Made by a program: the position numbers and the translations under genes
The notes under the pieces: generated by a model
What the model was told of the DNA's origin: nothing
Databases searched by the model: none
Seen by the model: only the letters and a program-made list of their open reading frames with translations
In this document: positions 1-64,000 of the stretch, piece after piece
Layout: each line of letters begins with the position of its first letter
How positions within the stretch are numbered: the stretch's first letter is position 1
Assembly: GCA_964559865.1 (NCBI GenBank)
Contig: CAZLJD010000025.1
Span: forward strand, 771 to 64,770
Length of the DNA stretch: 64,000 nucleotides
Reading direction: 5' to 3'
Origin: an uncultured Synergistota bacterium
Lineage (GTDB): Bacteria; Synergistota; JAGHAJ01

Positions 1-89
1 AGATCCCGCCAGACTTGTATCAGGCTGTAGCAGAGATATTAGCTTTCGTCTATAATATTAAGCACAAAAGTGTAGCTGAGGTGGTTTAG
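1..89 (+). CDS. flhB: Flagellar export protein FlhB, 3' end (partial)
   Basis: Hand translation from nt 3: IPPDLYQAVAEILAFVYNIKHKSVAEVV*. This is the typical FlhB C-terminus and abuts flhA. Confidence 0.85.
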   Translation, partial: IPPDLYQAVAEILAFVYNIKHKSVAEVV

Positions 90-2153
90 TTGAATAATAC
101 CAATGTTTCTACTAACTATGCGTGGTTGAAGTATAGTGACATCCTGGTAGCAGTTGCTGTTGTGATGATTGTTGTGATGATGGTTATCCCTCTTCCTCCA
201 TATGTGTTGGATGTGCTGATCTCTTTTAACATTACATTCGGAGTTTTATCTCTTTTGATGACATTTTATATAGGTAAACCACTGGATTTCTCGGTCTTCC
301 CTTCTCTTCTGTTAGTGGCTACGCTTTATAGGCTTGCCTTGAACGTTTCTACCACGAGGTCCATACTGCTTCATGCGTATGCAGGTAAGGTAATAGTTGC
401 ATTTGGAAAGTTTGTGGTGGGAGGAAATGTAATAGTAGGTATTATTGTATTTTTGATACTTGTCATAATCCAATTCATAGTTATTACTAAAGGTGCTGAA
501 CGAGTTGCTGAGGTTGCAGCGAGATTTACATTGGATGCTATGCCTGGTAAACAAATGAGCATAGATGCTGATTTGAATGCAGGTTTGATAACGGATGCAG
601 AGGCAAGGGCGAGAAGGGCAGAGATACAGAGAGAGGCGGATTTTTATGGTGCAATGGATGGTGCTTCAAAGTTCGTAAAAGGAGATGCGATAGCAGGTAT
701 CATTATTACCATTGTAAACATAGTGGGTGGATTGTCTGTAGGAGTTTTGCAAAAGGGTATGTCTCTGTCGGAGGCGGTTAGCACTTATACGATATTAACT
801 GTTGGAGATGGATTGTCGGCACAAATTCCAGCTTTGATATTGTCTACTGCTACTGGTATAATAGTTACAAGGGCAGCATCTGAGCATAATCTTGGTAGGG
901 ATCTTGTTAAACAACTTACATCTCAGCCCCGACCGTTATTCATTGCATCTGGAATGTTACTCTTCCTTGGGGCAATTCCGGGGTTGCCCACCTTGCCGTT
1001 TTGGGTGTTGGGAGGGGCAATAGGTGCTTTGGCTTACTCTATGAGAAGAGCAGCGTTAAAAGAGAAAGTGATATCTAAGGAAGAAGCTAAGAAGGTTGAG
1101 GAGAAAAGAAAAGGGCCGGAAGATGTTTCTTCGTTAATACAAGTTGATCCTATGGAAATAGATATAGGATATAGTCTAATACCGCTGGTTGACCCGAAAC
1201 AGGGGGGAGATATGCTTGATAGGATAACGATGATAAGAAGGCAGATGGCGATGGAGATGGGTATAATAGTTCCACCTATAAGGATAAGGGATGATATGCG
1301 GTTGGAGCCAGATGAGTATGTTATAAAGATAAAGGGGGCCGATGTAGGAAGGGCAAAGCTGATGGTAGATCATTTTCTCGCCATGAACCCTGGTATAGCA
1401 GAAGGGGAGATAGAAGGTATCCCTACAACAGAGCCAGCCTTTGGCTTACCTGCAATCTGGATTACGGAGGATGTAAAACACAAGGCGGAGAGCCTTGGTT
1501 ATACAGTGGTAGATCCGCCTTCGGTTATGGCTACTCATCTTACTGAAGTTATAAAGAGGTATGCTGCAGACTTGCTTACGCGCCAGGATGTCAGAAAACT
1601 GATAGATATGGTAAAGGAGAACTATCCGGCAGTGGTAGAGGAAATGTCAAAAGTACTGGAGGTAGGGGATGTTCAGAAGGTGCTTCAGAATTTACTCAAA
1701 GAAGGAGTTCCTATTAAGGACATGGTTACGATACTCGAAACGCTTACGGATTATGCTAAGGTAACGAATGATGTTATACTTCTAACGGAATATGTAAGGG
1801 CTTCTTTGGCAAGACACATAACGCAGTTGTATCAATCTCCAGATGGGGTTATACGGGTTATAACGCTTTCTCCGGATGTGGAAGAGGCTGTAGCGTCTGG
1901 TGTTAGCAGAACAGAAACGGGTGTTAACATAGCTATTGAGCCTGCGCTGGCTTCGAAAATAGTTAATAGTCTGGCTAAGGTCATAGAGGATGTTGCGTCT
2001 AAAGGGATTCAACCGATAGTGCTGTGTAGCCCAAAGATAAGATATTATTTCAAGGTGTTCGTACAGCATAATTTCCCAACACTTGTTGTCCTTTCTTATA
2101 ATGAAATTTCTCCGACTGCAAAGGTTGAATCTGTTGGAGTGGTGACGCTGTGA
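90..2153 (+). CDS. flhA: Flagellar biosynthesis protein FlhA
   Basis: FHIPEP motifs RFTLDAMPGKQMSIDADL and FYGAMDGASKFVKGD; 687 aa; TTG start. Confidence 0.98.
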   Translation: MNNTNVSTNYAWLKYSDILVAVAVVMIVVMMVIPLPPYVLDVLISFNITFGVLSLLMTFYIGKPLDFSVFPSLLLVATLYRLALNVSTTRSILLHAYAGKVIVAFGKFVVGGNVIVGIIVFLILVIIQFIVITKGAERVAEVAARFTLDAMPGKQMSIDADLNAGLITDAEARARRAEIQREADFYGAMDGASKFVKGDAIAGIIITIVNIVGGLSVGVLQKGMSLSEAVSTYTILTVGDGLSAQIPALILSTATGIIVTRAASEHNLGRDLVKQLTSQPRPLFIASGMLLFLGAIPGLPTLPFWVLGGAIGALAYSMRRAALKEKVISKEEAKKVEEKRKGPEDVSSLIQVDPMEIDIGYSLIPLVDPKQGGDMLDRITMIRRQMAMEMGIIVPPIRIRDDMRLEPDEYVIKIKGADVGRAKLMVDHFLAMNPGIAEGEIEGIPTTEPAFGLPAIWITEDVKHKAESLGYTVVDPPSVMATHLTEVIKRYAADLLTRQDVRKLIDMVKENYPAVVEEMSKVLEVGDVQKVLQNLLKEGVPIKDMVTILETLTDYAKVTNDVILLTEYVRASLARHITQLYQSPDGVIRVITLSPDVEEAVASGVSRTETGVNIAIEPALASKIVNSLAKVIEDVASKGIQPIVLCSPKIRYYFKVFVQHNFPTLVVLSYNEISPTAKVESVGVVTL

Positions 2154-3340
2154 TGAAGTTTGCAAAGAAGCGCATATTTATAGCCAATACCGAATCTGAG
2201 GCGGTGAGAATGGCTAAGGAGAGTTTGGGTAGCAAGGCTGTTATTATATCCTCCCGCAAGATAAAGAAGGGTGGTTTCTTGGGGCTTTTTGCTAAAAGAA
2301 TGGTGGAAGTTACTGCGGGCGTGCCAGTAGAGGAGGAAAAGAAGAAAGGGGTGGATTTTGATATATTGGCACAGCTTATTGCAAGGAGAAAGGCGGAGGC
2401 AGATCTCGTACCGGGAAATGGTAGTGCTCAAAACAATGATCTTGCTTTACAGATACAAGAGATGAAGGATATGATTGCTACTTTCATAGAGCATTCGCTT
2501 CCATCAAAAGGTGGAGACATGTTTTTCAATACATTGCCACAATCCTTGAAGGGGTTGTATAGCAAGATGCTTGAGAATGAGGTAAATGAGGAAACTGTCA
2601 GAGAGATATTTGGGGAGTTTCTGAAAGAGATCCCCAAAGATGACAAGCTTGAGGATAGAGACGAGATAATAAATAAACTCCTTGAACATGTCAGTAAGAG
2701 GATACCTGTCTCTGGTCCTATAGAGGTAAATGAGAGTAAGGTGCCTATGGTGGTAGTTATGGTTGGTCCTACAGGGGTTGGAAAGACTACCACTATTGCC
2801 AAGTTGGCTGCTATTTATACACTCTACGAGAGAAAGGATGTTGCGCTTGTAACTGCGGATACTTATAGGATAGCTGCAGTAGAACAATTGAAGACTTATG
2901 GTAAAATTATAGGTATACCTGTGGAAGTGGTTTTTACTCCCCAGGAAATAAGGCAAGCAGTGGAGGAACACATGGATGCTGACCTCATTCTGATTGATAC
3001 AGCAGGTAGAAGTCAGCATGACGAGATGAAAATGTCTGAACTTAAGGCATATATTGAAGGAGCAGAACCAACTGAGACTCATCTCGTTTTAAGTGCCACT
3101 ACGAAGTATAAAGACTTAGAGGATGCAGTTGAGAGGTTTAGTTGTGTTCCTCTTGATAAGTTTGTTTTCACGAAGTTGGATGAAACTACGACCTTTGGTA
3201 ACATATTGAACATAGTTGTGAAGTATAAGTACCCATTGTCCTATATAACGAATGGGCAGAATGTTCCTAACGACATAGAAGTTGCAGATTCGATGAAAAT
3301 AGCAAGAGGACTTCTCGGGATGGAAGTATTCCATAGTTAG
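2150..3340 (+). CDS. flhF: SRP-type GTPase FlhF
   Basis: GPTGVGKTTTIAKLAA, DTYRIAAVEQL, DTAGRS, TKLDET; follows flhA. Confidence 0.97.
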   Translation: MMKFAKKRIFIANTESEAVRMAKESLGSKAVIISSRKIKKGGFLGLFAKRMVEVTAGVPVEEEKKKGVDFDILAQLIARRKAEADLVPGNGSAQNNDLALQIQEMKDMIATFIEHSLPSKGGDMFFNTLPQSLKGLYSKMLENEVNEETVREIFGEFLKEIPKDDKLEDRDEIINKLLEHVSKRIPVSGPIEVNESKVPMVVVMVGPTGVGKTTTIAKLAAIYTLYERKDVALVTADTYRIAAVEQLKTYGKIIGIPVEVVFTPQEIRQAVEEHMDADLILIDTAGRSQHDEMKMSELKAYIEGAEPTETHLVLSATTKYKDLEDAVERFSCVPLDKFVFTKLDETTTFGNILNIVVKYKYPLSYITNGQNVPNDIEVADSMKIARGLLGMEVFHS

Positions 3341-3351
3341 GGGAGTTTCAG

Positions 3352-4251
3352 ATGGTGGATCAGGCACAACAATTGAGAAATTTGGTTAAGAAGTCCAATA
3401 AGGTACCGTTCAAGCGTGAGCAGTTTAAGGTAAACTTGTCGAGGGTTATAGCAGTTGCAAGTGGTAAGGGTGGTGTTGGTAAGACGAACTTTGTTGCTAA
3501 TGTAGGTATTACCATGTCTCGGCTTGGGAAAAGGGTAATTATAGTGGATGCTGACTTGGGGCTTGCAAATGTTGACCTTGTTTTTGGTATTAGTTCAAAG
3601 TATCATTTGGGGCATGTGATATCTGGTGAGAAGAAACTTAGTGAGATAGTCATTGATGCGCCTGAGGGAGTAAAGATTGTTGCGGGTGGTGCGGGTATAG
3701 CAGAGCTTGCTAATATGAGTGATGCAGATAGGGTTAGGTTTATAGGAAGCTTAGGAGAGCTTGAGGATATGGCTGATATAATTCTGATAGACACGAGTGC
3801 AGGTATATCTAACAATGTTCTGGGTTTTGTCTTAGCAGCCGATGAAGTCGTTATAATCACAACCACCGAACCTACGGCTATAAGAGATGCCTATGGTGTC
3901 ATAAAGGTGCTTGCAAGAGAGGGTAGAGAGGTAGATATGAAGCTTGTGGTTAATATGGTTGACGATGAGGAAGAGGCGGAAGATGTAGCAAACAGGATAA
4001 AGATGGTTGTCAGTCAGTTTCTTGGCTCCAACATAGAGTATATTGGTTACATACTCAGAGATAGCAGTGTGCAGCGGGCGGTTTTGCAGTCGGAGCCTTT
4101 TGCTATTGCGTTTCCTAAGGCAAAGGCGACGAGATGTGTTGCTGATATAGCTGGTAAGTTGGTGCACCTTGAGAGCGAGGGGCGTGCGCGAGGAAAGGGG
4201 ATTAAGTCATTCTTGTTTAGATTACTGCGACTCAATACCAGGGGGAAATAG
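3352..4251 (+). CDS. flhG: MinD-like ATPase FlhG/FleN
   Basis: SGKGGVGKT deviant Walker A, DADLGLAN; follows flhF. Confidence 0.93.
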   Translation: MVDQAQQLRNLVKKSNKVPFKREQFKVNLSRVIAVASGKGGVGKTNFVANVGITMSRLGKRVIIVDADLGLANVDLVFGISSKYHLGHVISGEKKLSEIVIDAPEGVKIVAGGAGIAELANMSDADRVRFIGSLGELEDMADIILIDTSAGISNNVLGFVLAADEVVIITTTEPTAIRDAYGVIKVLAREGREVDMKLVVNMVDDEEEAEDVANRIKMVVSQFLGSNIEYIGYILRDSSVQRAVLQSEPFAIAFPKAKATRCVADIAGKLVHLESEGRARGKGIKSFLFRLLRLNTRGK

Positions 4252-4260
4252 TTCATCGAC

Positions 4261-4938
4261 ATGGAAATATCTAAGCTTTTGAGACCGGGAAACAAAGTGT
4301 GGCTGGAGGTCCTTGGGGGAAATTACAAAGGTAGTTATCCGAGTGTAGTGGAGGGTGTGAGGGACGATGTCATAGTGGTGGGGCATCCCTTTATAAAGAG
4401 TGCGTTGCTACCGTTAGCACATGGGACAAAGGTCAGGGTTACATTTAAGGGGAAAGGAGCCCTTTATACCTTTGAGAGCAGGGTAAAGGGAAGAGGAAGT
4501 GAAGGTATCTTTGTTTTATACCTGGAGTTACCAGAAAAGGTAGACAGGATCCAGAGAAGGAGGTTTGTTAGGTTAGAGACAATATTGCCTTTTTACTATA
4601 AGGCCAACAGTGAAGATAAGTACAGAAGCGGTATAATAAAGGATATAAGTGGCTCTGGTATAAGGGCAGTTGTCGATAAAGATGTCAATGTAGGTGATAC
4701 ATTGTATGTGTTCATTGATCTTTATGGAAAGAGTAAACCCAATAAAGTGGTAGATGTAACTGGAGTGATATCAGTAAAAGCAAATGTTGTCAGGCAGGTT
4801 ATAAATCCAAGTTTTGATGATAAGAGGAGAAAGGAAGTAGGTATGGAGTTTGTGGAGATATCTGAAAGGGACAGACAGAAGATAGTGAGATTTATATTTG
4901 AGAAGGAAAGGTTATCACGGCAGAAGGGGTTGTTGTAG
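4261..4938 (+). CDS. YcgR-like flagellar brake protein with PilZ domain
   Basis: QRRRFVR and DISGSG c-di-GMP-binding PilZ motifs. Confidence 0.9.
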   Translation: MEISKLLRPGNKVWLEVLGGNYKGSYPSVVEGVRDDVIVVGHPFIKSALLPLAHGTKVRVTFKGKGALYTFESRVKGRGSEGIFVLYLELPEKVDRIQRRRFVRLETILPFYYKANSEDKYRSGIIKDISGSGIRAVVDKDVNVGDTLYVFIDLYGKSKPNKVVDVTGVISVKANVVRQVINPSFDDKRRKEVGMEFVEISERDRQKIVRFIFEKERLSRQKGLL

Positions 4939-4939
4939 G

Positions 4940-5995
4940 TTGTCGAAGATTAAAGTAATGGTAGTTGATGATTCTGCATTTATGAGGAAAGTTATAAGGG
5001 ATATGCTTGAGGAAGATCCAGATATTGAGGTTGTGGCTACGGCAAGAGATGGTATGGATGCCATAAAGAAGCTGGTTGATATAAGGCCAGATGTGATTAC
5101 ATTGGATTTGGAAATGCCACGCCTTAACGGTCTGGATACATTGGGTTACATAATGAGTGAGGTTCCGACCCCTGTAATAATGTTGAGTAGCTATACCCAA
5201 GAGGGGGCTGAAGCTACTTTAAAGGCTTTGGATTATGGGGCGGTAGATTTTGTTCCTAAACCTTCGGGACCTGTTTCTATGGACATAAGGAAGGTAAAAG
5301 ATGAGCTGATAAGGAAGATAAAGTCTGCTGTTGGTATTAACCTTAGTATGATAAAGTTTAAAGAAGTTTCTCCCGTTAAAAGAAGAAAGGAAACCCGAAG
5401 GGAGATCCCTTACCTTAAGAGTGCAGAGAAGATACTGGTTATAGGAACTTCTACAGGTGGACCGCGTGCCCTTCAAGAAGTTGTTCCCAAGATTCCCGCA
5501 GATATAGACTCAGGGATATTGATTGTACAACATATGCCCCCTAAGTTTACAAAGTCACTTGCAGAGAGGTTAGATTCTTTGTCTGAACTTGTAGTGAAGG
5601 AAGCAGAAGATGGTGATAGGATTTCACCTGGGGTTGCGCTTGTTGCACCCGGGGACTACCATATGGTTTTGGAGAGAGGTGATGGGGAGTTTAGAGTAAG
5701 AAATGTAAAGACGCCTCCTATAGGGAAGCTTAGGCCAGCGGTTGATGTTACGATGTTGTCTGTTGCAGAGGTCTGGAATGGTTTTATTGTTGGTGTTATA
5801 ATGACAGGTATGGGGAAAGATGGGGCGAAGGGTATGTTGATGATAAAGAAGAGAGGTGGTAAAACCATAGTTGAGGATAAATCTACGTGCGTTGTGTACG
5901 GTATGCCAAGAGCTGTTGTAGAGATAGGAGCTGCTGATATAATAGTTCCTCTCTATGAAATTCCAAAGAAGATAGTTGAGGTTATAAAAAGCTGA
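4940..5995 (+). CDS. cheB: Chemotaxis response regulator methylesterase CheB
   Basis: Receiver domain (VDDS, TLDLEMP) plus GTSTGGP, QHMP and GMGKDG motifs. Start moved to the TTG at 4940, just after the upstream stop. Confidence 0.96.
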   Translation: MSKIKVMVVDDSAFMRKVIRDMLEEDPDIEVVATARDGMDAIKKLVDIRPDVITLDLEMPRLNGLDTLGYIMSEVPTPVIMLSSYTQEGAEATLKALDYGAVDFVPKPSGPVSMDIRKVKDELIRKIKSAVGINLSMIKFKEVSPVKRRKETRREIPYLKSAEKILVIGTSTGGPRALQEVVPKIPADIDSGILIVQHMPPKFTKSLAERLDSLSELVVKEAEDGDRISPGVALVAPGDYHMVLERGDGEFRVRNVKTPPIGKLRPAVDVTMLSVAEVWNGFIVGVIMTGMGKDGAKGMLMIKKRGGKTIVEDKSTCVVYGMPRAVVEIGAADIIVPLYEIPKKIVEVIKS

Positions 5996-6009
5996 AGGGG
6001 GGAAAAGGT

Positions 6010-8100
6010 ATGGGAATGGACCTTTCTCAGTATATGGATACATATCTGGAGGAGTCTGCTGATCAGCTTCAGAGACTTAATGAATTATTGTTAGATTTGG
6101 AAAAGTCTCCATCAGAACTTTCTATATTGAATGAGGTTTTTAGGGTTGCGCATACATTAAAAGGTATGTCTGCTACGATGGGGTTTAACAACATTGCAGA
6201 GCTTACCCACCAGATGGAGAATGTGTTGGATGCTTTGAGGAATGGGAATATAACCGTTACTTCTGATATACTTGATACTTTGTTTGAATGTTTAGACATG
6301 TTGGAGGTTCTTACGAATGAGGTGAGAGAGAAGGGTAAGGATGAAAGTAGCGTTGACGATGTGGTGGCTAAACTCAAAGCTATACTCTCTGGTGAGGAGG
6401 AAATGGGCGAGCCAGAGCCGATTCACGAGGTTTCGCAGACAGAAAGCGCCATTCAGCCTTCTGCTGGGGGGAAAGTAGATATTGAACTTGATGAACACGA
6501 TGTTGCAGTGATAAAGGAGGCACTTAGTAGGAAGTTTAATGTTTATAAGATAAAGGTAGTTTTGGATGAAAAGACGATGTTGAAATCGGCGAGATCTTAC
6601 ATGGTATTCAGAGACTTAGAGCAATTGGGGGATATAATAAAATCTGTGCCACCAGTGAAGGACATAGAAGAAGAAAAATTTGACTTTGAGTTCAGCTTGG
6701 TGCTTATAACTAAGGAAAGCAAGGAGGAAGTTAGGAATGTCGTTAGCTCTATTGCGGAAGTGAAGGAGGTTGTGGTAGAAGAAGTTATTGTCTCAGAGAA
6801 AGTAGAAGGAGGTTCGGAAACACCGGCGACAGCTAAAGTTGAACCAGCTAAGGAAGAAACAGCCGCTCCTCAGACAATTGAGAAAGATGTGAAGAAAACC
6901 AAGGAAACCAAGAAGGTAGACAAGGCAAAGCTTCTTATGAATAAATTGAAAGGCATGCATACGATAAGGGTTGATATAAAAAGGGTAGATGCGTTGATGA
7001 ACTTGGTTGGGGAGCTGGTTATAAATAAGACACGTTTGGCTCAAATAGGAACTACATACAGAATACCGGAACTTGATGAAACGCTTACTCAGATAGGTAG
7101 GATTACGAGTGATCTACAGACAGTAGTTATGAAGATAAGAATGGTCCCTGTAGAGCAGGTGTTCGACAAATTTCCACGTATGGTCAGGGATTTGGCGAGG
7201 GAAGAAGGGAAAGAGATTGAGTTTATTATAGAAGGTAAGGATACGGAGTTAGACCGTACAGTAATAGATGAAATAGGAGACCCCCTCGTTCACCTTTTGA
7301 GGAACTCTATAGATCACGGCATTGAGAGACCTGAAGAAAGGGAGGCCATGGGAAAGGATCGTAAAGGTAGGTTGTATCTTGGTGCCAGGCATGAAGGAAA
7401 TCATGTTGTTATAGAGGTAGAAGATGATGGTAGGGGGATAAGTGTTGAGAAAGTCAAACAGAAAGCAATAGAAAGGGGTATAATTACAGAGGAAGATGCT
7501 GAGAGGATGAGCAAGGATGAGATAATAGAACTAATAACCTTACCTGGATTTAGTACGGCTGATCAGATCTCTGAGGTTTCTGGTAGGGGAGTTGGTATGG
7601 ATGTCGTTAGAACTACTGTGGAGTCGTTGAATGGTTCTATGGAGCTCTATACAGAAGAGGGGAAAGGAACAAGGGTTGTAATAAAGTTACCGCTGACATT
7701 GGCAATAATACAGGCACTTCTCACCAGTGTGGGAGGCGAGATATACGCCATTCCACTTGAAAGCATAGATGAGACGCTCAGTATAGTGAGGAGTGACATA
7801 AAAACTGTGCAGAATAGAGAGGTTATTGTGCTTCGTGGCAATATACTTCCTCTAATATGGTTGCATGAGAAACTTGACATTACGGAGGGAGATTACCGTG
7901 ATAGAGATGAGTATGCAATAGTGGTAGTTAAGGGTAAGGGGAGGAGAGCAGGTCTTGTGGTGGACAATCTTATAGGACAGCAAGAGATTGTTATAAAGTC
8001 ACTTGGATACTTCCTGAGAGGAATAAAAGGAATTGCAGGAGCCAACATCCTTGGTGATGGTACTGTTGCCCTTATATTGGATGTAATGGCGTTCTTGTGA
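6010..8100 (+). CDS. cheA: Chemotaxis histidine kinase CheA
   Basis: Hpt FRVAHTLKGM, P2 domain, HLLRNSIDHG, SGRGVGMDVV, C-terminal CheW-like domain. Confidence 0.98.
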   Translation: MGMDLSQYMDTYLEESADQLQRLNELLLDLEKSPSELSILNEVFRVAHTLKGMSATMGFNNIAELTHQMENVLDALRNGNITVTSDILDTLFECLDMLEVLTNEVREKGKDESSVDDVVAKLKAILSGEEEMGEPEPIHEVSQTESAIQPSAGGKVDIELDEHDVAVIKEALSRKFNVYKIKVVLDEKTMLKSARSYMVFRDLEQLGDIIKSVPPVKDIEEEKFDFEFSLVLITKESKEEVRNVVSSIAEVKEVVVEEVIVSEKVEGGSETPATAKVEPAKEETAAPQTIEKDVKKTKETKKVDKAKLLMNKLKGMHTIRVDIKRVDALMNLVGELVINKTRLAQIGTTYRIPELDETLTQIGRITSDLQTVVMKIRMVPVEQVFDKFPRMVRDLAREEGKEIEFIIEGKDTELDRTVIDEIGDPLVHLLRNSIDHGIERPEEREAMGKDRKGRLYLGARHEGNHVVIEVEDDGRGISVEKVKQKAIERGIITEEDAERMSKDEIIELITLPGFSTADQISEVSGRGVGMDVVRTTVESLNGSMELYTEEGKGTRVVIKLPLTLAIIQALLTSVGGEIYAIPLESIDETLSIVRSDIKTVQNREVIVLRGNILPLIWLHEKLDITEGDYRDRDEYAIVVVKGKGRRAGLVVDNLIGQQEIVIKSLGYFLRGIKGIAGANILGDGTVALILDVMAFL

Positions 8101-8127
8101 TAAATTCTTGAAGGGAGAGAGTGGAAG

Positions 8128-8748
8128 ATGTTGGACAATCTTTCTGAAAAGGAGCTGGATGCTTTAAAAGAGATTGGTAATATAGGAGCAGGCAATGCGG
8201 CTACAGCTCTTTATCAAATTTTGGGTATGAAGATCGATATGACGGTCCCTCGTGCATCTATAATTCCTTTGCAGGAAGTCCCTGAAGTGCTTGGAGGTCC
8301 TGATGTCTTGGTTATAGGAGTGTACCTTCGAGTATTAGGGGATGCCTCTGGTAGTATATTGTTTGTAATGCCTAAAGATAGTGCATTTTATCTTGTAGAT
8401 TTGTTGATGGGGAAACCTGCTGGTGATACGCAAGTTTTGGGTGAGATTGAGGAGTCAGCACTAAAGGAGATAGGTAACATTATATCGGGGGCATACTTGA
8501 ATGCGCTATCGCAGTTTACGAACATAAGCTTCATTCCAAGTGTTCCAGCGCTGGCATTTGATATGGCAGGTGCTATATTGGATGTTATCCTTGCGGAACT
8601 TGGTCAGCTTGGGGATTATGCCCTGTTGGTGGAAACCCAGTTCTTAGGGGGTGGAGATGGAGGGAGTATAACTGGTCAATACTTTTTGATACCAGACCCA
8701 GATTCACTTGGCACCATACTTGAAGCTATTGGGGTGAAATCTAAATGA
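8128..8748 (+). CDS. cheC: CheY-P phosphatase CheC
   Basis: Two E-x-G-N motifs (LKEIGNIGAG, LKEIGNIISG). Confidence 0.93.
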   Translation: MLDNLSEKELDALKEIGNIGAGNAATALYQILGMKIDMTVPRASIIPLQEVPEVLGGPDVLVIGVYLRVLGDASGSILFVMPKDSAFYLVDLLMGKPAGDTQVLGEIEESALKEIGNIISGAYLNALSQFTNISFIPSVPALAFDMAGAILDVILAELGQLGDYALLVETQFLGGGDGGSITGQYFLIPDPDSLGTILEAIGVKSK

Positions 8749-9233
8749 GTGGCAATCTTATTAAGGTAGGTATGGCGGATTTGAATGCGGCTAAATCTCC
8801 AGCGTCACTTATCACATATGGACTGGGCTCGTGTGTGGGTGTTACGCTGTATGATGAGAGGGTAAAGGTTGGCGGATTGGCTCATATTATGCTCCCGGAT
8901 AGCAAAGCTGCTAAGGAAGTGGGGAATCCCGCAAAGTTTGCAGATACGGCTATACCTATACTTATAGAGAAGATGGAAAAACTGGGTGCTTCCAAGGGGA
9001 GAATGGTGGCTAAGATTGCGGGCGGGGCACAGATGTTTAGCTTTAGTAAGCAGGATCCTAAAAAGAGTATAGGACAAAGAAATGCTGAGGCGGTGAGGGA
9101 AAAACTGAAGGAAGAGGGTATACCAATAGTGGTAGATGAAACTGGAGGAAACTTTGGTAGGACGATAATACTTCATACAGATACAGGCATATTGGAAATC
9201 AAGACCATTGGACATGGAGTGAAGGAGTTGTAA
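8745..9233 (+). CDS. cheD: Chemoreceptor glutamine deamidase CheD
   Basis: GLGSCVG, AHIMLP, KFADTA, AKIAGGAQMF. Confidence 0.96.
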   Translation: MSGNLIKVGMADLNAAKSPASLITYGLGSCVGVTLYDERVKVGGLAHIMLPDSKAAKEVGNPAKFADTAIPILIEKMEKLGASKGRMVAKIAGGAQMFSFSKQDPKKSIGQRNAEAVREKLKEEGIPIVVDETGGNFGRTIILHTDTGILEIKTIGHGVKEL

Positions 9234-9236
9234 ATA

Positions 9237-9635
9237 TTGTTTTTTTTGTGGGCAGTTCTGGGTTTTGGTGTGGTGGGGGGAAGTATAACTGTAATAGTCT
9301 CGTTTCTCTCGCCGGTTAGGATTGATGGGGTAGTGTACAGAGGTATCATTGGTTTTTTTGTTTTTTGTGGGGTTGGAGCTTTTGTTATGTTTGTTCTTAA
9401 GGTTAATAAGGTGTTTGATGTTTGGATGGGAGAAAAAGGTGTGAAATTAGATGTGTTAGAAAGTTCGGATTCGGTGGATATGCTTAAAGATGTGATGCAG
9501 AAGGAAGTAGTCGAGGATGAGGGTAAACTCGAGGAAGAAGAAAAGGCACCAACTGAGAAGATGGTGTTGGAATATGCAGAAAAGCATCCAGAGGAGGTAG
9601 CCAAGGTGTTGGAACAGATGTCTGAGAGTGGATAG
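9237..9635 (+). CDS. Hypothetical two-TM protein with acidic cytoplasmic tail
   Basis: Two N-terminal hydrophobic segments; sits inside the operon between cheD and the next gene. Confidence 0.7.
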   Translation: MFFLWAVLGFGVVGGSITVIVSFLSPVRIDGVVYRGIIGFFVFCGVGAFVMFVLKVNKVFDVWMGEKGVKLDVLESSDSVDMLKDVMQKEVVEDEGKLEEEEKAPTEKMVLEYAEKHPEEVAKVLEQMSESG

Positions 9636-9645
9636 GTGATGTGAG

Positions 9646-10674
9646 ATGGTGGAGGATACCAAGATTTCGGTGGTCGTTGATGCCACAGGTTGCACAGCTG
9701 AAGATGCGGTTAGAGCATTGACGGCTACAGACGGCGATGTTAATGCTGCTATAGACCTTGTGAATCGTGTGGCAAGAAATTTCATAGCTATAAAAGTTTG
9801 GGCACAAGGGAGGCGTTCTGTCAAGATCAATTTTCTTGTATTTGTTTTAGCTGATGGTATTACAGGTGAAGTTAGGAAAATAAATACATTTGCTACTTAT
9901 GATGCTGTTTCCAAGGAAACCGTTTCTGTCGATGCAGACTGGCAGTCCTTTTCCAAGACGATAGATTTCCTCCACGGTGAATTGATCCCGGAGTATGGAC
10001 TTGAAGGTAGGTTTAATAACTATTTGTGGAAGACGCTTTCTCCTTCCCTTGTTAATAGATTTTATAAGTGTGCGAAAGAAAGAGAGTGCACTTTTATAAA
10101 AGAGTTCTTTTCCGATAGTATAAGGAAGAGTACGGAAGAAGAAGTTGTTGTAGAACTTGGAGTCCAGCTTGTGAACTTAGATGAGATAAAGAAATCTACA
10201 GAGCAGCGTGTAGAGGAAAAAAAGAAAGAGGCTGAAAAAGAGTCAGGAAAGGGTGACACAGAGCTTTTCCTTTCTTGCATGCCTGTTATAGAACCGGTTG
10301 GAGGGATCTCTATCAATGATCTGCGTCCCGGAGAGAGGGTGTTTGTCAGGTTGGTGGATAGTACGCCGCTTGGCACAGTGATGAAACAATTTTTCCCCAA
10401 CAACCCTGTAGATGAAGACGGTAATCCGATTATTGTGGTGCCTGTGAGGAAAGTTATGATCACTCAGACGGGTAGAAGGGAAGTGTATGTGGAGATAGGT
10501 AAGGGTGTATTGGGAAGGTTTTTGATGGACGAAGCTTTAAAGATTCGTGTTTATAGGGAAGAGAATGTTAAAACTAAGTTCCCTAAGGATTACGGTTATC
10601 TTATAAATATTGCCATACTGGTGGTTTTGGTACTGATCGTTGTCGTGGTTTTATTTTATCTTTTTGAAAAATAG
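9646..10674 (+). CDS. Hypothetical protein with UBA/EF-Ts-like N-terminus and C-terminal TM anchor
   Basis: N-terminal VVDATGCTAEDAVRALTATDGDVNAAIDLV; hydrophobic C-terminus; 342 aa in operon. Confidence 0.7.
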   Translation: MVEDTKISVVVDATGCTAEDAVRALTATDGDVNAAIDLVNRVARNFIAIKVWAQGRRSVKINFLVFVLADGITGEVRKINTFATYDAVSKETVSVDADWQSFSKTIDFLHGELIPEYGLEGRFNNYLWKTLSPSLVNRFYKCAKERECTFIKEFFSDSIRKSTEEEVVVELGVQLVNLDEIKKSTEQRVEEKKKEAEKESGKGDTELFLSCMPVIEPVGGISINDLRPGERVFVRLVDSTPLGTVMKQFFPNNPVDEDGNPIIVVPVRKVMITQTGRREVYVEIGKGVLGRFLMDEALKIRVYREENVKTKFPKDYGYLINIAILVVLVLIVVVVLFYLFEK

Positions 10675-10695
10675 TATGGTAGGAGAAGATTTTTC

Positions 10696-11487
10696 ATGGA
10701 TGAACACGAGCTTTCTCTATGGAGAAGATATAAGGAGGATGAAGATAAGAAGGCAAGAGAAGAGATAATATTGAAGTATACCCCGTTGGTGAAGCAGGTG
10801 GCGGGTAAGGTTGGGAGCAGTATGCTTAAGAATATAGAGTTTGATGACCTGTTGAGCTACGGTATTATAGGACTGTTGGATGCGATTGAGAAGTTTAACC
10901 CTTACAGAGGTAATGAGTTTTCTGCTTATGCAAGAAGGCGGATATGGGGGGCAATAATAGATGGCTTGAGGAAAGATGACTGGGTCCCTCGAGCGGCTCG
11001 TGATAGGGTGAGGAGGGTAGCAGATGCTCTGATAAAGCTTGAGGATAAACTTGGAAGAGAACCAACTGACGAGGAATTAGCAGAGTATCTTGGGATTTCA
11101 GTAGAGGAGACCAAGAAGTGGTTGATGGACTCTCAGCGGGTTTCTCTGTTGTCGTTGGATGAGATGTTTGGCACTGATGAGCATGAGATGGAGGGCAAAG
11201 ACATTTTGCCAGATGAATCTGCTGTTTCTCCTTATGAGGCTGTGGAAAAGGAGGACATGAAGAGGCTATTGAAGGAGGAGATATTGAAGCTTTCAGAGAG
11301 AGAAAGGCAGGTAATTGCTTTGTACTACTATGAAGAACTGACGATGAAAGAAGTTGGAGAAGTATTGGGTGTCTCGGAGTCGAGGGCTTCTCAGTTATGT
11401 AGTAGGGCTATAATGAAATTGAAGGCAAGGTTTGCGCAGAGGTTGAGAGAGTCCTTTAAAGCAGAGGGTAAGGTTATCCGAAAGTGA
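10696..11487 (+). CDS. fliA: RNA polymerase sigma-28 factor FliA/WhiG
   Basis: DLLSYGIIGLLDAIEKF, RIWGAIIDGLRKDDWVPR, region-4 HTH LYYYEELTMKEVGEVLGVSESRASQ. Confidence 0.95.
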   Translation: MDEHELSLWRRYKEDEDKKAREEIILKYTPLVKQVAGKVGSSMLKNIEFDDLLSYGIIGLLDAIEKFNPYRGNEFSAYARRRIWGAIIDGLRKDDWVPRAARDRVRRVADALIKLEDKLGREPTDEELAEYLGISVEETKKWLMDSQRVSLLSLDEMFGTDEHEMEGKDILPDESAVSPYEAVEKEDMKRLLKEEILKLSERERQVIALYYYEELTMKEVGEVLGVSESRASQLCSRAIMKLKARFAQRLRESFKAEGKVIRK

Positions 11488-11502
11488 AATGGGGGTAGAT
11501 AA

Positions 11503-13092
11503 ATGGGTAGAATATTAGAGGTAGATGTAAGAGGTAATGGGGTGTATTTGACATTACACCCGGAAGCGAAGAGTTCTATAACCATAAAGGATCTATTCTA
11601 CATGCTGGAGGATATAGGTATTAAGGATTACGATCGTAATACACTTGTTGGTGCGCTGGCAAGGTGTGATGGTAAACCGTTGAAGATCTGTGAGTGGACG
11701 CCTGATTTGCAGAGAGACGGAAGTGTAGAAGTAGAGATATCTCCAGACAAGATGGAAGCGTTCGTGAGGCTTCTTCCTCCTATAGGTGGTAGGGATGTGA
11801 GTGTAGAGGATGTGAAAGCGGCACTTGAAAAGGCAGGTGTAAAGTTTGGGATAAACGAGGATGCCGTGAGGTCTGTGGTTGAGGAGAAGAGATACGGGGA
11901 AAATGTTTTAATTGCTAAGGGTATCCCACCTGAGAAAGGTGAGGATGGCTATATAGAGTACAAGTTTAACGCTTTTAAGAAACCAAAACCTATAGACCTT
12001 GAAGGTGGAAAAGTAGACCTAAGGACACTTAACATAGTGGATAATGTGACAAAGGGACAGCTGTTGGCGGTCAGGGTACCCTCTAAGATGGGTAAGGAGG
12101 GCAAGAATGTTTTGGGAGCGGTTATACCACCCCCTCCAGTTAAGGATGCAAGGATACTTGCGGGTAAAAATACCGAGTTTTCTGCTGATGGAAATGAGTT
12201 GTATGCGGGAACCGATGGACATGTTGAAGTGAGGGATGGCAAGATAAATGTTTCTCCCGTTTTTGTTGTGCGTGGAGATGTAGATTACTCGGTTGGAAAC
12301 ATAGATTTTGTAGGAGATGTTGTGATTAAAGGAAGAGTGTTACCGGGCTTTTATGTGAAAGCTGGCGGTAAGGTTGAGGTGGAGGGTTTCGTTGAAGGGG
12401 GTTTTGTTACTGCAGGAGAGGATATTGTTGTAAAGATGGGGATAAAGGGGCAGGGTAAAAGTGTGATTATTGCGAGTAAAGATGTGTTTGCCAAGTTTGT
12501 GGAAAATGCTACGATAGAAGCAGGTGGAAACGTTACCGTAGGTGATTCTATTATAAATAGCAGCGTCAAAGCGAATGCTATCTATGTAAGCGGTAAAAAT
12601 GGTTCTATAGTTGGTGGTGAATGCGTAGCTATTGAGAAGATAGTAGTGAAGTCTGCAGGTTCTAATCTCAGGGTAAAGACATTTCTCGAGGTGGGTGTAG
12701 ACCCAAGGATAAAGGCAGAACATGCTAAGATAGTTAAGGACTTAACGGCTTACGAGAAAAAGTTGTGGGAGATGGAGAAGGGTGTGAACCATATAAAGAA
12801 GCTGAGAGAGGTTCAGGAACAGCTCCCCCAGAAGACCGAGGAGCTCTATGCGAAGCTTACGAGAGCGAGGTTTCAGATGATGGCTACGGTTGATAGGATG
12901 AAGAAACGGAAAGAGGAACTGGAAGAGATGATAGATAGCTTTAAGAGGGAAGGAACAATAGTTGTTACTGGAGTTTGCTATCCTGGTGTTAGGGTTACTA
13001 TAAAGGGCGTATCCATGGTAGTCGATAGTGAGATAAAGGCAGTTAAGTTTTATTACAAAGATGGCAACATTAACATGAGCCCCGCAGATTAG
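11503..13092 (+). CDS. FapA (DUF342) family flagellar assembly protein
   Basis: GDVDYSVGNIDFVGDV beta-helix motif, coiled coil, position after fliA. Confidence 0.88.
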   Translation: MGRILEVDVRGNGVYLTLHPEAKSSITIKDLFYMLEDIGIKDYDRNTLVGALARCDGKPLKICEWTPDLQRDGSVEVEISPDKMEAFVRLLPPIGGRDVSVEDVKAALEKAGVKFGINEDAVRSVVEEKRYGENVLIAKGIPPEKGEDGYIEYKFNAFKKPKPIDLEGGKVDLRTLNIVDNVTKGQLLAVRVPSKMGKEGKNVLGAVIPPPPVKDARILAGKNTEFSADGNELYAGTDGHVEVRDGKINVSPVFVVRGDVDYSVGNIDFVGDVVIKGRVLPGFYVKAGGKVEVEGFVEGGFVTAGEDIVVKMGIKGQGKSVIIASKDVFAKFVENATIEAGGNVTVGDSIINSSVKANAIYVSGKNGSIVGGECVAIEKIVVKSAGSNLRVKTFLEVGVDPRIKAEHAKIVKDLTAYEKKLWEMEKGVNHIKKLREVQEQLPQKTEELYAKLTRARFQMMATVDRMKKRKEELEEMIDSFKREGTIVVTGVCYPGVRVTIKGVSMVVDSEIKAVKFYYKDGNINMSPAD

Positions 13093-13107
13093 TGAGGTGA
13101 ATTAGCG

Positions 13108-13428
13108 GTGTCGATAAGACCGATGGACCTGCAAGTCTTGTTTGGTAAGATGCAGGAGGTAGCTAAGAACCAGCAAAATCAAGAGCACTTACCAAATGTG
13201 AATCAACAAGTTGCAGCTTCTGAATCTCTGAGAGAGGCTGAAAGGCAGACTACGCAGGTTCAACAGACACCTCGTGCAGAGGGTGGAAGAGTTGAGAATA
13301 ACAGAGAGAGTCGTTCGAATCAACAGTATGCTGGTTCGAAGGAACAGAAGAGAGAGAGGCAGGAGTCAAAAGATGAAAAGGCATCTTTTGACCCTATGAG
13401 GGGGAAATTTATTGACATCAAACTATAA
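13108..13428 (+). CDS. Conserved hypothetical protein (flagellar operon tail)
   Basis: IRPMDLQV N-terminus and GKFIDIKL C-terminus; good RBS. Confidence 0.7.
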   Translation: MSIRPMDLQVLFGKMQEVAKNQQNQEHLPNVNQQVAASESLREAERQTTQVQQTPRAEGGRVENNRESRSNQQYAGSKEQKRERQESKDEKASFDPMRGKFIDIKL

Positions 13429-13960
13429 GGCTGTGAAAGTTGGATATCTTCAAGTGAGGGTTGAAGCGGGTAGTTTTATTGGTGGGGTTTTAGTAGTGGA
13501 TGAGAAGGGCATTCCTGTAGACTTCTTTTATACTGATCCTATTAAACCTGATAAGCTGCAATTCATCATATATGGTGACTCTTTGGCAAATTATCTTAAA
13601 GTGGATGTAATGTCTCGGAAACTTGTGGGTATGCCCAAGGAAAAGCCTGCTGTTTGGTTTACAGATGATGATGAGATATTGCAGGGTACGGATAAGCTTG
13701 GTGTTGGTATAGCATTGATAAGAAGTACAAACTTACCTACCCTTGAAAGTGTTGGTAGTGTAAAGCAGGATAAAGAGGATGAACTCCTTGTTCAGGCAGT
13801 GGAACTGCTGCCACCATTGGATATTAGGTTCAAAGGTATATCTGCAGAGGAGATTGCATCTTTGATCGTGGGTTTGTCTAAAACTATGGATATACTTGAA
13901 CCATTCTCAAGGCTGAAAGAGGCACTGCTGTGGATATACAAAAATCACATGAACTCTTGA
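13412..13960 (+). CDS. Hypothetical protein
   Basis: 182-aa coupled ORF with GGVLVVDEKGIPVDFFYTDP motif. Confidence 0.65.
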   Translation: MTSNYKAVKVGYLQVRVEAGSFIGGVLVVDEKGIPVDFFYTDPIKPDKLQFIIYGDSLANYLKVDVMSRKLVGMPKEKPAVWFTDDDEILQGTDKLGVGIALIRSTNLPTLESVGSVKQDKEDELLVQAVELLPPLDIRFKGISAEEIASLIVGLSKTMDILEPFSRLKEALLWIYKNHMNS

Positions 13961-14562
13961 GCAAGCTACTCAGTTGGTGGATAAGGAGACACCTGTTTGT
14001 TCACCATCTTTGTGGGATGAAAATCTGTGTGAGAGAGTCTTTTTCTCCTATCAATTGTGATGATATAAATATCTTTGAAGGATCTTACAGCGTAAGCGGC
14101 TTAGGTGTCTTCTCGGAGAGTTTGAGTGTGAGTAGTGTTGTTATCTCTGAAGTTACTCCAGATTTTCCTTCCGTTGGGGTTTTCCATCTCTTTCTGGATG
14201 TAGAAAAGCCCGTTAGCGTTAACCGGGTGGATACTAAGGTGAGTTCCAGTGTTTATGAGGGAATAGAGTTTATGAGCAGATTACCGATGAGGAGACGTAA
14301 TGTTGTTAGTAGATTGGGTAGCAGAGAACAAGTCGTGTTAAGATGGAGGATTGCTAACTTACTCAGAGTTTCTGCTGAAGATGTTGAGGTATTGGCTGTC
14401 TTCCATAGCATACCCATTGGGTGGCTTAAGAGTGTTATCTGGGATAGTGCCAGCGATGTGCTGTGGATTAGGCTGTTTCCTGAAAGGAAGAGGCAAGAGT
14501 TGTGTGCTACATTGGTATTCTATGAGCTTAACGGTAAGAGAGGGAGGTTGTTTCTTAAGTAA
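13930..14562 (+). CDS. Hypothetical protein (start uncertain)
   Basis: Fills the gap between operon genes; stop overlaps the next ATG. Confidence 0.5.
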   Translation: MDIQKSHELLSKLLSWWIRRHLFVHHLCGMKICVRESFSPINCDDINIFEGSYSVSGLGVFSESLSVSSVVISEVTPDFPSVGVFHLFLDVEKPVSVNRVDTKVSSSVYEGIEFMSRLPMRRRNVVSRLGSREQVVLRWRIANLLRVSAEDVEVLAVFHSIPIGWLKSVIWDSASDVLWIRLFPERKRQELCATLVFYELNGKRGRLFLK

Positions 14563-14957
14563 TGATGGAACTTATCTTGGGAATAGGTATAGGACTTTCT
14601 ATAGCTGGGATATATGCAGTAGTTCAAAGGAATAGACTGATAAAAGATGGGCTGTTCTTTTACTTTAAAAATAAGAATCTCTTTGAGCTGTGTGAAGACT
14701 TAAAAGAGGAGCTCCAGCACTTTAAAGAGGATGTGTATATGAGGTTAGGCTGGATTGAGGATAGATTGGAGGAGTTACAGCAAGGTGGTATGCAAGCTAC
14801 TTCTTCAGGTTGTGGAATGATGTATAGCAAGACGGACGAGATTAAAAGACTTGTTCGTAAAGGTTTGTCGGATAGTGAGATCGTGAAAATAACAGGTTGT
14901 AGTTATAGAGAGCTTGAACTTGTAAGAGAGATATTTAGAGAAAAAGGGAGTGGATAG
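14562..14957 (+). CDS. DUF2802/DUF6115-like protein (N-terminal TM, coiled coil, C-terminal HTH-like)
   Basis: TM helix followed by EIKRLVRKGLSDSEIVKITGCSYRELELV. Confidence 0.65.
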   Translation: MMELILGIGIGLSIAGIYAVVQRNRLIKDGLFFYFKNKNLFELCEDLKEELQHFKEDVYMRLGWIEDRLEELQQGGMQATSSGCGMMYSKTDEIKRLVRKGLSDSEIVKITGCSYRELELVREIFREKGSG

Positions 14958-15300
14958 CGTGGAAAGGGACTCAAGGCCGTGGGGAAGTTATGAAGTTTTA
15001 ACTGAAGGAGAAGGATATAAGGTAAAGAGAATAGTAGTAAATCCTCACAAGAGACTGAGCCTACAGTATCATAACCGTAGAGAAGAGAACTGGGTTATTG
15101 TGAGGGGAGAGGGGTTTATAACACTTGGAGATAAGACTATGCCGTGCAAAAGGGGAGAGAAATTTTTTATCCCTGTTGGGATGCCCCATCGCATTGAGAA
15201 CAAGGGCGATGTCCCACTTGAGTTTATAGAGGTCCAGATAGGAGACTACCTTGGAGAAGATGATATAGTTAGATTGCAAGACGACTATGGTAGGGTGTAG
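14950..15300 (+). CDS. Cupin, mannose-6-phosphate isomerase type II C-terminal-like
   Basis: RPWGSY, LSLQYHNRREENW, HRIEN, EVQIGDYLGEDDIVR. Confidence 0.92.
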   Translation: MDSVERDSRPWGSYEVLTEGEGYKVKRIVVNPHKRLSLQYHNRREENWVIVRGEGFITLGDKTMPCKRGEKFFIPVGMPHRIENKGDVPLEFIEVQIGDYLGEDDIVRLQDDYGRV

Positions 15301-17261
15301 AGTCCGTCACCTGCGTAGTAGATGTTTCTATACTGAATGGTTGCTTTTATCCAGTGAAGCCTTTTCTTTATGGGGGAAGCATAAGACTTATAGTAAAGTG
15401 TGTAGCTTTTTTGGTGATTTATAATGGTGGATTGTAGCAGAGTTGAATTTCTAATAAAACTTGGAGGAAGAAATTCTCCACCAGTAAGTAAAGATATGTG
15501 GGATATTGTGCTGGAGTAAGGATCGGTTTTTATGCCAACTGTGTAGATTGGCAGATTTTCCAATCGGCAGAACAGGACTATCTCACCGAGTGTACGTGTT
15601 TCTGCCCGTGGGAGGTTTCCACCGATGTAAATTATCACACTATCCATGGTTTTCTGAGGTACGAATAAGTCGAGTGCATGTTTAAAGCTTTTCCACGGAT
15701 TTGGCTTCTTTTTTCCTGTGTCTATCCATGCATCCTTTATTAAATATCTTTTGTAGTTTACTGTTAATGCCTTTACAATTTGTTTTTTTAACGATGTAAC
15801 GGCTCTTTTGTATCTCTTGTCCATTATTATGAGTGCGTGGGTGACACGGGGTAGCTTATTGTTTCTCCTTATGCCCCATATGTCTGTGAGTTGTTGGTCT
15901 TCCATTATTACGGTGTTGCCTGCGTACAGAGGAGGGTAGTATGGCACCCACCCTATACTGAATGTTAGTTCTATCTTTACTTTGGGTAACTTTGAGCGGA
16001 TCTTCCTTATGTTGATAAATGCAGGAAGGTTCAGATAAACGGGATATTTGGGTGTGAATCTATATATGTGTGGTGTTGTAAAGCTGGATATGATAATATC
16101 CCGATTTGGCATTATGGTGAACGCTGTAGGAGTATTAATTTGTGAAGGGAGTGTGAATATGTTTATATTTTTAAAGTGGTTGTTTAGCACATATATTACA
16201 TCTGATATTTCGTCCAATATGTATATGTTACCTGCCTTATCTATCCTTATACATCGGGACCTGACATTTGGTAGTAACTCCTTTATGTACTTTCCTTTTA
16301 TATTAAATAACTTTATGGAATGGTGTCCATAATCAGATACAATGATGAATCCCCGTTTGTTTACCACAATGTCAGTTGGTTGGAACAGGACTTTTTCACC
16401 GAAACTTGACACTAATTTCCCCGTTGATATATCGATTTGCTTGATTTTGTTGTCTGCCCAATCAGATACCCATACACTATTTCTACCTTCATCTATGAAG
16501 ATGTTTTGAGGGTACAACAGCACTTTCTTGCCTAATTCTCTTAATTTTAGTAGCTGTTTACTGTACTGAAGTACTCTCCCTTTACCTGATTCTACAACGA
16601 ATATGTCCCCGTTATTTGAAGTCTCTGCATCAGTTGGGTAATACAGGTCCTTTATTATGTGTCTTAGGTACATGTTTGGACTGAAGATGAAGAGTTTTTT
16701 CCCAGTGAGGTCTGTGACAAGCAAATTGTCACCAGCGTGCGATATGTATGCTATGTTGATCGGTTTCTCGAAGAGCTTATACTTTAGCTTTTGGAAGCTT
16801 CCACCTATAATTACGCTGTCTGGGTTGGACAGATCGTAGCTCTTTGCGTATTTATAGTCAGGTACATCCGGGAGAGCGTCCCATGAAGTTTTTAGGTAGT
16901 AGAATACCTGTTTTAAGTCAAATTGTGCCCTTTTGTCATTTGGGTTTACCTGAAGGTAATATCTCCACATTATGGACGCTTGGTCTATCTTCCCAAGCCT
17001 GAAGAGGGCCCATCCCTTGAGATAGTAAGGTTCCAAGAGGAATGGGTTTAACTTCATTGCCTTGTTAAATGTACTAACGGCTCTCAAGTAGTATTTGTTG
17101 AGTAGGTATTTGGTTCCGTCTTTCAAAAGTTTTTGTGCTATTTCTTTCTGCATTGGTGTAACCTTTGGAGGAGAGATGGGGACCTTATACTTGTAGGCAA
17201 AAGCAGGGTTGCATAAACTAATTACTGCTATGAGGAAGATACTACTTACCAACAAACGCAT
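15285..17261 (-). CDS. Exported TPR + NHL-repeat (beta-propeller) protein
   Basis: Signal peptide, TPR helices, repeated YPTDAET/YPQNIF/QPTDIVV/TPTAFTI NHL-like blades. Confidence 0.8.
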   Translation of the reverse strand: MRLLVSSIFLIAVISLCNPAFAYKYKVPISPPKVTPMQKEIAQKLLKDGTKYLLNKYYLRAVSTFNKAMKLNPFLLEPYYLKGWALFRLGKIDQASIMWRYYLQVNPNDKRAQFDLKQVFYYLKTSWDALPDVPDYKYAKSYDLSNPDSVIIGGSFQKLKYKLFEKPINIAYISHAGDNLLVTDLTGKKLFIFSPNMYLRHIIKDLYYPTDAETSNNGDIFVVESGKGRVLQYSKQLLKLRELGKKVLLYPQNIFIDEGRNSVWVSDWADNKIKQIDISTGKLVSSFGEKVLFQPTDIVVNKRGFIIVSDYGHHSIKLFNIKGKYIKELLPNVRSRCIRIDKAGNIYILDEISDVIYVLNNHFKNINIFTLPSQINTPTAFTIMPNRDIIISSFTTPHIYRFTPKYPVYLNLPAFINIRKIRSKLPKVKIELTFSIGWVPYYPPLYAGNTVIMEDQQLTDIWGIRRNNKLPRVTHALIIMDKRYKRAVTSLKKQIVKALTVNYKRYLIKDAWIDTGKKKPNPWKSFKHALDLFVPQKTMDSVIIYIGGNLPRAETRTLGEIVLFCRLENLPIYTVGIKTDPYSSTISHISLLTGGEFLPPSFIRNSTLLQSTIINHQKSYTLYYKSYASPIKKRLHWIKATIQYRNIYYAGDGLYTLP

Positions 17262-17445
17262 GGTATCCTGTGTATATCACTGCTGCAAGGACGAACCCGA
17301 GCAGTACCCTGAGATAGATTATCATAGCTTGTACGCCTTTGTGGTTTACATTGTTTATGCGCTTTATTATTTGGGGTATTCCAAACAGGGGTATCAGGAG
17401 CATCAAGAATACGAGTGCCTGTTGGTTAGCTTCTGGTAATTGCAT
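17242..17445 (-). CDS. Small two-TM hypothetical protein
   Basis: 67 aa with two hydrophobic segments; overlaps the downstream gene start. Confidence 0.55.
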   Translation of the reverse strand: MQLPEANQQALVFLMLLIPLFGIPQIIKRINNVNHKGVQAMIIYLRVLLGFVLAAVIYTGYHAFVGK

Positions 17446-17449
17446 TCTC

Positions 17450-17626
17450 TCACCGATTTTCGTGTTTTTCGTAGATCAGCTTTGTCAACGCATTGTTGAA
17501 GTATATCTTGTTTGGTTTGTAGTTGTACTTCAGATACAAGAATAGATAGAACATGCCTATAAACATGCCGGAGAGCACTAAGAATAGTACGATGATGTTC
17601 TTGAGAGATACTTTCTTCTGGGTCAT
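17450..17626 (-). CDS. Small single-TM protein, 58 aa (not in ORF track)
   Basis: MTQKKVSLKNIIVLFLVLSGMFIGMFYLFLYLKYNYKPNKIYFNNALTKLIYEKHENR*. Its ATG overlaps the upstream TGA (ATGA coupling). Confidence 0.6.
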   Translation of the reverse strand: MTQKKVSLKNIIVLFLVLSGMFIGMFYLFLYLKYNYKPNKIYFNNALTKLIYEKHENR

Positions 17627-18609
17627 GTGATGTTTCCCTCTATTTCTTTTAAGATGTTTAGTGCTACTTCAAGTGCTTTTTTGCCGTTTTCTATTGTGAC
17701 AAGTGGTTCTTTTCCGTCTTTAACGCATTTTATAAAGTGGTTGAGTTCAAGTTTTAAAGGTTCCTCTTTCTTTATAGACGGTCTTTCTATTATTGTAACC
17801 ATCCCACTTGTGCTCTCCTTTAGAAGTGGAAGATGTTGAGAGTCCATTTGTTTATAGATGTTTATACTCTGTTGCCCGTAGTCGAGATAGATGTAAGCTC
17901 CTTTCTGGATTACTTGCAGTTTTCTGACTTTTGCTTCTGTTACTCTGCTGACGAGTATATGAGCTATACACCCGTTTTCGAAGTATATCTGTGTTGAGGC
18001 TATATCTTCTGTTGTAGAAACCACTTTTTGTCCAAAGCTTTTAATCTCTCTGATGGGTGATTTTACGAGGCTTAGTATGACATCGATGTCATGTATCATT
18101 AGGTCCAGCACTACGCCGACATCGTTTATCCTGTGGTTGTATGGTCCCATTCTCTGGGACTGTATGAATATAGGGTCTTTTATAATATTCTTTACCGTTT
18201 GGACTGCAGCGTTGAATCTCTCTATGTGGCCTACTTGGAGTATAAGATTTTTCTTCTTTGCCATTTTCAAGAGTTCCGCAGCTTCTTCGACGGTTCTTGT
18301 TACCGGCTTCTCTACGAGTATGTGAATGTCTCTTTGAAGAAAGTCTCGTGCAACTTCAAAGTGGCTTGTTGTTGGTACGACAATACTTACTGCATCAGGA
18401 GACTCTTTTTCTATAAATGTATGGTGGTCAAAATATGGGGTGGTTTGGTATATCCTTGCGATCTCTTCTGCTCGTTTGTGGTTTATATCGACTACGCCCA
18501 CGAGTTCAACATTGGGCATCTCCGAATATATCCTGGCGTGATGCTTTCCCAGATACCCTACACCTACAACGCCTACTCTGATTCTTTTGTCTGTCACTAT
18601 TAGAGCCAA
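17623..18609 (-). CDS. Gfo/Idh/MocA family NAD-dependent oxidoreductase (GnnA/WlbA-like)
   Basis: GVGYLGKHHARIY, LVEKP, GHIERFN, DLMIHD. Confidence 0.9.
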   Translation of the reverse strand: MALIVTDKRIRVGVVGVGYLGKHHARIYSEMPNVELVGVVDINHKRAEEIARIYQTTPYFDHHTFIEKESPDAVSIVVPTTSHFEVARDFLQRDIHILVEKPVTRTVEEAAELLKMAKKKNLILQVGHIERFNAAVQTVKNIIKDPIFIQSQRMGPYNHRINDVGVVLDLMIHDIDVILSLVKSPIREIKSFGQKVVSTTEDIASTQIYFENGCIAHILVSRVTEAKVRKLQVIQKGAYIYLDYGQQSINIYKQMDSQHLPLLKESTSGMVTIIERPSIKKEEPLKLELNHFIKCVKDGKEPLVTIENGKKALEVALNILKEIEGNIT

Positions 18610-18691
18610 GCCCCCTTTTCTTTCCTGTCTATTATATTATCACAGATTGGGGTAAATTTGAAACCTTGTTTTTGAAAAAATTGTGTTATAA

Positions 18692-20672
<1,981 letters not shown>

Positions 20673-20776
20673 GTTTTATGTATCCCCTCTGCTTTATGTT
20701 GTAGCTTTTGTGAGGTAGATAAGGGGTTGGATACTTGATGTGGGTGGTATAATTTGTTTAGGAGTTGACAACTTCA

Positions 20777-20876
20777 TATGTGCGGGGAGTCCCTTCTTAG
20801 GGGCTGAGAGGATAGGTGTCTAACCTGTCGACCCGTTGAACCTGCTCTGGGTAATGCCAGCGGAGGGAAGCGGTTA
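20777..20876 (+). ncRNA. TPP (thiamine pyrophosphate) riboswitch
   Basis: GGGG...GCTGAGA...ACCCGTTGAACCTG..CTGGGTAATGCCAGCGGAGGGAAG consensus, upstream of thiamine genes. Confidence 0.95.
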
Positions 20877-20885
20877 GGTGTGCGT

Positions 20886-20920
20886 TTGAGCCCCCTGGAT
20901 TCCCAGGGGGCTCAATTTTT
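20886..20920 (+). terminator. Riboswitch-linked intrinsic terminator
   Basis: TTGAGCCCCCTGG-ATTC-CCAGGGGGCTCAA followed by TTTTT. Confidence 0.9.
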
Positions 20921-20933
20921 AGGGGGTGAGAGT

Positions 20934-21434
20934 ATGTCTAGGAGTAAGGATATAGCAGAAATGGGGTTGGTTGCTGGTATTGCATTCGGTCTTTCTTTTG
21001 TAAAGCTTTATCACATGCCGCAGGGTGGTTCTATAACACTCGAAGACATACCTGTGCTCATTTATGCTGTTTTGCGAGGGTGGCGAAGAGGTATGATATC
21101 TGGTGGGATTTTGGGTGTGTTAATAATGATGTCAGACCCTTACTTCGTACATCCTTTGCAGGTGATTCTTGATTATCCTTTACCGTTTGCTCTTCTTGGT
21201 GTGTGTGGATTGTTCTCTAATGTTTACATTGGGATAATATTCTCTATCACTGCTAAATTTTTCTCTCATTGGCTTTCCGGTGTGGTTTTTTTTGCATCTT
21301 ACGCCCCTAAGGGGATGAATCCTATGATTTATTCTGCCATATATAATGGCACTACTGCGTTGCCCAATCTTGTTATAGCACTTGTGCTTGTACCTATTAT
21401 TCTAAGGAGGCTGAAAGGTAGGTGGCATGTTTGA
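20934..21434 (+). CDS. thiT: ECF S-component thiamine transporter ThiT
   Basis: PQGGSIT, HPLQVILDYPL, HWLSGVVFF, YSAIYN. Start moved to the ATG after the terminator. Confidence 0.9.
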   Translation: MSRSKDIAEMGLVAGIAFGLSFVKLYHMPQGGSITLEDIPVLIYAVLRGWRRGMISGGILGVLIMMSDPYFVHPLQVILDYPLPFALLGVCGLFSNVYIGIIFSITAKFFSHWLSGVVFFASYAPKGMNPMIYSAIYNGTTALPNLVIALVLVPIILRRLKGRWHV

Positions 21435-21901
21435 AGAATCTTGTTTTGGCTGGTGTCTTGGTTTCTCTTTGCGTTGTTCTCAGTGGTGTTTACTTTCCTG
21501 TAGGTCCTACAAAAGTTTTTCCATTTCAACATACTATTAATGCTGTGGCTGGTGTCTTTTTGGGGCCTATTTGGGCAGGAGTGATAGCTGCTGTTGCAGG
21601 TGTGATAAGGAATATTCTGGGCACTGGAACTGTGTTTGCCTTTCCTGGAGGAATACCAGGAGGAATCGTGGTAGGGTTGTTTTACATCTGGATAAAAAAG
21701 GATTGGGTGGCTTTGCTCGAACCTATTGGAACAGGACCTGTAGGGGCAACACTCAGTGCCTTTTTGATAGCACCCCATATAGGGCATCCATTGGGATGGT
21801 TTTCGTTACAGATTGCATTTCTTAGTAGCAGTATTCCTGGAAGTGTGCTGGGTTTTTTTGTTATAAAGATTGTTAGGAGGAGGTTTAAACCAAATGCTTG
21901 A
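21422..21901 (+). CDS. thiW: ECF S-component ThiW (thiazole precursor)
   Basis: FPFQHTINAVAG, GTVFAFPGG, LEPIGTG. Confidence 0.9.
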   Translation: MACLKNLVLAGVLVSLCVVLSGVYFPVGPTKVFPFQHTINAVAGVFLGPIWAGVIAAVAGVIRNILGTGTVFAFPGGIPGGIVVGLFYIWIKKDWVALLEPIGTGPVGATLSAFLIAPHIGHPLGWFSLQIAFLSSSIPGSVLGFFVIKIVRRRFKPNA

Positions 21902-23123
21902 CATAAGACCAGTGCCCCCACAAGGGCGTAATCTTGGAGGAATAGACCAGTTCTTCCTCTGGGTGGGAGCTTCAATATCCCTGGCTGAGGTCTGGGCTGG
22001 TGGTATGCTTGCACCCCTTGGAATTGGTATGGGGGTCTTTGTGATACTACTGGGGCACTTTATTGGCAATACACCTTTTGCCCTTGGGGGAGTTATAGGT
22101 GCAAAGTATGGTGTCCCAACTATGGTTGCATTAAGACCATCTTTTGGTATAAGAGGTTCGTATATTGGCAGTGTGTTAAATGTTATTCAGCTTACGGGTT
22201 GGACTGCAGTAATGCTTATAGTTTCTTCCGATGCTGCTGTTAAGATCTGTCCCTATATGGGTAAGAGTGTGTGGATGGTTGTCATTGGAGCTGTTACTAC
22301 TGCTTGGGCGATAGGTGGTTCAAGATATTGGAAGTGGGCTAATAGAATTGGGGTTGGTATTCTTGTCGTAGTATGCTTAATGGTAACTTATTACCTGCTT
22401 AATGGAGATTATACGTTTCGTAGTGAAAAGAATAGTATTTCATTTGGGCTTGCGATGGATATTGTTATAGCTATGCCTGTCTCTTGGCTACCACTGATAG
22501 GCGATTACTCGAGATACTCAAAGGATACGAAAGGAGCATTTTGGGGGACGTGGATTGGTTATTTTGTCGGTAGCTCCTGGATGTACTTTTTGGGGTTGAT
22601 GGCCTTTCTTGCTACTAATTCCTCTGATGTTGTTTCAGTAATGGTCAAGGTGGGGTTTACCGGAATTGCTCTTCTCTTGGTGTTGCTGTCTACCATAACT
22701 TCTACATTCCTTGATATATACTCTACGGCTATATCTTCTTTGAATCTGTTTCCATACCTAAACAGATTCTGGACGATGGTAGCAGCTGGGGTGGCTGGAA
22801 CTCTGGTTGGCCTTATGTTTCCCCCTGATGCCTATGAAGGGTTTTTGCTTTTAATAGGAGGTATGTTCTGTCCCATATTTGGGATAGTGCTTTCTGATTA
22901 CTTTATTTTAAGAAAGGGGAGCCTGCATGTAGATGGATTTTATGAGGTAGGTGGGATATACTGGTATAGAGGAGGTGTTAACTGGATTGCGATCTTGTCA
23001 TGGCTGGGAGGGGTTGGTGTATATGAGTTCATCACCCTTAGAGAGCCGTGGTTGGGTGCATCTATACCAAGTATGATTGCTTCTGCTTTCTTTTATCTTT
23101 TTCTGATGAGGAGGTTGTCATGA
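21894..23123 (+). CDS. cytX: Putative hydroxymethylpyrimidine transporter CytX (NCS1 family)
   Basis: LWVGASIS, RPSFG, SWLPLIGDYSRY; 12-TM protein in a thi operon. Confidence 0.85.
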   Translation: MLDIRPVPPQGRNLGGIDQFFLWVGASISLAEVWAGGMLAPLGIGMGVFVILLGHFIGNTPFALGGVIGAKYGVPTMVALRPSFGIRGSYIGSVLNVIQLTGWTAVMLIVSSDAAVKICPYMGKSVWMVVIGAVTTAWAIGGSRYWKWANRIGVGILVVVCLMVTYYLLNGDYTFRSEKNSISFGLAMDIVIAMPVSWLPLIGDYSRYSKDTKGAFWGTWIGYFVGSSWMYFLGLMAFLATNSSDVVSVMVKVGFTGIALLLVLLSTITSTFLDIYSTAISSLNLFPYLNRFWTMVAAGVAGTLVGLMFPPDAYEGFLLLIGGMFCPIFGIVLSDYFILRKGSLHVDGFYEVGGIYWYRGGVNWIAILSWLGGVGVYEFITLREPWLGASIPSMIASAFFYLFLMRRLS

Positions 23124-23917
23124 ATTACGATGGGACTGCGCTTTCGATAGCGGGTTCGGATTCTGGCGGAGGGGCAGGCATACAGGCAGACTTGAAGACA
23201 TTTGCGGCTTTTAATATATATGGTCTTTCTGTTGTGACATCTGTTACTGCGCAGAATACTGAAGGGGTTTTTGCTGTATTTGACCTCCCTCCTGAAATTG
23301 TTGCAAAGCAGCTTGAGGCCGTGGCAATAGATATCGAGATAGATACTGTTAAGGTTGGTATGCTATCGAATGTGGGTATAATGGAGGTAGTGGCAGAAGG
23401 ACTTGTAAAGTATGATATGGATAAGGTAGTTGTAGACCCCGTTATGGTCTCAAAGAGCGGCTCTACTTTGATGAGGAAAGATGCCATATCGTTTTTTACA
23501 AAACACCTGCTTCCTTTGGCCTATGTTGTAACCCCCAACGTACCTGAAGCAGAGATACTCAGTGGCGTGAAGATTGAAACACCATTGGATATGAAGGAAG
23601 CAGCCAAGATAATTAAGGAAAAAGGTGCAAGGTATGTTCTACTGAAGGGAGGGCACCTCGCTAATTACTCTAAGGTTGTGGATATTCTCTTTGATGGAAA
23701 GAATTCTTATGTCTTTCAATCAGATAGGCTGCATACCAAAAACACGCATGGTACAGGTTGTACATTGTCTTCTGCCATAGCAGCAGGTCTTGCTAAAGGA
23801 AAGGATATATACAGTGCTGTCTCTGATGCAAGTAGATATGTCTATATGGCGATAAGAGAAGCACCTGAAAACATAGGGCATGGATTTGGCCCGCTGTATC
23901 ACAATGTGAGGTGCTAA
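23120..23917 (+). CDS. thiD: HMP/HMP-P kinase ThiD
   Basis: IAGSDSGGGAGIQADLKTF, DPVM, TPNVPEA, HGTGCTLS. Confidence 0.96.
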   Translation: MNYDGTALSIAGSDSGGGAGIQADLKTFAAFNIYGLSVVTSVTAQNTEGVFAVFDLPPEIVAKQLEAVAIDIEIDTVKVGMLSNVGIMEVVAEGLVKYDMDKVVVDPVMVSKSGSTLMRKDAISFFTKHLLPLAYVVTPNVPEAEILSGVKIETPLDMKEAAKIIKEKGARYVLLKGGHLANYSKVVDILFDGKNSYVFQSDRLHTKNTHGTGCTLSSAIAAGLAKGKDIYSAVSDASRYVYMAIREAPENIGHGFGPLYHNVRC

Positions 23918-24690
23918 CGGTGATGGATTTTGCAGAGGTTGAGAGAGCGTTCGTAGATCTTAGGAAAAGGTCACCTGTTGTTGTGCAGATAACGAATTTT
24001 GTTTCTGCTGACTTTCAAGCGGATTGCACCCTCTTTATAGGTGCTCACCCTATTATGCCTGTAAGTGTTGAAGAAATAGGTGAAATTGTTTCCAAGAGTG
24101 ATAGTTTGCTTGTGAACATAGGTAACCTCACTGAGGAGAGGATGTTTGCCATAAGGGAGGCCTTGAAGGTAGCAAATATGTACGGTTTACCAGTAGTTTT
24201 GGATCCGGTTGGCTGCAACGCTTCTTCTTTTAGAAATGCGTTTGTTACTGAGATCCTAAGGCTTTATAGGGTAGATGTATTGAAAGGAAACGCTTCTGAG
24301 GTTTCTTCCATAGCTGGTAAGCAGAGAACCTTTGGGGGTGTAGATGGTGTCGAAGATGTTTCGGATACTGAGATAATTCCGTTGCTTGAGAAGATTTCGG
24401 TTGAGTATGGATGTGTGGTTGTTTCTACTGGAGCAATAGATTTTGTTGTTTCCGTGGATAATATGGTTTCTGTTACCGGCGGAAGTCCGTTTTTAAAGAG
24501 TGTTTCTGGGATGGGATGTTGCTTAGGCTCTATTATGGCAGCCCTCTTGACGGTAAGGGATAGCTTTGCTGCTTCTATAATAGGCTTGGAGGCTGTGAAG
24601 ATGACCTCTGTGCGTGCAGCGGTGGGACTGGATGTACCTGGAAGTTTTAAGGCAAGGTTTCTTGATCAATTGTATATTTTGGGGAGGTGA
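23911..24690 (+). CDS. thiM: Hydroxyethylthiazole kinase ThiM
   Basis: ITNFV, NIGNL, LDPVG, KGNASE, GMGCCLG. Confidence 0.93.
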   Translation: MLTVMDFAEVERAFVDLRKRSPVVVQITNFVSADFQADCTLFIGAHPIMPVSVEEIGEIVSKSDSLLVNIGNLTEERMFAIREALKVANMYGLPVVLDPVGCNASSFRNAFVTEILRLYRVDVLKGNASEVSSIAGKQRTFGGVDGVEDVSDTEIIPLLEKISVEYGCVVVSTGAIDFVVSVDNMVSVTGGSPFLKSVSGMGCCLGSIMAALLTVRDSFAASIIGLEAVKMTSVRAAVGLDVPGSFKARFLDQLYILGR

Positions 24691-25316
24691 GCTTGCTGGA
24701 TTTTGGTTTGTATGTGATATCTGATGAAGGTGTATCTAAGAGATCCCATGTGCAAGTAGTAAAAGAGCTTGTGGATGGTGGTGTTAGGTTTATCCAGCTG
24801 AGAGATAAGCACCGGAGTGATAGGGAACTGCTTCGTACTGCAATAGAGGTTGCCAGGATATGCCATAGAAGTGGTGCGAAACTTATAGTAAATGATAGGG
24901 TGGATATTGCCGTTTTGAGTGGTGCAGATGGCGTGCATCTTGGTCAGGAGGATTTGCCCATTGAATATGTTAAAAGGATCGTACCTGGGGATTTTATAAT
25001 TGGTGTTACCGTACATAGTGTAAGGGAAGCCTTGGTGGCGGCTGCAAGTGGTGCAACCTACCTTGGAGCTGGAAGTGTGTTCCCCACGAAGACGAAGGAA
25101 AATATCAAGCTTATAGGTTTAGATGGACTAAGGGAGATAGCCTCTGCTGTGAACATACCTGTTGTTGCTATAGGGGGTATATCCCTTGATAATGTGGAGG
25201 ATGTTATACGCATGGGTGCAAGTGGTGTAGCTGTGGTTTCTGCTATAATTTCGAAAGATGACATAAGAAGTGCTGCGTTATTGTTCACAGAAAAGTTGCA
25301 TTTATTTACTCGTTGA
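24687..25316 (+). CDS. thiE: Thiamine-phosphate synthase ThiE
   Basis: [31 protein letters not shown]. Confidence 0.96.
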
Positions 25317-27099
25317 TTTTTAGGAATGCAAGAAATGCATCTTGTGGAATACTAACTCTACCTATTTGTTTCATTCTTTTTTTACCTTCCTTTTGTTTTT
25401 CCAGAAGTTTCTTCTTTCTCGTCACATCCCCTCCGTAGCACTTTGCAAGCACATCCTTTCGTAGTGCCTTTATTACGCGCTTGGATATTACCCTCTTTCC
25501 TATTGCTGCTTGAAGGTTCACATCGAATAACTGTCTTGGAATATGTTCTTTTAGTTTGTCCAGGAGCATTTGGGACTTGTGGTATGCATGATCTTTATGC
25601 ACTATAAAAGATAGGGCATCAACTGGTTCTCCATTTATGAGAATATCTACTTTCAGTAGTTCTGAGACCCTATACCCAATCTGTTCATAGTCGAATGATG
25701 CGTACCCTCTGCTGACTGATTTTATTTTATCGTGGAAGTCAAGTATCATTTCCGATAGCGGTACTTCGTATGTTAGCATGGCTCTCGTGGGATTTACATA
25801 TTGCATATCTATGTATGTGCCTCTTTTGTTTTGCACCACTTTCATTATGGGACCAATGAACTCTGAGGGAGTGAATACGGTTACTTTGGTGTATGGCTCT
25901 TTTATGTATTCTATCTCTCCTATGGAGGGAAACATTGCAGGGTTGTTTATCTCTATCTCCTTACCGCTTTTCAGTCCCACTTTGTATATTACATTTGGAA
26001 CAGTTGCTACCAGTTCAAGTCCAAATTCTCTTCTTAACCTTTCCTTCACTATATCCATGTGTAGCATACCAAGAAACCCGCACCGAAAACCGAAGCCGAG
26101 TGCTACTGAACTTTCTGGTGTGTAAGTGAACGCTGCATCGTTGAGTTGGAGTTTCTCAAGGGCATCCCTTAAAGCTGGATAGCTGTCCCTCTCAATGGGG
26201 TAGAATCCACAGAATACAACAGGCTTTACTCGCTTGTAACCAGGGAGCGGTTCTTTAAGTGGCTTTTCTGCTAACATTATAGTGTCTCCAACGCGGGTAT
26301 CTCCTATGTTTTTTATGTTTGCAATTATGTAGCCTACTTCTCCTGCTGACAGCTTATCCTTTGATGACATCTCCGGTTTGAATATACCTACTTCTTCTAC
26401 TTCAAATGTCTTGTGGTTGGAGAATATCTCTATTTTGTCGCCTTTCTTTACGGTCCCGTCGAATATCCTTGCGTACACTATTACTCCTCTAAAACTGTCA
26501 AATACAGCGTCAAATATTAGTGCCTTTAAAGGAGCGTTAGGGTTGCCCTTTGGGGTAGGTATGTACTCTATTATTGCTTCTAATACCTCTTTTACCCCTG
26601 TTCCTTCTTTTGCACTCACCAAGAAACTGTTTTGTGCATCCAGTCCAAGTACATCTTCTATCTCCTTTTTTACCCTTTCTGGATCGGCACTTGGTAGATC
26701 TATCTTGTTTATTACGGGTATAATCTCGAGATTTGCATCCACAGCCAGGTATGCATTTGCCAGTGTTTGTGCTTCTATTCCTTGAGTGGCGTCTATTACC
26801 AGAAGAGCGCCTTCGCATGCAGCCATACTTTTGGATACTTCATACTCAAAATCCACATGTCCTGGCGTGTCTATGAGGTTGAGAATGTATTCTCTACCAC
26901 TTTCTGATTTGTATTGCATACGCACAGGTTGTGCCTTTATTGTTATACCTCTTTCCCTTTCTATATCCATCATGTCCAATACCTGCTCTACCATTTTTCT
27001 CTCGGGAATGGTTTTTGTTATGGATAGAAACCTATCTGCAAGTGTGGACTTGCCATGATCTATGTGTGCAATGATACAGAAGTTCCTTATGTTGTCCAA
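25306..27099 (-). CDS. lepA: Elongation factor 4
   Basis: [55 protein letters not shown]. Confidence 0.99.
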
Positions 27100-27274
27100 C
27101 CTATCAACCTCCTGTTTGCGACGGCTTTCATGGTGAATACAATCGAAGCTTTAACAACCCACAGTATTTTACATCATTGTTACGCATATTCAAAGGGTAA
27201 AGATTGTGAAATATACCTCGCATGGTTTGAATGTTTGGACGATTGGAACTGTTATGTGAGGATCTTTACGGCAC

Positions 27275-27303
27275 TTGACATGTGAATTTAGGACAAGTAT
27301 AAT
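27275..27303 (+). promoter_or_regulatory. Sigma-70 promoter of the Mo/W uptake operon
   Basis: Exact TTGACA-17 bp-TATAAT. Confidence 0.85.
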
Positions 27304-27342
27304 AGCATTTGGTAATATGATCTTTGGATGTTTTCATAAAGT

Positions 27343-27440
27343 TCCTCCGAGCTCATTTGTCCTAAGGGCGTTTGCCTATGGGGATGAGCCAAATAGGGTT
27401 AGTGAGGAAACTCATTAGCCTCCCGTGTTTGGAAAGGAGG
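27343..27440 (+). ncRNA. Moco (molybdenum cofactor) RNA motif / riboswitch
   Basis: CTCCGAGC...CCTAAG...TATGG...GAAA-capped stem...GCCTCCCGTG..TGGAAAGGAG, upstream of modABC. Confidence 0.88.
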
Positions 27441-27452
27441 GGTTTCTGGTAG

Positions 27453-27492
27453 GTCTCCTTTCACGAGGTCAGTGGGAGGGGACTTTTTGTTT
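27453..27492 (+). terminator. Riboswitch-linked intrinsic terminator
   Basis: GTCTCCTTTCAC-GAGGTCA-GTGGGAGGGGAC (12 bp with G-U pairs) followed by TTTTTGTTT. Confidence 0.75.
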
Positions 27493-27533
27493 ATCTAAGT
27501 TATTATTTAGTGTATGCTTAGGAGGTGTTTTAT

Positions 27534-28331
27534 GTGAGAAAAGTAACAATTATTTTTTTGTTAGCAGGTCTTTTAGGATTGTCCTTTGGGTTTGTTTTGG
27601 CTGGTAGTGCGTGGGCGAGTGTATTTGATGGTAAGAGTATATTTGTGTGTTCTGGTGCTGGATTGATGAAGCCTATGAATGAGCTTATAGGTATGTTTGA
27701 ACAAGAGACTGGTGCACGAGTTGAGGTTCATTATGGTGGCAGTGCTGAGATATTTGGTGTGTTAGCAACGATGGGTTGCGATGTCTTTATACCGGGTGCT
27801 TATAAGTATGTGAAAGATGCCATCGATAGGGGTTATGTGCTACCCGAGACGGTGAAGAATATAGTTTTGCATGTACCTGTGATAGCTGTACCAAAATCCA
27901 ATCCTATGGGAATTAAAGGGCTCGATGACATGAAAGAAAAGGGTGTGAAGGTAGTTCTTGGTGACCCAAGAGCATGTGCAATAGGTAAGGTTGCCAAGAA
28001 GATACTGATAAAGAATAAGATATGGAATAGCGTTAAGAGAAACGTTGTGGTATTTACGCCAACTGTCAATCAGCTACTCATATATATTGCTACAGGACAA
28101 GCGGATGCGACAATAATCTGGGAAGATATGACTACATGGGTGCAAGCTAAAGGAAAGATAGTTGTAGTGCAGATACCCAGGGATCAAAATCTCATAAAGA
28201 CAATCCCAACAGCCGTAGCAGTTTATGCTAAGGAGAAAAGCCATATGAAGGTAGCAGAAGCATTTAATAACTTTATTGCAAGACATGTAGAAGTGTGGGA
28301 GAAGTGGGGGTTTAAACCGTGCAAAGATTGA
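27534..28331 (+). CDS. modA: Molybdate/tungstate ABC transporter substrate-binding protein
   Basis: CSGAGLMKP, YGGSAE, GDPRACAIG, PTVNQL. GTG start after GGAGG. Confidence 0.9.
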   Translation: MRKVTIIFLLAGLLGLSFGFVLAGSAWASVFDGKSIFVCSGAGLMKPMNELIGMFEQETGARVEVHYGGSAEIFGVLATMGCDVFIPGAYKYVKDAIDRGYVLPETVKNIVLHVPVIAVPKSNPMGIKGLDDMKEKGVKVVLGDPRACAIGKVAKKILIKNKIWNSVKRNVVVFTPTVNQLLIYIATGQADATIIWEDMTTWVQAKGKIVVVQIPRDQNLIKTIPTAVAVYAKEKSHMKVAEAFNNFIARHVEVWEKWGFKPCKD

Positions 28332-29113
28332 GCTTTAGGAAGATTTGTATATCTCTTTCGTTTGCCTTCACATTTTTCCTGATATTGGCTATAGCGTCTC
28401 TTATTGCTGTCCCTAATGTGAAGGATGTTCTTGAGGCATTAGGAACGAAAGAGATGTTGTTTTCACTTCGGCTTTCCTTGATTACAGCTTCAGCATCTAC
28501 TGCAGTGGTTATGTTAGTAGCAGTTCCAGTGGGATATGCACTTTCTCGCTTTTCTTTTTGGGGTAAGAGTATAGTTAGTTCTATTATAGATTTACCAATG
28601 GCATTTCCTGAGTTGGTTTTGGGATTAGCATTGCTCTTGTTGTTTGGTAAGACTCCTGTTGGGAGCTTCTTAAGTGATATTGGAATAAAGGTGGTGTTCA
28701 CGAAGTTGGGTATAGTAGTTGCACAGGTTTTTACTGCTATGCCGTATGCTACAAGGATATCTTATTCGACATTTGAAACTATAAACCCGAGATATGAACT
28801 TGTTTCAAGAGGACTTGGTTATACTGAGTTTGAAACATTCAGAAAGATTACACTCCCCTTAGCTAAGGGTGGAATATTTGCTTCGATGATAATAACATTT
28901 GCGAGATGTGTAGGTGCGTTTGGTGCAGTGCTTATACTTGCTGGTGGATCTTACATGAATACGGAAATTTTGCCGGTTACGCTCTACCTTAACATTTCCT
29001 ATGGTAACATCGGAATGGCTATAACCAGTGGGATAGTTTTGATAGCTGTTTCTTTCTTGGCTATACTCATTTTTGAGAAGCTGCAGGGAGGGTACGATGT
29101 TTCTCGAACTTGA
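28319..29113 (+). CDS. modB: Molybdate/tungstate ABC permease
   Basis: DLPMAFPELVLG, EAA-like loop, FARCVGAFGA. Confidence 0.88.
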   Translation: MQRLSFRKICISLSFAFTFFLILAIASLIAVPNVKDVLEALGTKEMLFSLRLSLITASASTAVVMLVAVPVGYALSRFSFWGKSIVSSIIDLPMAFPELVLGLALLLLFGKTPVGSFLSDIGIKVVFTKLGIVVAQVFTAMPYATRISYSTFETINPRYELVSRGLGYTEFETFRKITLPLAKGGIFASMIITFARCVGAFGAVLILAGGSYMNTEILPVTLYLNISYGNIGMAITSGIVLIAVSFLAILIFEKLQGGYDVSRT

Positions 29114-30158
29114 GAATTTAAGTATTGACCTTGGTGAGTTTAAGTTATCGGGTGTTTCTCTGGGCGTGGAGGAAGGGGATTATGTTGTTGTGATTGGACC
29201 TACTGGAAGTGGGAAAACGGTGTTGATAGAAACGATAAATGGATTTTATACACCTGAAAGAGGAAGGATACTGATGTGTGGCAAAGATATAACATCTTTA
29301 CCACCGGAGGAGAGGGGCATCAGCGTTGTTTATCAGGACTATGTGCTCTTTCCCCACATGAGTGTTTATGACAACATAGCATATGGATTGAGAAAGAGAC
29401 TAAAAGATGAACATAGAATAGAGATGAAGGTGAAGGAAGTGGCAGAGGTTCTTCGGATAGACCACCTCTTTGAGAGAATACCTACTACTTTGAGTGGGGG
29501 AGAGATGCAGAGAGTTGCGCTGGCAAGGGCTCTTGTTGTAAGACCCCGTCTCCTTCTCATGGATGAGCCATTTTCGGCGTTGGATGTGAGGACTAAGGAG
29601 AAGCTACGAAAGTTGGTAAAGAGTGCAATACGAACCTACAATGCAACAGTTTTACATATCACGCACGACTTTGATGACGTCTTTGGTCTTGCGACGAAGG
29701 TTGCTGTAATGAAGGATGGTAAGGTGTTACAGGTGGGTGAACCGGAGGAGGTCTTTTCTAAGCCTCTGGGAGATTTTGTGGCTGACTTTGTTGGTACAAA
29801 TGTGTTGAGGTGTAAAGTTGAGGAAGTGAGAGATGGTATGACGATTCTTTCCTGTAGTGGAGTAAGACTTTACAGTCTGGATAGTGCATGTCTTGGCGAA
29901 GATGTGGATGTTTCGATTAGACCTGAGAACATCATAGTAGCAAGGGAGATGGTGTCAAGCTCTGCAAAAAATAGCTTTCGAGGGAAGGTTACCGAAGTTG
30001 TGGAGAGTGGACACTTAGTATGGCTTTCGCTTAGCATTGGTGGAGTATCTCTTAAGGTGGTTATTACTCCAAATTCTCGGGATTTGCTTGGTATTGAAGC
30101 TGAAAAGGAACTTTATGTACTCTTCAAAGCTGCCAGTGTGAGGATTTTAAATGGATAA
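29097..30158 (+). CDS. modC: Molybdate/tungstate ABC ATPase with TOBE domain (ModC/WtpC)
   Basis: GPTGSGKT, LSGGE, LMDEP, C-terminal TOBE (FKAASV). Confidence 0.88.
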   Translation: MFLELENLSIDLGEFKLSGVSLGVEEGDYVVVIGPTGSGKTVLIETINGFYTPERGRILMCGKDITSLPPEERGISVVYQDYVLFPHMSVYDNIAYGLRKRLKDEHRIEMKVKEVAEVLRIDHLFERIPTTLSGGEMQRVALARALVVRPRLLLMDEPFSALDVRTKEKLRKLVKSAIRTYNATVLHITHDFDDVFGLATKVAVMKDGKVLQVGEPEEVFSKPLGDFVADFVGTNVLRCKVEEVRDGMTILSCSGVRLYSLDSACLGEDVDVSIRPENIIVAREMVSSSAKNSFRGKVTEVVESGHLVWLSLSIGGVSLKVVITPNSRDLLGIEAEKELYVLFKAASVRILNG

Positions 30159-30159
30159 A

Positions 30160-30188
30160 TTGACTTATCGATGCTTTCACGGTATAAT
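30160..30188 (+). promoter_or_regulatory. Sigma-70 promoter
   Basis: TTGACT-17 bp-TATAAT. Confidence 0.75.
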
Positions 30189-30221
30189 AGTTAGTACTTT
30201 GACAACCGAGGAGGAATTTAC

Positions 30222-30524
30222 ATGGTGAGTAAGGAGCAAGTTTTAGATGCGTTGAGAAATGTGTATGACCCAGAGATACCGATAAACATTGTAGACCTTG
30301 GGTTGATTTATGGTGTAAGTTTACGAGAGGATACAGGTGTTGTGCATATAAAGATGACGCTGACTGCTCCTGGATGTCCGCTTACCAACCTCATACTTGC
30401 AGATGTTAAGAACACGGTGAAGTCGCTTGACGGCGTGAATGATGTGGAGCTTGAATTGGTGTTTGATCCTCCATGGACTCCTGACATGATAAGCGGGGAT
30501 GCCAAGAAGCGTTTGGGATTTTGA
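30222..30524 (+). CDS. Metal-sulfur cluster assembly factor (DUF59/SufT family)
   Basis: DPEIPINIVDLGLIY, TLTAPGCP, DPPWTP. Confidence 0.92.
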   Translation: MVSKEQVLDALRNVYDPEIPINIVDLGLIYGVSLREDTGVVHIKMTLTAPGCPLTNLILADVKNTVKSLDGVNDVELELVFDPPWTPDMISGDAKKRLGF

Positions 30525-30547
30525 CGAGGTAGGGAGGGCTTGATAAG

Positions 30548-31018
30548 ATGAAGATATGTTTTACTGTAGATGACCCAAAAGGGCTTGAAAGCATAGTGAG
30601 TTACCACTTTGGCCATGCGCCGTATTATGTGATGGTGGAGTTGGATGGCAGTGATATTGTGAATGTTGTATCAATCAAAAATCCTATGGGAGGCGAACAT
30701 AATCCGGGAGATTTGCCAACCTTTATGAAGGAGAATGGTGTGGATGTGATTGTGAGTGGGGGTATGGGACCACGGGCGCAGGAGTATTTTGCCAGCCTCG
30801 GCATAAAGGCTATAGTTGGTGCGTACGGTACCGTTAAGGATGTGCTTCAGGAGTATCTAAAGGGGGAAGTAGGATACCAAACGACAAAGGTTTCAGAACA
30901 CCACCATTACTCTGAGAATGAGGAGATAGATAGATTGACTAAGGAAATTAAAGCTATAAGGGAGCAGCTGGCAGAATTAAAGGGTATTGTGAAGATGCTT
31001 GAGGAAAAAATTTCTTGA
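30548..31018 (+). CDS. NifB/NifX family Mo-Fe cluster-binding protein with His-rich linker and coiled coil
   Basis: HFGHAPY, GGMGPRA, EHHH. Confidence 0.85.
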   Translation: MKICFTVDDPKGLESIVSYHFGHAPYYVMVELDGSDIVNVVSIKNPMGGEHNPGDLPTFMKENGVDVIVSGGMGPRAQEYFASLGIKAIVGAYGTVKDVLQEYLKGEVGYQTTKVSEHHHYSENEEIDRLTKEIKAIREQLAELKGIVKMLEEKIS

Positions 31019-31035
31019 AGTTGTTGTTTGAGGGA

Positions 31036-31064
31036 TTGAAAAAAGTAGTATCTCATGGTAAAAT
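31036..31064 (+). promoter_or_regulatory. Sigma-70 promoter of tRNA
   Basis: TTGAAA-17 bp-TAAAAT with extended -10 TG. Confidence 0.75.
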
Positions 31065-31078
31065 CTCACTCGAGTGGT

Positions 31079-31154
31079 GGGCCCATAGCTCAGCTGGAAG
31101 AGCCACCGGCTCATAACCGGTAGGTCCCTGGTTCGAGCCCAGGTGGGCCCACCA
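31079..31154 (+). tRNA. tRNA with CAT anticodon, most likely tRNA-Ile2 (lysidine)
   Basis: Full cloverleaf: GGGCCCA/TGGGCCC acceptor, ACCGG-CTCATAA-CCGGT anticodon arm, GTTCGAGC T-loop, encoded CCA. G1-C72 pairing excludes the initiator; C4-G69/C5-G68 fit Ile2. Confidence 0.92.
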
Positions 31155-31177
31155 TAGTGTTTATGAGGGGTTAATTC

Positions 31178-31966
31178 ATGACCAAGGTAGGAGATATAGC
31201 AGGTTTCCTTGAGGGAATTTTTCCTCTTTCCTGTGAGGAAAAGTGGGATAACTCTGGCTTACAGCTGGGTTCCTTTGATGATGAGGTTTCCTCTGTACTT
31301 ATAGCGTTAGATGTTGATGTCCCAGTGGTAGAAGAAGCAGTAGATAAGAAGGCAAACCTCCTGCTAACTCATCACCCTTTGTTCTTCAAGCCATTAAAGA
31401 AACTGGATTACTCTTCTTATATGGGCAGACTTGTAAGGATGCTTGTCTCCAGTAAAATAAGTGTCTATTCTGTTCATACCAATTTTGATAATGCCTTTGG
31501 TGGGATGAATGATATCTTACTGGAGATGCTCTCTCTTTCGTCAGATGTCCCTTTAGTAAGACATCCAAACCCTGGGTGTGGAGGTGCAGGTAGAGTAGTT
31601 GAACTTCAAGTGCCATGGAAAGTGGCAGATGTTATAAGGAAAGTAAGGGAAAGTTGGGGTATTGATATGCTCTCCTATGTGGGTTCTCTCGATAGGAGTG
31701 TTAGAAAGTTTGCTGTGTGTGGGGGGAGTGGAGCAGATTTTATAGAGAATTGTGTTTCGTTGGAGGTGGAACTTTACATAACAGCTGATGTGAAGCATCA
31801 TGAGGCAGTATTTGCCCGCAGGAACGGTGTCGATCTTCTAATACTAAACCATTTTGAGATGGAAAACGCTTCTCTTGGTGGGTTGAGAAACTTACTTGCG
31901 TCAGAGTTTTCGGGTGTGGACTTTTATCTTTCTACTGTTTATACTAATCCTGTACAATCTTTGTGA
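31178..31966 (+). CDS. Nif3-like dinuclear metal center protein (YbgI family)
   Basis: WDNSGL, THHP, HTNFD, GGSG, TADVKHH, HFEME. Confidence 0.92.
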   Translation: MTKVGDIAGFLEGIFPLSCEEKWDNSGLQLGSFDDEVSSVLIALDVDVPVVEEAVDKKANLLLTHHPLFFKPLKKLDYSSYMGRLVRMLVSSKISVYSVHTNFDNAFGGMNDILLEMLSLSSDVPLVRHPNPGCGGAGRVVELQVPWKVADVIRKVRESWGIDMLSYVGSLDRSVRKFAVCGGSGADFIENCVSLEVELYITADVKHHEAVFARRNGVDLLILNHFEMENASLGGLRNLLASEFSGVDFYLSTVYTNPVQSL

Positions 31967-31975
31967 AGAAAGAGG

Positions 31976-32692
31976 TTGAGGAGTGTGGAGGTCGTAAAGA
32001 GGTTGTTTGAGCTTCAAACAGTGCAAAAAGAGATAGAGAAGTTAACTCACAAGATGCAGAGAATTGATTCTGAAGTGGAAGGTTACAGGCAGAGGTGGAC
32101 TGATGCCAAAAAGGGGCTTCAGGCTGAGGAGTCTTCACTCAAGAAGCTGAGAGAACAGTTGTTTAGTGAGGAGCTCGATCTGAAGGAGATAGAAGAGCAT
32201 ATAGGTGTGCTTAAGGAGAGGTTGTATTCTGGGAGGGGAAAAAGTAAGGAGCTGGCAGGTATGCAGAGAAAGGTGGAGAATCTCTCCAAAAAGAAGGACG
32301 AGAAGGAGACAATTGTGCTGGAATTGATGGATAAGTTATCTTCTGCGGAGGAAAGTTTTGCCAAACTCTCAAAAGATGTTCACTTGAGGATGGACTCTCT
32401 TATGCGTAATATAGAAGAGGCATTGCTGAAGCGCAAGGAGATAGAGCAGGAAATGGAGGGTCTTCATTTGAAGGAAAGAGACATAGAGGCTGAGATAGGG
32501 AGAGAATATCTCTATTTGTACAATGAACTTAGAAAGCTATTAAAGTATCCGGTAGCAGTGGTGAAGGATGGGGTTTGTACTGGGTGTTCCATCTCTTTGC
32601 CTTCAGATACTATAAAGAAGCTGAAAGAGAATAGGGATATCGTAAGGTGTGATAGTTGCGGCAGGATATTGATAATGGAAGGTGAAATATGA
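31976..32692 (+). CDS. Coiled-coil protein with C4 zinc ribbon (DUF164-like)
   Basis: Long coiled coil followed by CTGC...CDSCGRIL. Confidence 0.88.
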   Translation: MRSVEVVKRLFELQTVQKEIEKLTHKMQRIDSEVEGYRQRWTDAKKGLQAEESSLKKLREQLFSEELDLKEIEEHIGVLKERLYSGRGKSKELAGMQRKVENLSKKKDEKETIVLELMDKLSSAEESFAKLSKDVHLRMDSLMRNIEEALLKRKEIEQEMEGLHLKERDIEAEIGREYLYLYNELRKLLKYPVAVVKDGVCTGCSISLPSDTIKKLKENRDIVRCDSCGRILIMEGEI

Positions 32693-33108
32693 CTGTAGAC
32701 GTATTCACTGATGGTGCTTCTAAGGGTAATCCTGGAGACGCCTCTATAGGTGTTGTGTTGAGGTACAATGTTAATGGTGAGGTTCACATTGAGAAGATAG
32801 CCATGGTTATTGGTAGAACGACAAACAACATAGCAGAGTATACTGCACTTATAGTGGCATTACGGCGTATAGTGAAGCTTGGTGCAAGTATAGCGAATGT
32901 GTTTATGGATAGTGAGCTTGTTTACAGGCAGTTAATAGGCAGATACAAGGTAAGAAGTGAGAAGTTGATGCATTTTTACGATGAAGCGCAAAAGTTGATA
33001 AGACAGATACCCCAGGTTAACCTAAACCATGTTATGCGGAACCAGAATAAAGAGGCAGATGCGCTTGCAAACGAAGTTGTGGGACTCTACAAGGATTGTG
33101 TGAAGTAA
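32689..33108 (+). CDS. rnhA: Ribonuclease HI
   Basis: DGASKGNPG, TNNIAEY, DSELVYRQ, NKEADALAN. Confidence 0.92.
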   Translation: MTVDVFTDGASKGNPGDASIGVVLRYNVNGEVHIEKIAMVIGRTTNNIAEYTALIVALRRIVKLGASIANVFMDSELVYRQLIGRYKVRSEKLMHFYDEAQKLIRQIPQVNLNHVMRNQNKEADALANEVVGLYKDCVK

Positions 33109-35015
33109 AATATCACACGACTCAGAAATGCAAGGCTTATTGCTACTACTGTGGTGAGGAAAAATATAAATAGAGTTTTCCTCCATTTAAGTTCCTTCAG
33201 AAGCACTCCCATTGTTGATATGCAAGGCATATAGAAAACTACGAATATTGTGAATACGAATAATTGCTGGTGTGTTAGTAGATTTCCAATGTGTGTTGTT
33301 CCCAGAGCTTGCGAGAGCATAATCATGGATAGCTCTTTCCTAAATATGCCGAACACAAGTGTTACACCTACTTTTGAAGGTAGCCCCAAGATACCAGATG
33401 TTAACCACGAGAACGCAGTATTTATGTCATCTTCTAACCCCATTGCTTGGATAGTGCTCAGTATGATGCTACCTATGATTATTATGGGCCATGCGATTAT
33501 AATAAACTCCTTTATCCTTAGCCAGCTTTTGGACATGACAGATCGCCAAGAGGGTAGTTGGTATCTTGGTATCTCAAGTATGAGTCCGGGCGTGATTTCT
33601 GGGAGCATTATCGACATTATCTTTCCTATTATGGCGATGACTACTATATTTATTATGTATACAGACAGAGCTGCCCCTGCTCCTATGTAGTATCCGACCA
33701 TGGCAAATATTATAGTCATCCTTGCAGAACAGGGTACAAATGTTGCAAGCGTGCCAGCTATGAATCTGTCTCGGGGGGATTCCAGTATCCTTAGCGCCAT
33801 TATTGCAGGTACATTGCATCCGTATCCCAGAATGAATGGGATAATAGCTTTTCCGTGTAAACCTATTCTGTGCATGAATGTATCCATTAGGAAAGCTATC
33901 CTTGGTAGATAACCGATGTCCTCGAGCACTGAAAGTCCTATGAGAAATGGCACAAGGTATGGCAATACTATAGTTATACCACCTGCTATACCCTGAATAA
34001 CACCATTCAACAGGTGAAACAGCAAGGGGTGTATATCCTTTAGTGGTGTTAGTAAGTTTATCCACTGGTCAAATAGGGCAGATAAGGGTTCTTCCATACT
34101 GGAACCCACATAGAATATTGCGACAAAGAAGAGGTAGAGAACTACCGCCAGTATGGGATACCCGAGCCATCTGCTCATAACGATGTTGTCTATGCTTTCT
34201 CGTATGTCCCTTTGGGGTTTGCCTATCTTTACAACCCTTTCGAATATGTTCATACTGAGGGCATGCCTTTCGGAAAACACAACTATGTCAGAACTCCTAC
34301 CGTGGCTCTCTTTGAGCCTGTTTCTACAACTTTCAACTTTGTTTTCCAGTTCTGGTACCAATTGACTGACCTTTTGCGTGATGATAGGGTTACCTTCAAG
34401 TAGCTTGAGTAAGAGGAAGCGTTTTGGTATGTTTACTTTGGTATAAATAGCTTCAGGCAACTTTTTTGAGAGGGCTTGGACAACGCTTTCGACATCTTTA
34501 CTGAATAAAAGTTCGTTTGGTATCTGCCTTTTTTGTAAGGACTTGAGGGCTCTCGAAAACAGTTCTGTTATGCCTTTCCCCTTAGATGCCATTATGGGGA
34601 CTACATCTACACCTATTATGTCTTGGAGTTTTGAATAGTCTATGGACATACCCTTCCTTAGCGCTTCATCTACCATGTTTGCCGCTATTATCATGGGTTT
34701 TCGTAGTTCTGTTAGCTCTATTGTTAGTTCTAAGCTTCTGGACAATAGCGATGAGTCCATCACATTAATGATGATATCTACATCTTCGTACAATAGGTAT
34801 TTCATGGTTTCGAGTTCTGCCATGTCTGTGGTGCTCAAAGAGTAGCTACCAGGTAGATCTACTACGGTTATAGATTGTCCTTTAAACCAGAACTTACTTT
34901 TTGTGAACTCCACAGTAGTACCGGGGAAGTTTGAGGAAATTGACTTGTAGCCCGCAACTTGGTTGAATAAAGTACTTTTCCCACAGTTTGGTTGTCCCAC
35001 TAAGGCGATAACCAT
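33087..35015 (-). CDS. feoB: Ferrous iron transporter B
   Basis: GQPNCGKS, NFPGTTVE, DLPG, NMVD, PCSAR, gate domains. Confidence 0.96.
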   Translation of the reverse strand: MVIALVGQPNCGKSTLFNQVAGYKSISSNFPGTTVEFTKSKFWFKGQSITVVDLPGSYSLSTTDMAELETMKYLLYEDVDIIINVMDSSLLSRSLELTIELTELRKPMIIAANMVDEALRKGMSIDYSKLQDIIGVDVVPIMASKGKGITELFSRALKSLQKRQIPNELLFSKDVESVVQALSKKLPEAIYTKVNIPKRFLLLKLLEGNPIITQKVSQLVPELENKVESCRNRLKESHGRSSDIVVFSERHALSMNIFERVVKIGKPQRDIRESIDNIVMSRWLGYPILAVVLYLFFVAIFYVGSSMEEPLSALFDQWINLLTPLKDIHPLLFHLLNGVIQGIAGGITIVLPYLVPFLIGLSVLEDIGYLPRIAFLMDTFMHRIGLHGKAIIPFILGYGCNVPAIMALRILESPRDRFIAGTLATFVPCSARMTIIFAMVGYYIGAGAALSVYIINIVVIAIIGKIMSIMLPEITPGLILEIPRYQLPSWRSVMSKSWLRIKEFIIIAWPIIIIGSIILSTIQAMGLEDDINTAFSWLTSGILGLPSKVGVTLVFGIFRKELSMIMLSQALGTTHIGNLLTHQQLFVFTIFVVFYMPCISTMGVLLKELKWRKTLFIFFLTTVVAISLAFLSRVIFYFTQSL

Positions 35016-35017
35016 GA

Positions 35018-35245
35018 TTATCTTAAAATCCTTACGTCTATCTTTGCGGCTAAGCCCCTGCCTATTGCAACTTGGGAGCCCCCAACATTTACAAGAATGG
35101 GTCCCCCGAATGCTCCTCGCTTGACAATAGATAACCTTGCTCCTGGTAGGATACCCATGTTACTCAGTGCTGACCTTCTTCCATACCCACAGTAAATATC
35201 TTCTACAATTAGCTCTTTTCCTGTAGGGGCATCTAATAGTGTAAT
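35018..35245 (-). CDS. feoA: Ferrous iron transport protein A, 75 aa, apparent ATT start (not in ORF track)
   Basis: (M)TLLDAPTGKELIVEDIYCGYGRRSALSNMGILPGARLSIVKRGAFGGPILVNVGGSQVAIGRGLAAKIDVRILR*. RBS GAGGTG lies 7 nt upstream. Confidence 0.88.
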   Translation of the reverse strand: MTLLDAPTGKELIVEDIYCGYGRRSALSNMGILPGARLSIVKRGAFGGPILVNVGGSQVAIGRGLAAKIDVRILR

Positions 35246-35272
35246 ACCTTATCACCTCTTATTCTCTTATGG

Positions 35273-35301
35273 CCTAAATAAGGGGGGAAACTCCCCCCTT
35301 A
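35273..35301 (-). terminator. Hairpin between ferredoxin and feoA
   Basis: TAAGGGGGG-AGTTT-CCCCCCTTA followed by TTTAG on the minus strand. Confidence 0.7.
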
Positions 35302-35309
35302 TGACTTAC

Positions 35310-35495
<186 letters not shown>

Positions 35496-35532
35496 TCACC
35501 TCCTAAAGATATTCAGAAGTTCAAGCACCCAT

Positions 35533-35561
35533 ATTTTATCTGAAAAGTTACCTTTTGTCAA
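35533..35561 (-). promoter_or_regulatory. Sigma-70 promoter of ferredoxin(-feoAB)
   Basis: TTGACA-17 bp-TAAAAT on the minus strand. Confidence 0.8.
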
Positions 35562-35587
35562 ATAGAGAAATCGAAGCAGTAGTGAAA

Positions 35588-36241
35588 TTATTCCCTTGTC
35601 TTTGCAGCCTTTAATATTTCTACTATCTGCGTGTAGCCTTTTCTCTCCGCAATGAGTAAAGCTGTCATTCCTCTGTTATCTTTGATGTTTACATCTGCTT
35701 TGTATGTTAATAGTAGTTTCACTGCTTTGACATTTCCAAACCAGGCAGCTTCCATTAGTGCAGTCCTTCCTCTTTTGTTCTGAGCATTTACCTTTGCATT
35801 ATGTTCTAATAGCAGCTTCATTACCTTTGTGCCTTTGTGATCTGCTGCATACATTAAGGGTGTATGTCCATCGTTGCTGGCATAGTTTACCTCGGCACCG
35901 CACTTTAACAACAGCTGTACTATATTAGGATAGTTGTACCATGCCCCATATATAAGGGCAGTTTCTCCAAACAGGCTTTTTGCGTTTACCTTGGCTCCCT
36001 GCCCGATCAAGAGCTTTGCTATTTTTACCTCTCCAATTGAGGCTGCGTACATTAGTGCCGATTTTCCATTTTGATCTGTGCTGTTTGGATCTTCTCCTTT
36101 GCTTAATAGGAGCTTTACCTCATTGAGGTTTTTTGTCTTTACTGCTTTTATTAGGGGTGGAATGTTAGCTGCTGTTGTGTAAGGGGTTAAAATAGCAATC
36201 AACATGAGTGATATCGCAAATCTCTTGGCTATCTTAAGCAT
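35588..36241 (-). CDS. Exported ankyrin-repeat protein
   Basis: Signal peptide followed by about 5 repeats (GKSALMYAA, GETALIYGA, GHTPLMYAA, GRTALMEAA, GMTALLIA). Start moved to 36241 (RBS present; the promoter lies in the extension). Confidence 0.9.
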   Translation of the reverse strand: MLKIAKRFAISLMLIAILTPYTTAANIPPLIKAVKTKNLNEVKLLLSKGEDPNSTDQNGKSALMYAASIGEVKIAKLLIGQGAKVNAKSLFGETALIYGAWYNYPNIVQLLLKCGAEVNYASNDGHTPLMYAADHKGTKVMKLLLEHNAKVNAQNKRGRTALMEAAWFGNVKAVKLLLTYKADVNIKDNRGMTALLIAERKGYTQIVEILKAAKTRE

Positions 36242-36273
36242 AGTTACCTCCTTTTGCTTCTGTGTTGTTGGGC

Positions 36274-36302
36274 ATTTTATCACCTGTTTGAGGTTTTGTC
36301 AA
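36274..36302 (-). promoter_or_regulatory. Sigma-70 promoter of the ankyrin gene
   Basis: TTGACA-17 bp-TAAAAT on the minus strand. Confidence 0.75.
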
Positions 36303-36346
36303 ATTTCTCGTTGTGATATAATCCTTACTATAGGATACCGAGGGAG

Positions 36347-37492
36347 GTGTTAGGTTTGAATATAGCTGAATTTAAGGTGGAGAGATGGTTGAATACCTAT
36401 GAGAGTATGGCTAAATACGAGATGGCAGAAACGGACATCAAACCGTTTACGCTAAGAGAACTACTTGAACTTGGGGACTTTGAAGAACTGAAGGACGAGC
36501 TTTTCAACATGAGGCTCGGTTACAACAACCCTACTAAAGGGAGTGATAGATTACGAGAGCTTGTGGCTACTCTTTACGGTAATGGTACTACTGCAAATAA
36601 TGTCCTTATGACAACTGGTGCAATAGAGGCGGATTTTCTTGTGGCTAATGTGCTTGTTTCTCCTGGTGATAGCGTTGTTGTTCAGTTTCCCGCTTATCAG
36701 GCATTATACTCTACTGCTGAAGCACGGGGAGCAAATGTCAAGTATTGGAAGATGAAGTTTGAAGATGGTTTTGAACCCAAGATAGAGGAACTTGAAAATC
36801 TTATTGATGAAAGAACCAAACTCGTTGTATTAAACATACCGAACAATCCCACGGGGGCAGTTATCAGTGAAGAACAGCTCAGAACCGTACTTAAATGGGC
36901 AGAAGAGGGGGACTTTTATGTGTTGTGTGATGAGGTGTACCATGACCTAAAGCTGAGAGATGGCGTTGTACCTCCGTATGGGAGAAGCTTGAGCGAGAGA
37001 GCAATCAGCGTAGGTAGTATGTCGAAGGCGTATGGTCTTTCTGGGGTTAGGATAGGGTGGGTTGTTGCACCGGAGGAGCTGATAGAGAAAATGTGGTCGT
37101 GGAAGGACTATACTTCTATAAGTAATAGCCCTTTGAGTGATTTTTTGGCTACGGTAGCCTTGAGCAATAGGGAAAAGGTTCTGACGCGTAGCATGGAGAT
37201 AGCCCTTCGGAATCTGAATATCCTCATCGATTGGTTTGAGGAGAATAGCAGATTCTTTGATTATGTTGTGCCGAAGGCGGGAGTCTTGTGTTTTCCGAGA
37301 GTAAAGAATATACCTGTAAGTACAGAGGAGCTTTGTAGGGGTGTGTTTGAAGATAGAAGGTTGCTATTGGTTCCTGGAGAGGCTTTTGATATGAGTGGAC
37401 ACTTGAGGATAGGTTTTGGGGGAGACACCGAAAAGTTTAAGATGGCACTCGGTATTTTATCTGAGTATGTGAGAGAGAATTGGGGAAGGTGA
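36347..37492 (+). CDS. PLP-dependent aminotransferase class I/II
   Basis: NIPNNPTG, CDEVY, SMSKAYGLSGVRIGW. Confidence 0.9.
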   Translation: MLGLNIAEFKVERWLNTYESMAKYEMAETDIKPFTLRELLELGDFEELKDELFNMRLGYNNPTKGSDRLRELVATLYGNGTTANNVLMTTGAIEADFLVANVLVSPGDSVVVQFPAYQALYSTAEARGANVKYWKMKFEDGFEPKIEELENLIDERTKLVVLNIPNNPTGAVISEEQLRTVLKWAEEGDFYVLCDEVYHDLKLRDGVVPPYGRSLSERAISVGSMSKAYGLSGVRIGWVVAPEELIEKMWSWKDYTSISNSPLSDFLATVALSNREKVLTRSMEIALRNLNILIDWFEENSRFFDYVVPKAGVLCFPRVKNIPVSTEELCRGVFEDRRLLLVPGEAFDMSGHLRIGFGGDTEKFKMALGILSEYVRENWGR

Positions 37493-38481
37493 TAAAAGTG
37501 GATCGTAAGTTCCCTGACTTACATGATATTTATATGGCAAGGCAAAATGTTTATTCTGTGGCTAAGGTAACTCCCTTAGTTGAATCTCTGTGGCTCTCGG
37601 AGAGGATTGGTGCAGATGTTTTTCTCAAACTTGAGAATTTACAGGAAACGGGTTCTTTTAAAGTTAGAGGAGCTACTAACAGGCTTTTTAATCTTAGTGA
37701 AGAGGAGAGAACGAGAGGCGTTGTAGCTTCTTCCAGTGGAAATCACGGTCGTGCACTTGCTTTTGTATCAAAAAGGCTTGGCATTAAAGCTACAATATGC
37801 GTGTCTCGGCATGTTCCACAGTATAAGATTGATGCAATGAGGCGATTAGGTGCAGAGGTAGTTGTTGCTGGAGAGACGCAGGATGATGCAATGAATCATG
37901 TCTCTGTGTTGCAGAAGGAAAAGGGTATGGTTAGAGTGAGTCCCTTTGATGATCCTTATGTTATAGCAGGACAGGGTACCATAGGAATTGAGATTATGGA
38001 GCATCTTCCTGATGTGAGAGCTGTTGTTGTTCCTCTTTCTGGAGGGGGCTTGATAAGTGGTATAGCGCTTGCAGTTAAGAGTATAAATGATAGTGTGAAA
38101 GTAGTAGGGGTTTCAATGGAAAAGGGACCTGCTATGTACTATAGCTTAAAGGCGGGTAAACCTGTAGATGTGGAAGAAGAAGTCAGTATAGCAGATGGGC
38201 TATTAGGTGGTATAGGCCTTGATAATAAGTATACATTTGAAATGGTGAAGAGATATGTAGATGAGGTTATCCTCGTTTCGGAAGTAGAAATAGCCCAAGC
38301 AATGGCATTTGCCTTGGATAAACATCACCTCGTAGTGGAAGGGGCGGGTGCTGTGGGCATAGCAGCTGTGCTTTTTGGTAAACTTGGGGAGATAAGTGGA
38401 AAAGTTGCTGTGATTGTTAGTGGCGGTAATGTAGGTCTTTCGAGGCTTTTAGAGATATTCAGGAATTATGACATTTCGTAG
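37480..38481 (+). CDS. PLP-dependent threonine/serine dehydratase family protein, EutB-like
   Basis: TGSFKVRGA, SSGNHG, PLSGGGL, GGIGLDNKYTF. Confidence 0.85.
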   Translation: MGKVIKVDRKFPDLHDIYMARQNVYSVAKVTPLVESLWLSERIGADVFLKLENLQETGSFKVRGATNRLFNLSEEERTRGVVASSSGNHGRALAFVSKRLGIKATICVSRHVPQYKIDAMRRLGAEVVVAGETQDDAMNHVSVLQKEKGMVRVSPFDDPYVIAGQGTIGIEIMEHLPDVRAVVVPLSGGGLISGIALAVKSINDSVKVVGVSMEKGPAMYYSLKAGKPVDVEEEVSIADGLLGGIGLDNKYTFEMVKRYVDEVILVSEVEIAQAMAFALDKHHLVVEGAGAVGIAAVLFGKLGEISGKVAVIVSGGNVGLSRLLEIFRNYDIS

Positions 38482-38546
38482 ATGAAACAGGTTGCGGATT
38501 TTAAGATACAAAATTTGTTGTTTAATTATGAAAAGAGACAGAAATC

Positions 38547-38574
38547 TTGACAAAGGGTGTGTGTCCTGTATAAT
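38547..38574 (+). promoter_or_regulatory. Sigma-70 promoter of the ABC operon
   Basis: TTGACA-16 bp-TATAAT. Confidence 0.7.
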
Positions 38575-38613
38575 TATTATTGGTTCAATAAATACTAAGG
38601 GGGTGTTTGTTTT

Positions 38614-39642
38614 ATGAGGAAGAGGTGGACGGTATTTTTGGCGATGGCACTGATAGTCTTATTCAGTACGACGAGCTTTGCAGCAAAGACGCTTGTTGTG
38701 TATGTTACCTACGACGCAGCAGAGGCCAAGATAATCATTTCACAGTTTGAGAAGGATACGGGCATCCATGTGAAGTGGGTCAGGATGTCTTCTGGGACAA
38801 CGCTGAATAGGTTAAGAGCAGAAAAGAAGCATCCTCAAGCAGATGTCTGGACGGGTGGTCCTTCTGATTCTTATGTAACTGCGGCAGAGTATGGAGTTCT
38901 TGAGCCTTACATTCCTCCAAATGCCAAGAACATTCCGGCAAAGTACAGGGATCCTAAGGGGTATTGGAATGGTATCTACCTTGGTATAATAGGATTTGCC
39001 ACCAATAAGAACTACCTTGCGAAGATGAAGAAGAAAAACAAGTTCTTTGAGGCACCCACAAGCTGGATGGACCTTCTAAATCCGTTTTATGAGAACAACA
39101 TTCAGATGCCCAACCCGGGTTCCTCTGGTACAGCGTTGACGATAGTCTCTACACTGATTCAGATATTTGGATGGGACAGAGCGTTTGAGTACATGAAGAT
39201 GCTTGATAAGCAGATTCAGCTCTATACCGAACACGGTGCGACCGGAGGTACTGCTGCAGGACTGGGTCAGTGTGCAGTAGGGGTGATATTTGGTCAAGAT
39301 ATACTTCATAGGATATACGAGAAGCACTATCCTTTGATACTTACATTCCCGAAGGAAGGAACGGGTTACGAGATAGGTGGAACTGCACTCATAAAGGGTG
39401 CGAAGCATGTAAAGGAGGCTAAAACATTTATCAACTGGATGCTTTCGAAGAGGGCTCAGAACCTTTGGGCAAAGACAGGATTCTTCCACTTCCCTACTGC
39501 TATAGGAGCGACTCCACCAAAGGGCTGGCCTCCACTTAGCAAGATCCACCTTATAAACTACGATGCAAAGTGGACGGGTGAGAACAGGGACAAGATAGTA
39601 AACACATGGACGAAGGAGATATTAGAGAGGCGTAAAAAGTAG
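38614..39642 (+). CDS. ABC transporter substrate-binding protein (AfuA/FbpA/PotD-like)
   Basis: Signal peptide, PQADVWTGG, PNPGSSGT, TGYEIGG. Confidence 0.88.
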   Translation: MRKRWTVFLAMALIVLFSTTSFAAKTLVVYVTYDAAEAKIIISQFEKDTGIHVKWVRMSSGTTLNRLRAEKKHPQADVWTGGPSDSYVTAAEYGVLEPYIPPNAKNIPAKYRDPKGYWNGIYLGIIGFATNKNYLAKMKKKNKFFEAPTSWMDLLNPFYENNIQMPNPGSSGTALTIVSTLIQIFGWDRAFEYMKMLDKQIQLYTEHGATGGTAAGLGQCAVGVIFGQDILHRIYEKHYPLILTFPKEGTGYEIGGTALIKGAKHVKEAKTFINWMLSKRAQNLWAKTGFFHFPTAIGATPPKGWPPLSKIHLINYDAKWTGENRDKIVNTWTKEILERRKK

Positions 39643-39661
39643 AATTTAGTGTTAGAAGCTG

Positions 39662-39697
39662 ACATGGGGGGCAGTATCCTTGCCCTCCATGTTCTTT
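39662..39697 (+). terminator. Intercistronic stem-loop after the binding-protein gene
   Basis: ACATGGGGGGCA-GTATCCT-TGCCCTCCATGT followed by TCTTT. Confidence 0.6.
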
Positions 39698-39716
39698 ATG
39701 GGTAGGAGGGAATGTA

Positions 39717-41378
39717 GTGGATGCAGATGTAAAGAAACGGGATGTCTTGTTCAGTGTAGCTGTATGGTTGATAATTGTATCCATTTTGCTTTTTGTTGTC
39801 TATCCTTTAGCTTATATATTTGTGGAGGTTTTCTTTCCCGAAGGTGTACCTACGTTAAAGCTCTTTAGTGAGATACTACAAAGGCACTACTTTGTGCAAG
39901 GATTTATAAATAGTGTAAAAGTTGCTACTGTGGTAGCTTCTCTTTCGGTAGCTATTGGCTACCTATTTGGATACACGGTTACGAGGGTCGATATATCGAG
40001 GAGAAAAAGGAAAGTATTTGATATCTTAGCAACTCTGCCTATCCTCTCTCCACCGTTTTTGCTTGCACTTTCTGCTGTTTTGCTGCTTGGATACAACGGA
40101 TTGATAACGAAGGGATTGCTGGGTATAACCAATTTCTCTATATACGGTTTTAAGGGTCTTGTGATAGTTGAGACTATAGGACTGTTTCCTATAGCGTACC
40201 TCACGATAAAGGGGACGCTGCAGTCGATAGACCCTTCAATAGAAGATGCGGCTTCGAACCTGGGGGCTACAAGGTGGTATGTGTTCAGGAAAGTTACATT
40301 CCCACTTTCTTTAGCGGGTGTTGCAAATGCCTTTCTTTTGACCTTTTCTTTATCGATGGCAGACTTTGGAAATCCTATGTTACTTGCGGGTAGCAGATTT
40401 CCTGTGCTTTCAGTTCAGGCGTATCTACAGATTACAGCTCAGTTTCACATAGATAAAGGTGCAGCAGTGGCACTGCTGTTATTGCTGCCTGCGCTTGTGA
40501 TATTCTTTATTCAGCAGAAGATAATTCATTCAAGGTCTTATGTTACTGTTACGGGGAAACCTTCTTCTTTGCATCCTCAACCTCACTCGAGACTTGCGAA
40601 GGGGATTTTGGTAACTTTATGCGTAGTTGTATTGGGAATAGTTGCTGTCTTTTATGCTACAGTATTGTGGGGTGCATTCACAGACATATGGATGATAAAC
40701 CATGTATTTACCTTGAGGCATTTTATCTACGTGTGGCAAGCGGGAAAGGAATATCTCTTCGATACTCTCATACTTGCAGGTATAGCTACACCCATTTCTG
40801 GTGTTATAGGGATATTTATAGCATTTTTGATTATAAGAACTAAATTGCGTGCTAATAAGTTCATAGAGATGTCCACAATGCTGAATTTCTTTCTACCTGG
40901 TACGGTTGTGGGTATAGGCTATATGCTTGCCTTTAATCAGTATCCTTTCTTACTTAGTGGCACGGCTTATATAATCATATTTAACTTTATTTTCCGATAC
41001 ATCCCTGTAGGGATAAGAAGTGGTATCTCTATATTGCTACAGATAGACCCTTCTATCGAGGAGGCGTCTATGAATTTAGGGGCTAATAGGATGCAGACAT
41101 TTAGAAAGATCACAATGCCTCTAATCTCACCAGCGTTCTTTTCTGGTTTGGTTTACACATTTGAGAGGTCTCTAACTGCAATAAGTGCTATCGTCTTTCT
41201 TGTTTCTCCCAGTTGGTATATATTCACAGTATTTATATTGGATGAACTATCTATAGGCAGGATAGAAAATGCCTCTGCAGCAGTAGTCATTCTGTTTGTT
41301 ATAATATCTGCATTTATCTGGTTGGCAAAGTTTGTTACTCGCACGATGGGTGAGATTCCTACCGAAATATCTGCATAA
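39717..41378 (+). CDS. ABC permease with two fused modules (AfuB/FbpB-like)
   Basis: Two EAA loops (SIEDAASNLGA, SIEEASMNLGA), DFGNP. Confidence 0.9.
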   Translation: MDADVKKRDVLFSVAVWLIIVSILLFVVYPLAYIFVEVFFPEGVPTLKLFSEILQRHYFVQGFINSVKVATVVASLSVAIGYLFGYTVTRVDISRRKRKVFDILATLPILSPPFLLALSAVLLLGYNGLITKGLLGITNFSIYGFKGLVIVETIGLFPIAYLTIKGTLQSIDPSIEDAASNLGATRWYVFRKVTFPLSLAGVANAFLLTFSLSMADFGNPMLLAGSRFPVLSVQAYLQITAQFHIDKGAAVALLLLLPALVIFFIQQKIIHSRSYVTVTGKPSSLHPQPHSRLAKGILVTLCVVVLGIVAVFYATVLWGAFTDIWMINHVFTLRHFIYVWQAGKEYLFDTLILAGIATPISGVIGIFIAFLIIRTKLRANKFIEMSTMLNFFLPGTVVGIGYMLAFNQYPFLLSGTAYIIIFNFIFRYIPVGIRSGISILLQIDPSIEEASMNLGANRMQTFRKITMPLISPAFFSGLVYTFERSLTAISAIVFLVSPSWYIFTVFILDELSIGRIENASAAVVILFVIISAFIWLAKFVTRTMGEIPTEISA

Positions 41379-41390
41379 GGGTGGTATGAG

Positions 41391-42449
41391 ATGAGTGTAA
41401 CTCTTAAAGGTGTTACGAAGATTTTTAATGATGTGGTTGCTGTTGATGATGTGACGCTTGAGGTTAAAGATGGTGAGTTTTTGACTTTATTGGGACCTTC
41501 TGGCTGCGGAAAGACCACTACATTGAGGATGGTAGCTGGTTTTGAAACACCAACTCGGGGGGAAATCTTTATCGAGAACAAGAAGGTGAATGATATCCCT
41601 CCCTATCAAAGGAATACTGGTATGGTGTTTCAGAGTTACGCTTTGTTTCCGCATTTATCAGTGTTTGAAAATATAGCGTTTGGGTTGAGACTTAAGGGTT
41701 TTAGCGAGTCTGAGATTAAGGAAAAAGTGAAAAGGATTGCAGAGATGCTGGGTTTAGGGGAGCTCACATCGAGGAATCCTTCTCAGCTTTCGGGTGGACA
41801 GCAACAGAGGGTTGCTCTTGCAAGGGCTCTTGTTATTGAACCTAAAGTGTTGTTACTTGATGAGCCTCTGTCTAATTTGGATGCCAAGCTTAGGGTGCAA
41901 ATGAGGGTGGAATTGAGGAGGTTGCAGCAAAGTCTTTCTATAACATCCATATATGTTACGCATGACCAGAGTGAAGCTATGAGTATGGCGGATAGGATAG
42001 TAATAATGGATAGAGGTAGGGTTCAGCAGGTTGGAACTCCTTGGGAAATATATGGGAAACCTGCAAATAGATTTGTAGCTGACTTTATAGGGAGAGTAAA
42101 CATTATCGATGCCAGGATAGTTGAGATGTCTGAGGATTCTACTACTATTGAGATGCTTGGAAAAGAATATACAGTTGATTTTGCTCCTAAGGAGTTTGAG
42201 ATTGGCGAGACGGTGCTTACTATAATCAGGCCGGAGTCCGTTGAGATATGCAGTGTAGATGAAGGAGATATGAATATGGTAGTGGATAGAAGGGTTTATT
42301 TAGGCTCCTCTGTGGAGTATTATCTAAAAGATGGAGAACTTTCTCTGATGGTTACCGAGGCCAACCCTCAACATAAAGGTATACACTCTGAGGGGGAAAC
42401 GGTTGGCATAAGGTTTCTGCGTGACTGCATGCACTTTATAAAGTCATGA
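41391..42449 (+). CDS. ABC ATPase (AfuC/FbpC/PotA-like)
   Basis: GPSGCGKT, LSGGQQQR, LDEP, TOBE domain. Confidence 0.92.
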   Translation: MSVTLKGVTKIFNDVVAVDDVTLEVKDGEFLTLLGPSGCGKTTTLRMVAGFETPTRGEIFIENKKVNDIPPYQRNTGMVFQSYALFPHLSVFENIAFGLRLKGFSESEIKEKVKRIAEMLGLGELTSRNPSQLSGGQQQRVALARALVIEPKVLLLDEPLSNLDAKLRVQMRVELRRLQQSLSITSIYVTHDQSEAMSMADRIVIMDRGRVQQVGTPWEIYGKPANRFVADFIGRVNIIDARIVEMSEDSTTIEMLGKEYTVDFAPKEFEIGETVLTIIRPESVEICSVDEGDMNMVVDRRVYLGSSVEYYLKDGELSLMVTEANPQHKGIHSEGETVGIRFLRDCMHFIKS

Positions 42450-43460
42450 CCCTTTTGCTTCACCCTTTAGATATACGGTTGTTACTGGATATGGGATGAT
42501 TATTCCTTCTTCCTTGTATCTTTTGTGGAGTCGCTTTAAAAATTCGTGTTTTATTAAGTATTGGTCAGTAAACTCTTTTACTCTGAGTATTACAGAAAAC
42601 TTGATGCTGAATTCTCCAAATGTGTGGTATCTAATAAATGGTTGAAATCCTTTTATACCTCCTATTACTTCCTCTTGGATGCTTTTAGCCACTTCGATGG
42701 TTACCCTTTCAACTTTTTCCAAATCACTCTCATAGCTCACGCCAACTTGAATTACTACGGACATCTCAGGTACTGGGAGGTGGTAGTTTACCACGATAGA
42801 GGATGCCAGCTTGGAGTTTGGCACTATGATGAGGTTATTTGACAGCATCCGCACCGTTGTGTTCCTCCAGCCGATGTCTTCCACATACCCTTCTTCACCT
42901 GTGTTCATCTTTATGTAGTCGCCTGGCCTTATCTGTTTCACTGAGAGTATGTACATGCCGGAGAATATGTTTGATAGTGTGTCTTGTAAAGCGAGTGCAA
43001 CTGCTATACCACCTATGCCCAGAGTTGTTATCATCGGTGCTATAGAGACTCCTATTATCTGCAAAACTATTGCAACACCTATGCTGAACAGGAACAGATT
43101 TATGATAAACCTTATGATAGAGCTTCCATATAACACTTTGTCTTCTGTTTCCTGAAGTGCCCTTGAAAGCACCTTCATGAACAGAACTACGACGGATGCT
43201 ACAGCAATTATTATGATCCCTTTGTGTATTAGCTGTTCAAATTTTGCTCCCAGACTTAGATAGGATATGGAGAACTCACCTGCTGCAAGGGTGCTCCAAA
43301 CGACGAACATCTTTCTCATAGATATGCTTAGCACCCTGTAAATTTTCCACCTGCTCCTCGTTGCAAGGTGCTTTAACATCCTTATTAGGGCTATGTCTAT
43401 TACTACCCCTATGCCCAATCCCGCCAGTACTATTAGTATGGCTATGATATAAGATTTCAA
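42444..43460 (-). CDS. Small-conductance mechanosensitive channel (MscS family)
   Basis: LGIGGIAVALALQDTLSNIFSG, EDIGWRNT, VPNSKL. Confidence 0.92.
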   Translation of the reverse strand: MKSYIIAILIVLAGLGIGVVIDIALIRMLKHLATRSRWKIYRVLSISMRKMFVVWSTLAAGEFSISYLSLGAKFEQLIHKGIIIIAVASVVVLFMKVLSRALQETEDKVLYGSSIIRFIINLFLFSIGVAIVLQIIGVSIAPMITTLGIGGIAVALALQDTLSNIFSGMYILSVKQIRPGDYIKMNTGEEGYVEDIGWRNTTVRMLSNNLIIVPNSKLASSIVVNYHLPVPEMSVVIQVGVSYESDLEKVERVTIEVAKSIQEEVIGGIKGFQPFIRYHTFGEFSIKFSVILRVKEFTDQYLIKHEFLKRLHKRYKEEGIIIPYPVTTVYLKGEAKGS

Positions 43461-43469
43461 CTCGATCCC

Positions 43470-44321
43470 TCACTTAAAGGCTCTTAAGATATTTTCTGTG
43501 TCAAACCTTATTAGTGCTATGTAGTTCTTCCTTTCTTTTACGCCCCCGAGTGGGTCAAGGTAGTAAATTTTAAGATTAAGGTCGGATATAAATGATCTAA
43601 CTCTTTCTAACGGTATTTGAGGCTCTACGAAAAACACGGATACATGGTGTTTCCTTATCTCTTCTATGAGTTTCTTTAGGTAGTAAGGTGTTGGACTCTT
43701 TCCTCCAGGTGGTTGAAATGAACCTAATATCTTTAGACCATAGGCTTGTGCAAAGTAGTCGTATGCGCGGTGATATGTAAGAAGTGGTTTGCCTTTCAAT
43801 GGCTGTAGTAGTTTGGCTATATCTTTGTTTAGTAGGAGCAGCTTTTTCCTGAATTTAGACGCATTTCTCTTAAAAGTGTTAGCCTGTTTTGGAAACAGCT
43901 TCATTAGGCGGAGTTTTATGTTTTCTGTCATTGCAATAGCGTTTAAGGGTGATAACCAATAGTGAGGATTTTCTATTCCCTCGTTTTTTATAATCTTTAT
44001 GCCTTTATCTACCGGGATAACATCCATTCCCTTGCCGTAGGCGTATCTTACCTTCAATACCCAATTATCGAGGTTGTGCCCTATGTAAAAGATTGCCTTT
44101 GTCCCTTGTAACCCTGCTATCTCGTGGGGTGTGAACTCAAATGTATGTGGACTTGCCAGTGGTGGGACTATCAGGCTCACGTGTAACTTTTTACCTGCAA
44201 TGTTTCTTACTATGTCATATAGGGGAAAGATAGTTGCTGCTACTTTGGGGTTGGCTAAGGTTGCGGGAGTAGTGTAACTCACCATAATTGCGAAAGTAAA
44301 TATATAAAGATATTTCTTCAT
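43470..44321 (-). CDS. Cluster A-I metal ABC substrate-binding protein (ZnuA/MntC family), orphan
   Basis: SPHTFE, NPHYWLSP, TYHRAYDYF, VEPQ. True start is MKKYL at 44321. Confidence 0.88.
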   Translation of the reverse strand: MKKYLYIFTFAIMVSYTTPATLANPKVAATIFPLYDIVRNIAGKKLHVSLIVPPLASPHTFEFTPHEIAGLQGTKAIFYIGHNLDNWVLKVRYAYGKGMDVIPVDKGIKIIKNEGIENPHYWLSPLNAIAMTENIKLRLMKLFPKQANTFKRNASKFRKKLLLLNKDIAKLLQPLKGKPLLTYHRAYDYFAQAYGLKILGSFQPPGGKSPTPYYLKKLIEEIRKHHVSVFFVEPQIPLERVRSFISDLNLKIYYLDPLGGVKERKNYIALIRFDTENILRAFK

Positions 44322-44344
44322 TTTTCCCCACCCCCTTTTTCTAT

Positions 44345-44407
44345 TGTGCTGCTGTATATTATAGCACAGCTGTGTCACCCTGTGAAATATGACTGTTGTG
44401 GTATAAT
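44345..44407. promoter_or_regulatory. Divergent promoter region with TGTGCT-N12-AGCACA inverted repeat
   Basis: Inverted repeat 44345-44368; extended -10 TGnTATAAT on both strands (minus 44358-44363, plus 44402-44407). Confidence 0.5.
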
Positions 44408-44444
44408 CTTTTGTGAATATGTATTTTGGAGAAAGGGAACATAG

Positions 44445-44999
44445 TTGATATACGAGGCCATAGTTACTACAAAAATGAAGGAGAGGTTTAATATAGCACC
44501 AATGGGTGTAGAGTTTACTGCCGATGGCATGGTTGTTATATCTCCTTATACTACCTCTCACACTTATGTCAATCTCTTGCGAACGGGTGTGGCAGTGGTT
44601 AATTTTGTGGATAATGTTGAGATATTTGCACATGCTGTTGTTACAGATGAAGTTTTCCCTTGGTTTCCTGCAGCTACAGTAGATGGTTGGGTTTTAGAAG
44701 ATGCGTATATGTATCTCGAAGTTGGCGTAAAGATGGCAAGATTAGGTATGGAGAGGAGTAGTTTTTTTTGTGAGGTATTTTGTGATGTTAAGAAGAGGTA
44801 TCCCCGTATGTTCAATAGAGCGCAAGCATTGGTAGTAGAGGCTGCTATTCTTATCAGTAGGTTGAGTATGTATTCGAGGGAAGATATATTGAAATTTTTT
44901 AGGGAGAATGAGAGAGTGGTGTTTAAGACGGGTAGCTTGGTGGAAAGAAGGGCGTGGAAATATCTTAAGAGATTTCTGGAGGAAGGTGAAAGGGTGTGA
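44445..44999 (+). CDS. DUF447 family protein (methanopterin-cluster associated)
   Basis: IYEAIVTT...NIAPMGV, NRAQALVVEAAILISRL. Confidence 0.82.
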   Translation: MIYEAIVTTKMKERFNIAPMGVEFTADGMVVISPYTTSHTYVNLLRTGVAVVNFVDNVEIFAHAVVTDEVFPWFPAATVDGWVLEDAYMYLEVGVKMARLGMERSSFFCEVFCDVKKRYPRMFNRAQALVVEAAILISRLSMYSREDILKFFRENERVVFKTGSLVERRAWKYLKRFLEEGERV

Positions 45000-45940
45000 G
45001 GATAATTACGCCTTCGAGACTGCATTTTGGTTTCATTGACCCTGTGGGAAAGAGCGGAAGGATCTACGGCAGTATGGGTGTTGCTTTAAAGTATCCTGCT
45101 TGGGACCTTAGGTTTTCCCGTGCCGATCGTTTTGTGGTTGATCACCGTGATGATGAGGTTCGTAGGAAGGTTTTAGAAGTAGCAGATAGAGTAAAGGAGA
45201 TTTATGATGTGGATGTTAATCTGAGAGTAGAGATTGCATCAATGATACCTTTGCATAAGGGATTTGGCGCTGGTACACAGTTATCCTTGGCAATTGGTGA
45301 AGGTATGTTGAGGATACTTGGTTTACCTTGTGAAAGAGAGGATATCGTGAAGGTTAGCGGTAGAGGAAAGAGGTCAGGGGTAGGCATAGCTTCATACTTT
45401 GATGGGGGATTTAATTTGGATGTTGGCAGAAAGAGAGATGGTGAAGGTTTGCCATTGTCGGTTTTCCACTTTGGTTTCCCGAGAGATTGGGTGTTTTTAG
45501 TAGTGTTGCCCTCCCTGGATCTGAATATACACGGAGGTGTGGAAGATTCAAAGATAGTGCAGGTTGATGGTATGGGTGTAGAGGAAATCTGTATGCTTGT
45601 TCTTATGAAGCTGATTCCCTCTTTAATAGAGAGAGATATAGCCCTTTTTGGAGAATCGGTGACATTGATTCAGAGACTGGTTGGGAGAATGTTTTCGAAG
45701 CCTCAGGGAGGGGTATTTGCGCACCCTGTATGTGAAATGCTTATAGATTTCATGCTTCAAAGCGGTGCGTTTGGTGCAGGACAGAGTTCGTGGGGGCCCG
45801 TTGTGTATGGTTTGGTTAAGAGACAGGATGCCCTTGGTTTAAAGCGGAGGGTTGAGGAGCATTTACGTGCAGAGGATATTGCCGGAGATGTCTGGGTTGT
45901 TGAGGTTGACAATTATGGAAGAAAATTGGTAGGTGAGTAG
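44996..45940 (+). CDS. mptG: Beta-ribofuranosylaminobenzene 5'-phosphate synthase (GHMP superfamily), first step of methanopterin synthesis
   Basis: TPSRLHFG, HKGFGAGTQL, GRGKRSGVG, FDGGF, GQSSWGP. Confidence 0.9.
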   Translation: MRIITPSRLHFGFIDPVGKSGRIYGSMGVALKYPAWDLRFSRADRFVVDHRDDEVRRKVLEVADRVKEIYDVDVNLRVEIASMIPLHKGFGAGTQLSLAIGEGMLRILGLPCEREDIVKVSGRGKRSGVGIASYFDGGFNLDVGRKRDGEGLPLSVFHFGFPRDWVFLVVLPSLDLNIHGGVEDSKIVQVDGMGVEEICMLVLMKLIPSLIERDIALFGESVTLIQRLVGRMFSKPQGGVFAHPVCEMLIDFMLQSGAFGAGQSSWGPVVYGLVKRQDALGLKRRVEEHLRAEDIAGDVWVVEVDNYGRKLVGE

Positions 45941-47159
45941 TATGAGGATAACAGAAGAGATTGCTAAAGATGTGATTGATAGGATGTGCCCTGTTATAGG
46001 TAGGGATATAAGTATCACCGATGACAGGGGCATTGTGGTTGGTAGTAGCGATCCACAATGGGTTGGTAAGAGTTACAAAGAGGCTATTGCTACTATCCGT
46101 GAGGGCAAGGTGGTAGAGGTTGATACTGAAGACGGTGTTGGTGGAACTAACTTCCCGATATTCCTGGATGGCAAGGTTATTGGGGTGCTATGGATAACGG
46201 GCAGAGGCAGACATATAAGGGATATAGGAAGGATCACATCGGTTACGATAGAACTACTCTTACACAGGCGATTTATAGAGACTATTGGAAGTTTAAAAAC
46301 GCATGCCATGAGTAGCTTTGTTGGAAGTCTGTTGAAAAAGGATAGCCTTGACTGGGAAGATATAGCCTCTTACTTGAGTGTATTAGGGTATGATCCTTCT
46401 TTACCCAGATTTGCTGTTGCCCTTGGGATACCTAAGTATGGGACTGTAATAGGTAGTGCTATAGGTGTTATGCAGAAGAGTGTATCTGGTGGTATGGTAA
46501 GGTATGATGTTAGGGAGAAGGTCTTATCTACCTGCAAGAAGGTTCCTCAAATTGGTGAGCAGGATATAGTGACTGACATAAGTGGAGGGTTGTTTGCTAT
46601 CTTTAAGGTTGGAAGTACATGTGACTCTGAAGAGGAGGCAGAGAATAGAAAGATAGAGTGGAGTTTTGAACTCTCTTCTGTGTTAAAAGACGAGATAAAC
46701 GAAGATGTCTTTTTGGGTATAGGTCCTTGTGCACACTCCATTTCAATGCTGAAGAAGTCCTTTAGAGAGGCAGTTCGGGCACTGGAAGTAGGTGTTCTGC
46801 TCTCTGAGTTTGCTGGGAAAAAAGTTTTCTTCTATGATGAGCCGATAGTGCTTTTGGGAAACCTTATAAGGAGTTCTGGTGGAGATGAGAGGCGCAACTT
46901 TGCTTCTCATGTGCTTGGAAATATAGACCAGAGTAGGATGAGAAAGGAGATACTGCATACATTGAAGACCTATCTCAGTTGCGGGATGAATGCTTCTTCT
47001 GCTGCCAAGAAGCTCTTCATACACAAAAACACTCTGCTGTACAGGTTGGAACGTGTAAAAAATCTTACCAGCCTCGATCCACACGATCCAATAGATGCAT
47101 TTTATCTCTGGTTGGCCCTTCAAGTGGTCTCTGTTGATGGTGTGCTCCACGCACAATAA
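45933..47159 (+). CDS. CdaR/PucR family transcriptional regulator
   Basis: N-terminal sugar-diacid-recognition-like domain, central GGDEF-like domain, C-terminal HTH AAKKLFIHKNTLLYRLERV. Confidence 0.9.
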   Translation: MSSMRITEEIAKDVIDRMCPVIGRDISITDDRGIVVGSSDPQWVGKSYKEAIATIREGKVVEVDTEDGVGGTNFPIFLDGKVIGVLWITGRGRHIRDIGRITSVTIELLLHRRFIETIGSLKTHAMSSFVGSLLKKDSLDWEDIASYLSVLGYDPSLPRFAVALGIPKYGTVIGSAIGVMQKSVSGGMVRYDVREKVLSTCKKVPQIGEQDIVTDISGGLFAIFKVGSTCDSEEEAENRKIEWSFELSSVLKDEINEDVFLGIGPCAHSISMLKKSFREAVRALEVGVLLSEFAGKKVFFYDEPIVLLGNLIRSSGGDERRNFASHVLGNIDQSRMRKEILHTLKTYLSCGMNASSAAKKLFIHKNTLLYRLERVKNLTSLDPHDPIDAFYLWLALQVVSVDGVLHAQ

Positions 47160-47217
47160 GATTTAGATATTTTTGTATTGTGGCACAATTGATTTTGTGT
47201 GCTCCTTATGTTATCCT
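47141..47217 (+). promoter_or_regulatory. Promoter with clustered TGTG/CACAA operator-like motifs
   Basis: TTGATT(47189)-17 bp-TATCCT(47212) with TGn. Palindrome ATTGTGGCACAAT at 47177-47189 abuts the -35; TGTGCTCCACGCACAA at 47141. Confidence 0.55.
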
Positions 47218-47416
47218 CTTTGTGAAAAATAGCGTAGCTCTGTCTCTCTTAGCCTTCTTGAATTTGTCTGTAGTGGCTTTATAGCTTTGATGTTATAGTT
47301 CTTTGTGTAGGGAGGTGGTATTTCGGTAATTGGTTGTGTGCACAAGTAGTATAGTGCTACTTTTGTATCGGATAGTATTATTTTGAGGTGAGGAATTCTG
47401 GAGAGAAGGAGGGGTT

Positions 47417-49198
47417 TTGATGGAGAAGGAGATAATGGCTGCTGTTATGGCAGCGACGGCGGAGCCAGATTATATGACCAATGATAGGTTGGAGGCACTG
47501 GTAAAGGGACACGGTATGTTGAATTTAGCCACCATTGCGGCTGCGAATGTTATAACGGAAGAGATCCTTAGAGGGTTGGATTATAAGCTTAGTGATGCTA
47601 GCGTTTCTGAACTTCCCGTGGAGGATATAATGAAGAAGGCAATAGCTACAGCTAAGCTTGCTGGTGCTGATGGTGCTAATGCTGCTTTGATTGTGGCTTC
47701 TTTGATGTATATAGCAGGTACAGACGCGAGGGCGGGTGTCCCTGCGGGTAATAGGAAGATAGGTGCATTGGCGAGAATGATAGCGGGTGCAGATAGGGCA
47801 GGAGTAGCTGCAATACCTACACCGAAGCTCTCAAATAGAGTGTCGGGCTTTGCTGCTGTTAAGGCGCTTTATGAGGCAATGGAGGACGGTAGGCTTACCA
47901 GTATAGTTGGTAAGAAATTGCCTCCATTCCTTGCGGGTGGAGCTATTTATGGACATAATGTTTTGGGAGAAGATATTGTATTTCCGGAAATAGCAACTAA
48001 TGGTGCAAAGATAGCAACAGAGGCCATGATGAATGCTTATAGTGGTGCAGGCTTGCTGCCAAGTCCGTTTATATCCGCAGTGTTGGGTGCTGCTGCTACA
48101 ATGGAAATAGTTCACTCTGATGGTTTTATAGATGAAAAGTTAGGTGAATTCTTTATTGATACTACTTCTTATCTTGCTGGTAAATCTGCGGCTGAGACTG
48201 CTGGTCTGCCTGAGAAGATGAAGATAAGAGGAACGGATAGGGAGTTTGATACAGCGCACCTCATAGGAGATCTTGCGCTTTTGTTTAAGGATATAGGTGC
48301 ACCTACAGTTGTAGGTATGATGTCATTTAATGAGATTATGGCTGCCTTTGATAATGCGATATTCTATGGTGCAGGTTTCTCTGGGGGTCCAGTTAACCCA
48401 CCGTTGGGTCATGTGACATGTGACGCAGTTGTGGCGATGTGCTTGCTTATAGATAATAAGGGTGATATTGAGGCAGCAGCTGAAGTTATCAGAAAGATCA
48501 AGCAAGAGCAGTGGTTTGACCCTGAGATGGCAACGATCTCAGTGAATACGGTGGCAAGGAAGACGGAGCAGATTAAGAGAGGTCTTGTAACAGATACTCT
48601 GATATTTGCAAGTGAACCTACAAGGACTGCGGGCGTTGCAAAAAGGGCAGAAAGGGCTTATCAGATGCTCAAAGAGGGCAAACCGCTTGAGGAAGTTTCC
48701 AAAACCTTCGATGCAGAGAGGCAGGCGTTCGTCGAGAAGAAGGCTTCCGAGCTCTTGAGTGCTGTTATGGGTAAGAAGATAGAGATAAAGTTCTTGAAAC
48801 TTGCTGGTGCTGCAAGGAGAAGCCACCCGTTTGTAAAGCAATATTGGGGGTTCGATTCTGATATCGATATAGAGGTTAAGATAGATGGTAAGCCTTATAA
48901 GATAGAAGGACTTTCCCACAAGGCTTCTCCAGCCATTGCCAGAGGCGAGCTTTCTGAGGATTGGGCATTACCGATAGGTATTGCGGCTGGTGTAGCTCAG
49001 GAGTTACAGTACTCTGGCCACACCATAATAAATGTAACCATACCTGCTGCAGTTGCGGCTGCTATGGGTAAACATAATTGGAAGGATGCAGGTAAGCTGG
49101 CAGAAAACGGTGCTTACATTACTGGCGCTATTCCTGGTGCAAAGGATACCGCGCGTAAAGTTGCTAAGTTAGCTGCTGAAATTATGAAGGCTATGTGA
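47417..49198 (+). CDS. Uncharacterised 593-aa Ala/Gly-rich helical protein; candidate enzyme
   Basis: Long clean ORF with AAGGAGG RBS, own promoter and terminator; no family motif that I recognise. Confidence 0.9.
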   Translation: MMEKEIMAAVMAATAEPDYMTNDRLEALVKGHGMLNLATIAAANVITEEILRGLDYKLSDASVSELPVEDIMKKAIATAKLAGADGANAALIVASLMYIAGTDARAGVPAGNRKIGALARMIAGADRAGVAAIPTPKLSNRVSGFAAVKALYEAMEDGRLTSIVGKKLPPFLAGGAIYGHNVLGEDIVFPEIATNGAKIATEAMMNAYSGAGLLPSPFISAVLGAAATMEIVHSDGFIDEKLGEFFIDTTSYLAGKSAAETAGLPEKMKIRGTDREFDTAHLIGDLALLFKDIGAPTVVGMMSFNEIMAAFDNAIFYGAGFSGGPVNPPLGHVTCDAVVAMCLLIDNKGDIEAAAEVIRKIKQEQWFDPEMATISVNTVARKTEQIKRGLVTDTLIFASEPTRTAGVAKRAERAYQMLKEGKPLEEVSKTFDAERQAFVEKKASELLSAVMGKKIEIKFLKLAGAARRSHPFVKQYWGFDSDIDIEVKIDGKPYKIEGLSHKASPAIARGELSEDWALPIGIAAGVAQELQYSGHTIINVTIPAAVAAAMGKHNWKDAGKLAENGAYITGAIPGAKDTARKVAKLAAEIMKAM

Positions 49199-49206
49199 CT
49201 ACTTTG

Positions 49207-49243
49207 CAGGTAGGGGGTGTTTTCGCTCCCTACCTGTTTGTTT
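49207..49243 (+). terminator. Intrinsic terminator / stabilising hairpin after the 593-aa gene
   Basis: CAGGTAGGGGGTG-TTTT-CGCTCCCTACCTG followed by TTTGTTT. Confidence 0.8.
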
Positions 49244-49256
49244 GGGGGATTAGTAG

Positions 49257-49745
49257 ATGCTTCTTATGTTGAATCTGGACGATATTGAGGTGGAATTACT
49301 CCCTCTCCACATACAGAAACTCCTCCAGAAAGGTGCAAAAAATACCTACTATGTTCATTCTGTAAATAAGAAGGGAAGAAATGGGATACTCCTTTTTGTT
49401 GATGTGGAAGAAGATTGTGCAGATGCTGTTATTGAGTATCTTGCAGTTGAGGTGGGTACGATAGGGATAAGGATAATTGAGACGAAGCATATTCCTTTTG
49501 ACTATGAGGTGAGGAAAGTAATTTTAACAGTAGGTGATAGAACATTTGGGCTATCTGTGAAGTTTATCTATAGAGGAAGAGGTAAACATGTGAAGGTAGA
49601 GTATGAGGATTTGAGGCAGGTTTCAGAGTCACTCTTTATCCCGGCAGAGGTACTCAAGAAAATAGTAGAAGGCTTTTCTTTTTCAGACGATAGGGTGTGG
49701 GACATTAGCTTAGGTGAATTGAGTCTGCACCTTGAGAAGGAGTGA
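49257..49745 (+). CDS. Stand-alone, divergent LarC C-terminal (LarC2-like) domain protein
   Basis: Aligns by eye with the LarC C-terminus in this window: NLDD/DVDD, NKKGRNG/MKKNRTG, EVGTIGIR/ETTTFGVR, VEYED/PEYES. Confidence 0.78.
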   Translation: MLLMLNLDDIEVELLPLHIQKLLQKGAKNTYYVHSVNKKGRNGILLFVDVEEDCADAVIEYLAVEVGTIGIRIIETKHIPFDYEVRKVILTVGDRTFGLSVKFIYRGRGKHVKVEYEDLRQVSESLFIPAEVLKKIVEGFSFSDDRVWDISLGELSLHLEKE

Positions 49746-49754
49746 ATATAAGAG

Positions 49755-49862
49755 ATGCATGGAGGTTCGTGGTTGCTGTCGCTTTACATCTTGGAGCAGA
49801 TAGGTTTTTGGTTAGCTGTTATCTTTTTTGTTAGGAGTAGGAGGAGAAGGGAGCAAAAGTGA
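49755..49862 (+). CDS. 35-aa single-TM putative symporter accessory peptide (not in ORF track)
   Basis: MHGGSWLLSLYILEQIGFWLAVIFFVRSRRRREQK*. TGA overlaps the symporter GTG. Confidence 0.6.
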   Translation: MHGGSWLLSLYILEQIGFWLAVIFFVRSRRRREQK

Positions 49863-51223
49863 TAGCTGTTACTGTATATCTCGGTTTTCTGTCCCTTATA
49901 GGTTTATGGAGACTTAAGAAACAGCAGACATTTGAAAATTTCTTCCTTTCTACGCAGAAGCTTGGCATGCTTGAAACATCTCTCACCTTGATGTCAACTT
50001 GGGTTGATTCTGCTATAATACTGGGTTTTAGTGGCTATTGCTACATGTTTGGCTACGATACGTTGTGGATAGCTATACCAACCTCTGTCGGTGTTTACAC
50101 CTTCTCCCTGTTCTTTGCTGCGAAAGTCAACAGGATAAGAAGAGGTTTTACGATTGGTGGTGTTATAGAGGAGGCATATGGAACGGGTGTATCTGTGGTT
50201 TCATCTCTATTCACGCTGTTGTATAGCATAACGCTAGTAGCAACGAATGTAATGGCTGCAGGGTATGTAATGCAAGTTATGGTAGGTGTGCCGTTTGTCG
50301 TGGGAGCTTTCCTGATTCTTGGAGTTGCAGTATTATATACGGTGGTAGGTGGGTTTAAAAAGGTTGTGGAGACTGACATAGCGCAGTTTTTCCTCTTGAT
50401 AGTGGGGTTGGGTGTGCTACTTTTGTTTGTATTGAAAGCTGTTGGGGGATTTGGTCATATCCAGAGAATGGCCTTTCGTTACCCAACAGCGTTTTCCGTA
50501 GGTGATGTGGCATCATTCTTTATAGTATTTACTTTCCCTTTTTGGGCAAATCCATCTTTTTATCAGAGATGTAATGCAGCAAAGTCACCTGATGTAGCGG
50601 TTGTTGGGGTTGCTACCGTTGGTTTGGTGGATTCTGTGATGACATTTGTGGCTCTGATCGTTGGGATTGCTGGAGTGATAATATTGGGGAGGGATGTAAT
50701 CCCTGATGCGGTCTTTCCTGGGGTAGTAAAGGCTGTTTTGCCTTGGGGGTTGAGAGACTTTGTAGGTTTGGCAATCCTGTCTGCTATAATGTCAACTGCG
50801 GATAGCTACCTGCTCATTGCTGGAGGGGTGATTGCTCATGATATATTGAAACCCATTAAGAGAGAAGTGATTGATGAACTTGTATATACAAGGGTTGGCA
50901 TAGTGCTTTCTGCAGCTGTTGCGTTGTTTGCAGCTATGATCTTCAAAAACATATTGGATGCTGCGATGTTTGCATTTTCCCTATTTGTTTCAAGCAATCT
51001 TATCCCACTTGTAGTGGCATTCTATGTAAAAGATGCGAAGCGTTTTGTTGCACCTTCGCTTGTTAGTATGTTAGGTGGCGGCTTAACGGTTGTGTTGTGG
51101 AAGATTTTTGATTGGGGTGATGTTTCCCTTTCCGTGATGTATGGACTTTTGGTATCCGGTATCTTGTGGTTACTATTGTACGGTTACAAAAGGGTTGTAA
51201 AGGGGCGTAGGTTGTATGGATAA
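49859..51223 (+). CDS. Sodium:solute symporter (SSS family)
   Basis: About 13 TMs, YTVVGGFKKVVETDIAQ, FYQR, SAIMSTADS. Confidence 0.92.
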   Translation: MIAVTVYLGFLSLIGLWRLKKQQTFENFFLSTQKLGMLETSLTLMSTWVDSAIILGFSGYCYMFGYDTLWIAIPTSVGVYTFSLFFAAKVNRIRRGFTIGGVIEEAYGTGVSVVSSLFTLLYSITLVATNVMAAGYVMQVMVGVPFVVGAFLILGVAVLYTVVGGFKKVVETDIAQFFLLIVGLGVLLLFVLKAVGGFGHIQRMAFRYPTAFSVGDVASFFIVFTFPFWANPSFYQRCNAAKSPDVAVVGVATVGLVDSVMTFVALIVGIAGVIILGRDVIPDAVFPGVVKAVLPWGLRDFVGLAILSAIMSTADSYLLIAGGVIAHDILKPIKREVIDELVYTRVGIVLSAAVALFAAMIFKNILDAAMFAFSLFVSSNLIPLVVAFYVKDAKRFVAPSLVSMLGGGLTVVLWKIFDWGDVSLSVMYGLLVSGILWLLLYGYKRVVKGRRLYG

Positions 51224-52004
51224 GAGGGTTTTAGAAGAGTTGTTGGAGGACTTTTCTGAAGGAAAGGTCTCAAAAGAAGATGTTTTGAAGGTATTTGAGA
51301 GTCTTCCTTATATGGATTTAGGGTTTGCACGGTTGGATACACACAGGCCATTCAGACGAGGATTGGATGAAGTAGTGTTTTGTAAAGGGAAGGCAAAGGA
51401 GCATGTAAAAGGCATTGCGAAGGCACTTTCTACTTCCACTGGTAATGTGGTTTTTACGCATGTTAACGAGGATATGTTTAGGGTTATTCAAGATGAAATT
51501 CCTGACATTGTGTATTACAAGGAGGCACTGATAGCAGCCTCTGTTAGGAGAAATGTTGATAAACCGAGAAAGGGTATAACGGTGGTTACTGCAGGCACTT
51601 CGGATATTAGGGTTGCGGAGGAGGCAGCTGTCATTGCTGAGATTTTGGGCAATGAGGTTGTTAGAATATACGATGTTGGTGTTGCCGGGATACATAGATT
51701 GTTTCCACACCTTGATACCTTGAGAAATTCGAATGTGGTTGTGACTGTTGCGGGTATGGAGGGCGCTTTAGTTACTGTAGTGGCTGGATTGATATCTTCT
51801 CCTGTCATAGCTGTTCCCACGAGCGTTGGCTATGGTGCAAACTTTAATGGACTTTCTTCTCTGCTTGCAATGTTGAATGCCTGTGTACCTGGTATAGGGG
51901 TGGTTAATATAGATAATGGTTTTGGTGCTGGGGTGTTGGCTCACATGATAAACAGTCTTGCGTACAGGGGTGATAGAAATAAAGATAGCGATACCAACCG
52001 ATGA
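51216..52004 (+). CDS. larB: Nickel-pincer cofactor biosynthesis protein LarB
   Basis: RLDTHR, TAGTSD, AEEA, DVGVAGIHRL, AGMEGAL, PTSVGYG, VNIDNGFGA. Confidence 0.93.
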   Translation: MDKRVLEELLEDFSEGKVSKEDVLKVFESLPYMDLGFARLDTHRPFRRGLDEVVFCKGKAKEHVKGIAKALSTSTGNVVFTHVNEDMFRVIQDEIPDIVYYKEALIAASVRRNVDKPRKGITVVTAGTSDIRVAEEAAVIAEILGNEVVRIYDVGVAGIHRLFPHLDTLRNSNVVVTVAGMEGALVTVVAGLISSPVIAVPTSVGYGANFNGLSSLLAMLNACVPGIGVVNIDNGFGAGVLAHMINSLAYRGDRNKDSDTNR

Positions 52005-52326
52005 TGGGGAGAAGGTATGCTCCAAGATGTTTGGTATGGCTGCATTTTATCTCATTTACGAATGTGATAGTGGAAAACTAAAGCTAATTGAAAAAAAGGT
52101 CAACCCCTATGCGAAGGAGATGCCAAGAGGAAAGACCTTTTATGTAATAGAGGTGCTCCGTGATTGTGATGTCTATGTGGTTTCTAGTATAGGAGCAAGG
52201 GGGAGAAGGAGGGTTTTGGAGAAGGGGATAACTATCTATGATGTTGAAAAAGGAATAGATATAAGTATAGTGCTGAAACGTATAGAGCTGGAGCTTTGTG
52301 GTGGACATGCTGTTGGTAGGGTATAG
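51970..52326 (+). CDS. NifB/NifX family cofactor-binding protein (start approximate)
   Basis: KIAIPTDDG...FGMAAFYLIY, DCDVYVVSSIGARG. Confidence 0.78.
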   Translation: MIEIKIAIPTDDGEKVCSKMFGMAAFYLIYECDSGKLKLIEKKVNPYAKEMPRGKTFYVIEVLRDCDVYVVSSIGARGRRRVLEKGITIYDVEKGIDISIVLKRIELELCGGHAVGRV

Positions 52327-53386
52327 CGTGAGGGCTCTGGCAGAATCTGTTGTTAAATACAGCTTTAGAGATGTGGTTGCCGTTGACTTTTTTGGGGATT
52401 GGGATTTGCGACATATTGTGGATAATGTTGAGGTCGTGGAAAGCAGGGAGCATTTGTCTACTATATTGGAAAGATATGCTAAACATGATGTAATCTATTC
52501 CTCCGTGTTGGAAAACGATGTAGTACTCCTTAACCTCTTGGGGGATAGGGTCATCGGTAACGGTGCAGAGGTGGTGGAAATAGTTAGGCCTGGCGAGAAG
52601 TGGTGGAATATTGCAGGGAGACTCCGTATAAGGATACCTAATGTTTTAACTGGGATGCTACCGTGTTGTTCGGGAAGGTGGTTGAAAAAACCTTATAAGA
52701 GTGGTGGTGGAAGAAGTATCTCTTTTTGGAGTGGCGAGAAGTTACCAGCTGGTTTTTATCTTCAAGAGTTTATAGATGGGGAGAGTTTTTCGTTTTTGTT
52801 TGTGAGTAATGGTAAAGATTTGATGCTTTTGGGTGTCACCCTTCAACTTGTTGGAGTGGACTTCCTTGGGGCTCACAGGTTTGCGTGGAGTGGAAATGTG
52901 TATCCAGCTAACCTTGAGCCTGACATCGTTGATGAAGTAAAAGAGTGGATTGCAAGGCTAACTTGTGAGGTAGGGCTTTGTGGTGTGTTTGGTGTAGATG
53001 TGATCGTGAAAGATAGCATCCCTTATGTTATAGAGATAAATCCAAGGTATACCGGTAGCATGGAGCTAATAGAGACTGCGTTGGGAATCAATATCTTTGG
53101 TCTCCACATGGGAGCGTGTAGAGGAAACCTTCCTCTTAATATTCCAGAGCCTTTGGCGTATTTCGGGAAAGGGATAGTTTATGCGGAAGTAGAACTCTGT
53201 GGTTTCAGAAGTGAAGAGATGTGGAATAGGGGTTTTAGAGATATACCGGTAGGTGAAAGCGTTATCCATAAGGGAAGCCCTGTTTGTTCTGTCTTTTCTT
53301 CAGGAGGGAGCATAGGAGAGGTAATAGATGGACTTATTGAGCAGAAGAGATGGTTGTATGAGAAGGGAGTGAGAACTTGTGTATAG
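52298..53386 (+). CDS. ATP-grasp carboligase of H4MPT/methanofuran clusters (COG2232-like)
   Basis: SVRALAES, VDFFGDWDL, KPYKSGGG, QEFIDG, EINPRYTGS. Confidence 0.8.
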   Translation: MVDMLLVGYSVRALAESVVKYSFRDVVAVDFFGDWDLRHIVDNVEVVESREHLSTILERYAKHDVIYSSVLENDVVLLNLLGDRVIGNGAEVVEIVRPGEKWWNIAGRLRIRIPNVLTGMLPCCSGRWLKKPYKSGGGRSISFWSGEKLPAGFYLQEFIDGESFSFLFVSNGKDLMLLGVTLQLVGVDFLGAHRFAWSGNVYPANLEPDIVDEVKEWIARLTCEVGLCGVFGVDVIVKDSIPYVIEINPRYTGSMELIETALGINIFGLHMGACRGNLPLNIPEPLAYFGKGIVYAEVELCGFRSEEMWNRGFRDIPVGESVIHKGSPVCSVFSSGGSIGEVIDGLIEQKRWLYEKGVRTCV

Positions 53387-53753
53387 GCTGATTACTGGTA
53401 GAACTGCAAAACAAGGTGTGGCTCTTCATGTGGGTAAGACCACAAGGCAGTATCAGGAATCGGTTGCTGTTGCCTATTTTAACGAAGAGGATATGCGGAG
53501 AAATGGGATAGCCGAGGGGGGGGCTGTTTTGCTGAGAAGCAAGTTTGGTAGAGTAGTAGTCAGGGCACATAAAGGGAGTGTCCCTAAGGGGATGGTATTT
53601 ATGCCTTACGGTCCTTGGGCAAACCTTTTGACATCTGCTGATACCAATGGGATAGGAATGCCAGATTTGAAGGGTGTAGAAGTTGATGCAACTTCCTCTA
53701 ATGAAGAAATCTGGGATTGGGAACGGGTGCTGAAAGAGGTGAATAGTCAATGA
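53379..53753 (+). CDS. fwdD: Formylmethanofuran dehydrogenase subunit D (molybdopterin dinucleotide-binding)
   Basis: LITGRT..QG, VFMPYGPWAN, GMPDLKG. Confidence 0.9.
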   Translation: MYRLITGRTAKQGVALHVGKTTRQYQESVAVAYFNEEDMRRNGIAEGGAVLLRSKFGRVVVRAHKGSVPKGMVFMPYGPWANLLTSADTNGIGMPDLKGVEVDATSSNEEIWDWERVLKEVNSQ

Positions 53754-55027
53754 GGATACAAAATGTCGTTTGCCCCTTCTGTGGTTGCCTATGTGATGAT
53801 ATAGAAGTGGAAATAGAAAGCGGAAAGGTAGTTAATGTTAAAAAGGCTTGTGGAGTGGGGAGGGCATTGTTTCTTAATCACGAAGAGGACCTTGCTGAAC
53901 CTTTAATGTATGGAAGTGTCGCTTCTATAGAGGATGTTGTGACAGAGGCTGTAAGAGTGGTATCTTCTGCTAAGCATCTTCTTATATATGGGCTTAGCTC
54001 TACATCTATAGAAGCACAAAGAATGGCGATAAGATTGGCGGAATTGGTTGGTGGCAGTATAGATCAGACATCTTCTGTTTGTCACGGACCTACGACTATG
54101 GCAATTCAACAGTCTGGGATTCCTACCTGCACGCTGGGAGAGGCAAAGAACAGGGCAGATGTTGTAGTCTTTTGGGGTTCAAATCCTTTGGAGTCCCATC
54201 AGAGGCATTATGAGAGGTACTCACTGTTTGCAAAGGGTATGTTTGTGCCAGACGGTAGGAAGGGCAGAAAACTTGTAGTTATTGATGTAAGGGATACAGT
54301 TTCTTCTAAGCTGGCAAATCTGTTTGTTCGTGTAGAGTATGGGAGTGATTATGAAGTCCTTACTGCGTTGAGGATGTTGCTCAAGGGGGTAAAACCTTCA
54401 AAAGAATGTGTAGGTGGCGTTTGTATAGATGAATTACAGAAGCTGTTAGATGTGATGCTGTCGGCGAAGTATGGTGTGATATTCTTTGGCATGGGATTGA
54501 CGATGACTGGAGGGAAGTATCACAATATAGAGGCGGCCATATCTCTTGTAAGAGAGTTAAACGCTCATGCAAGGTGGTCAATAGAAGCTATGAGGGGACA
54601 TTATAATGTCAAGGGGGCTGGGAGTGTTTTGGCTTGGCAGACGGGCTTTCCCTTTGCGGTGAATTTCTCTTTGGGATACCCGAGATATATGCCGGGTGAG
54701 TTTTCTGCTGTTGATCTACTTAGGAGGAGGGAGATAGACGCTATGCTGGTTATAGCCTCTGATCCTGTTGCTACATTTCCAAGGTCTGCTGTGAAAACAA
54801 TGATGGAGATCCCACTAATATCTATAGACCCAAAGCAAAGCTTAACAACGAAGGTAGCTGATGTCGTTATACCGACGGCGCAGGTTGGAATTGCAGCGGA
54901 AGGGACGGCTTATCGTATGGATGGTGTCCCTCTGAGGCTGAAAAAGATAGTAGATTCTCCTTTTCCTTCAGACGAGGAGGTCATTTCCTCCATAATAAGA
55001 GGAGTGAAGAAGGTGAAATATCAATGA
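53750..55027 (+). CDS. fwdB: Formylmethanofuran dehydrogenase subunit B (Mo/W-pterin)
   Basis: CPFCGCLCDD...C Fe-S motif, SVCHGP, MRGHYNV. Confidence 0.93.
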   Translation: MRIQNVVCPFCGCLCDDIEVEIESGKVVNVKKACGVGRALFLNHEEDLAEPLMYGSVASIEDVVTEAVRVVSSAKHLLIYGLSSTSIEAQRMAIRLAELVGGSIDQTSSVCHGPTTMAIQQSGIPTCTLGEAKNRADVVVFWGSNPLESHQRHYERYSLFAKGMFVPDGRKGRKLVVIDVRDTVSSKLANLFVRVEYGSDYEVLTALRMLLKGVKPSKECVGGVCIDELQKLLDVMLSAKYGVIFFGMGLTMTGGKYHNIEAAISLVRELNAHARWSIEAMRGHYNVKGAGSVLAWQTGFPFAVNFSLGYPRYMPGEFSAVDLLRRREIDAMLVIASDPVATFPRSAVKTMMEIPLISIDPKQSLTTKVADVVIPTAQVGIAAEGTAYRMDGVPLRLKKIVDSPFPSDEEVISSIIRGVKKVKYQ

Positions 55028-56655
55028 GTAGATTTGTTATAAGAAATGGTAAGATTTACGATCCTGCGAATAATGTGCATGGTGATGTGAGAGACATTTT
55101 TGTTGATAATGGGAAGATTGTTGATGCTATGGATATGGATGGCGTAGAGGTTGTAGACGCAGATGGTATGATAGTAGCCCCTGGTAATGTGGAGATACAT
55201 AGCCATATAGCAGGTCCCAAGCTTACTATAGGCAGGCTCTTGAGACCAGAAGATCATATAAGAGATGTCGTAAAAAGCGAGTATCCATTGAGATCCGGCG
55301 TTGGTTTTTCTATTCCTACTACTTTTATTACTGCTTACAGATACCTTACATTGGGATATACCACACTTATGGAGGCAGCTGTTCCACCACTGGAAGCAAG
55401 ACACACCCTTGATGAGTTAGAAGACATGCCAGTAGTTGACAAAGGTATGTATATCCTTATGGGCAATAACAACATACTGTTTTCTCTACTTAAGGAGAAA
55501 GAGTATGATATGGCAAGAGACTTTGTTGGTTGGTTATTGAAGGCCACGGGTGGTTATGCTATCAAGGTGGTCAACCCAGGTGGTACAGATAGCTGGAAGT
55601 GGGGCAAGATATTTAACTCCTTGAGAGACGAAACAGTATGGGGAATAAGACCTATTGATGTCCTTAAGCTTTTGGTTGAGAGTGTGGAATACTTTCACCT
55701 TCCGCATCCTGTTCACCTTCATACATATAATCTTGGTTCCCCCGGTAGTTATAATGCAGCTTTAGATACTATCCATGCTCTTGGGGATTATTCCTTGCAT
55801 CTTACCCATTTGCAGTATTATTGCTATGGGGGTGATAGTTGGTCCACATTTAGATCTGAGGCTGAAGAAGTTGCTGCTGAATTGAGAGATCACCCTAAGA
55901 TCACTGCAGATATGGGTCAAGTTCTGTTTGAAGATACGACTACTATGACGGCAGATACGCCGTGGCAATACAAGTTACACATGCTCACTGGTAATAGATG
56001 GGTTAGCACAGATGTTGAGGTCGAGGCGGGCTCGGGTATAGTTCCTTATAGATATAAGAGGAGTAGTATAGTTAATGCGGTTCAGTGGGCTACGGGTTTG
56101 GAACTTGCTTTGATGCTTAGCCCTTGGCAGATATTTCTGACAACAGATAGCCCGAATGGTGGACCGTTTTTTATGTACCCAGAGGTTATAAGGTGGCTAA
56201 CCAGTGAGGATGCAAGACAGGATGTGATAAGCTCGCTACCTTCCTCCTTTAAGAGAAGGACTATATTGGGAGATATCCACAGAGAGTTGTCATTAGAGGA
56301 GATAATAGTCATGATGAGTTCAGGTCCTGCTAAGGCTTTAGGTCTCAAGAATAGGGGGCACCTGGGTATTGGAGCAGATGCTGACATAGCAATATACAAA
56401 GAGAGGGGTAGTGTAGCTGATACGCTGTCCCGTGTTCATATGCTGTTTAAAAGCGGGGAGTTAGTTGTGGACGATGGAAAGATAGTTTCGGGGGAACTGG
56501 TGGGCAAACTCTTTGTTGTGGATACCGGGGTAGATGATGAGGTGTTGGGTGATAAAGTGGCAAGAATGTTCGATGAGTTCTATTCCGTTAGCTTTTCTAA
56601 CTATAGGGTAGAAGATGTGTATCTCAGGAATAGGGAGGTAGTCTGCTGTGGATAG
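55024..56655 (+). CDS. fwdA: Formylmethanofuran dehydrogenase subunit A (amidohydrolase)
   Basis: IHSHIAG, KVVNPGG, HPVHLH, TTDSPNGGPF. Confidence 0.94.
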   Translation: MSRFVIRNGKIYDPANNVHGDVRDIFVDNGKIVDAMDMDGVEVVDADGMIVAPGNVEIHSHIAGPKLTIGRLLRPEDHIRDVVKSEYPLRSGVGFSIPTTFITAYRYLTLGYTTLMEAAVPPLEARHTLDELEDMPVVDKGMYILMGNNNILFSLLKEKEYDMARDFVGWLLKATGGYAIKVVNPGGTDSWKWGKIFNSLRDETVWGIRPIDVLKLLVESVEYFHLPHPVHLHTYNLGSPGSYNAALDTIHALGDYSLHLTHLQYYCYGGDSWSTFRSEAEEVAAELRDHPKITADMGQVLFEDTTTMTADTPWQYKLHMLTGNRWVSTDVEVEAGSGIVPYRYKRSSIVNAVQWATGLELALMLSPWQIFLTTDSPNGGPFFMYPEVIRWLTSEDARQDVISSLPSSFKRRTILGDIHRELSLEEIIVMMSSGPAKALGLKNRGHLGIGADADIAIYKERGSVADTLSRVHMLFKSGELVVDDGKIVSGELVGKLFVVDTGVDDEVLGDKVARMFDEFYSVSFSNYRVEDVYLRNREVVCCG

Positions 56656-57532
56656 TATGGTAACCATGGTTGAAGATACATTTGCAGAGGCATTCAAAAT
56701 GTACGGTGTTCGTCTGATAATTACGGCTATTAACAGAGAGTGGGTTATGCACGCAGCAAGGTGTGTGACAGGATTCGCTACATCGGTTATAGGTTGTGGG
56801 TGTGAAGCTGGCATAGAAGGTGATGTGGAAGACGCTCCTGATGGCAGGGTAGGAGTAAGTGTACTCATCTTTTCGATGACCAAAGACTCCCTTGAGAAAC
56901 AGCTTTTGAACAGGATAGGACAGTGCGTTTTGACATGTCCCACTGCATCCTGCTTTAATGGGCTTGACTGTGATGAGATGCTTCCTGTTGGAAAGAAGTT
57001 AAGGTACTTTGGTGACGGGTTTCAAATGAGCAAGTTTATAAATGGTAGAAGGTTCTGGAGGATCCCCATTATGGAAGGAGAGGCATTAATAGAGGAGAGT
57101 TATGGTGTGGCTGAAGCGGTAGGGGGTGGAAATATACTCATTTTGGCAGACTCTGTTGAACATGCGCTATATGCCAGTGAGAAAGCAGTTTCTTCGGCTA
57201 ATGTGGTGAAGGGTGTAATAATGCCTTTCCCGGGAGGTGTCGTGAGGAGTGGCAGTAAGGTGGGTTCTAAATATAAGTTTTTGCATGCCTCTACAAATAC
57301 TGCTTTTGTTCCTCAATTGCGAGCACACACTTCGAAGGATTTGCTGAGTGGTGTCAGATCTGTGTTGGAAATAGTCTTTGATGGATTATCTTTGGATGCT
57401 GTTAAGAAGGCTATGAGGTTGGCTATAGAGAATGCGGTTGGGTGTGAAGGTGTATTGGGGATAAGTGCAGGAAACTATGGCGGTAATCTTGGTAAGTATA
57501 GGATATATCTGAAAGAGGTTTTGGAGGTCTGA
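56648..57532 (+). CDS. ftr: Formylmethanofuran:H4MPT formyltransferase (Ftr/FhcD)
   Basis: EDTFAEAF, GCEAGIE, RIGQCVLTCPT, PFPGGVVRSGSKVGS, SAGNYGG. Confidence 0.96.
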   Translation: MDSMVTMVEDTFAEAFKMYGVRLIITAINREWVMHAARCVTGFATSVIGCGCEAGIEGDVEDAPDGRVGVSVLIFSMTKDSLEKQLLNRIGQCVLTCPTASCFNGLDCDEMLPVGKKLRYFGDGFQMSKFINGRRFWRIPIMEGEALIEESYGVAEAVGGGNILILADSVEHALYASEKAVSSANVVKGVIMPFPGGVVRSGSKVGSKYKFLHASTNTAFVPQLRAHTSKDLLSGVRSVLEIVFDGLSLDAVKKAMRLAIENAVGCEGVLGISAGNYGGNLGKYRIYLKEVLEV

Positions 57533-57536
57533 GAAG

Positions 57537-58349
57537 ATGGTTAGGTTAAAGCTAAAAGAAGAAATTAGTGTGCCTTTGGAGATCCCTGCTGCCAAACCGG
57601 ATGTGATAGTAAAGTGTTCTGGTATTTCAGAAGTAGAACGATTACCTGTATATTACGGTAACGAAACGGCCTTTTTAGGTGATTTTTTTGAGGTGACAGG
57701 GAGAGTAGAGGATGTTGTCTTTTTAGAAGGGGATCTGAAAAAGGTGAAGAGGATTGGTGAAAATATGTCCTTTGGTACTATTGAGGTGTATGGAGATGTT
57801 GGAATGCACCTCGCCAAGGGTATGCGTGGTGGTAAAGTTTTTGTGCATGGAAATGTTTCTGATTGGATGGCATCTGGTATGAGTGGTGGTATTATTAGAG
57901 TTGATGGTAATGTTGGCAACTTTGCTTGTGCATCATACTGGGGTGAGAGAAGAGGAGTAACTGGTGGAGTGGTATTTATAAATGGCTCTGTAGGTGACGA
58001 CCTTGGAAGGAGGATGAGGAGGGGCATTGTCCTTGTATCTGGTAGTGCTGGTAAGTTTGCTGGTTCTGAAGTGATTGCTGGCACGATCTTTATCATGGGT
58101 GAGGTAGGAGATGGGCTTGGGGCAGGTATGAAGAGGGGTAGTATAGTTTTGCGTCATCAACCGGAATTATTGCCTTCATTTTTGTATAGTGGTGAATTTA
58201 AGCCTTATTTCATTTCTGTTTATTTTCGTTACTTCGAAGATGTCTTTTCTTTTGAATTGTCGTCTGTGTTTGGAAAAGGCTATTTCAGGCGATATATGGG
58301 AGACTTTCTTTCTTTTGGTAAAGGAGAGATTCTTGTATGCTTAGATTGA
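57537..58349 (+). CDS. fwdC: Formylmethanofuran dehydrogenase subunit C
   Basis: GXGXXG beta-helix repeats (GXGMXGG, RRMRRG, GAGMKRG). Confidence 0.92.
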   Translation: MVRLKLKEEISVPLEIPAAKPDVIVKCSGISEVERLPVYYGNETAFLGDFFEVTGRVEDVVFLEGDLKKVKRIGENMSFGTIEVYGDVGMHLAKGMRGGKVFVHGNVSDWMASGMSGGIIRVDGNVGNFACASYWGERRGVTGGVVFINGSVGDDLGRRMRRGIVLVSGSAGKFAGSEVIAGTIFIMGEVGDGLGAGMKRGSIVLRHQPELLPSFLYSGEFKPYFISVYFRYFEDVFSFELSSVFGKGYFRRYMGDFLSFGKGEILVCLD

Positions 58350-59266
58350 ACGAAAGGGCTTGGGGTATCCTTTTAGATGTGGTTGAACATGCAGTTGATC
58401 TTCGGGTGAGGACATTTTACTCTAAAGGCGGTGCTATTTTGGTGGATGCGGGGATTGAGGCTGAAGGCTCTCTGAATGCTGGTATACTCATCTCTGAGAT
58501 GTTGCTTTCGGGTTTGGGAGATGTAAATGTCTTTTATGCGTCTGATTGGCTTAGTGTTCAGGTTTCTACAGATTTGCCTGTGGTTGCTTGTCTTGCCTCT
58601 CAGTATGCTGGGTGGAAGATCTCTTTGGGCAGTTTTTATGGCATGTGTTCCGGACCCGGTAGGCTCTTGGGGAGCAAAGAGGAGCTCTTTGATAGGTTTG
58701 GATGGTTGGAAGGTAGCACGAGGGCAGTATTGTTTATAGAGACATCTGATGTGCCTTCTCAGGAGGTAGTGGAGTATGTGTCCGATAGTTGCAAACTACA
58801 CGAGGACAGAATAGGTATAGTATTTTCGTCTTCTAATAGTCTTGTGGGTTCCATACAGGTGCCAGCGAGAGTGGTGGAGACAGGCATCCACAAGCTCATG
58901 GAGGTAGGTTATGATGTTTCAAAGATAAGATCAGCAGTGGGGTCTTCACCTATACCTCCTATAGGTGAGAGTGCTCTGGATGCTATAGGAAAATTGAATG
59001 ATGCTATCATATATGGAGGAAGGACGATATTCTATGTGGATGATGCAGACGACTTGTCAGATGTTATTAAGAAGATTCCTTCGAGTGCTTCTGCAAACTA
59101 TGGTTTACCGTTTTTGGAAATATTCGGGCGAAACAACAATGACTTTTACAGTATAGATCCCCTTTTGTTCAGCCCGGCTGAAGTCTCTATGATATCTCTT
59201 AGAACAGGTAGGCTCTACCGTGCTGGTAGAGTGAATGTTGAGATATTGGAGAACTCTTTCAGATGA
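58337..59266 (+). CDS. mch: Methenyl-H4MPT cyclohydrolase
   Basis: DAGIEAEGS, CLASQYAGW, SGPGR, NDAIIYGG, FYSIDPLLFSPA. Confidence 0.96.
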   Translation: MLRLNERAWGILLDVVEHAVDLRVRTFYSKGGAILVDAGIEAEGSLNAGILISEMLLSGLGDVNVFYASDWLSVQVSTDLPVVACLASQYAGWKISLGSFYGMCSGPGRLLGSKEELFDRFGWLEGSTRAVLFIETSDVPSQEVVEYVSDSCKLHEDRIGIVFSSSNSLVGSIQVPARVVETGIHKLMEVGYDVSKIRSAVGSSPIPPIGESALDAIGKLNDAIIYGGRTIFYVDDADDLSDVIKKIPSSASANYGLPFLEIFGRNNNDFYSIDPLLFSPAEVSMISLRTGRLYRAGRVNVEILENSFR

Positions 59267-60135
59267 GGCTTGGTATTGTGTCTACTGGTGCGGGATGGCA
59301 AGTGGAAGAGTTGAAAAGAGCTGCTGAGGATAGAGGATGGGATGTAGTTATGCTATCTCCCACAAGGTTTTCTGTTACCCTTCCTGAGATCGATCTAAGT
59401 ATTCAGGGGAGAACTGTTACTGATTGTGATGCAGTTCTTGTCCGTAGTGTGCCACTTGGCTCTTTGGAGCAGGTGGTGTTTAGGTTGGATGTGCTGTACG
59501 CATTAGAGAGTAGTGGCATTCCAGTTGTAAATAGGCCATTTACGATAGAAAGAACAGTGGACAAGTTTTACACCTCTGTGGTGCTTTCGGGTATCGGTTT
59601 GCCTACGCCGAAGACAGTGGTTGTTGAGAGACTTTCTGATGCGATGGAATACTTTGACCAGCTTGGTGGTGATGTGGTCGTCAAACCTGTTTTTGGTTCG
59701 AATGGGGTGGGGATAGTTAGAATAAGGGATAAAGATGAGGCCTACAGAGTGTTTAAGGGGTTTCAGCTTTTAAGGTATGTCTTCTACATGCAAGAGTTTG
59801 TGCCGCACGGAGATTATGATGTTAGGGTTTTTTGGGCAAATGGAGATGTGGTTTCTGCGATGAAACGCCTTTCAGGAGGGTGGAAGAATAACATACATCA
59901 AGGTGGCAAGCCCGAATACTATAGAGTGGATGACGAACTAAGAGCGGTGTGCGGCAAGATTGCAGAGGTATTCAAAGCAGATTACCTCGGTATAGACTTA
60001 TTATTTTCGGAAGATGGCAGGATGTATGTCATAGAGGTAAATGGTATCCCCGGATGGAGGGGCTTGCAGAGTATTACGGATGTGAATATAGCAGGTGAAA
60101 TATTGAGATGCATAGAGAAAAGAAAGCTTTTATAG
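59263..60135 (+). CDS. RimK-family ATP-grasp glutamate ligase (Orf5/MptN-like)
   Basis: VDKFYTS, KPVFGSNG, QEF, DVRV, EVNGIPGW. Confidence 0.88.
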   Translation: MRLGIVSTGAGWQVEELKRAAEDRGWDVVMLSPTRFSVTLPEIDLSIQGRTVTDCDAVLVRSVPLGSLEQVVFRLDVLYALESSGIPVVNRPFTIERTVDKFYTSVVLSGIGLPTPKTVVVERLSDAMEYFDQLGGDVVVKPVFGSNGVGIVRIRDKDEAYRVFKGFQLLRYVFYMQEFVPHGDYDVRVFWANGDVVSAMKRLSGGWKNNIHQGGKPEYYRVDDELRAVCGKIAEVFKADYLGIDLLFSEDGRMYVIEVNGIPGWRGLQSITDVNIAGEILRCIEKRKLL

Positions 60136-60965
60136 TGAAGTGTGCTCAGCTTGCGTGTTTGTACGAGGCAAGCTCTCCTAAACCGGGTAATGTGTATCCT
60201 TTTAAAGGTTTCCCTGAAATGAGCTTCGTGGATTTCGTTCTTGCTTCGGTGAACACTGGGATCACATTGTACGATGTGGATAAATTTGGTGTTGGAAAGC
60301 TCATATATAGATCATTAGAGAAAACATATCAGAATCTCAGTGTGAATGTTAATCTTGGTGTGGTTTTACTGATAGTTCCTTTGGCAAGGGCGTTTTGGAT
60401 AAAAGCTGATGAGGAGCCTTTGAGAGATGCTCTTTGTGAGGTTTTAAGCTCTTTGACCGTTGAGGATGCGGAGTGGGTGTATAGGGGCATAAGAATGGTT
60501 TCGCCTGGGGGTATAGGTGAATCTAAGAAAGCAGACGTTAGGAGCACTCCAGATATTACACTCAAGGAGGCTATGAAGATTGCGGAAAGCAGGGATTCGA
60601 TTGCGTATGAGTATGCTAATTGCTATAAGATGACATTTGGTTTTTTGTATCCCCGTTTGCTCAATAATAGACAGGATTTAGGCCTTCAGGATGCAGTAGT
60701 GCACACATTTTTAGAGTTGCTTTCAGAAGTGCCAGATTCGCTTATTGTGCGTAAATATGGTATGGATGTGGCGATGGATGTGGTTAATAGAGCTCGATCT
60801 ACTCTGGCTGCTGGTGGAATGCGGAGTGCCGAAGGTAGGAAAGCTGTCTTAGACTTGGATGATTACCTTCGTAGTGGTAGGAGAAAACTGAATCCGGGGA
60901 CATCTGCTGATCTTATAGCTTCGGCTTTAATGGTCTACTTTTTGGAAGGGAATTCTGTTACATAG
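60108..60965 (+). CDS. CitG-like triphosphoribosyl transferase (Orf7-like)
   Basis: EASSPKPGNV, NLGVVLL, DSLIVRKYG, NPGTSADL. Confidence 0.88.
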   Translation: MHREKKAFIVKCAQLACLYEASSPKPGNVYPFKGFPEMSFVDFVLASVNTGITLYDVDKFGVGKLIYRSLEKTYQNLSVNVNLGVVLLIVPLARAFWIKADEEPLRDALCEVLSSLTVEDAEWVYRGIRMVSPGGIGESKKADVRSTPDITLKEAMKIAESRDSIAYEYANCYKMTFGFLYPRLLNNRQDLGLQDAVVHTFLELLSEVPDSLIVRKYGMDVAMDVVNRARSTLAAGGMRSAEGRKAVLDLDDYLRSGRRKLNPGTSADLIASALMVYFLEGNSVT

Positions 60966-60980
60966 GGAGGGGGTGGTTGT

Positions 60981-62153
60981 TTGAAAGTGGCCTATTTGGA
61001 CTGTTCCTCAGGTGTTAGTGGAGATATGCTTTTGGGTGCCATAGTTGACGGTGGGGTGAGCATTGAGGTGTTGTTTGAGAAGCTTAAAACGCTTGGCATA
61101 GAATTTGAAATGAAGAGCAGGATTGTGTATAAGAATCATGTTAGGGCAACCAAAGTAGATGTTTCTTGGGATGAGGGACACCATCATCACAGACACTTTG
61201 GTGATATCAAGCGGATTATAGCTGATTCTTCGATTCCGAATAGTGTTAAGGAGAAATCCATTGAGATTTTTCGCACTATAGCAGAAGCAGAGGCAAAAGT
61301 TCATGGATGTTCCGTGGAAGAAGTGCACTTTCACGAGGTAGGTGCAGTAGATTCCATTGTAGATGTTGTGGGTTCTGTCTTGGGATTTGAGCTCCTTGGG
61401 GTAGAGGCGTTGTATGTGTCTGCTCTGAATGTGGGTAGTGGGAGGGTGAAGTGTGCGCATGGGGTGATGCCTGTGCCTGCACCTGCTACAAGTGAGATAC
61501 TTCAGGGATTGCCGATATATTCTGATGGCCAAGGTGAACTTGTTACTCCTACTGGTGCTGCCATTGTGAAGGTGCTGTCGAGCAAGTTTGGTAGCATACC
61601 TAATATAAAGCTTGAGAAGGTTTCTCTTGGAGCTGGCGGTAGGGATATACCTGAGTTTCCTAATGTTTTGCGGATGTTTTTGGGGGAATTGGATGCGGCT
61701 GAAGGTTACGATACGGATGAAGTAGTGATCCTTGAGACCGATGTAGATGATCTTACGCCGGAGATGGTGGGTAATCTCTATGACACGCTTCTTGATGCCG
61801 GGGCACTTGATGTAGTAGTTGTTCCGGTCTTTATGAAGAAGAACAGGACTGGTTTCAGGATTTCGGTTACGGTGGGAAATGATGCTGTGATGGAGATCCT
61901 TGGCAAACTCTTTGCTGAGACTACAACCTTTGGTGTGAGGGTTAGTAGAGTTAGAAGGTACAAACTTTTTAGAGAGGAAAGGATTGTGGAGACAAGCTGG
62001 GGTAGTGTGAAGGTGAAAGTTGGTAGTGTAGGTGATAAGGCCGTTACTGTGTCTCCTGAGTATGAATCTTGCAGAGAGGTTGCCTTGAAGAAAGGTGTGC
62101 CACTTAAGGATGTTTATAGGGAAGTTATAGGCAAGGTAGGAGAAAATATTTAG
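60981..62153 (+). CDS. larC: Nickel-pincer cofactor nickel insertase LarC (full length)
   Basis: DCSSGVSGDMLLGA, HHHHRH, HFHEVGAVDSIVD, PVPAPAT, TPTGAA, MKKNR, PEYE. Confidence 0.95.
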   Translation: MKVAYLDCSSGVSGDMLLGAIVDGGVSIEVLFEKLKTLGIEFEMKSRIVYKNHVRATKVDVSWDEGHHHHRHFGDIKRIIADSSIPNSVKEKSIEIFRTIAEAEAKVHGCSVEEVHFHEVGAVDSIVDVVGSVLGFELLGVEALYVSALNVGSGRVKCAHGVMPVPAPATSEILQGLPIYSDGQGELVTPTGAAIVKVLSSKFGSIPNIKLEKVSLGAGGRDIPEFPNVLRMFLGELDAAEGYDTDEVVILETDVDDLTPEMVGNLYDTLLDAGALDVVVVPVFMKKNRTGFRISVTVGNDAVMEILGKLFAETTTFGVRVSRVRRYKLFREERIVETSWGSVKVKVGSVGDKAVTVSPEYESCREVALKKGVPLKDVYREVIGKVGENI

Positions 62154-62172
62154 TATTAGGGGGGGATGTGTA

Positions 62173-63066
62173 ATGCCTAAGAAGGTTGTTTTTTTCTTGA
62201 GTAGTGACAAGTATGCAAGCCCATTTGATGTGCTTGTGCTTTACGATGGTGGGGCAGATGCGGTGGTTACATATGGGGATGTGTCTGTAGATGATGTGAG
62301 GAGCCTCGTGATGGATGCCATGTTCCCGCGGGGTCCCAAGGGGATAGGGGATACTACACTGTTTATAGGTGGCAAGGATGTAGCTAAGTGTGAGGAGATG
62401 CTGAAGGTGGCTAAAAAGACTATGTTTCCTCCGTTTGAGATTTCGGTTATCTTTGACCCGGCTGGTTCCTGCACGACTTCTGCTGCACTGGTTGCCAAAG
62501 TTGCTTACACGGTCAAAGAGAGGCTTGGGGGTACTCTTTCCGGTAGGAAAATTACGGTGTTGGCGGGTGCTGGGAATGTGGGTTCTCGTGCTGCTCATCT
62601 GTTTGCTAAGGAGGGAGCAGATGTTGTTATAGCAGATCTGGCTAATGATGTGGCCAAAAAAGTAGCAAGTGAGGTAAACGAGAAGGTGGGTTTGGGGAAG
62701 GTGAGCGTCTTCGAACTCGAAAGGTCTGATGATTCAGTTTATGAAGCGTGTAAAAATTCTGAGATTGTAGTATCCACTGCTCCTCCGGGTGTGAGAACGC
62801 TTTCTAAAGATGTCCTTGGTAAGCTTTCTGGTTGCAAGTTAGTGGCAGATATAAATGCTGTTCCACCAGAGGGTATAGAGGGGATGAAAGCAACTGCAGA
62901 TGGAGATGAGATAGCGAGCGGTGTCTTTTCTGTTGGGCCGCTGAGTATAGGTGTGGTGAAGTTGCAGGTTGAGTTGAAGTTGGTGGAGGAGGCAGTTTCT
63001 TCTCAGAAGGGTATATTTGGATATGAAGAGGCATATGAGCTTGCTAAAAAGGTGGTAGGTATCTGA
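62173..63066 (+). CDS. mtd: NAD(P)-dependent methylene-H4MPT dehydrogenase (MtdA/B/C family)
   Basis: SPFDV..YDGGAD, MFPRGP, IFDPAGSCTTSAA, DINAVPP.GIEG. Confidence 0.9.
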   Translation: MPKKVVFFLSSDKYASPFDVLVLYDGGADAVVTYGDVSVDDVRSLVMDAMFPRGPKGIGDTTLFIGGKDVAKCEEMLKVAKKTMFPPFEISVIFDPAGSCTTSAALVAKVAYTVKERLGGTLSGRKITVLAGAGNVGSRAAHLFAKEGADVVIADLANDVAKKVASEVNEKVGLGKVSVFELERSDDSVYEACKNSEIVVSTAPPGVRTLSKDVLGKLSGCKLVADINAVPPEGIEGMKATADGDEIASGVFSVGPLSIGVVKLQVELKLVEEAVSSQKGIFGYEEAYELAKKVVGI

Positions 63067-63966
63067 GTGGTGTTAGAAGATAAGTTTTCCGGGGCTCTCC
63101 TGGGATTTTCTGTTGGTGATGTTGTGGGGAGCCCCTACGAAGGTTTGAGTGCTTTTGATATTAAGGATAAGTGGAAGATAGGAGAAGGGAGTATAACGGA
63201 TGATACGGAGCTTATGCTTTCTACATCTGAAAGTTTAATAGAGTGTGGTTGTATAGACCCTGTTGATATGGCTAGGAGGCTTGTAGATTCCTTTGATGAA
63301 GGTAAGTTAAAAAGGATAGGCAGTAGAGTTAAGCACGCTATAGAGAACCTTAAAAGAGGGGTTTTACCTGCTAAAAGTGGAGCAAAGGGCCAGTGGGCAT
63401 CAGGGAGTGGTGGCATACTGAGATCGGTAGCGGTTGCGCTTTTTATGTTTGGATGTGATGAGAAAAAGGTGAAGAGTGGGATAAGATATACTGTTATGAT
63501 TACGCACAACAACGAAGATGCCATAGAAGGAGCATATGTCTTTTCTAAGATATTGCATCTCTTATTGAGAGGCGAGGATGTTCGCAGAGGCATCGAAAGA
63601 GTAGTTGAGGGAATACGGAGTGTTAGGCTAAAAGAGGAGATAAAGAGGCGGTTGGCTTTGTTGGAGACAGCATCGGAGCTTGTGGATGTTTTGCCGGGGA
63701 TTGGTGTAAAATCTGATGTTTATAGTGTTCTTGGAAATGCTATCTGCTGTTTTTTGAGACACTATACCTCTTTTGAAGATAGTATAAGGTGTTCTATTCT
63801 AATAGGTGGGGATACAGATACCACGGCAGCAGTTGTGGGAGCATTTTGGGGTGCTCTGAATGGTGCATCTAAAATTCCCCTTGAGTACAAGGTCGTTTTG
63901 GGAGATTTGGAAGAGCGCATTATCCAGATTGCCACTTCGCTTTATAAAAGGAGAATGTGTAGGTAA
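63067..63966 (+). CDS. ADP-ribosylglycohydrolase (ARH/DraG) family protein
   Basis: GDVVG.P.E, TDDT, GGDTDT.AAVVGA. Confidence 0.9.
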   Translation: MVLEDKFSGALLGFSVGDVVGSPYEGLSAFDIKDKWKIGEGSITDDTELMLSTSESLIECGCIDPVDMARRLVDSFDEGKLKRIGSRVKHAIENLKRGVLPAKSGAKGQWASGSGGILRSVAVALFMFGCDEKKVKSGIRYTVMITHNNEDAIEGAYVFSKILHLLLRGEDVRRGIERVVEGIRSVRLKEEIKRRLALLETASELVDVLPGIGVKSDVYSVLGNAICCFLRHYTSFEDSIRCSILIGGDTDTTAAVVGAFWGALNGASKIPLEYKVVLGDLEERIIQIATSLYKRRMCR

Positions 63967-64000
63967 TGAACAAGAGAGTAGTTTTGCTTACTGGTAGGTT
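63966..64000 (+). CDS. Partial gene, probably a dihydropteroate-synthase-like (DUF6513/Orf20) methanopterin protein
   Basis: Only MNKRVVLLTGR is visible; it resembles the 'LxVTGRLA' N-terminus. Start is coupled to the upstream stop. Confidence 0.4.
   Translation, partial: MNKRVVLLTGR

Follow-up and report, generated by a model that had tools for sequence, protein, structure and literature searches.

A conserved gene pair, a candidate nickel-pincer-dependent enzyme and a stand-alone LarC2-domain protein, in an H4MPT C1 operon of an uncultured Synergistota bacterium

Why do genes for the nickel-pincer nucleotide (NPN) lie within an H4MPT C1 operon of an uncultured Synergistota bacterium, together with a 593-aa ORF of no known family? 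The locus occupies the last part of the window, the 64,000-nucleotide stretch of DNA that was analysed. A sequence-only reading had described the run as one system that imports a solute, converts it in an NPN-dependent step and oxidizes the released C1 unit to CO2, and had noted that no pathway linking NPN to H4MPT was described; we found none in the published literature either. Comparison of each ORF with Pfam and NCBIfam models bore out the gene order that it had claimed: all 20 complete ORFs that it named were found, on the + strand and where it had placed them, and one ORF of the run, here called X593, had no family-model match.

44445..44999, +, DUF447 protein, 'orf5' type of H4MPT/methanofuran islands (Pfam DUF447_N and DUF447_C above cut-off; also in relatives L004, L020, L034, L038 and L048)
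44996..45940, +, beta-ribofuranosylaminobenzene 5'-phosphate synthase family, MptG-like, H4MPT biosynthesis (TIGR00144 155.5, cut-off 113.5; GHMP kinase domains present)
45933..47159, +, CdaR/PucR-type transcriptional regulator (Pfam Diacid_rec, GGDEF_2, HTH_30; NCBIfam CdaR model 108 bits, cut-off 612)
47160..47419, no strand, leader (257-nt gap), likely promoter/operator upstream of X593
47420..49198, +, X593, candidate nickel-pincer-dependent enzyme (conserved family)
49206..49237, +, hairpin, 14-bp stem directly 3' of the X593 stop codon
49257..49745, +, LarC2s, stand-alone LarC2-domain protein (NF052512 67, cut-off 50)
49755..49862, +, 35-aa single-TM ORF (mini-TM), translation MHGGSWLLSLYILEQIGFWLAVIFFVRSRRRREQK
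49859..51223, +, sodium:solute symporter family (SSS) transporter (Pfam SSF 2e-30)
51216..52004, +, LarB, pyridinium-3,5-biscarboxylic acid mononucleotide synthase (NF033503 equivalog 275, cut-off 175)
51958..52326, +, NifX-like (Nitro_FeMo-Co) small protein (Pfam PF02579)
52298..53386, +, ATP-grasp_3 ligase, 'orf1'/MfnD-like, methanofuran biosynthesis (Pfam ATP-grasp_3; weak MfnD match, 44 bits, cut-off 400; orf1 equated with mfnD, PMC5020050)
53379..53753, +, FwdD-like subunit (Pfam Molydop_binding; NF042908 111 bits, below cut-off 175)
53750..55027, +, formylmethanofuran dehydrogenase subunit B (FwdB), true W/Mo type (TIGR03129 554 bits)
55024..56655, +, formylmethanofuran dehydrogenase subunit A (FwdA), amidohydrolase (TIGR03121 661 bits)
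56648..57532, +, formylmethanofuran:H4MPT formyltransferase (Ftr) (TIGR03119 396, cut-off 293)
57537..58349, +, formylmethanofuran dehydrogenase subunit C (FwdC) (TIGR03122 232, cut-off 131)
58337..59266, +, methenyl-H4MPT cyclohydrolase (Mch) (TIGR03120 339, cut-off 229)
59263..60135, +, RimK-family alpha-L-glutamate ligase, MptN/'orfY'-like (TIGR00768 206, cut-off 143; MptN model 262, below cut-off 350)
60108..60965, +, CitG-like triphosphoribosyl transferase family, 'orf7' type (Pfam CitG 210 bits)
60981..62153, +, full-length LarC, CTP-dependent nickel insertase (TIGR00299 (LarC1) 222, cut-off 90; NF052512 (LarC2) 142, cut-off 50; E 1.5e-96 to the M. thermoacetica LarC structure 12BI)
62173..63066, +, NAD(P)-type methylene-H4MPT dehydrogenase, MtdA-like (Pfam Mpt_N)
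63067..63966, +, ADP-ribosylglycohydrolase (ARH) family (Pfam ADP_ribosyl_GH 191 bits)
63963..64000, +, DUF6513/pterin-binding 'orf9'-type gene, cut by the window end

Some boundaries moved. The 593-aa ORF is a gene, but its start is probably ATG 47420 (592 aa, as in its relatives) and not TTG 47417; the NifX-like gene is likewise present but probably has its true start downstream of 51958, given its length of 92 aa in L004, a 95%-identical relative. The mini-TM ORF was corrected to 49755–49862, its stop overlapping the symporter start. The partial last gene continues identically on contig L006 as a 447-aa DUF6513/PterinBD gene; afpA and an FAA-hydrolase gene come next and close the operon. 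Neither the window nor the sequence just beyond it contains larA, larE or fae, so the canonical larA just downstream that the sequence-only reading had considered as an explanation of larB and larC does not appear. The run is interrupted on both sides of X593: in the leader, TTGTGTGC / GCACAA half-sites recur and a strong ribosome-binding site (GGAGAGAAGGAGGGG) is present, with no Rfam family match, and the hairpin, whose stem has eight G-C pairs and is followed by TTGTTT, is a putative attenuator, partial terminator or mRNA stabiliser that leaves co-transcription of the whole run uncertain.

The X593 family is compact, isolated and under strong constraint. X593 is a soluble, mostly alpha-helical protein with no Pfam, NCBIfam or PDB sequence match, and a Foldseek comparison of its confident AlphaFold (AF2) model (pLDDT 83.8, pTM 0.88) with the PDB gave no structural neighbour. 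Searched exhaustively, 1.84 billion representative proteins yielded only the X593 family itself, of about 593 aa. X593 has more than 684 relatives, nearly all of 592–597 aa; identity is 53–60% among the 120 relatives listed, except for three close ones at 82–95%. Across 31 sequences 112 positions are invariant, including K30-G-H32-G, H180 and H332; K30 and H32 are candidates for a Lys/His tether, and no Cys is conserved. We found no published description of the family.

The conserved core of the locus is the pair of X593 and LarC2s. Of 80 genomes, 73 have LarC2s at most 400 nt downstream of X593 (archaea, 42 of 43 loci; bacteria, 31 of 37) and one has it upstream; at five of the remaining six loci the contig ends within 240 nt. 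Searching metagenomes in reverse, from LarC2s, we found X593 adjoining except at truncated or ordinary LarC-like loci, and one divergent X593 gene is followed by a full-length LarC. The linkage of the 593-aa gene to lar and H4MPT/methanofuran genes, proposed from this one locus, was seen in many other genomes. A juxtaposition by chance or mobile DNA, devoid of functional meaning, might be argued from the rearrangement of gene order between lineages and from one Methanotrichaceae genome in which X593-LarC sits as an insertion beside mcrA. However, the association recurs in dozens of genomes, several phyla and both domains, is confirmed from both partners and involves same-strand genes that overlap or are closely spaced. 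The arrangement, recurring in varied gene orders, is far beyond chance; the co-occurrence counts effectively refute this explanation, to which we assign almost no probability.

Other parts of the run belong to the window's own lineage. The symporter is confined to the window and three close relatives, L004, L005 and L007, and the mini-TM gene, the ARH gene (not found in other X593 loci) and the interleaving of larB and larC have the same distribution. The interleaving that the sequence-only reading had singled out is therefore real in the window but not a conserved trait, and the symporter, mini-TM and ARH genes, which it had counted as parts of one system, fall outside the conserved one; the symporter could equally well import nicotinate, a cofactor precursor, as a substrate. 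The regulator also varies, CdaR being confined to the window lineage and PocR occurring elsewhere (at locus L087, a PocR/HTH regulator stands where the window has its CdaR-type gene). Of 71 other loci, about 28 have a strong hairpin at the same place after X593, in different phyla and with no sequence conservation across loci. This suggests that X593 is expressed well above LarC2s, which fits an enzyme and its maturase.

Several features tie the pair to the pincer cofactor. LarC2s, whose best PDB match is the uncharacterised MK0293 (3C19), keeps the LarC2 hallmark residues (D8, K38-K39-G-R41, E65, G70, H78, K102 and E115) and forms a distinct subfamily with invariant D49 and T37; it is present in addition to full-length or LarC1-only LarC. 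In both domains of life larB, larC and sometimes larE flank the pair, as larE-larC-larB-larC1-X593-LarC2s in Synergistales, larE-larB-larC1-X593 in Desulfobacteraceae and X593-LarC2s-larB-larC-larE in Methanolobus bombayensis, and in Desulfoscipio the lar genes at the X593 locus are accompanied by a Nik-type ABC transporter. Counting against a pincer client, LarC2s is the sole lar gene within the retrieved flanks (up to 10 kb a side) at 53 of 80 genome loci, and neither the window nor the majority of X593 loci has larE. NifX-like, DUF134 and Mrp/ParA NTPase genes are recurrent neighbours (a NifX-like gene adjoins the pair in Methanobacterium too) and hint at another metallocofactor. X593 might thus bind some other metallocofactor or none, with LarC2s a generic nucleotide-binding partner and with larB/larC and H4MPT genes lying close by through shared regulation in anaerobes instead of shared function; radical SAM genes close by and the sugar PTS and aldolase context of the Halanaerobium locus would also suit this explanation. 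We consider it rather improbable, given that lar genes adjoin X593 in no fewer than six unrelated lineages, from both domains, and in four different gene orders, that LarC2s scores above the curated LarC2 cut-off with its signature residues kept, and that X593 has no conserved Cys to bind an Fe-S type cluster.

A further question is whether X593 is the client at all. X593 and LarC2s could together form a cofactor-processing machine in which X593 replaces LarC1, making or inserting a variant pincer cofactor (with another metal, or in dinucleotide form) that serves some other client, such as an AKR+Fer4 protein encoded inside the Methanosarcina X593 cluster, which could be the real pincer client. 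The order X593 then LarC2s mimics LarC1 then LarC2, with the hallmark residues kept; LarC2 is the CMPylating core and a docking platform for LarC1 (PMC13510736); a pincer variant with an adenine dinucleotide is already known; AKR+Fer4 genes are interleaved in four Methanosarcinales clusters; and metallochaperone-type neighbours (CobW, NifX-like, Mrp/ParA) recur. Nevertheless, a LarC1-only or full-length LarC is additionally present in many loci, no alternative client is consistent across lineages, Mtd and FwdB look canonical, and the post-X593 hairpin points to unequal expression, not what one would expect of a 1:1 complex. Identity of 50–60% across domains of life is also more typical of a catalytic enzyme and, to our knowledge, the methanogen H4MPT enzymes have been solved without a pincer-type cofactor. 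We regard this alternative as credible but unlikely.

The surrounding C1 genes indicate where a client could act. In bacteria, 21 of 37 loci have the pair next to, or at the head of, an mtd-fwdDBA-ftr-mch operon, and at most bacterial loci with C1 genes the pair leads directly into mtd-ATPgrasp-fwdDBA-ftr-fwdC-mch-mptN-citG; no annotated X593 locus contains fae. Two observations count against a C1 role: H4MPT genes are missing from the surroundings of nine bacterial loci whose flanks are ample (Halanaerobium, Acetomicrobium, Desulfovibrionaceae and several Thermoleophilia), and no archaeal locus has them adjacent to X593. FwdB of the window matches 5T5I_B and 8RJA_B at E 1e-130 and 6S6Y_B, presumably the methylotroph Fhc complex, only at 6e-11. 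With its N-terminal CxxCxxxC motif and SVCHGP Cys conserved, it is by sequence a canonical, genuine dehydrogenase-type subunit. The proposed oxidation through to CO2 is therefore plausible, because FwdB keeps its Fe-S cysteine motif and catalytic Cys; ferredoxin would be the putative electron acceptor for flux in that direction, and no FwdF/G-like gene is present. The MtdA-like dehydrogenase (E 1e-48 to 1LU9 and 6TGE) has an intact GAGNVG NAD(P) Rossmann motif. Because the other operon enzymes look ordinary, X593 is the only unexplained candidate client, and its position in the operon would place it at C1 entry.

The pair, which the sequence-only reading had overlooked as the core, is present also in many methanogens. 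A scan with two peptide patterns placed X593 in about 106 of 185,579 species genomes, restricted to taxa known or likely to use H4MPT and sporadic within them: in Methanosarcina, Methanobacterium and Methanobrevibacter, it is carried by some species but not by others. Its presence also differs between sister Methanotrichaceae genomes, one of which lacks it, which argues for an accessory catalytic function. A missing step of H4MPT or methanofuran biosynthesis, instead of catabolic entry, would suit the taxonomic restriction and the neighbouring mptG, DUF447, ATP-grasp, mptN, citG-like, DUF6513 and afpA genes. Such a step might be the unassigned reduction that opens the ribofuranosyl ring, to which hydride chemistry would be suited, or one that involves a hydroxy acid of the side chain. 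We nonetheless find such a role improbable: the distribution is sporadic, even between sister genomes; proteobacterial methylotrophs make the same cofactors, yet none of the retrieved X593 loci came from them; and a first gene after the regulator, followed by a hairpin, is a better fit to a highly expressed catabolic enzyme.

Taken together, we favour, with moderate confidence, a model in which X593 is a nickel-pincer-dependent enzyme with a new fold, a client of the LarB/LarC/LarE cofactor that works where C1 units enter the H4MPT pathway; X593 probably represents a novel type of nickel enzyme. LarB would carboxylate and hydrolyse NaAD, LarE, encoded elsewhere in the genome, would add sulfur, and LarC would insert nickel. 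The LarC2 domain binds CTP and CMPylates the cofactor precursor; LarC2s retains the residues that canonical LarC2 domains have in common, and we propose that it is a dedicated, low-abundance loader or activator that would install the cofactor, or a dinucleotide form, into X593. Holo-X593 would then perform a hydride-shuttling ('hidden redox') step on its substrate and hand a formaldehyde-level C1 unit to H4MPT, to be oxidized to CO2 by Mtd, Mch, Ftr and FwdABCD, with the remaining operon genes serving H4MPT and methanofuran synthesis. Cofactor binding by X593 is proposed from synteny alone; the holo-X593 step and the Mtd/Mch/Ftr/FwdABCD step are the only ones that rest on family assignments. 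The Synergistota lineage would additionally have gained the CdaR regulator, symporter, larB and larC, and in methanogens the pair would connect to the H4MPT pathway already in place. Two non-LarA pincer enzymes, an aldo-keto reductase (AKR, NphT) and an ornithine cyclodeaminase, both unrelated to X593, were found by comparable reasoning from gene neighbourhoods (PMC13524815). If the model is correct, X593 would be a fourth pincer-cofactor scaffold, unrelated to LarA, NphT or ornithine cyclodeaminase.

Among known systems, the methylotroph formaldehyde-oxidation islands (fae, mtdB, mch, fhcABCD and orf genes) share with the X593 operon an MtdA-like Mtd, Mch, Ftr, the Fwd/Fhc A–C subunits and biosynthesis genes of the mptG, orf5, orf7, orf9, orfY, orf1 and afpA types. 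By contrast, the X593 operon has no fae, its hosts are anaerobic, FwdB/FwdD are of the dehydrogenase type, with Fe-S and catalytic Cys motifs where FhcB is inactive, and X593-LarC2s stands at its head. [Fe]-hydrogenase (Hmd) uses FeGP, an organometallic, pyridine-derived nucleotide cofactor, for hydride chemistry on the H4MPT C1 carrier; the likeness is one of analogy only, with no homology or hcg genes, and with nickel proposed where Hmd has iron. LarC, the LarC1 + LarC2 cyclometallase, shares with LarC2s the LarC2 domain and its conserved KKGR, E, H and K signature, and the order of a large protein followed by LarC2 resembles larC1-larC2, although X593 is not homologous to LarC1. The AKR and ornithine cyclodeaminase enzymes, found through lar-gene adjacency, are non-LarA scaffolds as X593 would be, and show that unrelated folds can adopt pincer cofactors, with intermolecular hydride shuttling. 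They are recruits from NAD(P) enzyme superfamilies (TIM barrel and OCD/mu-crystallin), whereas X593 fits into no known superfamily and lacks an NAD(P)-type ancestry from which a substrate might be predicted. LarA, with LarB, LarC and LarE, has no sequence or fold similarity to X593 (two-domain alpha/beta as against mostly alpha-helical, 592 aa), and works in 2-hydroxy-acid metabolism and not in the context of H4MPT/methanofuran C1 metabolism and methanogens; X593 differs also in always having a stand-alone LarC2-type partner of its own. As with X593, however, the client gene clusters with larB, larC, sometimes larE, and nickel transport; by analogy, X593 would be expected to transfer hydride to a Ni-pincer pyridinium nucleotide, with its invariant Lys and His available as candidate tether and ligand.

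The region at 44445–64000 contains 20 complete ORFs and one cut-off ORF, all on the + strand and mostly overlapping or less than 20 nt apart. Gene assignments made in the sequence-only reading were borne out by Pfam and NCBIfam family models (for FwdD, by Pfam only), and its ORF calls needed small corrections, to the mini-TM ORF (49755–49862) and to the start of the protein that it gave as a 593-aa unknown, here X593, which most likely lies at ATG 47420 (592 aa). The operon opens with DUF447, a beta-RFAP synthase family (MptG-like) gene, a CdaR/PucR regulator, X593 and a stand-alone LarC2-domain protein (LarC2s). It continues with an SSS symporter, LarB, a NifX-like protein, an ATP-grasp_3 ligase, FwdD, FwdB, FwdA, Ftr, FwdC, Mch, a RimK/MptN-like ligase and a CitG-like protein, and then has a full-length LarC, an MtdA-like dehydrogenase, an ADP-ribosylglycohydrolase (ARH) and a DUF6513/pterin-binding gene of the 'orf9' type, cut by the window end.

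Features of the X593 operon
47420–49198, + strand: X593
49257–49745, + strand: LarC2s, NF052512 score 67 against a cut-off of 50
49755–49862, + strand: mini-TM ORF, corrected coordinates
51216–52004, + strand: LarB, NF033503 equivalog, 275 bits against a cut-off of 175
60981–62153, + strand: full-length LarC, TIGR00299 (LarC1) 222 against 90, NF052512 (LarC2) 142 against 50; E 1.5e-96 to the solved LarC structure 12BI

The H4MPT/methanofuran module for C1 oxidation is complete in the window (Mtd, Mch, Ftr and FwdA/B/C/D), and its enzymes are canonical. FwdA, FwdB, FwdC, Ftr and Mch score above their TIGR equivalog cut-offs and Mtd above Pfam Mpt_N; FwdD is above Pfam Molydop_binding and under the NCBIfam FwdD cut-off. 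FwdB is of the authentic dehydrogenase type, aligning at E 1e-130 to the tungsten enzyme structures 5T5I_B and 8RJA_B with the CPFCGxLCDD (Fe–S Cys) and SVCHGP (catalytic Cys) motifs kept, and more weakly (E 6e-11) to 6S6Y_B, which we take to be the methylotroph Fhc complex. In contrast to that hydrolase complex, the window's FwdB has the Fe–S Cys motif and the catalytic Cys, and FwdD is present. Neither FwdF/G-type electron-transfer (ferredoxin) subunits nor, among the operon's 20 genes, a family match to Fae was found, and Fae is absent from the annotated related loci too. A Mo/W-cofactor riboswitch (27333–27455, + strand, 85.5 bits) lies directly upstream of genes for a ModA/TupA-like binding protein, a permease and an ABC/TOBE ATPase (27525–30158); this arrangement fits the W/Mo demand of the FwdBD enzyme encoded 25 kb downstream.

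The window contains two of the genes for nickel-pincer cofactor assembly and no gene for LarA, the lactate racemase that is a client of this cofactor; each LarA-sized ORF falls in another family, and large ORFs elsewhere in the window code for flagellar, chemotaxis, transport and housekeeping proteins. On a contig with an identical ARH protein, the operon runs on through the DUF6513 gene, afpA and an FAA-hydrolase gene until a minus-strand pilin gene is met, so that larE, larA and fae do not occur just downstream (3.5 kb beyond the window). This removes the explanation by a canonical downstream larA that the sequence-only reading had set against its own proposal. The SGGxDS PP-loop motif of LarE is absent from every frame of the window; LarE is presumably encoded elsewhere in the genome, because it occurs in related loci. 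Mtd was considered as a hidden pincer client, which is unlikely because its Rossmann GxGxxG motif is intact and the NADP-dependent MtdA is a close relative.

Scanning 185,579 species genomes gave 106 X593 loci, and the best 80 of these were kept (43 archaeal and 37 bacterial). The archaeal loci are from Methanosarcina, Methanolobus, Methanococcoides, Methanomethylovorans, Methanohalobium, Methanobacterium and Methanobrevibacter, and the bacterial loci from Anaerolineae, Thermoleophilia and other Actinomycetota, Synergistota, Halanaerobium, Desulfobacterota and Clostridia (including Gracilibacter and Syntrophaceticus), with no proteobacterial methylotrophs among the 80. When locus content was scored by tblastn with the window's proteins, 42 of 43 archaeal and 31 of 37 bacterial loci had LarC2s downstream of X593 at a distance of at most 400 nt; one locus has it upstream, and five of the remaining six loci end within 240 nt of X593. 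In the reverse test, starting from LarC2s on metagenome contigs, X593 adjoins in essentially every locus with room for it, and the exceptions resemble ordinary split or full-length LarC. LarB or LarC was found in 27 of the best 80 loci, and larE, larB and larC all adjoin X593 in four (L088, L063, L040 and L091). H4MPT/methanofuran C1 genes are present in 21 of the 37 bacterial loci (18 of the 29 with at least 4 kb of flank), usually in the order X593-LarC2s-mtd-ATPgrasp-fwdDBA-ftr-fwdC-mch-mptN-citG; adjacent C1 genes are absent at nine well-flanked bacterial loci and at all archaeal loci.

Representative X593 loci
Methanolobus vulcani: X593-LarC2s-LarB-LarC
Desulfoscipio: Nik-type ABC transporter, LarC2s-LarB-LarC1-X593-mptG-afpA-DUF6513-DUF447-mtd-...
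Synergistales MAG (L088): larE-larC-larB-larC1-X593-LarC2s-mtd-...-afpA-DUF6513-DUF447/mptG
L087, a retrieved contig: PocR regulator, then X593-LarC2s-mtd-...-citG
L091, a retrieved contig: LarE-LarC2 fusion, LarB and LarC1 upstream of the X593-LarC2s pair
Desulfobacteraceae MAG and Methanolobus bombayensis: LarE-like genes adjacent to the X593 cluster

We conclude that the conserved system is the X593–LarC2s pair with lar genes, plus the C1 module in bacteria. Juxtaposition by chance, the other case that had been held against a functional link, would leave these parts unlinked in other genomes; they are linked in many, and we regard it as hardly credible. Comparative genomics thus supports the proposed connection of nickel-pincer genes, X593 and the H4MPT module. 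Mean identity within X593 is 67–68% inside each domain of life and 51% between domains, which indicates that the family is old in both rather than recently exchanged. Only the window and loci L004, L005 and L007, its close relatives, have the symporter, mini-TM gene, CdaR regulator and ARH or carry larB and larC within the C1 operon; substrate import, which the symporter had suggested, finds no support as a general feature. Locus L007, at 95% identity, places the bacterium of the window in Synergistota.

Searches of Pfam, NCBIfam and PDB sequences with X593 itself gave no match. Its relatives number more than 684, and every one that bears a functional name is labelled hypothetical; the 120 listed are 53–60% identical to it, except for three close ones at 82–95%, and nearly all are 592–597 aa long. 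An alignment of 31 sequences has 112 invariant positions, including K30-G-H32-G, H180, H332 and several Gly/Pro-rich loops, and no conserved cysteine. The AlphaFold2 model is confident (pLDDT 83.8, pTM 0.88) and mostly helical, and its comparison by Foldseek with 350,542 PDB chains gave nothing better than E 0.05 or TM 0.17. When 1.84 billion representative proteins were searched exhaustively by HMM, only the family itself came up, in 231 clusters (about 15 full length, the remainder fragments). Because these searches are empty beyond the family and the invariants are many, X593 forms a family that stands alone, is under strong constraint and has a fold not yet described. The four low-confidence stretches of the model are the invariant loops, in which K30-G-H32-G, H180 and H332 are located; such loops would be expected of a site that orders around a cofactor, and K30, H32, H180 and H332 are candidates only for a lysine thioamide tether and histidine nickel ligands. 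That X593 instead has an unrelated cofactor or function is improbable in our judgement. In the window it is clustered with larB and larC with no larA nearby, the lar-gene adjacency used to recognize pincer clients (as in PMC13524815).

Two other ideas about the protein were discarded. The spacing of the four low-confidence invariant loops, about 150 aa apart, had raised the possibility of an internal repeat, and hhalign of the quarters gave no signal. A membrane protein, an idea that came from transporter-like Foldseek noise and an Ala/Gly-rich composition, is contradicted by the lack of any hydrophobic window reaching the transmembrane threshold.

LarC2s passes the curated LarC2 model, and its nearest solved relative is the uncharacterised M. 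kandleri MK0293 (PDB 3C19). It retains the residues of canonical LarC2 domains (D8, K38-K39-G-R41, E65, G70, H78, K102 and E115), has an invariant D49 of its own and, by these signature residues, is a predicted CTP binder. In the 2026 cryo-EM study of LarC (PMC13510736), LarC2 makes up the core that binds CTP and CMPylates the thiocarboxylated pyridinium mononucleotide, after which nickel is inserted by LarC1. LarC2s may also serve as the LarC2 half where LarC consists of LarC1 alone, as it does in many X593 loci. LarC2s is nevertheless tied specifically to X593, because loci with a full-length LarC or Ni_insertion-family gene (the window, Methanosarcinales and L088) or with the LarE–LarC2 fusion (L091) still carry it.

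A role of X593 in cofactor processing is one that we consider rather unlikely; a role as a LarE substitute was rejected, because X593 has no conserved cysteine and LarE stands beside it in four loci. On a Methanotrichaceae contig (L089, 5605–13078), mcrBDGA is followed directly by a divergent, 615-aa X593 and then by a full-length LarC. A sister genome (L141) has identical flanks and neither gene, so the pair is an accessory island, its adjacency to the operon for methyl-coenzyme M reductase is incidental and a functional tie to that enzyme was rejected. This presence/absence difference and the sporadic distribution of X593 favour an accessory role in catalysis over one in core cofactor synthesis. 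They likewise speak against X593 acting in H4MPT or methanofuran biosynthesis, a reading that its place among cofactor-biosynthesis genes might invite and that we think quite improbable.

The most economical reading is that X593 is a client of the pincer cofactor, with LarC2s as its dedicated loader or activator. Caution comes from the loci that lack adjacent C1 genes, from the NifX-like, DUF134, Mrp/ParA and CobW genes that recur near X593 and from the AKR+Fer4 gene of Methanosarcina clusters (see below), which could be another client. Judged on sequence and gene context, it is an evenly balanced call whether X593 depends on the pincer cofactor and has a functional tie to the C1 pathway; that it acts specifically at the C1 entry of the H4MPT pathway is a tentative suggestion. 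In bacteria, its step would deliver C1 units to that pathway, possibly by shuttling hydride so that an organic substrate releases a formaldehyde-level unit, or alternatively through hydride chemistry directly on methenyl- or methylene-H4MPT. A new-fold nickel-pincer enzyme for a novel reaction by which C1 units enter (or leave) the H4MPT pool is a possible, somewhat doubtful description of X593; its position in the pathway and the direction of flux are inferred. If true, this would be a new anaerobic C1 route common to fermentative or syntrophic bacteria and several methanogen orders, and possibly a new class of methanogenic substrate. Should X593 feed C1 units into H4MPT, carbon-flow models for anaerobic digesters, sediments and guts would change, and biochemistry would gain a new organometallic reaction.

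Expression signals were found around X593. Its 257-nt leader, between the CdaR gene and X593, contains repeated TTGTGTGC/GCACAA half-sites, including a TTGTGTGCACAA palindrome (47140–47205 and 47334–47346), which could be a candidate operator of the adjacent CdaR regulator. No Rfam match to a riboswitch was found in the leader, and a promoter scan gave 40 matches against 36 expected. A hairpin with a 14-bp stem follows the X593 stop codon, and about 28 of 71 other loci, which belong to several phyla, have a hairpin of similar strength there, with no conservation of sequence; this would suggest differential expression, with X593 abundant and the downstream products scarcer.

Several X593 loci have further neighbours of interest. 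In a Halanaerobium MAG (L037, 7179–9482), X593–LarC2s follows PTS EIIC (galactitol/ascorbate type) and class II aldolase/epimerase genes, with H4MPT genes absent within 10 kb; this context may hint at a sugar-derived substrate. In Methanobacterium and Synergistota, genes for NifX-like (Nitro_FeMo-Co), DUF134 and radical SAM proteins, a cation-efflux/NifX fusion and Mrp/ParA-type NTPases recur beside the pair, and CobW genes likewise recur near X593 loci. Interleaved in Methanosarcinales X593-LarC2s-LarB-LarC clusters is a gene for an aldo-keto reductase with a C-terminal 4Fe-4S domain (AKR+Fer4; 399 aa), which could be a second pincer client, because AKR pincer enzymes are newly described, or a redox partner. 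On L091 (4101–7799), the LarE–LarC2 fusion (402 aa) adjoins genes for glycine/proline reductase and for a member of the ornithine cyclodeaminase family, and could also serve the pincer-dinucleotide cyclodeaminase reported recently.

Neighbouring genes in retrieved loci
L035 12983–16739, L027 12403–12795, L028 3939–5750 and L071 8873–9727: NifX-like/DUF134/radical SAM/NTPase neighbours
L045 7661–8851, L073 13464–14660, L001 7979–9178 and L031 16756–17949: AKR+Fer4 genes

Elsewhere in the window, a flagellar export and chemotaxis block (1–13100; FlhA, FlhF, MinD-like, CheB, CheA and FapA) is unrelated to X593, and a TPP riboswitch (20773–20885, + strand) precedes ThiT/YuaJ thiamine transporter and cytosine/purine-type permease genes (20880–23123). 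The + strand GC skew is unusually strong across 1–64000 (0.2–0.4 in 2-kb windows), dipping only at minus-strand genes; nearly all genes are co-oriented.

We know of no role or entry enzyme for the H4MPT/methanofuran clusters of anaerobic Chloroflexota, Synergistota, Bacillota, Actinomycetota and Desulfobacterota, in whose operons X593 is the conserved first gene. The 'orf20/orf21' genes of methylotroph H4MPT islands, considered as possible lar homologues, probably belong to different families. H4MPT/methanofuran genes have been described in Synergistetes, Firmicutes, Chloroflexi, Actinomycetes and Deltaproteobacteria, which retain fwdD and afp and in which their roles may stay elusive in novel, uncultivated species (Chistoserdova 2016, PMC5020050). 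No paper came up in literature searches that connects H4MPT or methanogens with lar genes or with the pincer cofactor, and the link between nickel-pincer genes, X593 and H4MPT appears undescribed so far. Many prokaryotes make the cofactor without LarA, as has been known since 2014–15. To our knowledge, the alternative clients described so far fall into just two families, each recruited from an NAD(P) enzyme superfamily. One is NphT, a member of the aldo-keto-reductase superfamily; the other is an ornithine cyclodeaminase whose cofactor is an adenine-dinucleotide variant. Both were discovered through lar-gene adjacency (PMC13524815). X593 belongs to neither: it has no PF00248 match, and its largely helical model has no TIM-barrel neighbour. 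Nor is it a LarA (DUF2088, COG3875), with no sequence or fold match to the LarA N- or C-terminal domains. If a client, X593 would be a third alternative to LarA, one without known ancestry. Pincer-cofactor clients accompanied by maturation genes are already known as a kind of system; what is new here is the client's fold, the obligate partner of LarC2 type and the metabolic context.

Follow-up and report, generated by a model that had tools for sequence, protein, structure and literature searches.

An orphan protein family paired with a LarC2-like gene in methanogens and anaerobic bacteria: a probable nickel-pincer enzyme of a new type

The locus described here, in a stretch of 64,000 nucleotides of DNA from an uncultured Synergistota bacterium (the window), raises the question of what an unannotated protein, hereafter T, may be doing among genes for the nickel-pincer cofactor and for H4MPT-dependent C1 metabolism. 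Many prokaryotes make this cofactor without having LarA, and new scaffolds that use it, two in number, were reported only in 2025-2026. [quoted passage not shown] Bacterial T heads an H4MPT/methanofuran C1 operon in which no entry enzyme is annotated. The features of the window are listed in Table 1. Lar genes are interleaved with H4MPT genes in a single array, with overlapping stop and start codons. The regulator upstream of T combines sugar-diacid recognition, GGDEF-like and PucR HTH domains; it is 91% identical to its homologue in locus L004 and adjoins T only in the lineage of the window. Small proteins that seem related to the NifX/NifB-C-like one were seen near T in 10 loci (cluster 11), with example members in Methanobacterium; these neighbours were grouped by sequence resemblance, not by Pfam.

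Table 1. Coordinates of T and of the features around it in the Synergistota window.
Feature	Position	Strand	Assignment and remarks
DUF447 protein and beta-RFAP synthase (H4MPT biosynthesis)	44445..45940	+	PF04289/PF20766; NCBIfam TIGR00144, 155 bits
CdaR/PucR-type regulator	45933..47159	+	PF05651, PF17853, PF13556; NCBIfam CdaR family; directly upstream of T
Intergenic leader of T	47160..47419	+	260 bp; GGAGG at 47408-47412 as ribosome-binding site; short palindromes
T	47420..49198	+	592-aa soluble Ala/Gly-rich protein, orphan family
Intrinsic-terminator-like hairpin and T-rich tail	49206..49246	+	between T and LarC2s
LarC2s	49257..49745	+	stand-alone LarC2-like (CTP-binding domain of nickel cyclometallase) protein
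Sodium:solute symporter family transporter	49859..51223	+	PF00474; beside T only in the lineage of the window
LarB (pincer cofactor biosynthesis, carboxylase/hydrolase)	51216..52004	+	NCBIfam LarB equivalog, 275 bits
NifX/NifB-C-like small protein	51958..52326	+	PF02579
ATP-grasp ligase	52298..53386	+	PF02655; weak NCBIfam MfnD match, 44 bits, below cut-off
FwdD, FwdB, FwdA, Ftr, FwdC homologues (formyl-methanofuran dehydrogenase/formyltransferase set)	53379..58349	+	PF01568, PF00384, PF07969, PF01913/PF02741, PF01493
Mch (methenyl-H4MPT cyclohydrolase), RimK-type ATP-grasp, CitG-like protein	58337..60965	+	PF02289, PF08443, PF01874
Full-length LarC (LarC1 and LarC2 domains)	60981..62153	+	PF01969 positions 1-375, E = 7e-142
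MtdA/B/C-like methylene-H4MPT dehydrogenase	62173..63066	+	PF09176 Mpt_N and NAD-binding domain

The open reading frame that a previous, sequence-only reading had taken as a 593-aa protein (47417..49198, forward strand) is present in the window, but its length had to be corrected. The TTG at 47417, listed as the start, is probably not used; ATG 47420 is the probable start, because it lies 7 nt after the GGAGG and because all homologues begin with MEKE or MQKE. The protein has a predicted mass of 62.6 kDa, a pI of 5.9 and a content of 16.7% Ala and 9.0% Gly, and its highest Kyte-Doolittle mean over 19 residues is 1.45, so that no transmembrane segment is predicted. The hairpin downstream of the gene (49206-49237; 14 bp, 8 of them G-C pairs, followed by the T-rich tail) has a folding energy of -28.3 kcal/mol and a z value of -4.7 with respect to shuffled sequences. 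These data agree with the previous description of a gene with a strong ribosome-binding site and its own terminator, coding for an Ala/Gly-rich, helical protein without transmembrane segments. The claim of an operator-rich promoter, on the other hand, did not hold: the leader contains one perfect TTGTGNNCACAA palindrome (47334-47345), an element resembling it by eye at about 47177-47187, and a direct repeat of 8-9 nt, but the frequency of the TTGTGNNCACAA motif in the window is not above chance and the gap before T yielded no sigma-70 consensus promoter.

No Pfam family (E <= 0.01) and no NCBIfam family matched T, and the best match among PDB sequences had an E value of 1.1, which we put down to chance. 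When 15 diverse members of the family were compared with Pfam at E <= 10, only scattered matches of single members to unrelated families were obtained. T matched neither the DUF2088/LarA-like family (PF09861/IPR048068), nor the aldo-keto reductase TIM barrel (PF00248), nor ornithine cyclodeaminase/mu-crystallin (PF02423), nor the Pfam and NCBIfam families of the known H4MPT C1 enzymes Fae, Mer, Mtd and Hmd. A profile search over 1.84e9 (1.84 billion) representatives returned 230 matches, of which about 15 are full-length clusters, and no domain fusions or distant relatives, so that the family is small and isolated; internal duplication was not found either, since only overlaps of adjacent segments scored. 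The AlphaFold (AF2) model of T, a confident one (pTM 0.87), is mostly helical with one small sheet. Foldseek gave no PDB chain at E <= 1e-3, the best match being a designed helical barrel (E = 0.017, TM 0.14), and the other resemblances were weak and to helical bundles. Some of the weak matches were to membrane transporters, a likeness that was dismissed because no segment of T reaches the transmembrane threshold. A literature search retrieved no paper describing this family or linking the pincer cofactor with H4MPT. T is thus a new, unannotated protein family with no detectable known fold, as the first description of an unrecognised protein and a new family had anticipated.

This family is under strong constraint. 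Sequences from methanogenic archaea and from bacteria share 50-55% identity. With its closest relative T reaches 95.4%, against 65-93% for the other genes of the operon (67% in the case of LarC2s). T is therefore the slowest-evolving gene of its operon, which fits the previous proposal of a key enzyme of the locus. Three lysines (K113, K136, K290) and two histidines (H179, H232) are nearly invariant; in LarA and NphT, the pincer cofactor is tethered and ligated by residues of these two types. A K29-G-H31 stretch was also considered as a cofactor motif and discarded, because it is not preserved in divergent members. Many Gly, Pro, Arg, Lys, His, Asp and Glu positions located in loops are invariant, and the loops modelled with the lowest confidence are among the most conserved segments, as would be expected in the model for loops that become ordered by a cofactor. 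The lack of a recognizable catalytic motif, the largely helical structure and the resemblance to helical bundles could fit a non-enzymatic role (storage, scaffold, chaperone or regulation) in relation to nickel or to the pincer cofactor. We regard this as very improbable, given the invariant loop positions, the extreme conservation of T with respect to its neighbours, and the absence of His- or Cys-rich metal-storage features; neither a His-rich patch nor a conserved Cys was seen.

The neighbourhood of T was compared across species-level loci, counting adjacency of LarC2s in the 72 loci with enough downstream sequence. In 68 of them (38/39 archaeal and 30/33 bacterial) the LarC2s gene follows T on the same strand at a distance of up to 300 bp. 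The protein matches the C-terminal part of PF01969 (positions 247-371) and the NCBIfam nickel_LarC2 model (67 bits, cut-off 50), and its best PDB matches are MK0293 (3c19; E = 7e-7) and LarC (12bi, 6bwo). It preserves core residues of genuine LarC2 domains (D8, G26-A27, K38-K39-G40-R41, E65, G70, K102, E115), with N29, D49 and H78 as signature residues of a distinct sub-family. By PF01969, nickel_LarC2 and the KKGR/E/K/E core, LarC2s belongs to the LarC2 domain family. A search for its wider family with the LarC2s of the window, restricted by a word filter, gave 4 matches. MK0293 of Methanopyrus kandleri (PDB 3c19, 6iwj), also a stand-alone LarC2-like protein, is its best solved relative, and appeared in the literature search only as an engineering scaffold; the likeness concerns LarC2s and not T.

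The LarC2 domain is the CMP-transferase core of LarC and passes its product to LarC1 (PMC13510736). Both LarC1 and T are encoded beside a LarC2-type CMP-transferase domain, and T could receive the product of that domain. The constant neighbour of T being LarC2s and not the full pathway, the association could equally mean that T acts on a CMP-activated precursor, in biosynthesis. T might then be a maturation protein that works with LarC2s in the manner of LarC1: it would take over the CMP-activated pyridinium precursor and insert a metal, or make a modified (e.g. dinucleotide) pincer cofactor, for another enzyme. LarC2s is indeed the sole near-universal neighbour of T, and several loci from Actinomycetota, Desulfoscipio and Sporomusa have a split LarC, with no LarC2 copy found in the vicinity other than that beside T. 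However, T shows no homology to LarC (hhalign of the T profile with the LarC of the window, probability 0.1, E = 0.48) and has no His-rich nickel patch. A LarC1 domain is encoded within 5 kb of T in 24/70 loci, and therefore T is not a replacement of LarC1 there. A 592-aa protein that evolves far more slowly than LarB and LarC2s would be unusual for an accessory factor, and no other candidate user of the cofactor is consistently present. With these facts, we consider a role in maturation unlikely.

Other Lar genes accompany T less regularly: LarB is found within 5 kb in 26/70 loci and LarE within 10 kb in 3/70, while in Methanobacteriales LarC2s is the only Lar gene seen. The presence of genuine LarE beside T in L035, L058 and L085, together with the lack of a PP-loop and of conserved Cys, led us to reject T as a LarE substitute. 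LarA (PF09861) is absent from all Pfam-annotated neighbourhoods of T. The clearest arrangement is that of Sporomusa acidovorans, with a cluster LarC2s-T-..-LarE-LarB-LarC1 in which T sits at the place of larA in a lar operon. The link with Lar genes is thus supported as conserved across two domains of life and not specific to the window; the sequence-only reading had this link right but overlooked that the tightest partner is the LarC2-like gene, rather than LarB or LarC as such.

T would in this way take the place of the cofactor user beside larB, larC and larE, which in the known systems corresponds to the LarA superfamily (DUF2088; lactate racemase and other 2-hydroxy-acid racemases/epimerases). 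There is no sequence or fold match between both: the PDB library used for Foldseek should contain LarA structures, and no LarA entry was among the 50 matches listed for the T model. T is also about 170 residues longer and nearly always has a separate LarC2-like gene at its side. Another parallel is NphT, a nickel-pincer hydride transferase with AKR fold that, like T, is not a LarA and was implicated by adjacency to Lar genes (PMC13524815). By analogy, the chemistry expected of T would be the same, hydride shuttling on C4 of the pincer. With about 290 aa and a TIM-barrel fold (PF00248), NphT contrasts with the mostly helical model of T, and its nickel binding is proven (PMC13524815), whereas that of T is suggested by its gene neighbours. 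As far as the citation in PMC13524815 goes, the NPAD-dependent ornithine cyclodeaminases (Desguin 2025) offer an earlier case of a dinucleotide pincer cofactor and a third scaffold, the OCD/mu-crystallin fold (PF02423) that is absent from T. That T might use a dinucleotide cofactor is suggested by its LarC2s partner. In locus L088 an OCD-family gene is found 5 kb away from T. As background, DUF2193 is described in the literature as a [4Fe-4S] protein of unknown role.

A second recurrent association is with C1 metabolism. A methylene-H4MPT dehydrogenase (Mtd)-like gene follows T-LarC2s in 16/30 bacterial loci, with FwdA/B near T in 15-16/30 and Ftr in 12/30, and 41 of the 42 archaeal hosts are methanogens, the exception being one Thermoproteota MAG. 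Hosts include Methanosarcina, Methanolobus, Methanobacterium, Methanobrevibacter, Methanocella and many uncultured anaerobes; among those in culture are Methanolobus vulcani B1d, Methanosarcina spelaei, Dethiosulfatarculus sandiegensis and Sporomusa acidovorans. The H4MPT/methanofuran link is therefore supported in about half of the bacterial loci, and to this extent the C1 connection made on first reading stands. T shares with Fae and Fae-Hps, through which formaldehyde enters the H4MPT pathway, a place in the operon upstream of Mtd, Mch, Ftr and Fwd, as expected for a supplier of methylene-H4MPT; Fae was not seen in any annotated T locus. The analogy is functional only, since Fae is unrelated in sequence and needs no metal cofactor.

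This association could also mean that T is a protein of the H4MPT/methanofuran pathway, or of the biosynthesis of the H4MPT and methanofuran cofactors, that uses no nickel, the Lar genes being neighbours for some other reason. The hosts are H4MPT organisms, and T has genes of C1 metabolism and H4MPT biosynthesis around it both in the window and in loci of Anaerolineales, Desulfoscipio and Thermoleophilia: beta-RFAP synthase, DUF447, DUF6513/pterin-binding protein, HPPK/GCYH and PTPS. This explanation appears improbable: LarC2s adjoins T in methanogens too, where the H4MPT genes lie elsewhere; among the matches, T is present in only some of the named methanogen genera or species, unlike an essential biosynthetic step; and in Sporomusa and Halanaerobium T lies with Lar or sugar genes.

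In fact, no H4MPT genes were found within 10 kb of T in Halanaerobium, Sporomusa, Acetomicrobium and Desulfovibrionaceae loci, which weakens the C1 role and the corresponding part of the sequence-only reading. The Sporomusa locus has GntR/FCD and MFS transporter genes, an enolase-superfamily (MR_MLE) enzyme and a Diacid_rec fragment, while in Halanaerobium a LevR-like regulator, PTS EIIA/B/C (GAT family), a class II aldolase and HPr lie directly upstream of T. The C1 reading is therefore not the sole one, given these homologues in sugar-acid and PTS sugar operons. T could be a nickel-pincer enzyme acting on a sugar, sugar acid or 2-hydroxy acid (an epimerase, an isomerase or a hydride shuttle like LarA or NphT), with an incidental or lineage-specific H4MPT neighbourhood. 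The sugar-diacid-type regulator and the solute symporter of the window would be in line with this, as would the fact that the substrates of the pincer enzymes known so far are hydroxy acids and sugars. Against it, the cross-domain identity of T suggests one shared substrate, while these contexts point to different ones; T directly precedes Mtd-Fwd-Ftr-Mch genes in those 16 bacterial loci; and the archaeal hosts are nearly all methanogens, in which, to our knowledge, sugar fermentation is not known. Overall we find this possibility doubtful, if with a real chance of being right.

Taking all this together, we lean, somewhat beyond an even judgement, towards T being the apo-protein of a nickel-pincer-dependent hydride-transfer enzyme of a new class, with LarC2s as its cofactor partner, that feeds the H4MPT pathway in this organism. 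That a conserved orphan adjoins nickel-pincer genes in both methanogens and anaerobic bacteria makes T a probable nickel-pincer enzyme of a new kind; its orphan status, the constraint on its sequence, the linkage to Lar and C1 genes, the LarC2 core of its partner, the Lys and His residues and the precedent of other scaffolds all count in favour. Against this we count the scarcity of LarE near T, the presence of LarB and LarC1 in no more than about a third of the loci, and the most divergent member of the family, P0135, which lacks K113, K136 and H179. In the pathway we propose, LarB and LarC, with LarE encoded elsewhere, would make the pyridinium-bisthiocarboxylate nickel pincer, and LarC2s, having the nucleotide-binding core of the CMP-transferase domain of LarC, would activate this cofactor or pass it to T, perhaps in cytidine-dinucleotide form. 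T would then use C4 of the pincer as a bound hydride acceptor and donor, turning an imported organic substrate into a C1 unit at the level of formaldehyde or methylene-H4MPT, which the remaining enzymes of the operon (Mtd-like, Mch, Ftr and FwdABCD) would oxidize. This role in the window seems the most likely one because the tightly packed operon headed by T contains LarB, LarC and the H4MPT/methanofuran enzymes, and lies behind the CdaR-type regulator and beside the symporter. A bolder proposal, to which we would give a small chance, is that T and LarC2s constitute a pincer enzyme of new fold that brings hydride chemistry into methanogen-type C1 metabolism, perhaps with a cytidine-dinucleotide cofactor made by LarC2s. 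Examples of what T might do in that case are a 'borrowing-hydrogen' or transient-oxidation reaction in which H4MPT receives, with no corrinoid involved, a C1 unit taken from an alcohol or a sugar-derived substrate, or the activity of a formaldehyde-releasing lyase whose product would be oxidized by the adjacent Mtd, Mch, Ftr and Fwd.

The T family represents a concrete, clonable candidate user of this cofactor, and would join LarA, the AKR-type NphT and the NPAD ornithine cyclodeaminases as a new scaffold. If confirmed, it would add a new class of nickel enzymes and a new protein fold, and possibly a new route by which carbon enters or leaves the methanogen-type C1 pathway, and would matter for the methane cycle and for hydride transfer in biocatalysis.

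The open reading frame described in the sequence-only reading, whose product we call T, is present in the window on the plus strand. Its start is most likely the ATG rather than the TTG three bases upstream, because the ATG is preceded by GGAGG at a distance of 7 nt and all homologues open with MEKE or MQKE. From this ATG the product has 592 aa, a predicted mass of 62.6 kDa, a pI of 5.9 and only two Cys; it is Ala/Gly-rich (16.7% Ala, 9.0% Gly) and has no predicted transmembrane segment, as had been read, the maximum 19-residue hydropathy (1.45) being below the transmembrane value. The expected terminator is a 14-bp hairpin with 8 G-C pairs, eight bases past the stop codon and followed by TTTGTTTGG, with a folding energy of -28.3 kcal/mol (z = -4.7 against shuffles). 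The next genes, in line with that reading, are for a 162-aa LarC2-type domain protein (LarC2s) and a sodium:solute symporter. Only the operator-rich promoter was left unconfirmed: in the gap upstream of T there are a single perfect TTGTGNNCACAA palindrome and some short repeats, not above chance, and a search of it gave no sigma-70 consensus.

T had been called unrecognised, and it has no match in Pfam or NCBIfam. Pfam searches at E <= 10 with 15 members across the diversity of the family gave only scattered single-member matches, and a search of PDB sequences a single chance match (E = 1.1). Structure prediction and a Foldseek search had been proposed as a check. The AlphaFold2 model, built on a 26-sequence alignment, is confident (mean pLDDT 83, pTM 0.87) and predicts a largely helical protein whose one small sheet spans about residues 454-496. 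Nothing among 350,542 PDB chains matched it at E <= 1e-3, the top match being a designed helical barrel (E = 0.017, TM 0.14). Against 1.84 billion cluster representatives, a profile retrieved 230 proteins, about 15 of them full length and the remainder fragments, and neither domain fusions nor a more distant family; T has no internal repeat. Membership in LarA, AKR/NphT, ornithine cyclodeaminases (OCD), LarC or known H4MPT enzymes failed sequence and fold tests, LarC itself giving no similarity. The homologues are named 'hypothetical' in every source, and our literature search found no paper describing the family or joining the pincer cofactor to H4MPT.

The family is under strong constraint, and its distribution is odd. 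A word-indexed search gave 849 homologues, the best 120 of which have 584-605 aa and cover 98-100% of the query with 53-95% identity. In a scan of GTDB with one genome per species, T was present in 132 species (80 loci kept). The hosts include the archaea Methanosarcina, Methanolobus, Methanococcoides, Methanomethylovorans, Methanohalobium, Methanobacterium, Methanobrevibacter and Methanocella and one Thermoproteota MAG, and, among bacteria, Anaerolineae, Thermoleophilia and other Actinomycetota, Synergistota, Halanaerobium, Sporomusa, Desulfobacterota and the Clostridia Desulfoscipio, Gracilibacter and Syntrophaceticus; archaeal and bacterial groups share 45-58% identity. The nearest relative of the window protein (95% identity) is in the Synergistetes MAG isolate AUK227 (locus L006), and over a syntenic stretch of 22 kb T is the most conserved product, with 95.4% against 65-93% for 19 other genes. 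LarC2s evolves fast: in the same comparison it has only 67% identity, T 95%. Neighbour-joining places the window protein with the archaeal clade, closest to that of the Thermoproteota MAG AUK061 (L061) and apart from other Synergistota, which suggests lateral transfer. The isolate names AUK061 and AUK227 have a common AUK/PB_MBMC prefix.

When all ORFs in the T loci were clustered without bias, one family stood out, that of a small PF01969 C-terminal-domain protein, LarC2s. Among the loci with at least 700 bp downstream of T, tblastn shows its gene following T at a distance of at most 300 bp, in the same orientation, in 38 of 39 from archaea and 30 of 33 from bacteria. Of the other four, three have it within about 2 kb (upstream in Gracilibacter and Sporomusa, 785 bp downstream in locus L048), and among these 72 loci it is absent only from that of the Thermoproteota MAG. 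LarB and a LarC1 domain occur within 5 kb of T in 26 and 24 of 70 loci, respectively; LarE is present inside 10 kb of it in just 3 of 70. The order is T-LarC2s-LarB-LarC in Methanosarcinales, T-LarC2s-LarB-LarC1 in Actinomycetota (where LarC is split and no second LarC2 domain was detected nearby), T-LarC2s only in Methanobacteriales and LarC2s-T-..-LarE-LarB-LarC1 in Sporomusa. No LarA was present in the Pfam-annotated neighbourhoods, and neither LarA nor LarE was found among the scanned window ORFs. Among solved structures, LarC2s best matches the uncharacterised MK0293 (E = 7e-7) and then LarC itself; it retains the residues invariant in genuine LarC2 domains (D8, G26-A27, K38-K39-G40-R41, E65, G70, K102, E115) and adds sub-family signature residues (N29, D49, H78). 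The hexameric core of LarC consists of LarC2, which CMPylates the pyridinium-bisthiocarboxylate precursor, after which LarC1 inserts nickel (PMC13510736). The window encodes a full-length LarC (390 aa) besides the stand-alone protein. That the latter accompanies T so constantly suggests a step dedicated to activating the cofactor or handing it over, perhaps in a CMP-dinucleotide form. That T should itself have a maturation role seems to us improbable.

T is an orphan that evolves slowly, is accompanied by a LarC2 domain and often also by LarB, LarC1 and LarE, and occurs in genomes and loci lacking LarA. The simplest account is that T is a user of the nickel-pincer cofactor, with putative nickel binding and catalysis, and we give a new pincer-cofactor enzyme slightly better than even chances. 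NphT (AKR fold) and the NPAD-dependent OCD were found by like reasoning (PMC13524815); they and T are implicated by the same association with Lar genes. T lies outside the AKR and OCD families. Nearly invariant Lys (K113 in a PAGNRK motif, K136, K290 in KD[VI]GAP) and His (H179, H232) and many conserved Arg are consistent with such a user. The lowest-confidence loops of the model (23-29, 180-185, 236-246, 321-330, 473-477) are in or beside invariant motifs, as would be expected of loops that order around a ligand.

Other loci place further genes beside T (see table). In Methanolobus vulcani an aldo-keto reductase with a ferredoxin-type domain and a flavodoxin-like protein are encoded just upstream of T-LarC2s-LarB-LarC (ORF cluster 37 in the loci of Methanosarcina). 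NphT was characterised from the AKRs that adjoin Lar genes, so the reductase may be another user of the pincer cofactor in this gene cluster. The OCD-family gene of L088, a Synergistales-like contig, may be of the NPAD-dependent kind; the LarE-like protein there matches PF01969 too, and the glycine-reductase-type genes GrdX and GRDB are also present. The Thermoleophilia block also holds DUF2180 and a MIP channel, and in that of Anaerolineales the matching spot is taken by an unannotated ORF of 71 aa. The L. plantarum lar operon includes the aquaglyceroporin LarD. DUF2193 is a [4Fe-4S] protein of unknown role (PMC12375889), reported to have a MIP channel as its neighbour in methanogens 91% of the time.

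Coordinates of features in the window and in other loci carrying T homologues
Sequence	Feature	Position
Window	Flagellar/chemotaxis block (FlhA, FlhF, MinD-like, PilZ, CheB, CheA, CheC, CheD, sigma factor, FapA)	90-13092
Window	Mod-type ABC transporter with TOBE domains (PF13531, PF00528, PF00005/PF03459)	27525-30158
Window	NifX/NifB-C-like small protein (PF02579), second copy	30548-31018
Window	GGAGG before T	47408-47412
Window	T (+ strand; ATG at 47420)	47417-49198
Window	LarC2s	49257-49745
Window	NifX/NifB-C-like small protein (PF02579)	51958-52326
Window	FwdB homologue	53750-55027
Window	CitG-like triphosphoribosyl-transferase gene	60108-60965
Window	Full-length LarC	60981-62153
Window	ADP-ribosylglycohydrolase-family gene	63067-63966
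L001 (Methanolobus vulcani)	Ferredoxin-domain aldo-keto reductase, flavodoxin-like protein	7979-9886
L086 (Anaerolineales)	DUF2193, FMN reductase, PF02441 flavoprotein block beside T	6352-9482
L087 (Thermoleophilia)	DUF2193, FMN reductase, PF02441 flavoprotein block beside T	14010-18192
L088 (Synergistales-like)	OCD-family gene, LarE-like PP-loop protein, LarB, LarC1-only gene upstream of T	4101-9764

In the window T opens a co-directional array (T, LarC2s, symporter, LarB, NifX-like, ATP-grasp, FwdD, FwdB, FwdA, Ftr, FwdC, Mch, RimK-type ligase, CitG-like, LarC, Mtd-like, ADP-ribosylglycohydrolase), preceded by DUF447, beta-RFAP synthase and a CdaR-type regulator. From the symporter on most junctions overlap or are a few bases apart, so that Lar genes are interleaved with C1 genes; the CitG-like and ADP-ribosylglycohydrolase genes stand at the end of the array. 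Among 30 bacterial loci an Mtd-like gene after T-LarC2s, followed by an ATP-grasp gene, was seen in 16, FwdB in 16, FwdA in 15, Ftr in 12 and Mch, often past the contig end, in 5; in the sole archaeal non-methanogen host the Mtd-like gene is immediately 3' of T. Neither Fae nor Mer was seen in the annotated loci, and T thus occupies the position where an enzyme making or consuming methylene-H4MPT would be expected. If T is a pincer-cofactor enzyme, an H4MPT-coupled role is about an even bet; a nickel-independent role with H4MPT, or no enzymatic role, is in our estimate less probable than any other reading considered here. The FwdB homologue has a Cys-rich motif, CPFCGCLC, at its start, which together with the FwdD homologue and the Mod-type transporter hints at a redox-active formyl-methanofuran dehydrogenase, not the hydrolytic Fhc complex. 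NifX/NifB-C-like proteins recur near T, the second window copy just after the Mod-type transporter; in Methanobacterium-type loci a similar protein (cluster 11), assigned by sequence resemblance, is near T in 10 loci, often with Mrp/NBP35-type ATPases. The flagellar/chemotaxis block at the far left is unrelated to T.

Four loci (Halanaerobium, Sporomusa, Acetomicrobium and a Desulfovibrionaceae) have no H4MPT genes within 10 kb of T, which counts against a universal C1 role. In Halanaerobium T-LarC2s closes a LevR / PTS (GAT family) / class II aldolase / HPr operon, and the Sporomusa locus holds GntR, an MFS transporter and an enolase-superfamily enzyme; taken with the CdaR regulator and symporter of the window, such surroundings suggest that the substrates are organic acids or derive from sugars. 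That T acts on sugars or hydroxy acids with no tie to C1 is unlikely, if a little less so than a maturation role.

With T as a pincer-cofactor enzyme, the window organism would import an organic substrate, which T, by bound-hydride chemistry, may convert to a formaldehyde-level C1 unit that Mtd, Mch, Ftr and Fwd would then oxidise. We rate the family, its predicted fold and its putative reaction as categorically new; the cofactor system into which T appears to plug is already known.

Follow-up and report, generated by a model that had tools for sequence, protein, structure and literature searches.

The 64-kb stretch of DNA analysed here (the window) encodes, directly downstream of an orphan gene, a short protein that resembles only the C-terminal domain of LarC. 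This arrangement raises the question of what a LarC2 domain does when it stands alone, and whether it serves LarC or its orphan neighbour. We refer to the stand-alone LarC2-type protein of 162 aa as C2, and to the neighbouring orphan protein of 592/593 aa as X593.

The C2 gene (49257..49745, plus strand) is an ORF of 162 codons for amino acids with an ATG start, preceded by a GGGGGA ribosome-binding site 7–12 nt 5' of the start. Pfam PF01969 (Ni_insertion, DUF111) aligned with residues 2–130 of C2 over profile positions 247–371 of 375 only (E = 2.1e-20, 73.6 bits), and NCBIfam NF052512 (nickel_LarC2), which has a curated cutoff of 50 bits, matched residues 2–120 with 67.2 bits, so that C2 passes the family threshold. 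The best matches among PDB sequences were MK0293 of Methanopyrus kandleri (3C19, E = 7e-7) and residues 270–397 of a full-length LarC (12BI). An AF2 model of C2 (pLDDT 92.9) returned as its top Foldseek matches the LarC2 structures 6BWQ and 6BWO (TM 0.71–0.80, rmsd 2.3–2.4 Å) and 3C19, with E = 2e-8, TM 0.71/0.80 and rmsd 2.4 Å for 6BWQ_B. The predicted fold is that of LarC2, in which a ferredoxin-like N-terminal part is followed by a C-terminal protrusion, with an additional C-terminal β-hairpin (~residues 147–161). The initial annotation, made from the letters alone, had seen a LarC2 signature (DD, KKxRxG, ExxTxGxR, K and EYE) in a protein that lacks the His-rich N-terminal half of LarC, and both observations were borne out. 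Every named motif was located (D8-D9, K38-K39-G40-R41-N42-G43, E65-x-G-T68-x-G70-x-R72, K102 and E115-Y116-E117), no LarC1 match was found with Pfam or NCBIfam, and the N-terminus of C2 coincides with the LarC2 domain boundary, as it does in homologues (MLLMxNxD...). A complete LarC combines in one polypeptide LarC1 (TIGR00299), which holds a His-rich nickel site and an acidic pocket, and LarC2 (NF052512), and C2 is not one because the LarC1 domain is missing. Sequence, predicted fold and motifs thus confirm that C2 is a LarC2 domain.

The residues that are invariant in the C-terminal domains of full-length LarC, namely D8, K38-K39-G40-R41, E65, G70, K102, E115, E117 and E138, likewise show little or no variation in the clade of C2 proteins that partner X593, within which D8, KKGR38-41, D49, E65, T68, G70, H78, K102 and E138 do not vary. 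Conservation in this clade is weaker at two LarC motif positions, the second Asp (53%) and R72 (67%); the C2 of the window keeps both D9 and R72. C2 therefore shares fold, family and polar motifs with the LarC2 of LarC, the CTP-dependent nickel-pincer cyclometallase (L. plantarum 6BWO/6BWQ, M. thermoacetica 12BI), but differs from it in being unfused to the LarC1 nickel-binding domain, in forming a separate clade, in having X593 instead of LarC1 as its partner, in its extra hairpin and in the clade-specific invariant residues P16, H31, T37, E43, D49 and K134. From these the window protein itself deviates at three positions (Y31 for H, N37 for T and G43 for E). MK0293 is also a stand-alone archaeal protein of the LarC2 fold (~180 aa), but it falls outside the X593-linked clade in a neighbour-joining (NJ) tree and is without the clade-invariant E65, H78 and D49; no functional literature on it was found, only its use as a protein-design scaffold.

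X593 (47420..49198, plus strand; ORF from 47417) ends 58 bp before C2, in a different frame. Since its homologues begin MEKEI, translation probably starts from the ATG at 47420. Between the X593 stop and the C2 start lies an intercistronic stem-loop with a 14-bp stem (49206..49237, plus strand), a terminator-like scan match with an RNA MFE of -28.3 kcal/mol (z -4.26), the stem of which is kept at loci L004 and L006 through compensatory changes. Directly 5' of X593 is a CdaR/PucR-family regulator (45933..47159, plus strand; Pfam Diacid_rec, GGDEF_2 and HTH_30) with a dN/dS of 0.020, as low as that of X593; it is a lineage-specific neighbour present only in the window and at L004–L006, with the same synteny at L004 and L005. 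C2 is followed by a sodium:solute symporter (49859..51223, plus strand; Pfam SSF, TIGR00813), also lineage-specific (synteny at L004–L006), which overlaps the start of larB by 8 bp. LarB, the pyridinium-3,5-biscarboxylic acid mononucleotide synthase (51216..52004, plus strand), scored 275 bits against NCBIfam NF033503 (cutoff 175 bits). Next comes a small NifX-like protein with a Nitro_FeMo-Co domain (51958..52326, plus strand; Pfam PF02579) and an uncertain start codon, whose orthologue at L004 has 92 aa; related genes recur beside X593-C2 in Methanobacteriaceae. The complete larC said to lie 11 kb away is indeed present: a full-length LarC of 390 aa with both domains (60981..62153, plus strand; Pfam Ni_insertion 473 bits, NCBIfam LarC1 222 bits and LarC2 142 bits) is encoded 11.2 kb downstream of C2, among genes of the H4MPT/methanofuran pathway. 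LarE is absent from the 64-kb window. Matches to the window sequence came solely from DNA metagenomes of hydrothermal vents, with no transcript match.

In Pfam and NCBIfam, X593 found no match at E < 0.01, LarA (PF09861) and AKR (PF00248) included; it had no match among PDB sequences and no fold neighbour in the PDB by Foldseek (best E 0.028, TM < 0.2). By sequence or fold, it belongs neither to the LarA superfamily nor to the NphT-type AKRs. The weak top matches that Foldseek did return include transporters. The AF2 model (pLDDT 84, pTM 0.86) predicts a soluble, mostly α-helical protein with a small β domain (~455–496), and comparison of four segments with hhalign found no internal duplication. 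A profile search of 1.84e9 representatives gave 228 matches and about 15 full-length clusters at 50% identity, and recovered no remote homologues outside the family; at ~55% identity, there are at least 684 homologues. The dN/dS of X593 was 0.022, and its invariant Lys and His residues include K114, H180, K198, K291 and H332; E185, D186 and D292 do not vary either. A role as a substitute for the sulfur insertase LarE is unlikely, given that both conserved Cys residues and an Fe-S motif are absent from X593, and we rejected a membrane protein as no 19-residue window reaches KD 1.6 (GRAVY 0.10) and there is no transmembrane segment. Searches of the literature on MK0293, on LarB/LarC and methanopterin, and on recent nickel-pincer work turned up no account of X593 or of the X593-C2 pair.

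The initial annotation had proposed that C2 is a dedicated paralogue, to be checked by whether it always neighbours the 593-aa family. Among 75 species-representative genomes with at least 500 bp of readable flank downstream of X593, drawn from Archaea and Bacteria, the C2 gene touches the X593 gene in 72 and lies within 2 kb in 74; the sole informative locus without C2 is L061. At 70 of the 75 loci, a C2-only ORF follows X593 on the same strand within 400 bp, frequently with a gap of 4–60 bp or a 4-bp overlap. C2 is also adjacent to X593 at L065, and at L085 it is directly upstream. Reciprocal look-up from the C2 side recovered X593 in 3/3 cases. Methanogens of three orders carry the pair, as do Chloroflexota, Actinomycetota, Synergistota, Desulfobacterota and Firmicutes; complete genomes with both genes include those of Desulfoscipio (CP156660), Sporomusa acidovorans (NZ_CP155571), Methanosarcina (NZ_CP195119 and NZ_CP195120), Methanolobus (NZ_CP146980) and Acetomicrobium. 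A divergent X593 of 610 aa, which lies in an unrelated context where further Lar genes are missing, still has C2 beside it. Pairwise distances among X593 proteins are correlated with those among C2 proteins (r = 0.84, Mantel p = 0.001). Among the 1.84e9 representatives, X593 and C2 were never seen fused, the longest member of the X593 family having 627 aa. C2 is thus nearly universally adjacent to X593 and is inherited together with it.

C2 also has a history distinct from that of LarC. As it is only 27% identical to the LarC2 domain of LarC from its own genome, it is not a recent LarC copy, and in the NJ tree, the phylogenetic comparison that the initial annotation had called for, the X593-linked C2 proteins form their own clade apart from the LarC C-terminal domains. 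At least 261 proteins make up the C2 family, and all 120 among the matches listed have 155–206 aa. Against its nearest relative, C2 has a dN/dS of 0.14–0.15, similar to the neighbouring MptG, ATP-grasp and FhcD genes; it is a real gene under purifying selection. It is less conserved than X593, both in identity to the nearest relative (67% versus 95%) and in mean p-distance (0.59 versus 0.41). With its adjacency, reciprocal recovery, own clade, purifying selection and persistence in a divergent branch, C2 has held up as a paralogue dedicated to the 593-aa family; the roles that the initial annotation had suggested for it, namely nucleotidylation, delivery of the cofactor or that of a small subunit, are candidate functions.

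We searched six-frame translations of 80 X593 loci with HMMs for other Lar genes. LarB occurs within a 10-kb radius of X593 at 28 loci, full LarC at 16 and a LarC1-only gene at 10 (26/80 together), while LarE was found at three (L036, L059 and L085). About half of the X593 loci have no Lar gene besides C2 within 10 kb. The LarC1-only genes, with examples in Desulfoscipio and Sporomusa, cover HMM positions 1–236 and reach 225 bits against NCBIfam LarC1 with no LarC2 match, so that the stand-alone C2 may be the sole LarC2 available at these ten bacterial loci. The description of C2 as an extra LarC2 hence holds for the window, with its complete LarC, but is lineage-specific. At L059 the gene order is larE-larB-larC1-X593-C2, in which X593 takes the place of larA in a classical lar operon. 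X593 thus has the genomic linkage to larB, larC and larE that would be expected of a nickel-pincer-dependent protein, together with a private LarC2; NphT was discovered through a signature of this kind (PMC13524815). Bacterial X593-C2 pairs are often found inside H4MPT/methanofuran C1 gene islands. We discarded the idea that LarB and LarC are the 'orf21/orf22' of methylotroph H4MPT islands, as homology ties Orf21 and Orf22 to MfnE and MfnB (PMC8141765). In some Methanosarcinales an AKR-ferredoxin gene is present in the same cluster as X593-C2, and could itself encode a pincer user.

In LarC, LarC2 is the CTP site at which P2TMN is CMPylated to P2TCD (PMC13510736). The explanation that we favour, with about even chances of being correct, is that C2 is a functional, anciently diverged CTP-binding module of the LarC2 type and an obligate partner of X593, for which it CMP-activates a pincer nucleotide. 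Like LarC2, C2 would form a trimer or hexamer that binds CTP at its subunit interfaces. With CTP it would activate a pyridinium pincer mononucleotide, in the way that LarC2 activates P2TMN. The activated nucleotide would then pass from C2 to X593, which would be a new, non-LarA and non-AKR user or processor of the nickel-pincer cofactor or of a CMP-linked dinucleotide form. At loci whose LarC consists of LarC1 alone, C2 probably acts in trans for LarC1 as well. CTP binding and CMPylation by C2, its contact with X593 and the use of a nickel-pincer by X593 are all steps that we infer from sequence, predicted structure and gene order. In about 15% of genomes larBCE are present but larA is not, and users other than LarA have by now been identified (PMC11796402, PMC13524815). 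In contrast to the known nickel-pincer users (the LarA superfamily, NphT-type aldo-keto reductases and an NPAD-dependent ornithine cyclodeaminase), X593 has no LarA or AKR match and no fold neighbour in the PDB, and for none of them was a private LarC2 paralogue reported in the nickel-pincer literature examined. Going further, X593 might represent a structurally new class of nickel-pincer enzyme, its fold being absent from the PDB, with its own LarC2-derived CMP-transferase and a cytidine-dinucleotide or C2-delivered cofactor, active in hydride transfer linked to the H4MPT/methanofuran C1 metabolism of methanogens and anaerobic bacteria; we regard this as unlikely. In weighing the favoured explanation, we counted against it the lack of a fusion, the rarity of LarE (3/80) and the roughly half of loci without other Lar genes within 10 kb, as well as the relaxed second Asp and R72, the deviations of the window C2 from its clade and the AKR-ferredoxin gene of Methanosarcinales.

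C2 could instead supply in trans the LarC2 half of a split LarC for general cofactor biosynthesis, its adjacency to X593 reflecting a shared operon only. This possibility is suggested by the ten LarC1-only bacterial loci, which show no LarC2 other than the one linked to X593, by the common LarC2 motif residues kept in C2, and by Lactiplantibacillus plantarum, which likewise has larC1 and larC2 as separate ORFs; there the two are contiguous and become fused in translation by a programmed ribosomal frameshift (PMC13510736). In the window, however, the gene 5' of C2 is X593, which is read in another frame and separated from it by 58 bp that include a hairpin, and no overlapping larC1 ORF lies upstream; elsewhere, LarC1-only genes are separated from C2 by LarB and/or X593, which makes a frameshift fusion impossible. 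Where LarC1 is near, in the orders X593-C2-LarB-LarC1 and LarB-LarC1-X593-C2, C2 adjoins X593 and not LarC1. It is beside X593 at 16/16 Methanosarcinales loci and in the window despite a complete LarC there, and around half of the loci keep C2 next to X593 with no LarB or LarC within 10 kb, with L090 as a further case of retained adjacency. The distinct C2 clade also speaks against a split LarC, as does the finding that changing the covalent linker between LarC1 and LarC2 greatly lowers LarC activity (PMC13510736). We consider a split LarC improbable.

Similarly doubtful is the proposal that C2 is a non-catalytic subunit of X593, a nucleotide-sensing or structural module of the ACT/PII type that descends from LarC2 but performs no cofactor chemistry. 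The ferredoxin-like fold of C2 is weakly similar to AHAS regulatory subunits and PII-like proteins, but this similarity is generic (TM ~0.35). Although C2 evolves much faster than X593 and its second Asp and R72 are less conserved, as a regulatory subunit might allow, the polar residues of catalytic LarC2 (D8, KKGR, E65, K102, E115/E117 and E138) are invariant across two domains of life, as is usual where an active or ligand site has been kept. Other Lar genes are missing nearby at many loci, which would suit a regulatory role, yet LarB, LarC and LarE recurrently cluster with the pair.

Quite unlikely, in our estimate, is that X593 and C2 form an alternative biosynthetic or modifying machine in which X593 is no end user but replaces LarC1 and acts on the CMP-activated nucleotide, perhaps inserting another metal or turning the pincer nucleotide into a variant cofactor that a different enzyme uses. 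The pair does mirror LarC2 and LarC1, with an activation module beside a second catalytic module (PMC13510736), and it is also conserved independently; the cofactor has dinucleotide variants, as NPAD demonstrates (cited in PMC13524815), and the bacterial pair lies among H4MPT/methanofuran cofactor-biosynthesis genes. The authors of the LarC study likened LarC2 and LarC1 to the modules of molybdenum cofactor insertion (PMC13510736). MogA/MoeA and Cnx1 G/E resemble X593-C2 in logic only, with a small nucleotidylating module and a metal-step module that may be separate or fused; they have no sequence or fold kinship to the pair and handle another nucleotide and cofactor, and the two-step hand-over in X593-C2 is itself putative. 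Replacement of LarC1 does not apply to the 26 loci where X593 stands alongside LarC1 or full LarC, X593 has no conserved Cys or His-rich patch (its only invariant His residues are H180 and H332), and its size and strong conservation (dN/dS 0.02) would equally suit a central metabolic enzyme.

Finally, C2 might be a duplicate of the 3' part of larC that has lost its function and is decaying, a reading that the initial annotation had tied to a lack of conservation beside 593-aa homologues. Its small size, the missing LarC1, a LarC2 score below that of the LarC from its own genome (67 versus 142 bits) and the complete larC 11 kb away would fit this idea. It is almost certainly wrong, given the intact C2 ORF with a ribosome-binding site, its low dN/dS, orthologues kept beside X593 in 74/75 genomes from two domains of life and a family of at least 261 members, of which the 120 among the matches listed have 155–206 aa.

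Many prokaryotes make the nickel-pincer nucleotide without LarA, and the users in these organisms are only partly known (NphT-type AKRs and an NPAD-dependent cyclodeaminase). With C2 at its side, X593 becomes a candidate for a new protein that uses or processes the nickel-pincer cofactor. The candidate is a concrete one: it is compact and highly conserved, has no domain model or structural relative, and is found in methanogens and at least five bacterial phyla. The pair further indicates that the LarC2 module, which is CMP-activating in LarC, can exist and be selected alone beside LarC1-only genes. A stand-alone C2 bears on the mechanism of LarC, in particular on whether nickel insertion and CMPylation could be separated in trans.

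The 162-aa protein encoded at 49257-49745 (+), here called C2, belongs to the LarC2 domain family by sequence, fold and motifs alike. C2 matched Pfam PF01969 only at profile positions 247-371 of 375 (E 2.1e-20) and, with 67.2 bits, exceeded the cutoff of 50 set for the NCBIfam LarC2 domain model. The nearest PDB sequences were MK0293 (3C19), an M. kandleri protein that likewise stands alone, and part of a full-length LarC (12BI, residues 270-397). Its AlphaFold2 model (pLDDT 92.9; 35 homologues as input) superposed on L. plantarum LarC2 (6BWQ/6BWO; TM 0.71-0.80, rmsd 2.3-2.4 Å) and on 3C19, and carries a C-terminal beta-hairpin that is extra to the LarC2 core. As the initial annotation had proposed, the motifs DD, KKGRxG, ExGTxGxR, K and EYE are all present and the His-rich LarC1 half is absent; both C2 and its homologues start exactly at the LarC2 domain boundary. 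Without LarC1, C2 is not itself a LarC. The complete larC that had been placed 11 kb away is also borne out, with a 390-aa LarC (LarC1 + LarC2) encoded at 60981-62153 (+), 11.2 kb downstream of C2.

The genes around C2 all lie on the + strand, in the order DUF447, MptG-like GHMP kinase, CdaR/PucR regulator (45933-47159), the orphan protein X593 (593 aa; 47420-49198), C2, sodium:solute symporter, LarB (NF033503, 275 bits), NifX-like protein (51958-52326), ATP-grasp ligase, FhcD/B/A, Ftr, FhcC, Mch, MptN-like RimK ligase, CitG-like protein, full-length LarC and MtdA-like dehydrogenase. LarB and LarC are thus interleaved with H4MPT/methanofuran C1-transfer genes in this Synergistetes-like bacterium (44445-63066), and neither LarE nor LarA was found in the 64-kb window. 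The 58-bp gap between the X593 stop and the C2 start holds a stem-loop (49206-49237; 14-bp stem; MFE -28.3 kcal/mol, z -4.26). In L004 and L006, the two closest relatives, compensatory changes maintain its stem; the element could fix the ratio at which X593 and C2 are expressed, or make the upstream transcript more stable. Across the window (1-64000) almost every gene lies on one strand, GTG/TTG starts are frequent, and the coding (+) strand is very strongly skewed towards G over C. The source is a motile bacterium, closely related to a hydrothermal-sediment Synergistetes MAG, with a flagellar and chemotaxis block at 90-13092 (FlhA, FlhF, MinD-like, PilZ/YcgR, CheB, CheA, CheC, CheD, FliA, FapA); a 231-aa ankyrin-repeat protein is encoded at 35588-36283 (-).

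X593 had no match in Pfam, NCBIfam or PDB sequences, and a Foldseek search of the PDB with its AlphaFold2 model (pLDDT 84, pTM 0.86), mainly alpha-helical with a small beta domain, gave no neighbour (best E 0.028, TM <0.2). More than 680 close homologues at ~55% identity occur across Archaea and Bacteria. When 1.84 billion representatives were searched with a profile, only 228 hits came back, comprising ~15 full-length 50%-identity clusters (587-627 aa) and fragments, with no remote relatives or fusions among them. The protein is predicted to be soluble, with no internal repeat found and no conserved Cys; its invariant residues include many Gly, Lys, His, Asp, Glu and Arg (e.g. N112-R113-K114, H180, E185-D186, K291-D292 and H332), and it appears to be an enzyme from a family not yet described. 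X593 is neither a LarA nor an AKR. The papers searched, dating up to October 2026, report LarA homologues, NphT-type AKRs and an NPAD-dependent cyclodeaminase as pincer users and mention neither the X593 family nor a private LarC2.

C2 is tied to the 593-aa family almost without exception, as the initial annotation had suggested it might be. Six-frame translations of 80 species-representative genome loci were scanned with HMMs, covering archaea (Methanosarcina, Methanolobus, Methanococcoides, Methanomethylovorans, Methanohalobium, Methanobacterium, Methanobrevibacter, Methanocella) and bacteria (Anaerolineae, Thermoleophilia and other Actinomycetota, Synergistaceae, Desulfobacterota, Clostridia, Sporomusa, Halanaerobium). 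Among the 75 informative loci, those with at least 500 bp downstream of X593, 70 carried a C2-only ORF (LarC HMM positions ~247-375) on the same strand, no more than 400 bp downstream. C2 was likewise adjacent to X593 in L065, immediately upstream in L085, 1.9 kb upstream in L044 and ~0.8 kb downstream in L049; only L061 had none. In this Thermoproteota MAG, an MtdA-like gene comes immediately after X593. Reverse look-up from C2 found X593 directly upstream in 3/3 cases, one of which, on a long-read metagenome contig, has X593 split into ORFs of 340 and 252 aa before an intact C2 (L087 3977-5754), reflecting a pseudogene or else a frameshift error. At L090 4495-6833, a divergent 610-aa X593 has a 169-aa C2 upstream that overlaps it by 4 bp. 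The surrounding genes are of MMPL-transporter, SCP2, glycosyltransferase and epimerase type, and neither H4MPT nor further Lar genes lie near the pair; this foreign context indicates that X593-C2 travels as a unit. Pairwise distances of X593 and C2 correlate (r = 0.84, Mantel p = 0.001). The phylogenetic comparison with LarC2, a neighbour-joining tree with few and taxonomically narrow full-length LarCs, placed the X593-linked C2s in a single clade roughly tracking taxonomy, apart from LarC C-terminal domains and from MK0293, the closest solved stand-alone relative, of no known function. C2 is very probably a functional, dedicated partner of X593.

Other Lar genes are frequent neighbours. Within 10 kb of X593, LarB was found at 28 of the 80 loci, full LarC at 16 (all Methanosarcinales, ordered X593-C2-LarB-LarC) and LarC1-only genes at 10 bacterial loci. 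The bacterial orders were X593-C2-LarB-LarC1, LarB-LarC1-X593-C2 and C2-LarB-LarC1-X593; one LarC1-only protein was verified (LarC1 225 bits, no LarC2 match). LarE (TIGR00268, 304 bits) occurred at three loci, and in the order larE-larB-larC1-X593-C2 of L059, X593 takes the place of larA in a classical lar operon. No LarA domain was found in recurrent neighbours among annotated gene clusters; neighbour counts based on called ORFs are lower bounds where GC content is high.

According to a 2026 cryo-EM study (PMC13510736), the hexameric core of LarC is built from LarC2 and has CTP sites at its subunit interfaces; P2TMN is converted to P2TCD by CMPylation at LarC2 before LarC1 inserts nickel. Residues D8, K38-K39-G40-R41, E65, G70, H78, K102, E115, E117 and E138 are invariant or near-invariant in the X593-linked clade and invariant in sampled LarC C-domains, H78 not being general to LarC, as M. 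thermoacetica LarC and the window's own LarC have another residue. P16, H31, T37, E43, D49 and K134 are near-invariant specifically in the clade, and conservation is looser at the second Asp (53%) and at R72 (67%). The window-lineage C2 is an outlier inside this clade (28-37% identity to others; Y31, N37, G43) that nevertheless keeps the core residues.

C2 may be an autonomous, LarC2-type CTP-dependent activating module with X593 as its primary client. It would CMP-activate the pincer mononucleotide and hand it over to X593, which on this view would be a novel protein either using or processing the nickel pincer; wherever LarC has lost its LarC2 half, C2 would act in trans for LarC1 too. We infer the activation and hand-over tentatively, giving them about an even chance or a little less, and this account is the simplest that covers all architectures. 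That C2 is only the trans-acting half of a split LarC is unlikely, because C2 is retained next to a complete LarC and also at loci without Lar genes; nor is it a frameshift pair like L. plantarum larC1/larC2. A non-catalytic regulatory or structural subunit is similarly improbable, since the LarC2 polar residues are invariant in C2. It is rather doubtful that X593 and C2 form an alternative machine making or modifying the cofactor, not using it. The initial annotation's refuting case, a decaying duplicate of part of larC unlinked to 593-aa homologues, is itself refuted by a dN/dS of 0.14-0.15 versus nearest relatives L004 and L006, on par with MptG, the ATP-grasp gene, FhcD and FhcC, by only 27% identity to the LarC2 domain of the genome's own LarC, which makes C2 an ancient paralogue, by at least 261 relatives in a profile search, and by its place beside X593 nearly everywhere. 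Among the 120 matches listed, all are stand-alone (155-206 aa) and bear no annotation beyond 'DUF111 family' or 'nickel insertion protein'.

X593 and the CdaR-family regulator are far more constrained (dN/dS ~0.02 versus the nearest relative), five to eight times below surrounding genes, and this shared low dN/dS suggests a tightly coupled regulator-enzyme pair in the window lineage. Elsewhere, a 399-aa fusion of AKR and ferredoxin domains lies beside X593-C2 in Methanolobus vulcani (L001/L009 7979-9178) and between C2 and LarB at three Methanosarcina loci (L028, L041, L070), sometimes accompanied by a TetR gene. NPMN-dependent AKRs (NphT) were reportedly found recently through the same kind of adjacency; in these archaea the fusion is a possible second client of the pincer. 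NifX-like (Nitro_FeMo-Co domain) genes, often with DUF134, recur beside X593-C2 in Methanobacteriaceae; NifX-like genes near the pair (51958-52326 in the window, after LarB; L024, L035, L039, L046, L048, L050, L065, L067, L080, L088) possibly encode cofactor carriers. At least 21 of 38 bacterial loci have H4MPT/methanofuran genes in the fetched flanks, often with an MtdA-like gene directly after C2, a context that hints at a role for X593 in cofactor biosynthesis or in C1 metabolism linked to H4MPT/methanofuran. For the window's own lineage, the CdaR-type regulator, as constrained as X593, and the solute symporter hint at an imported carboxylate.
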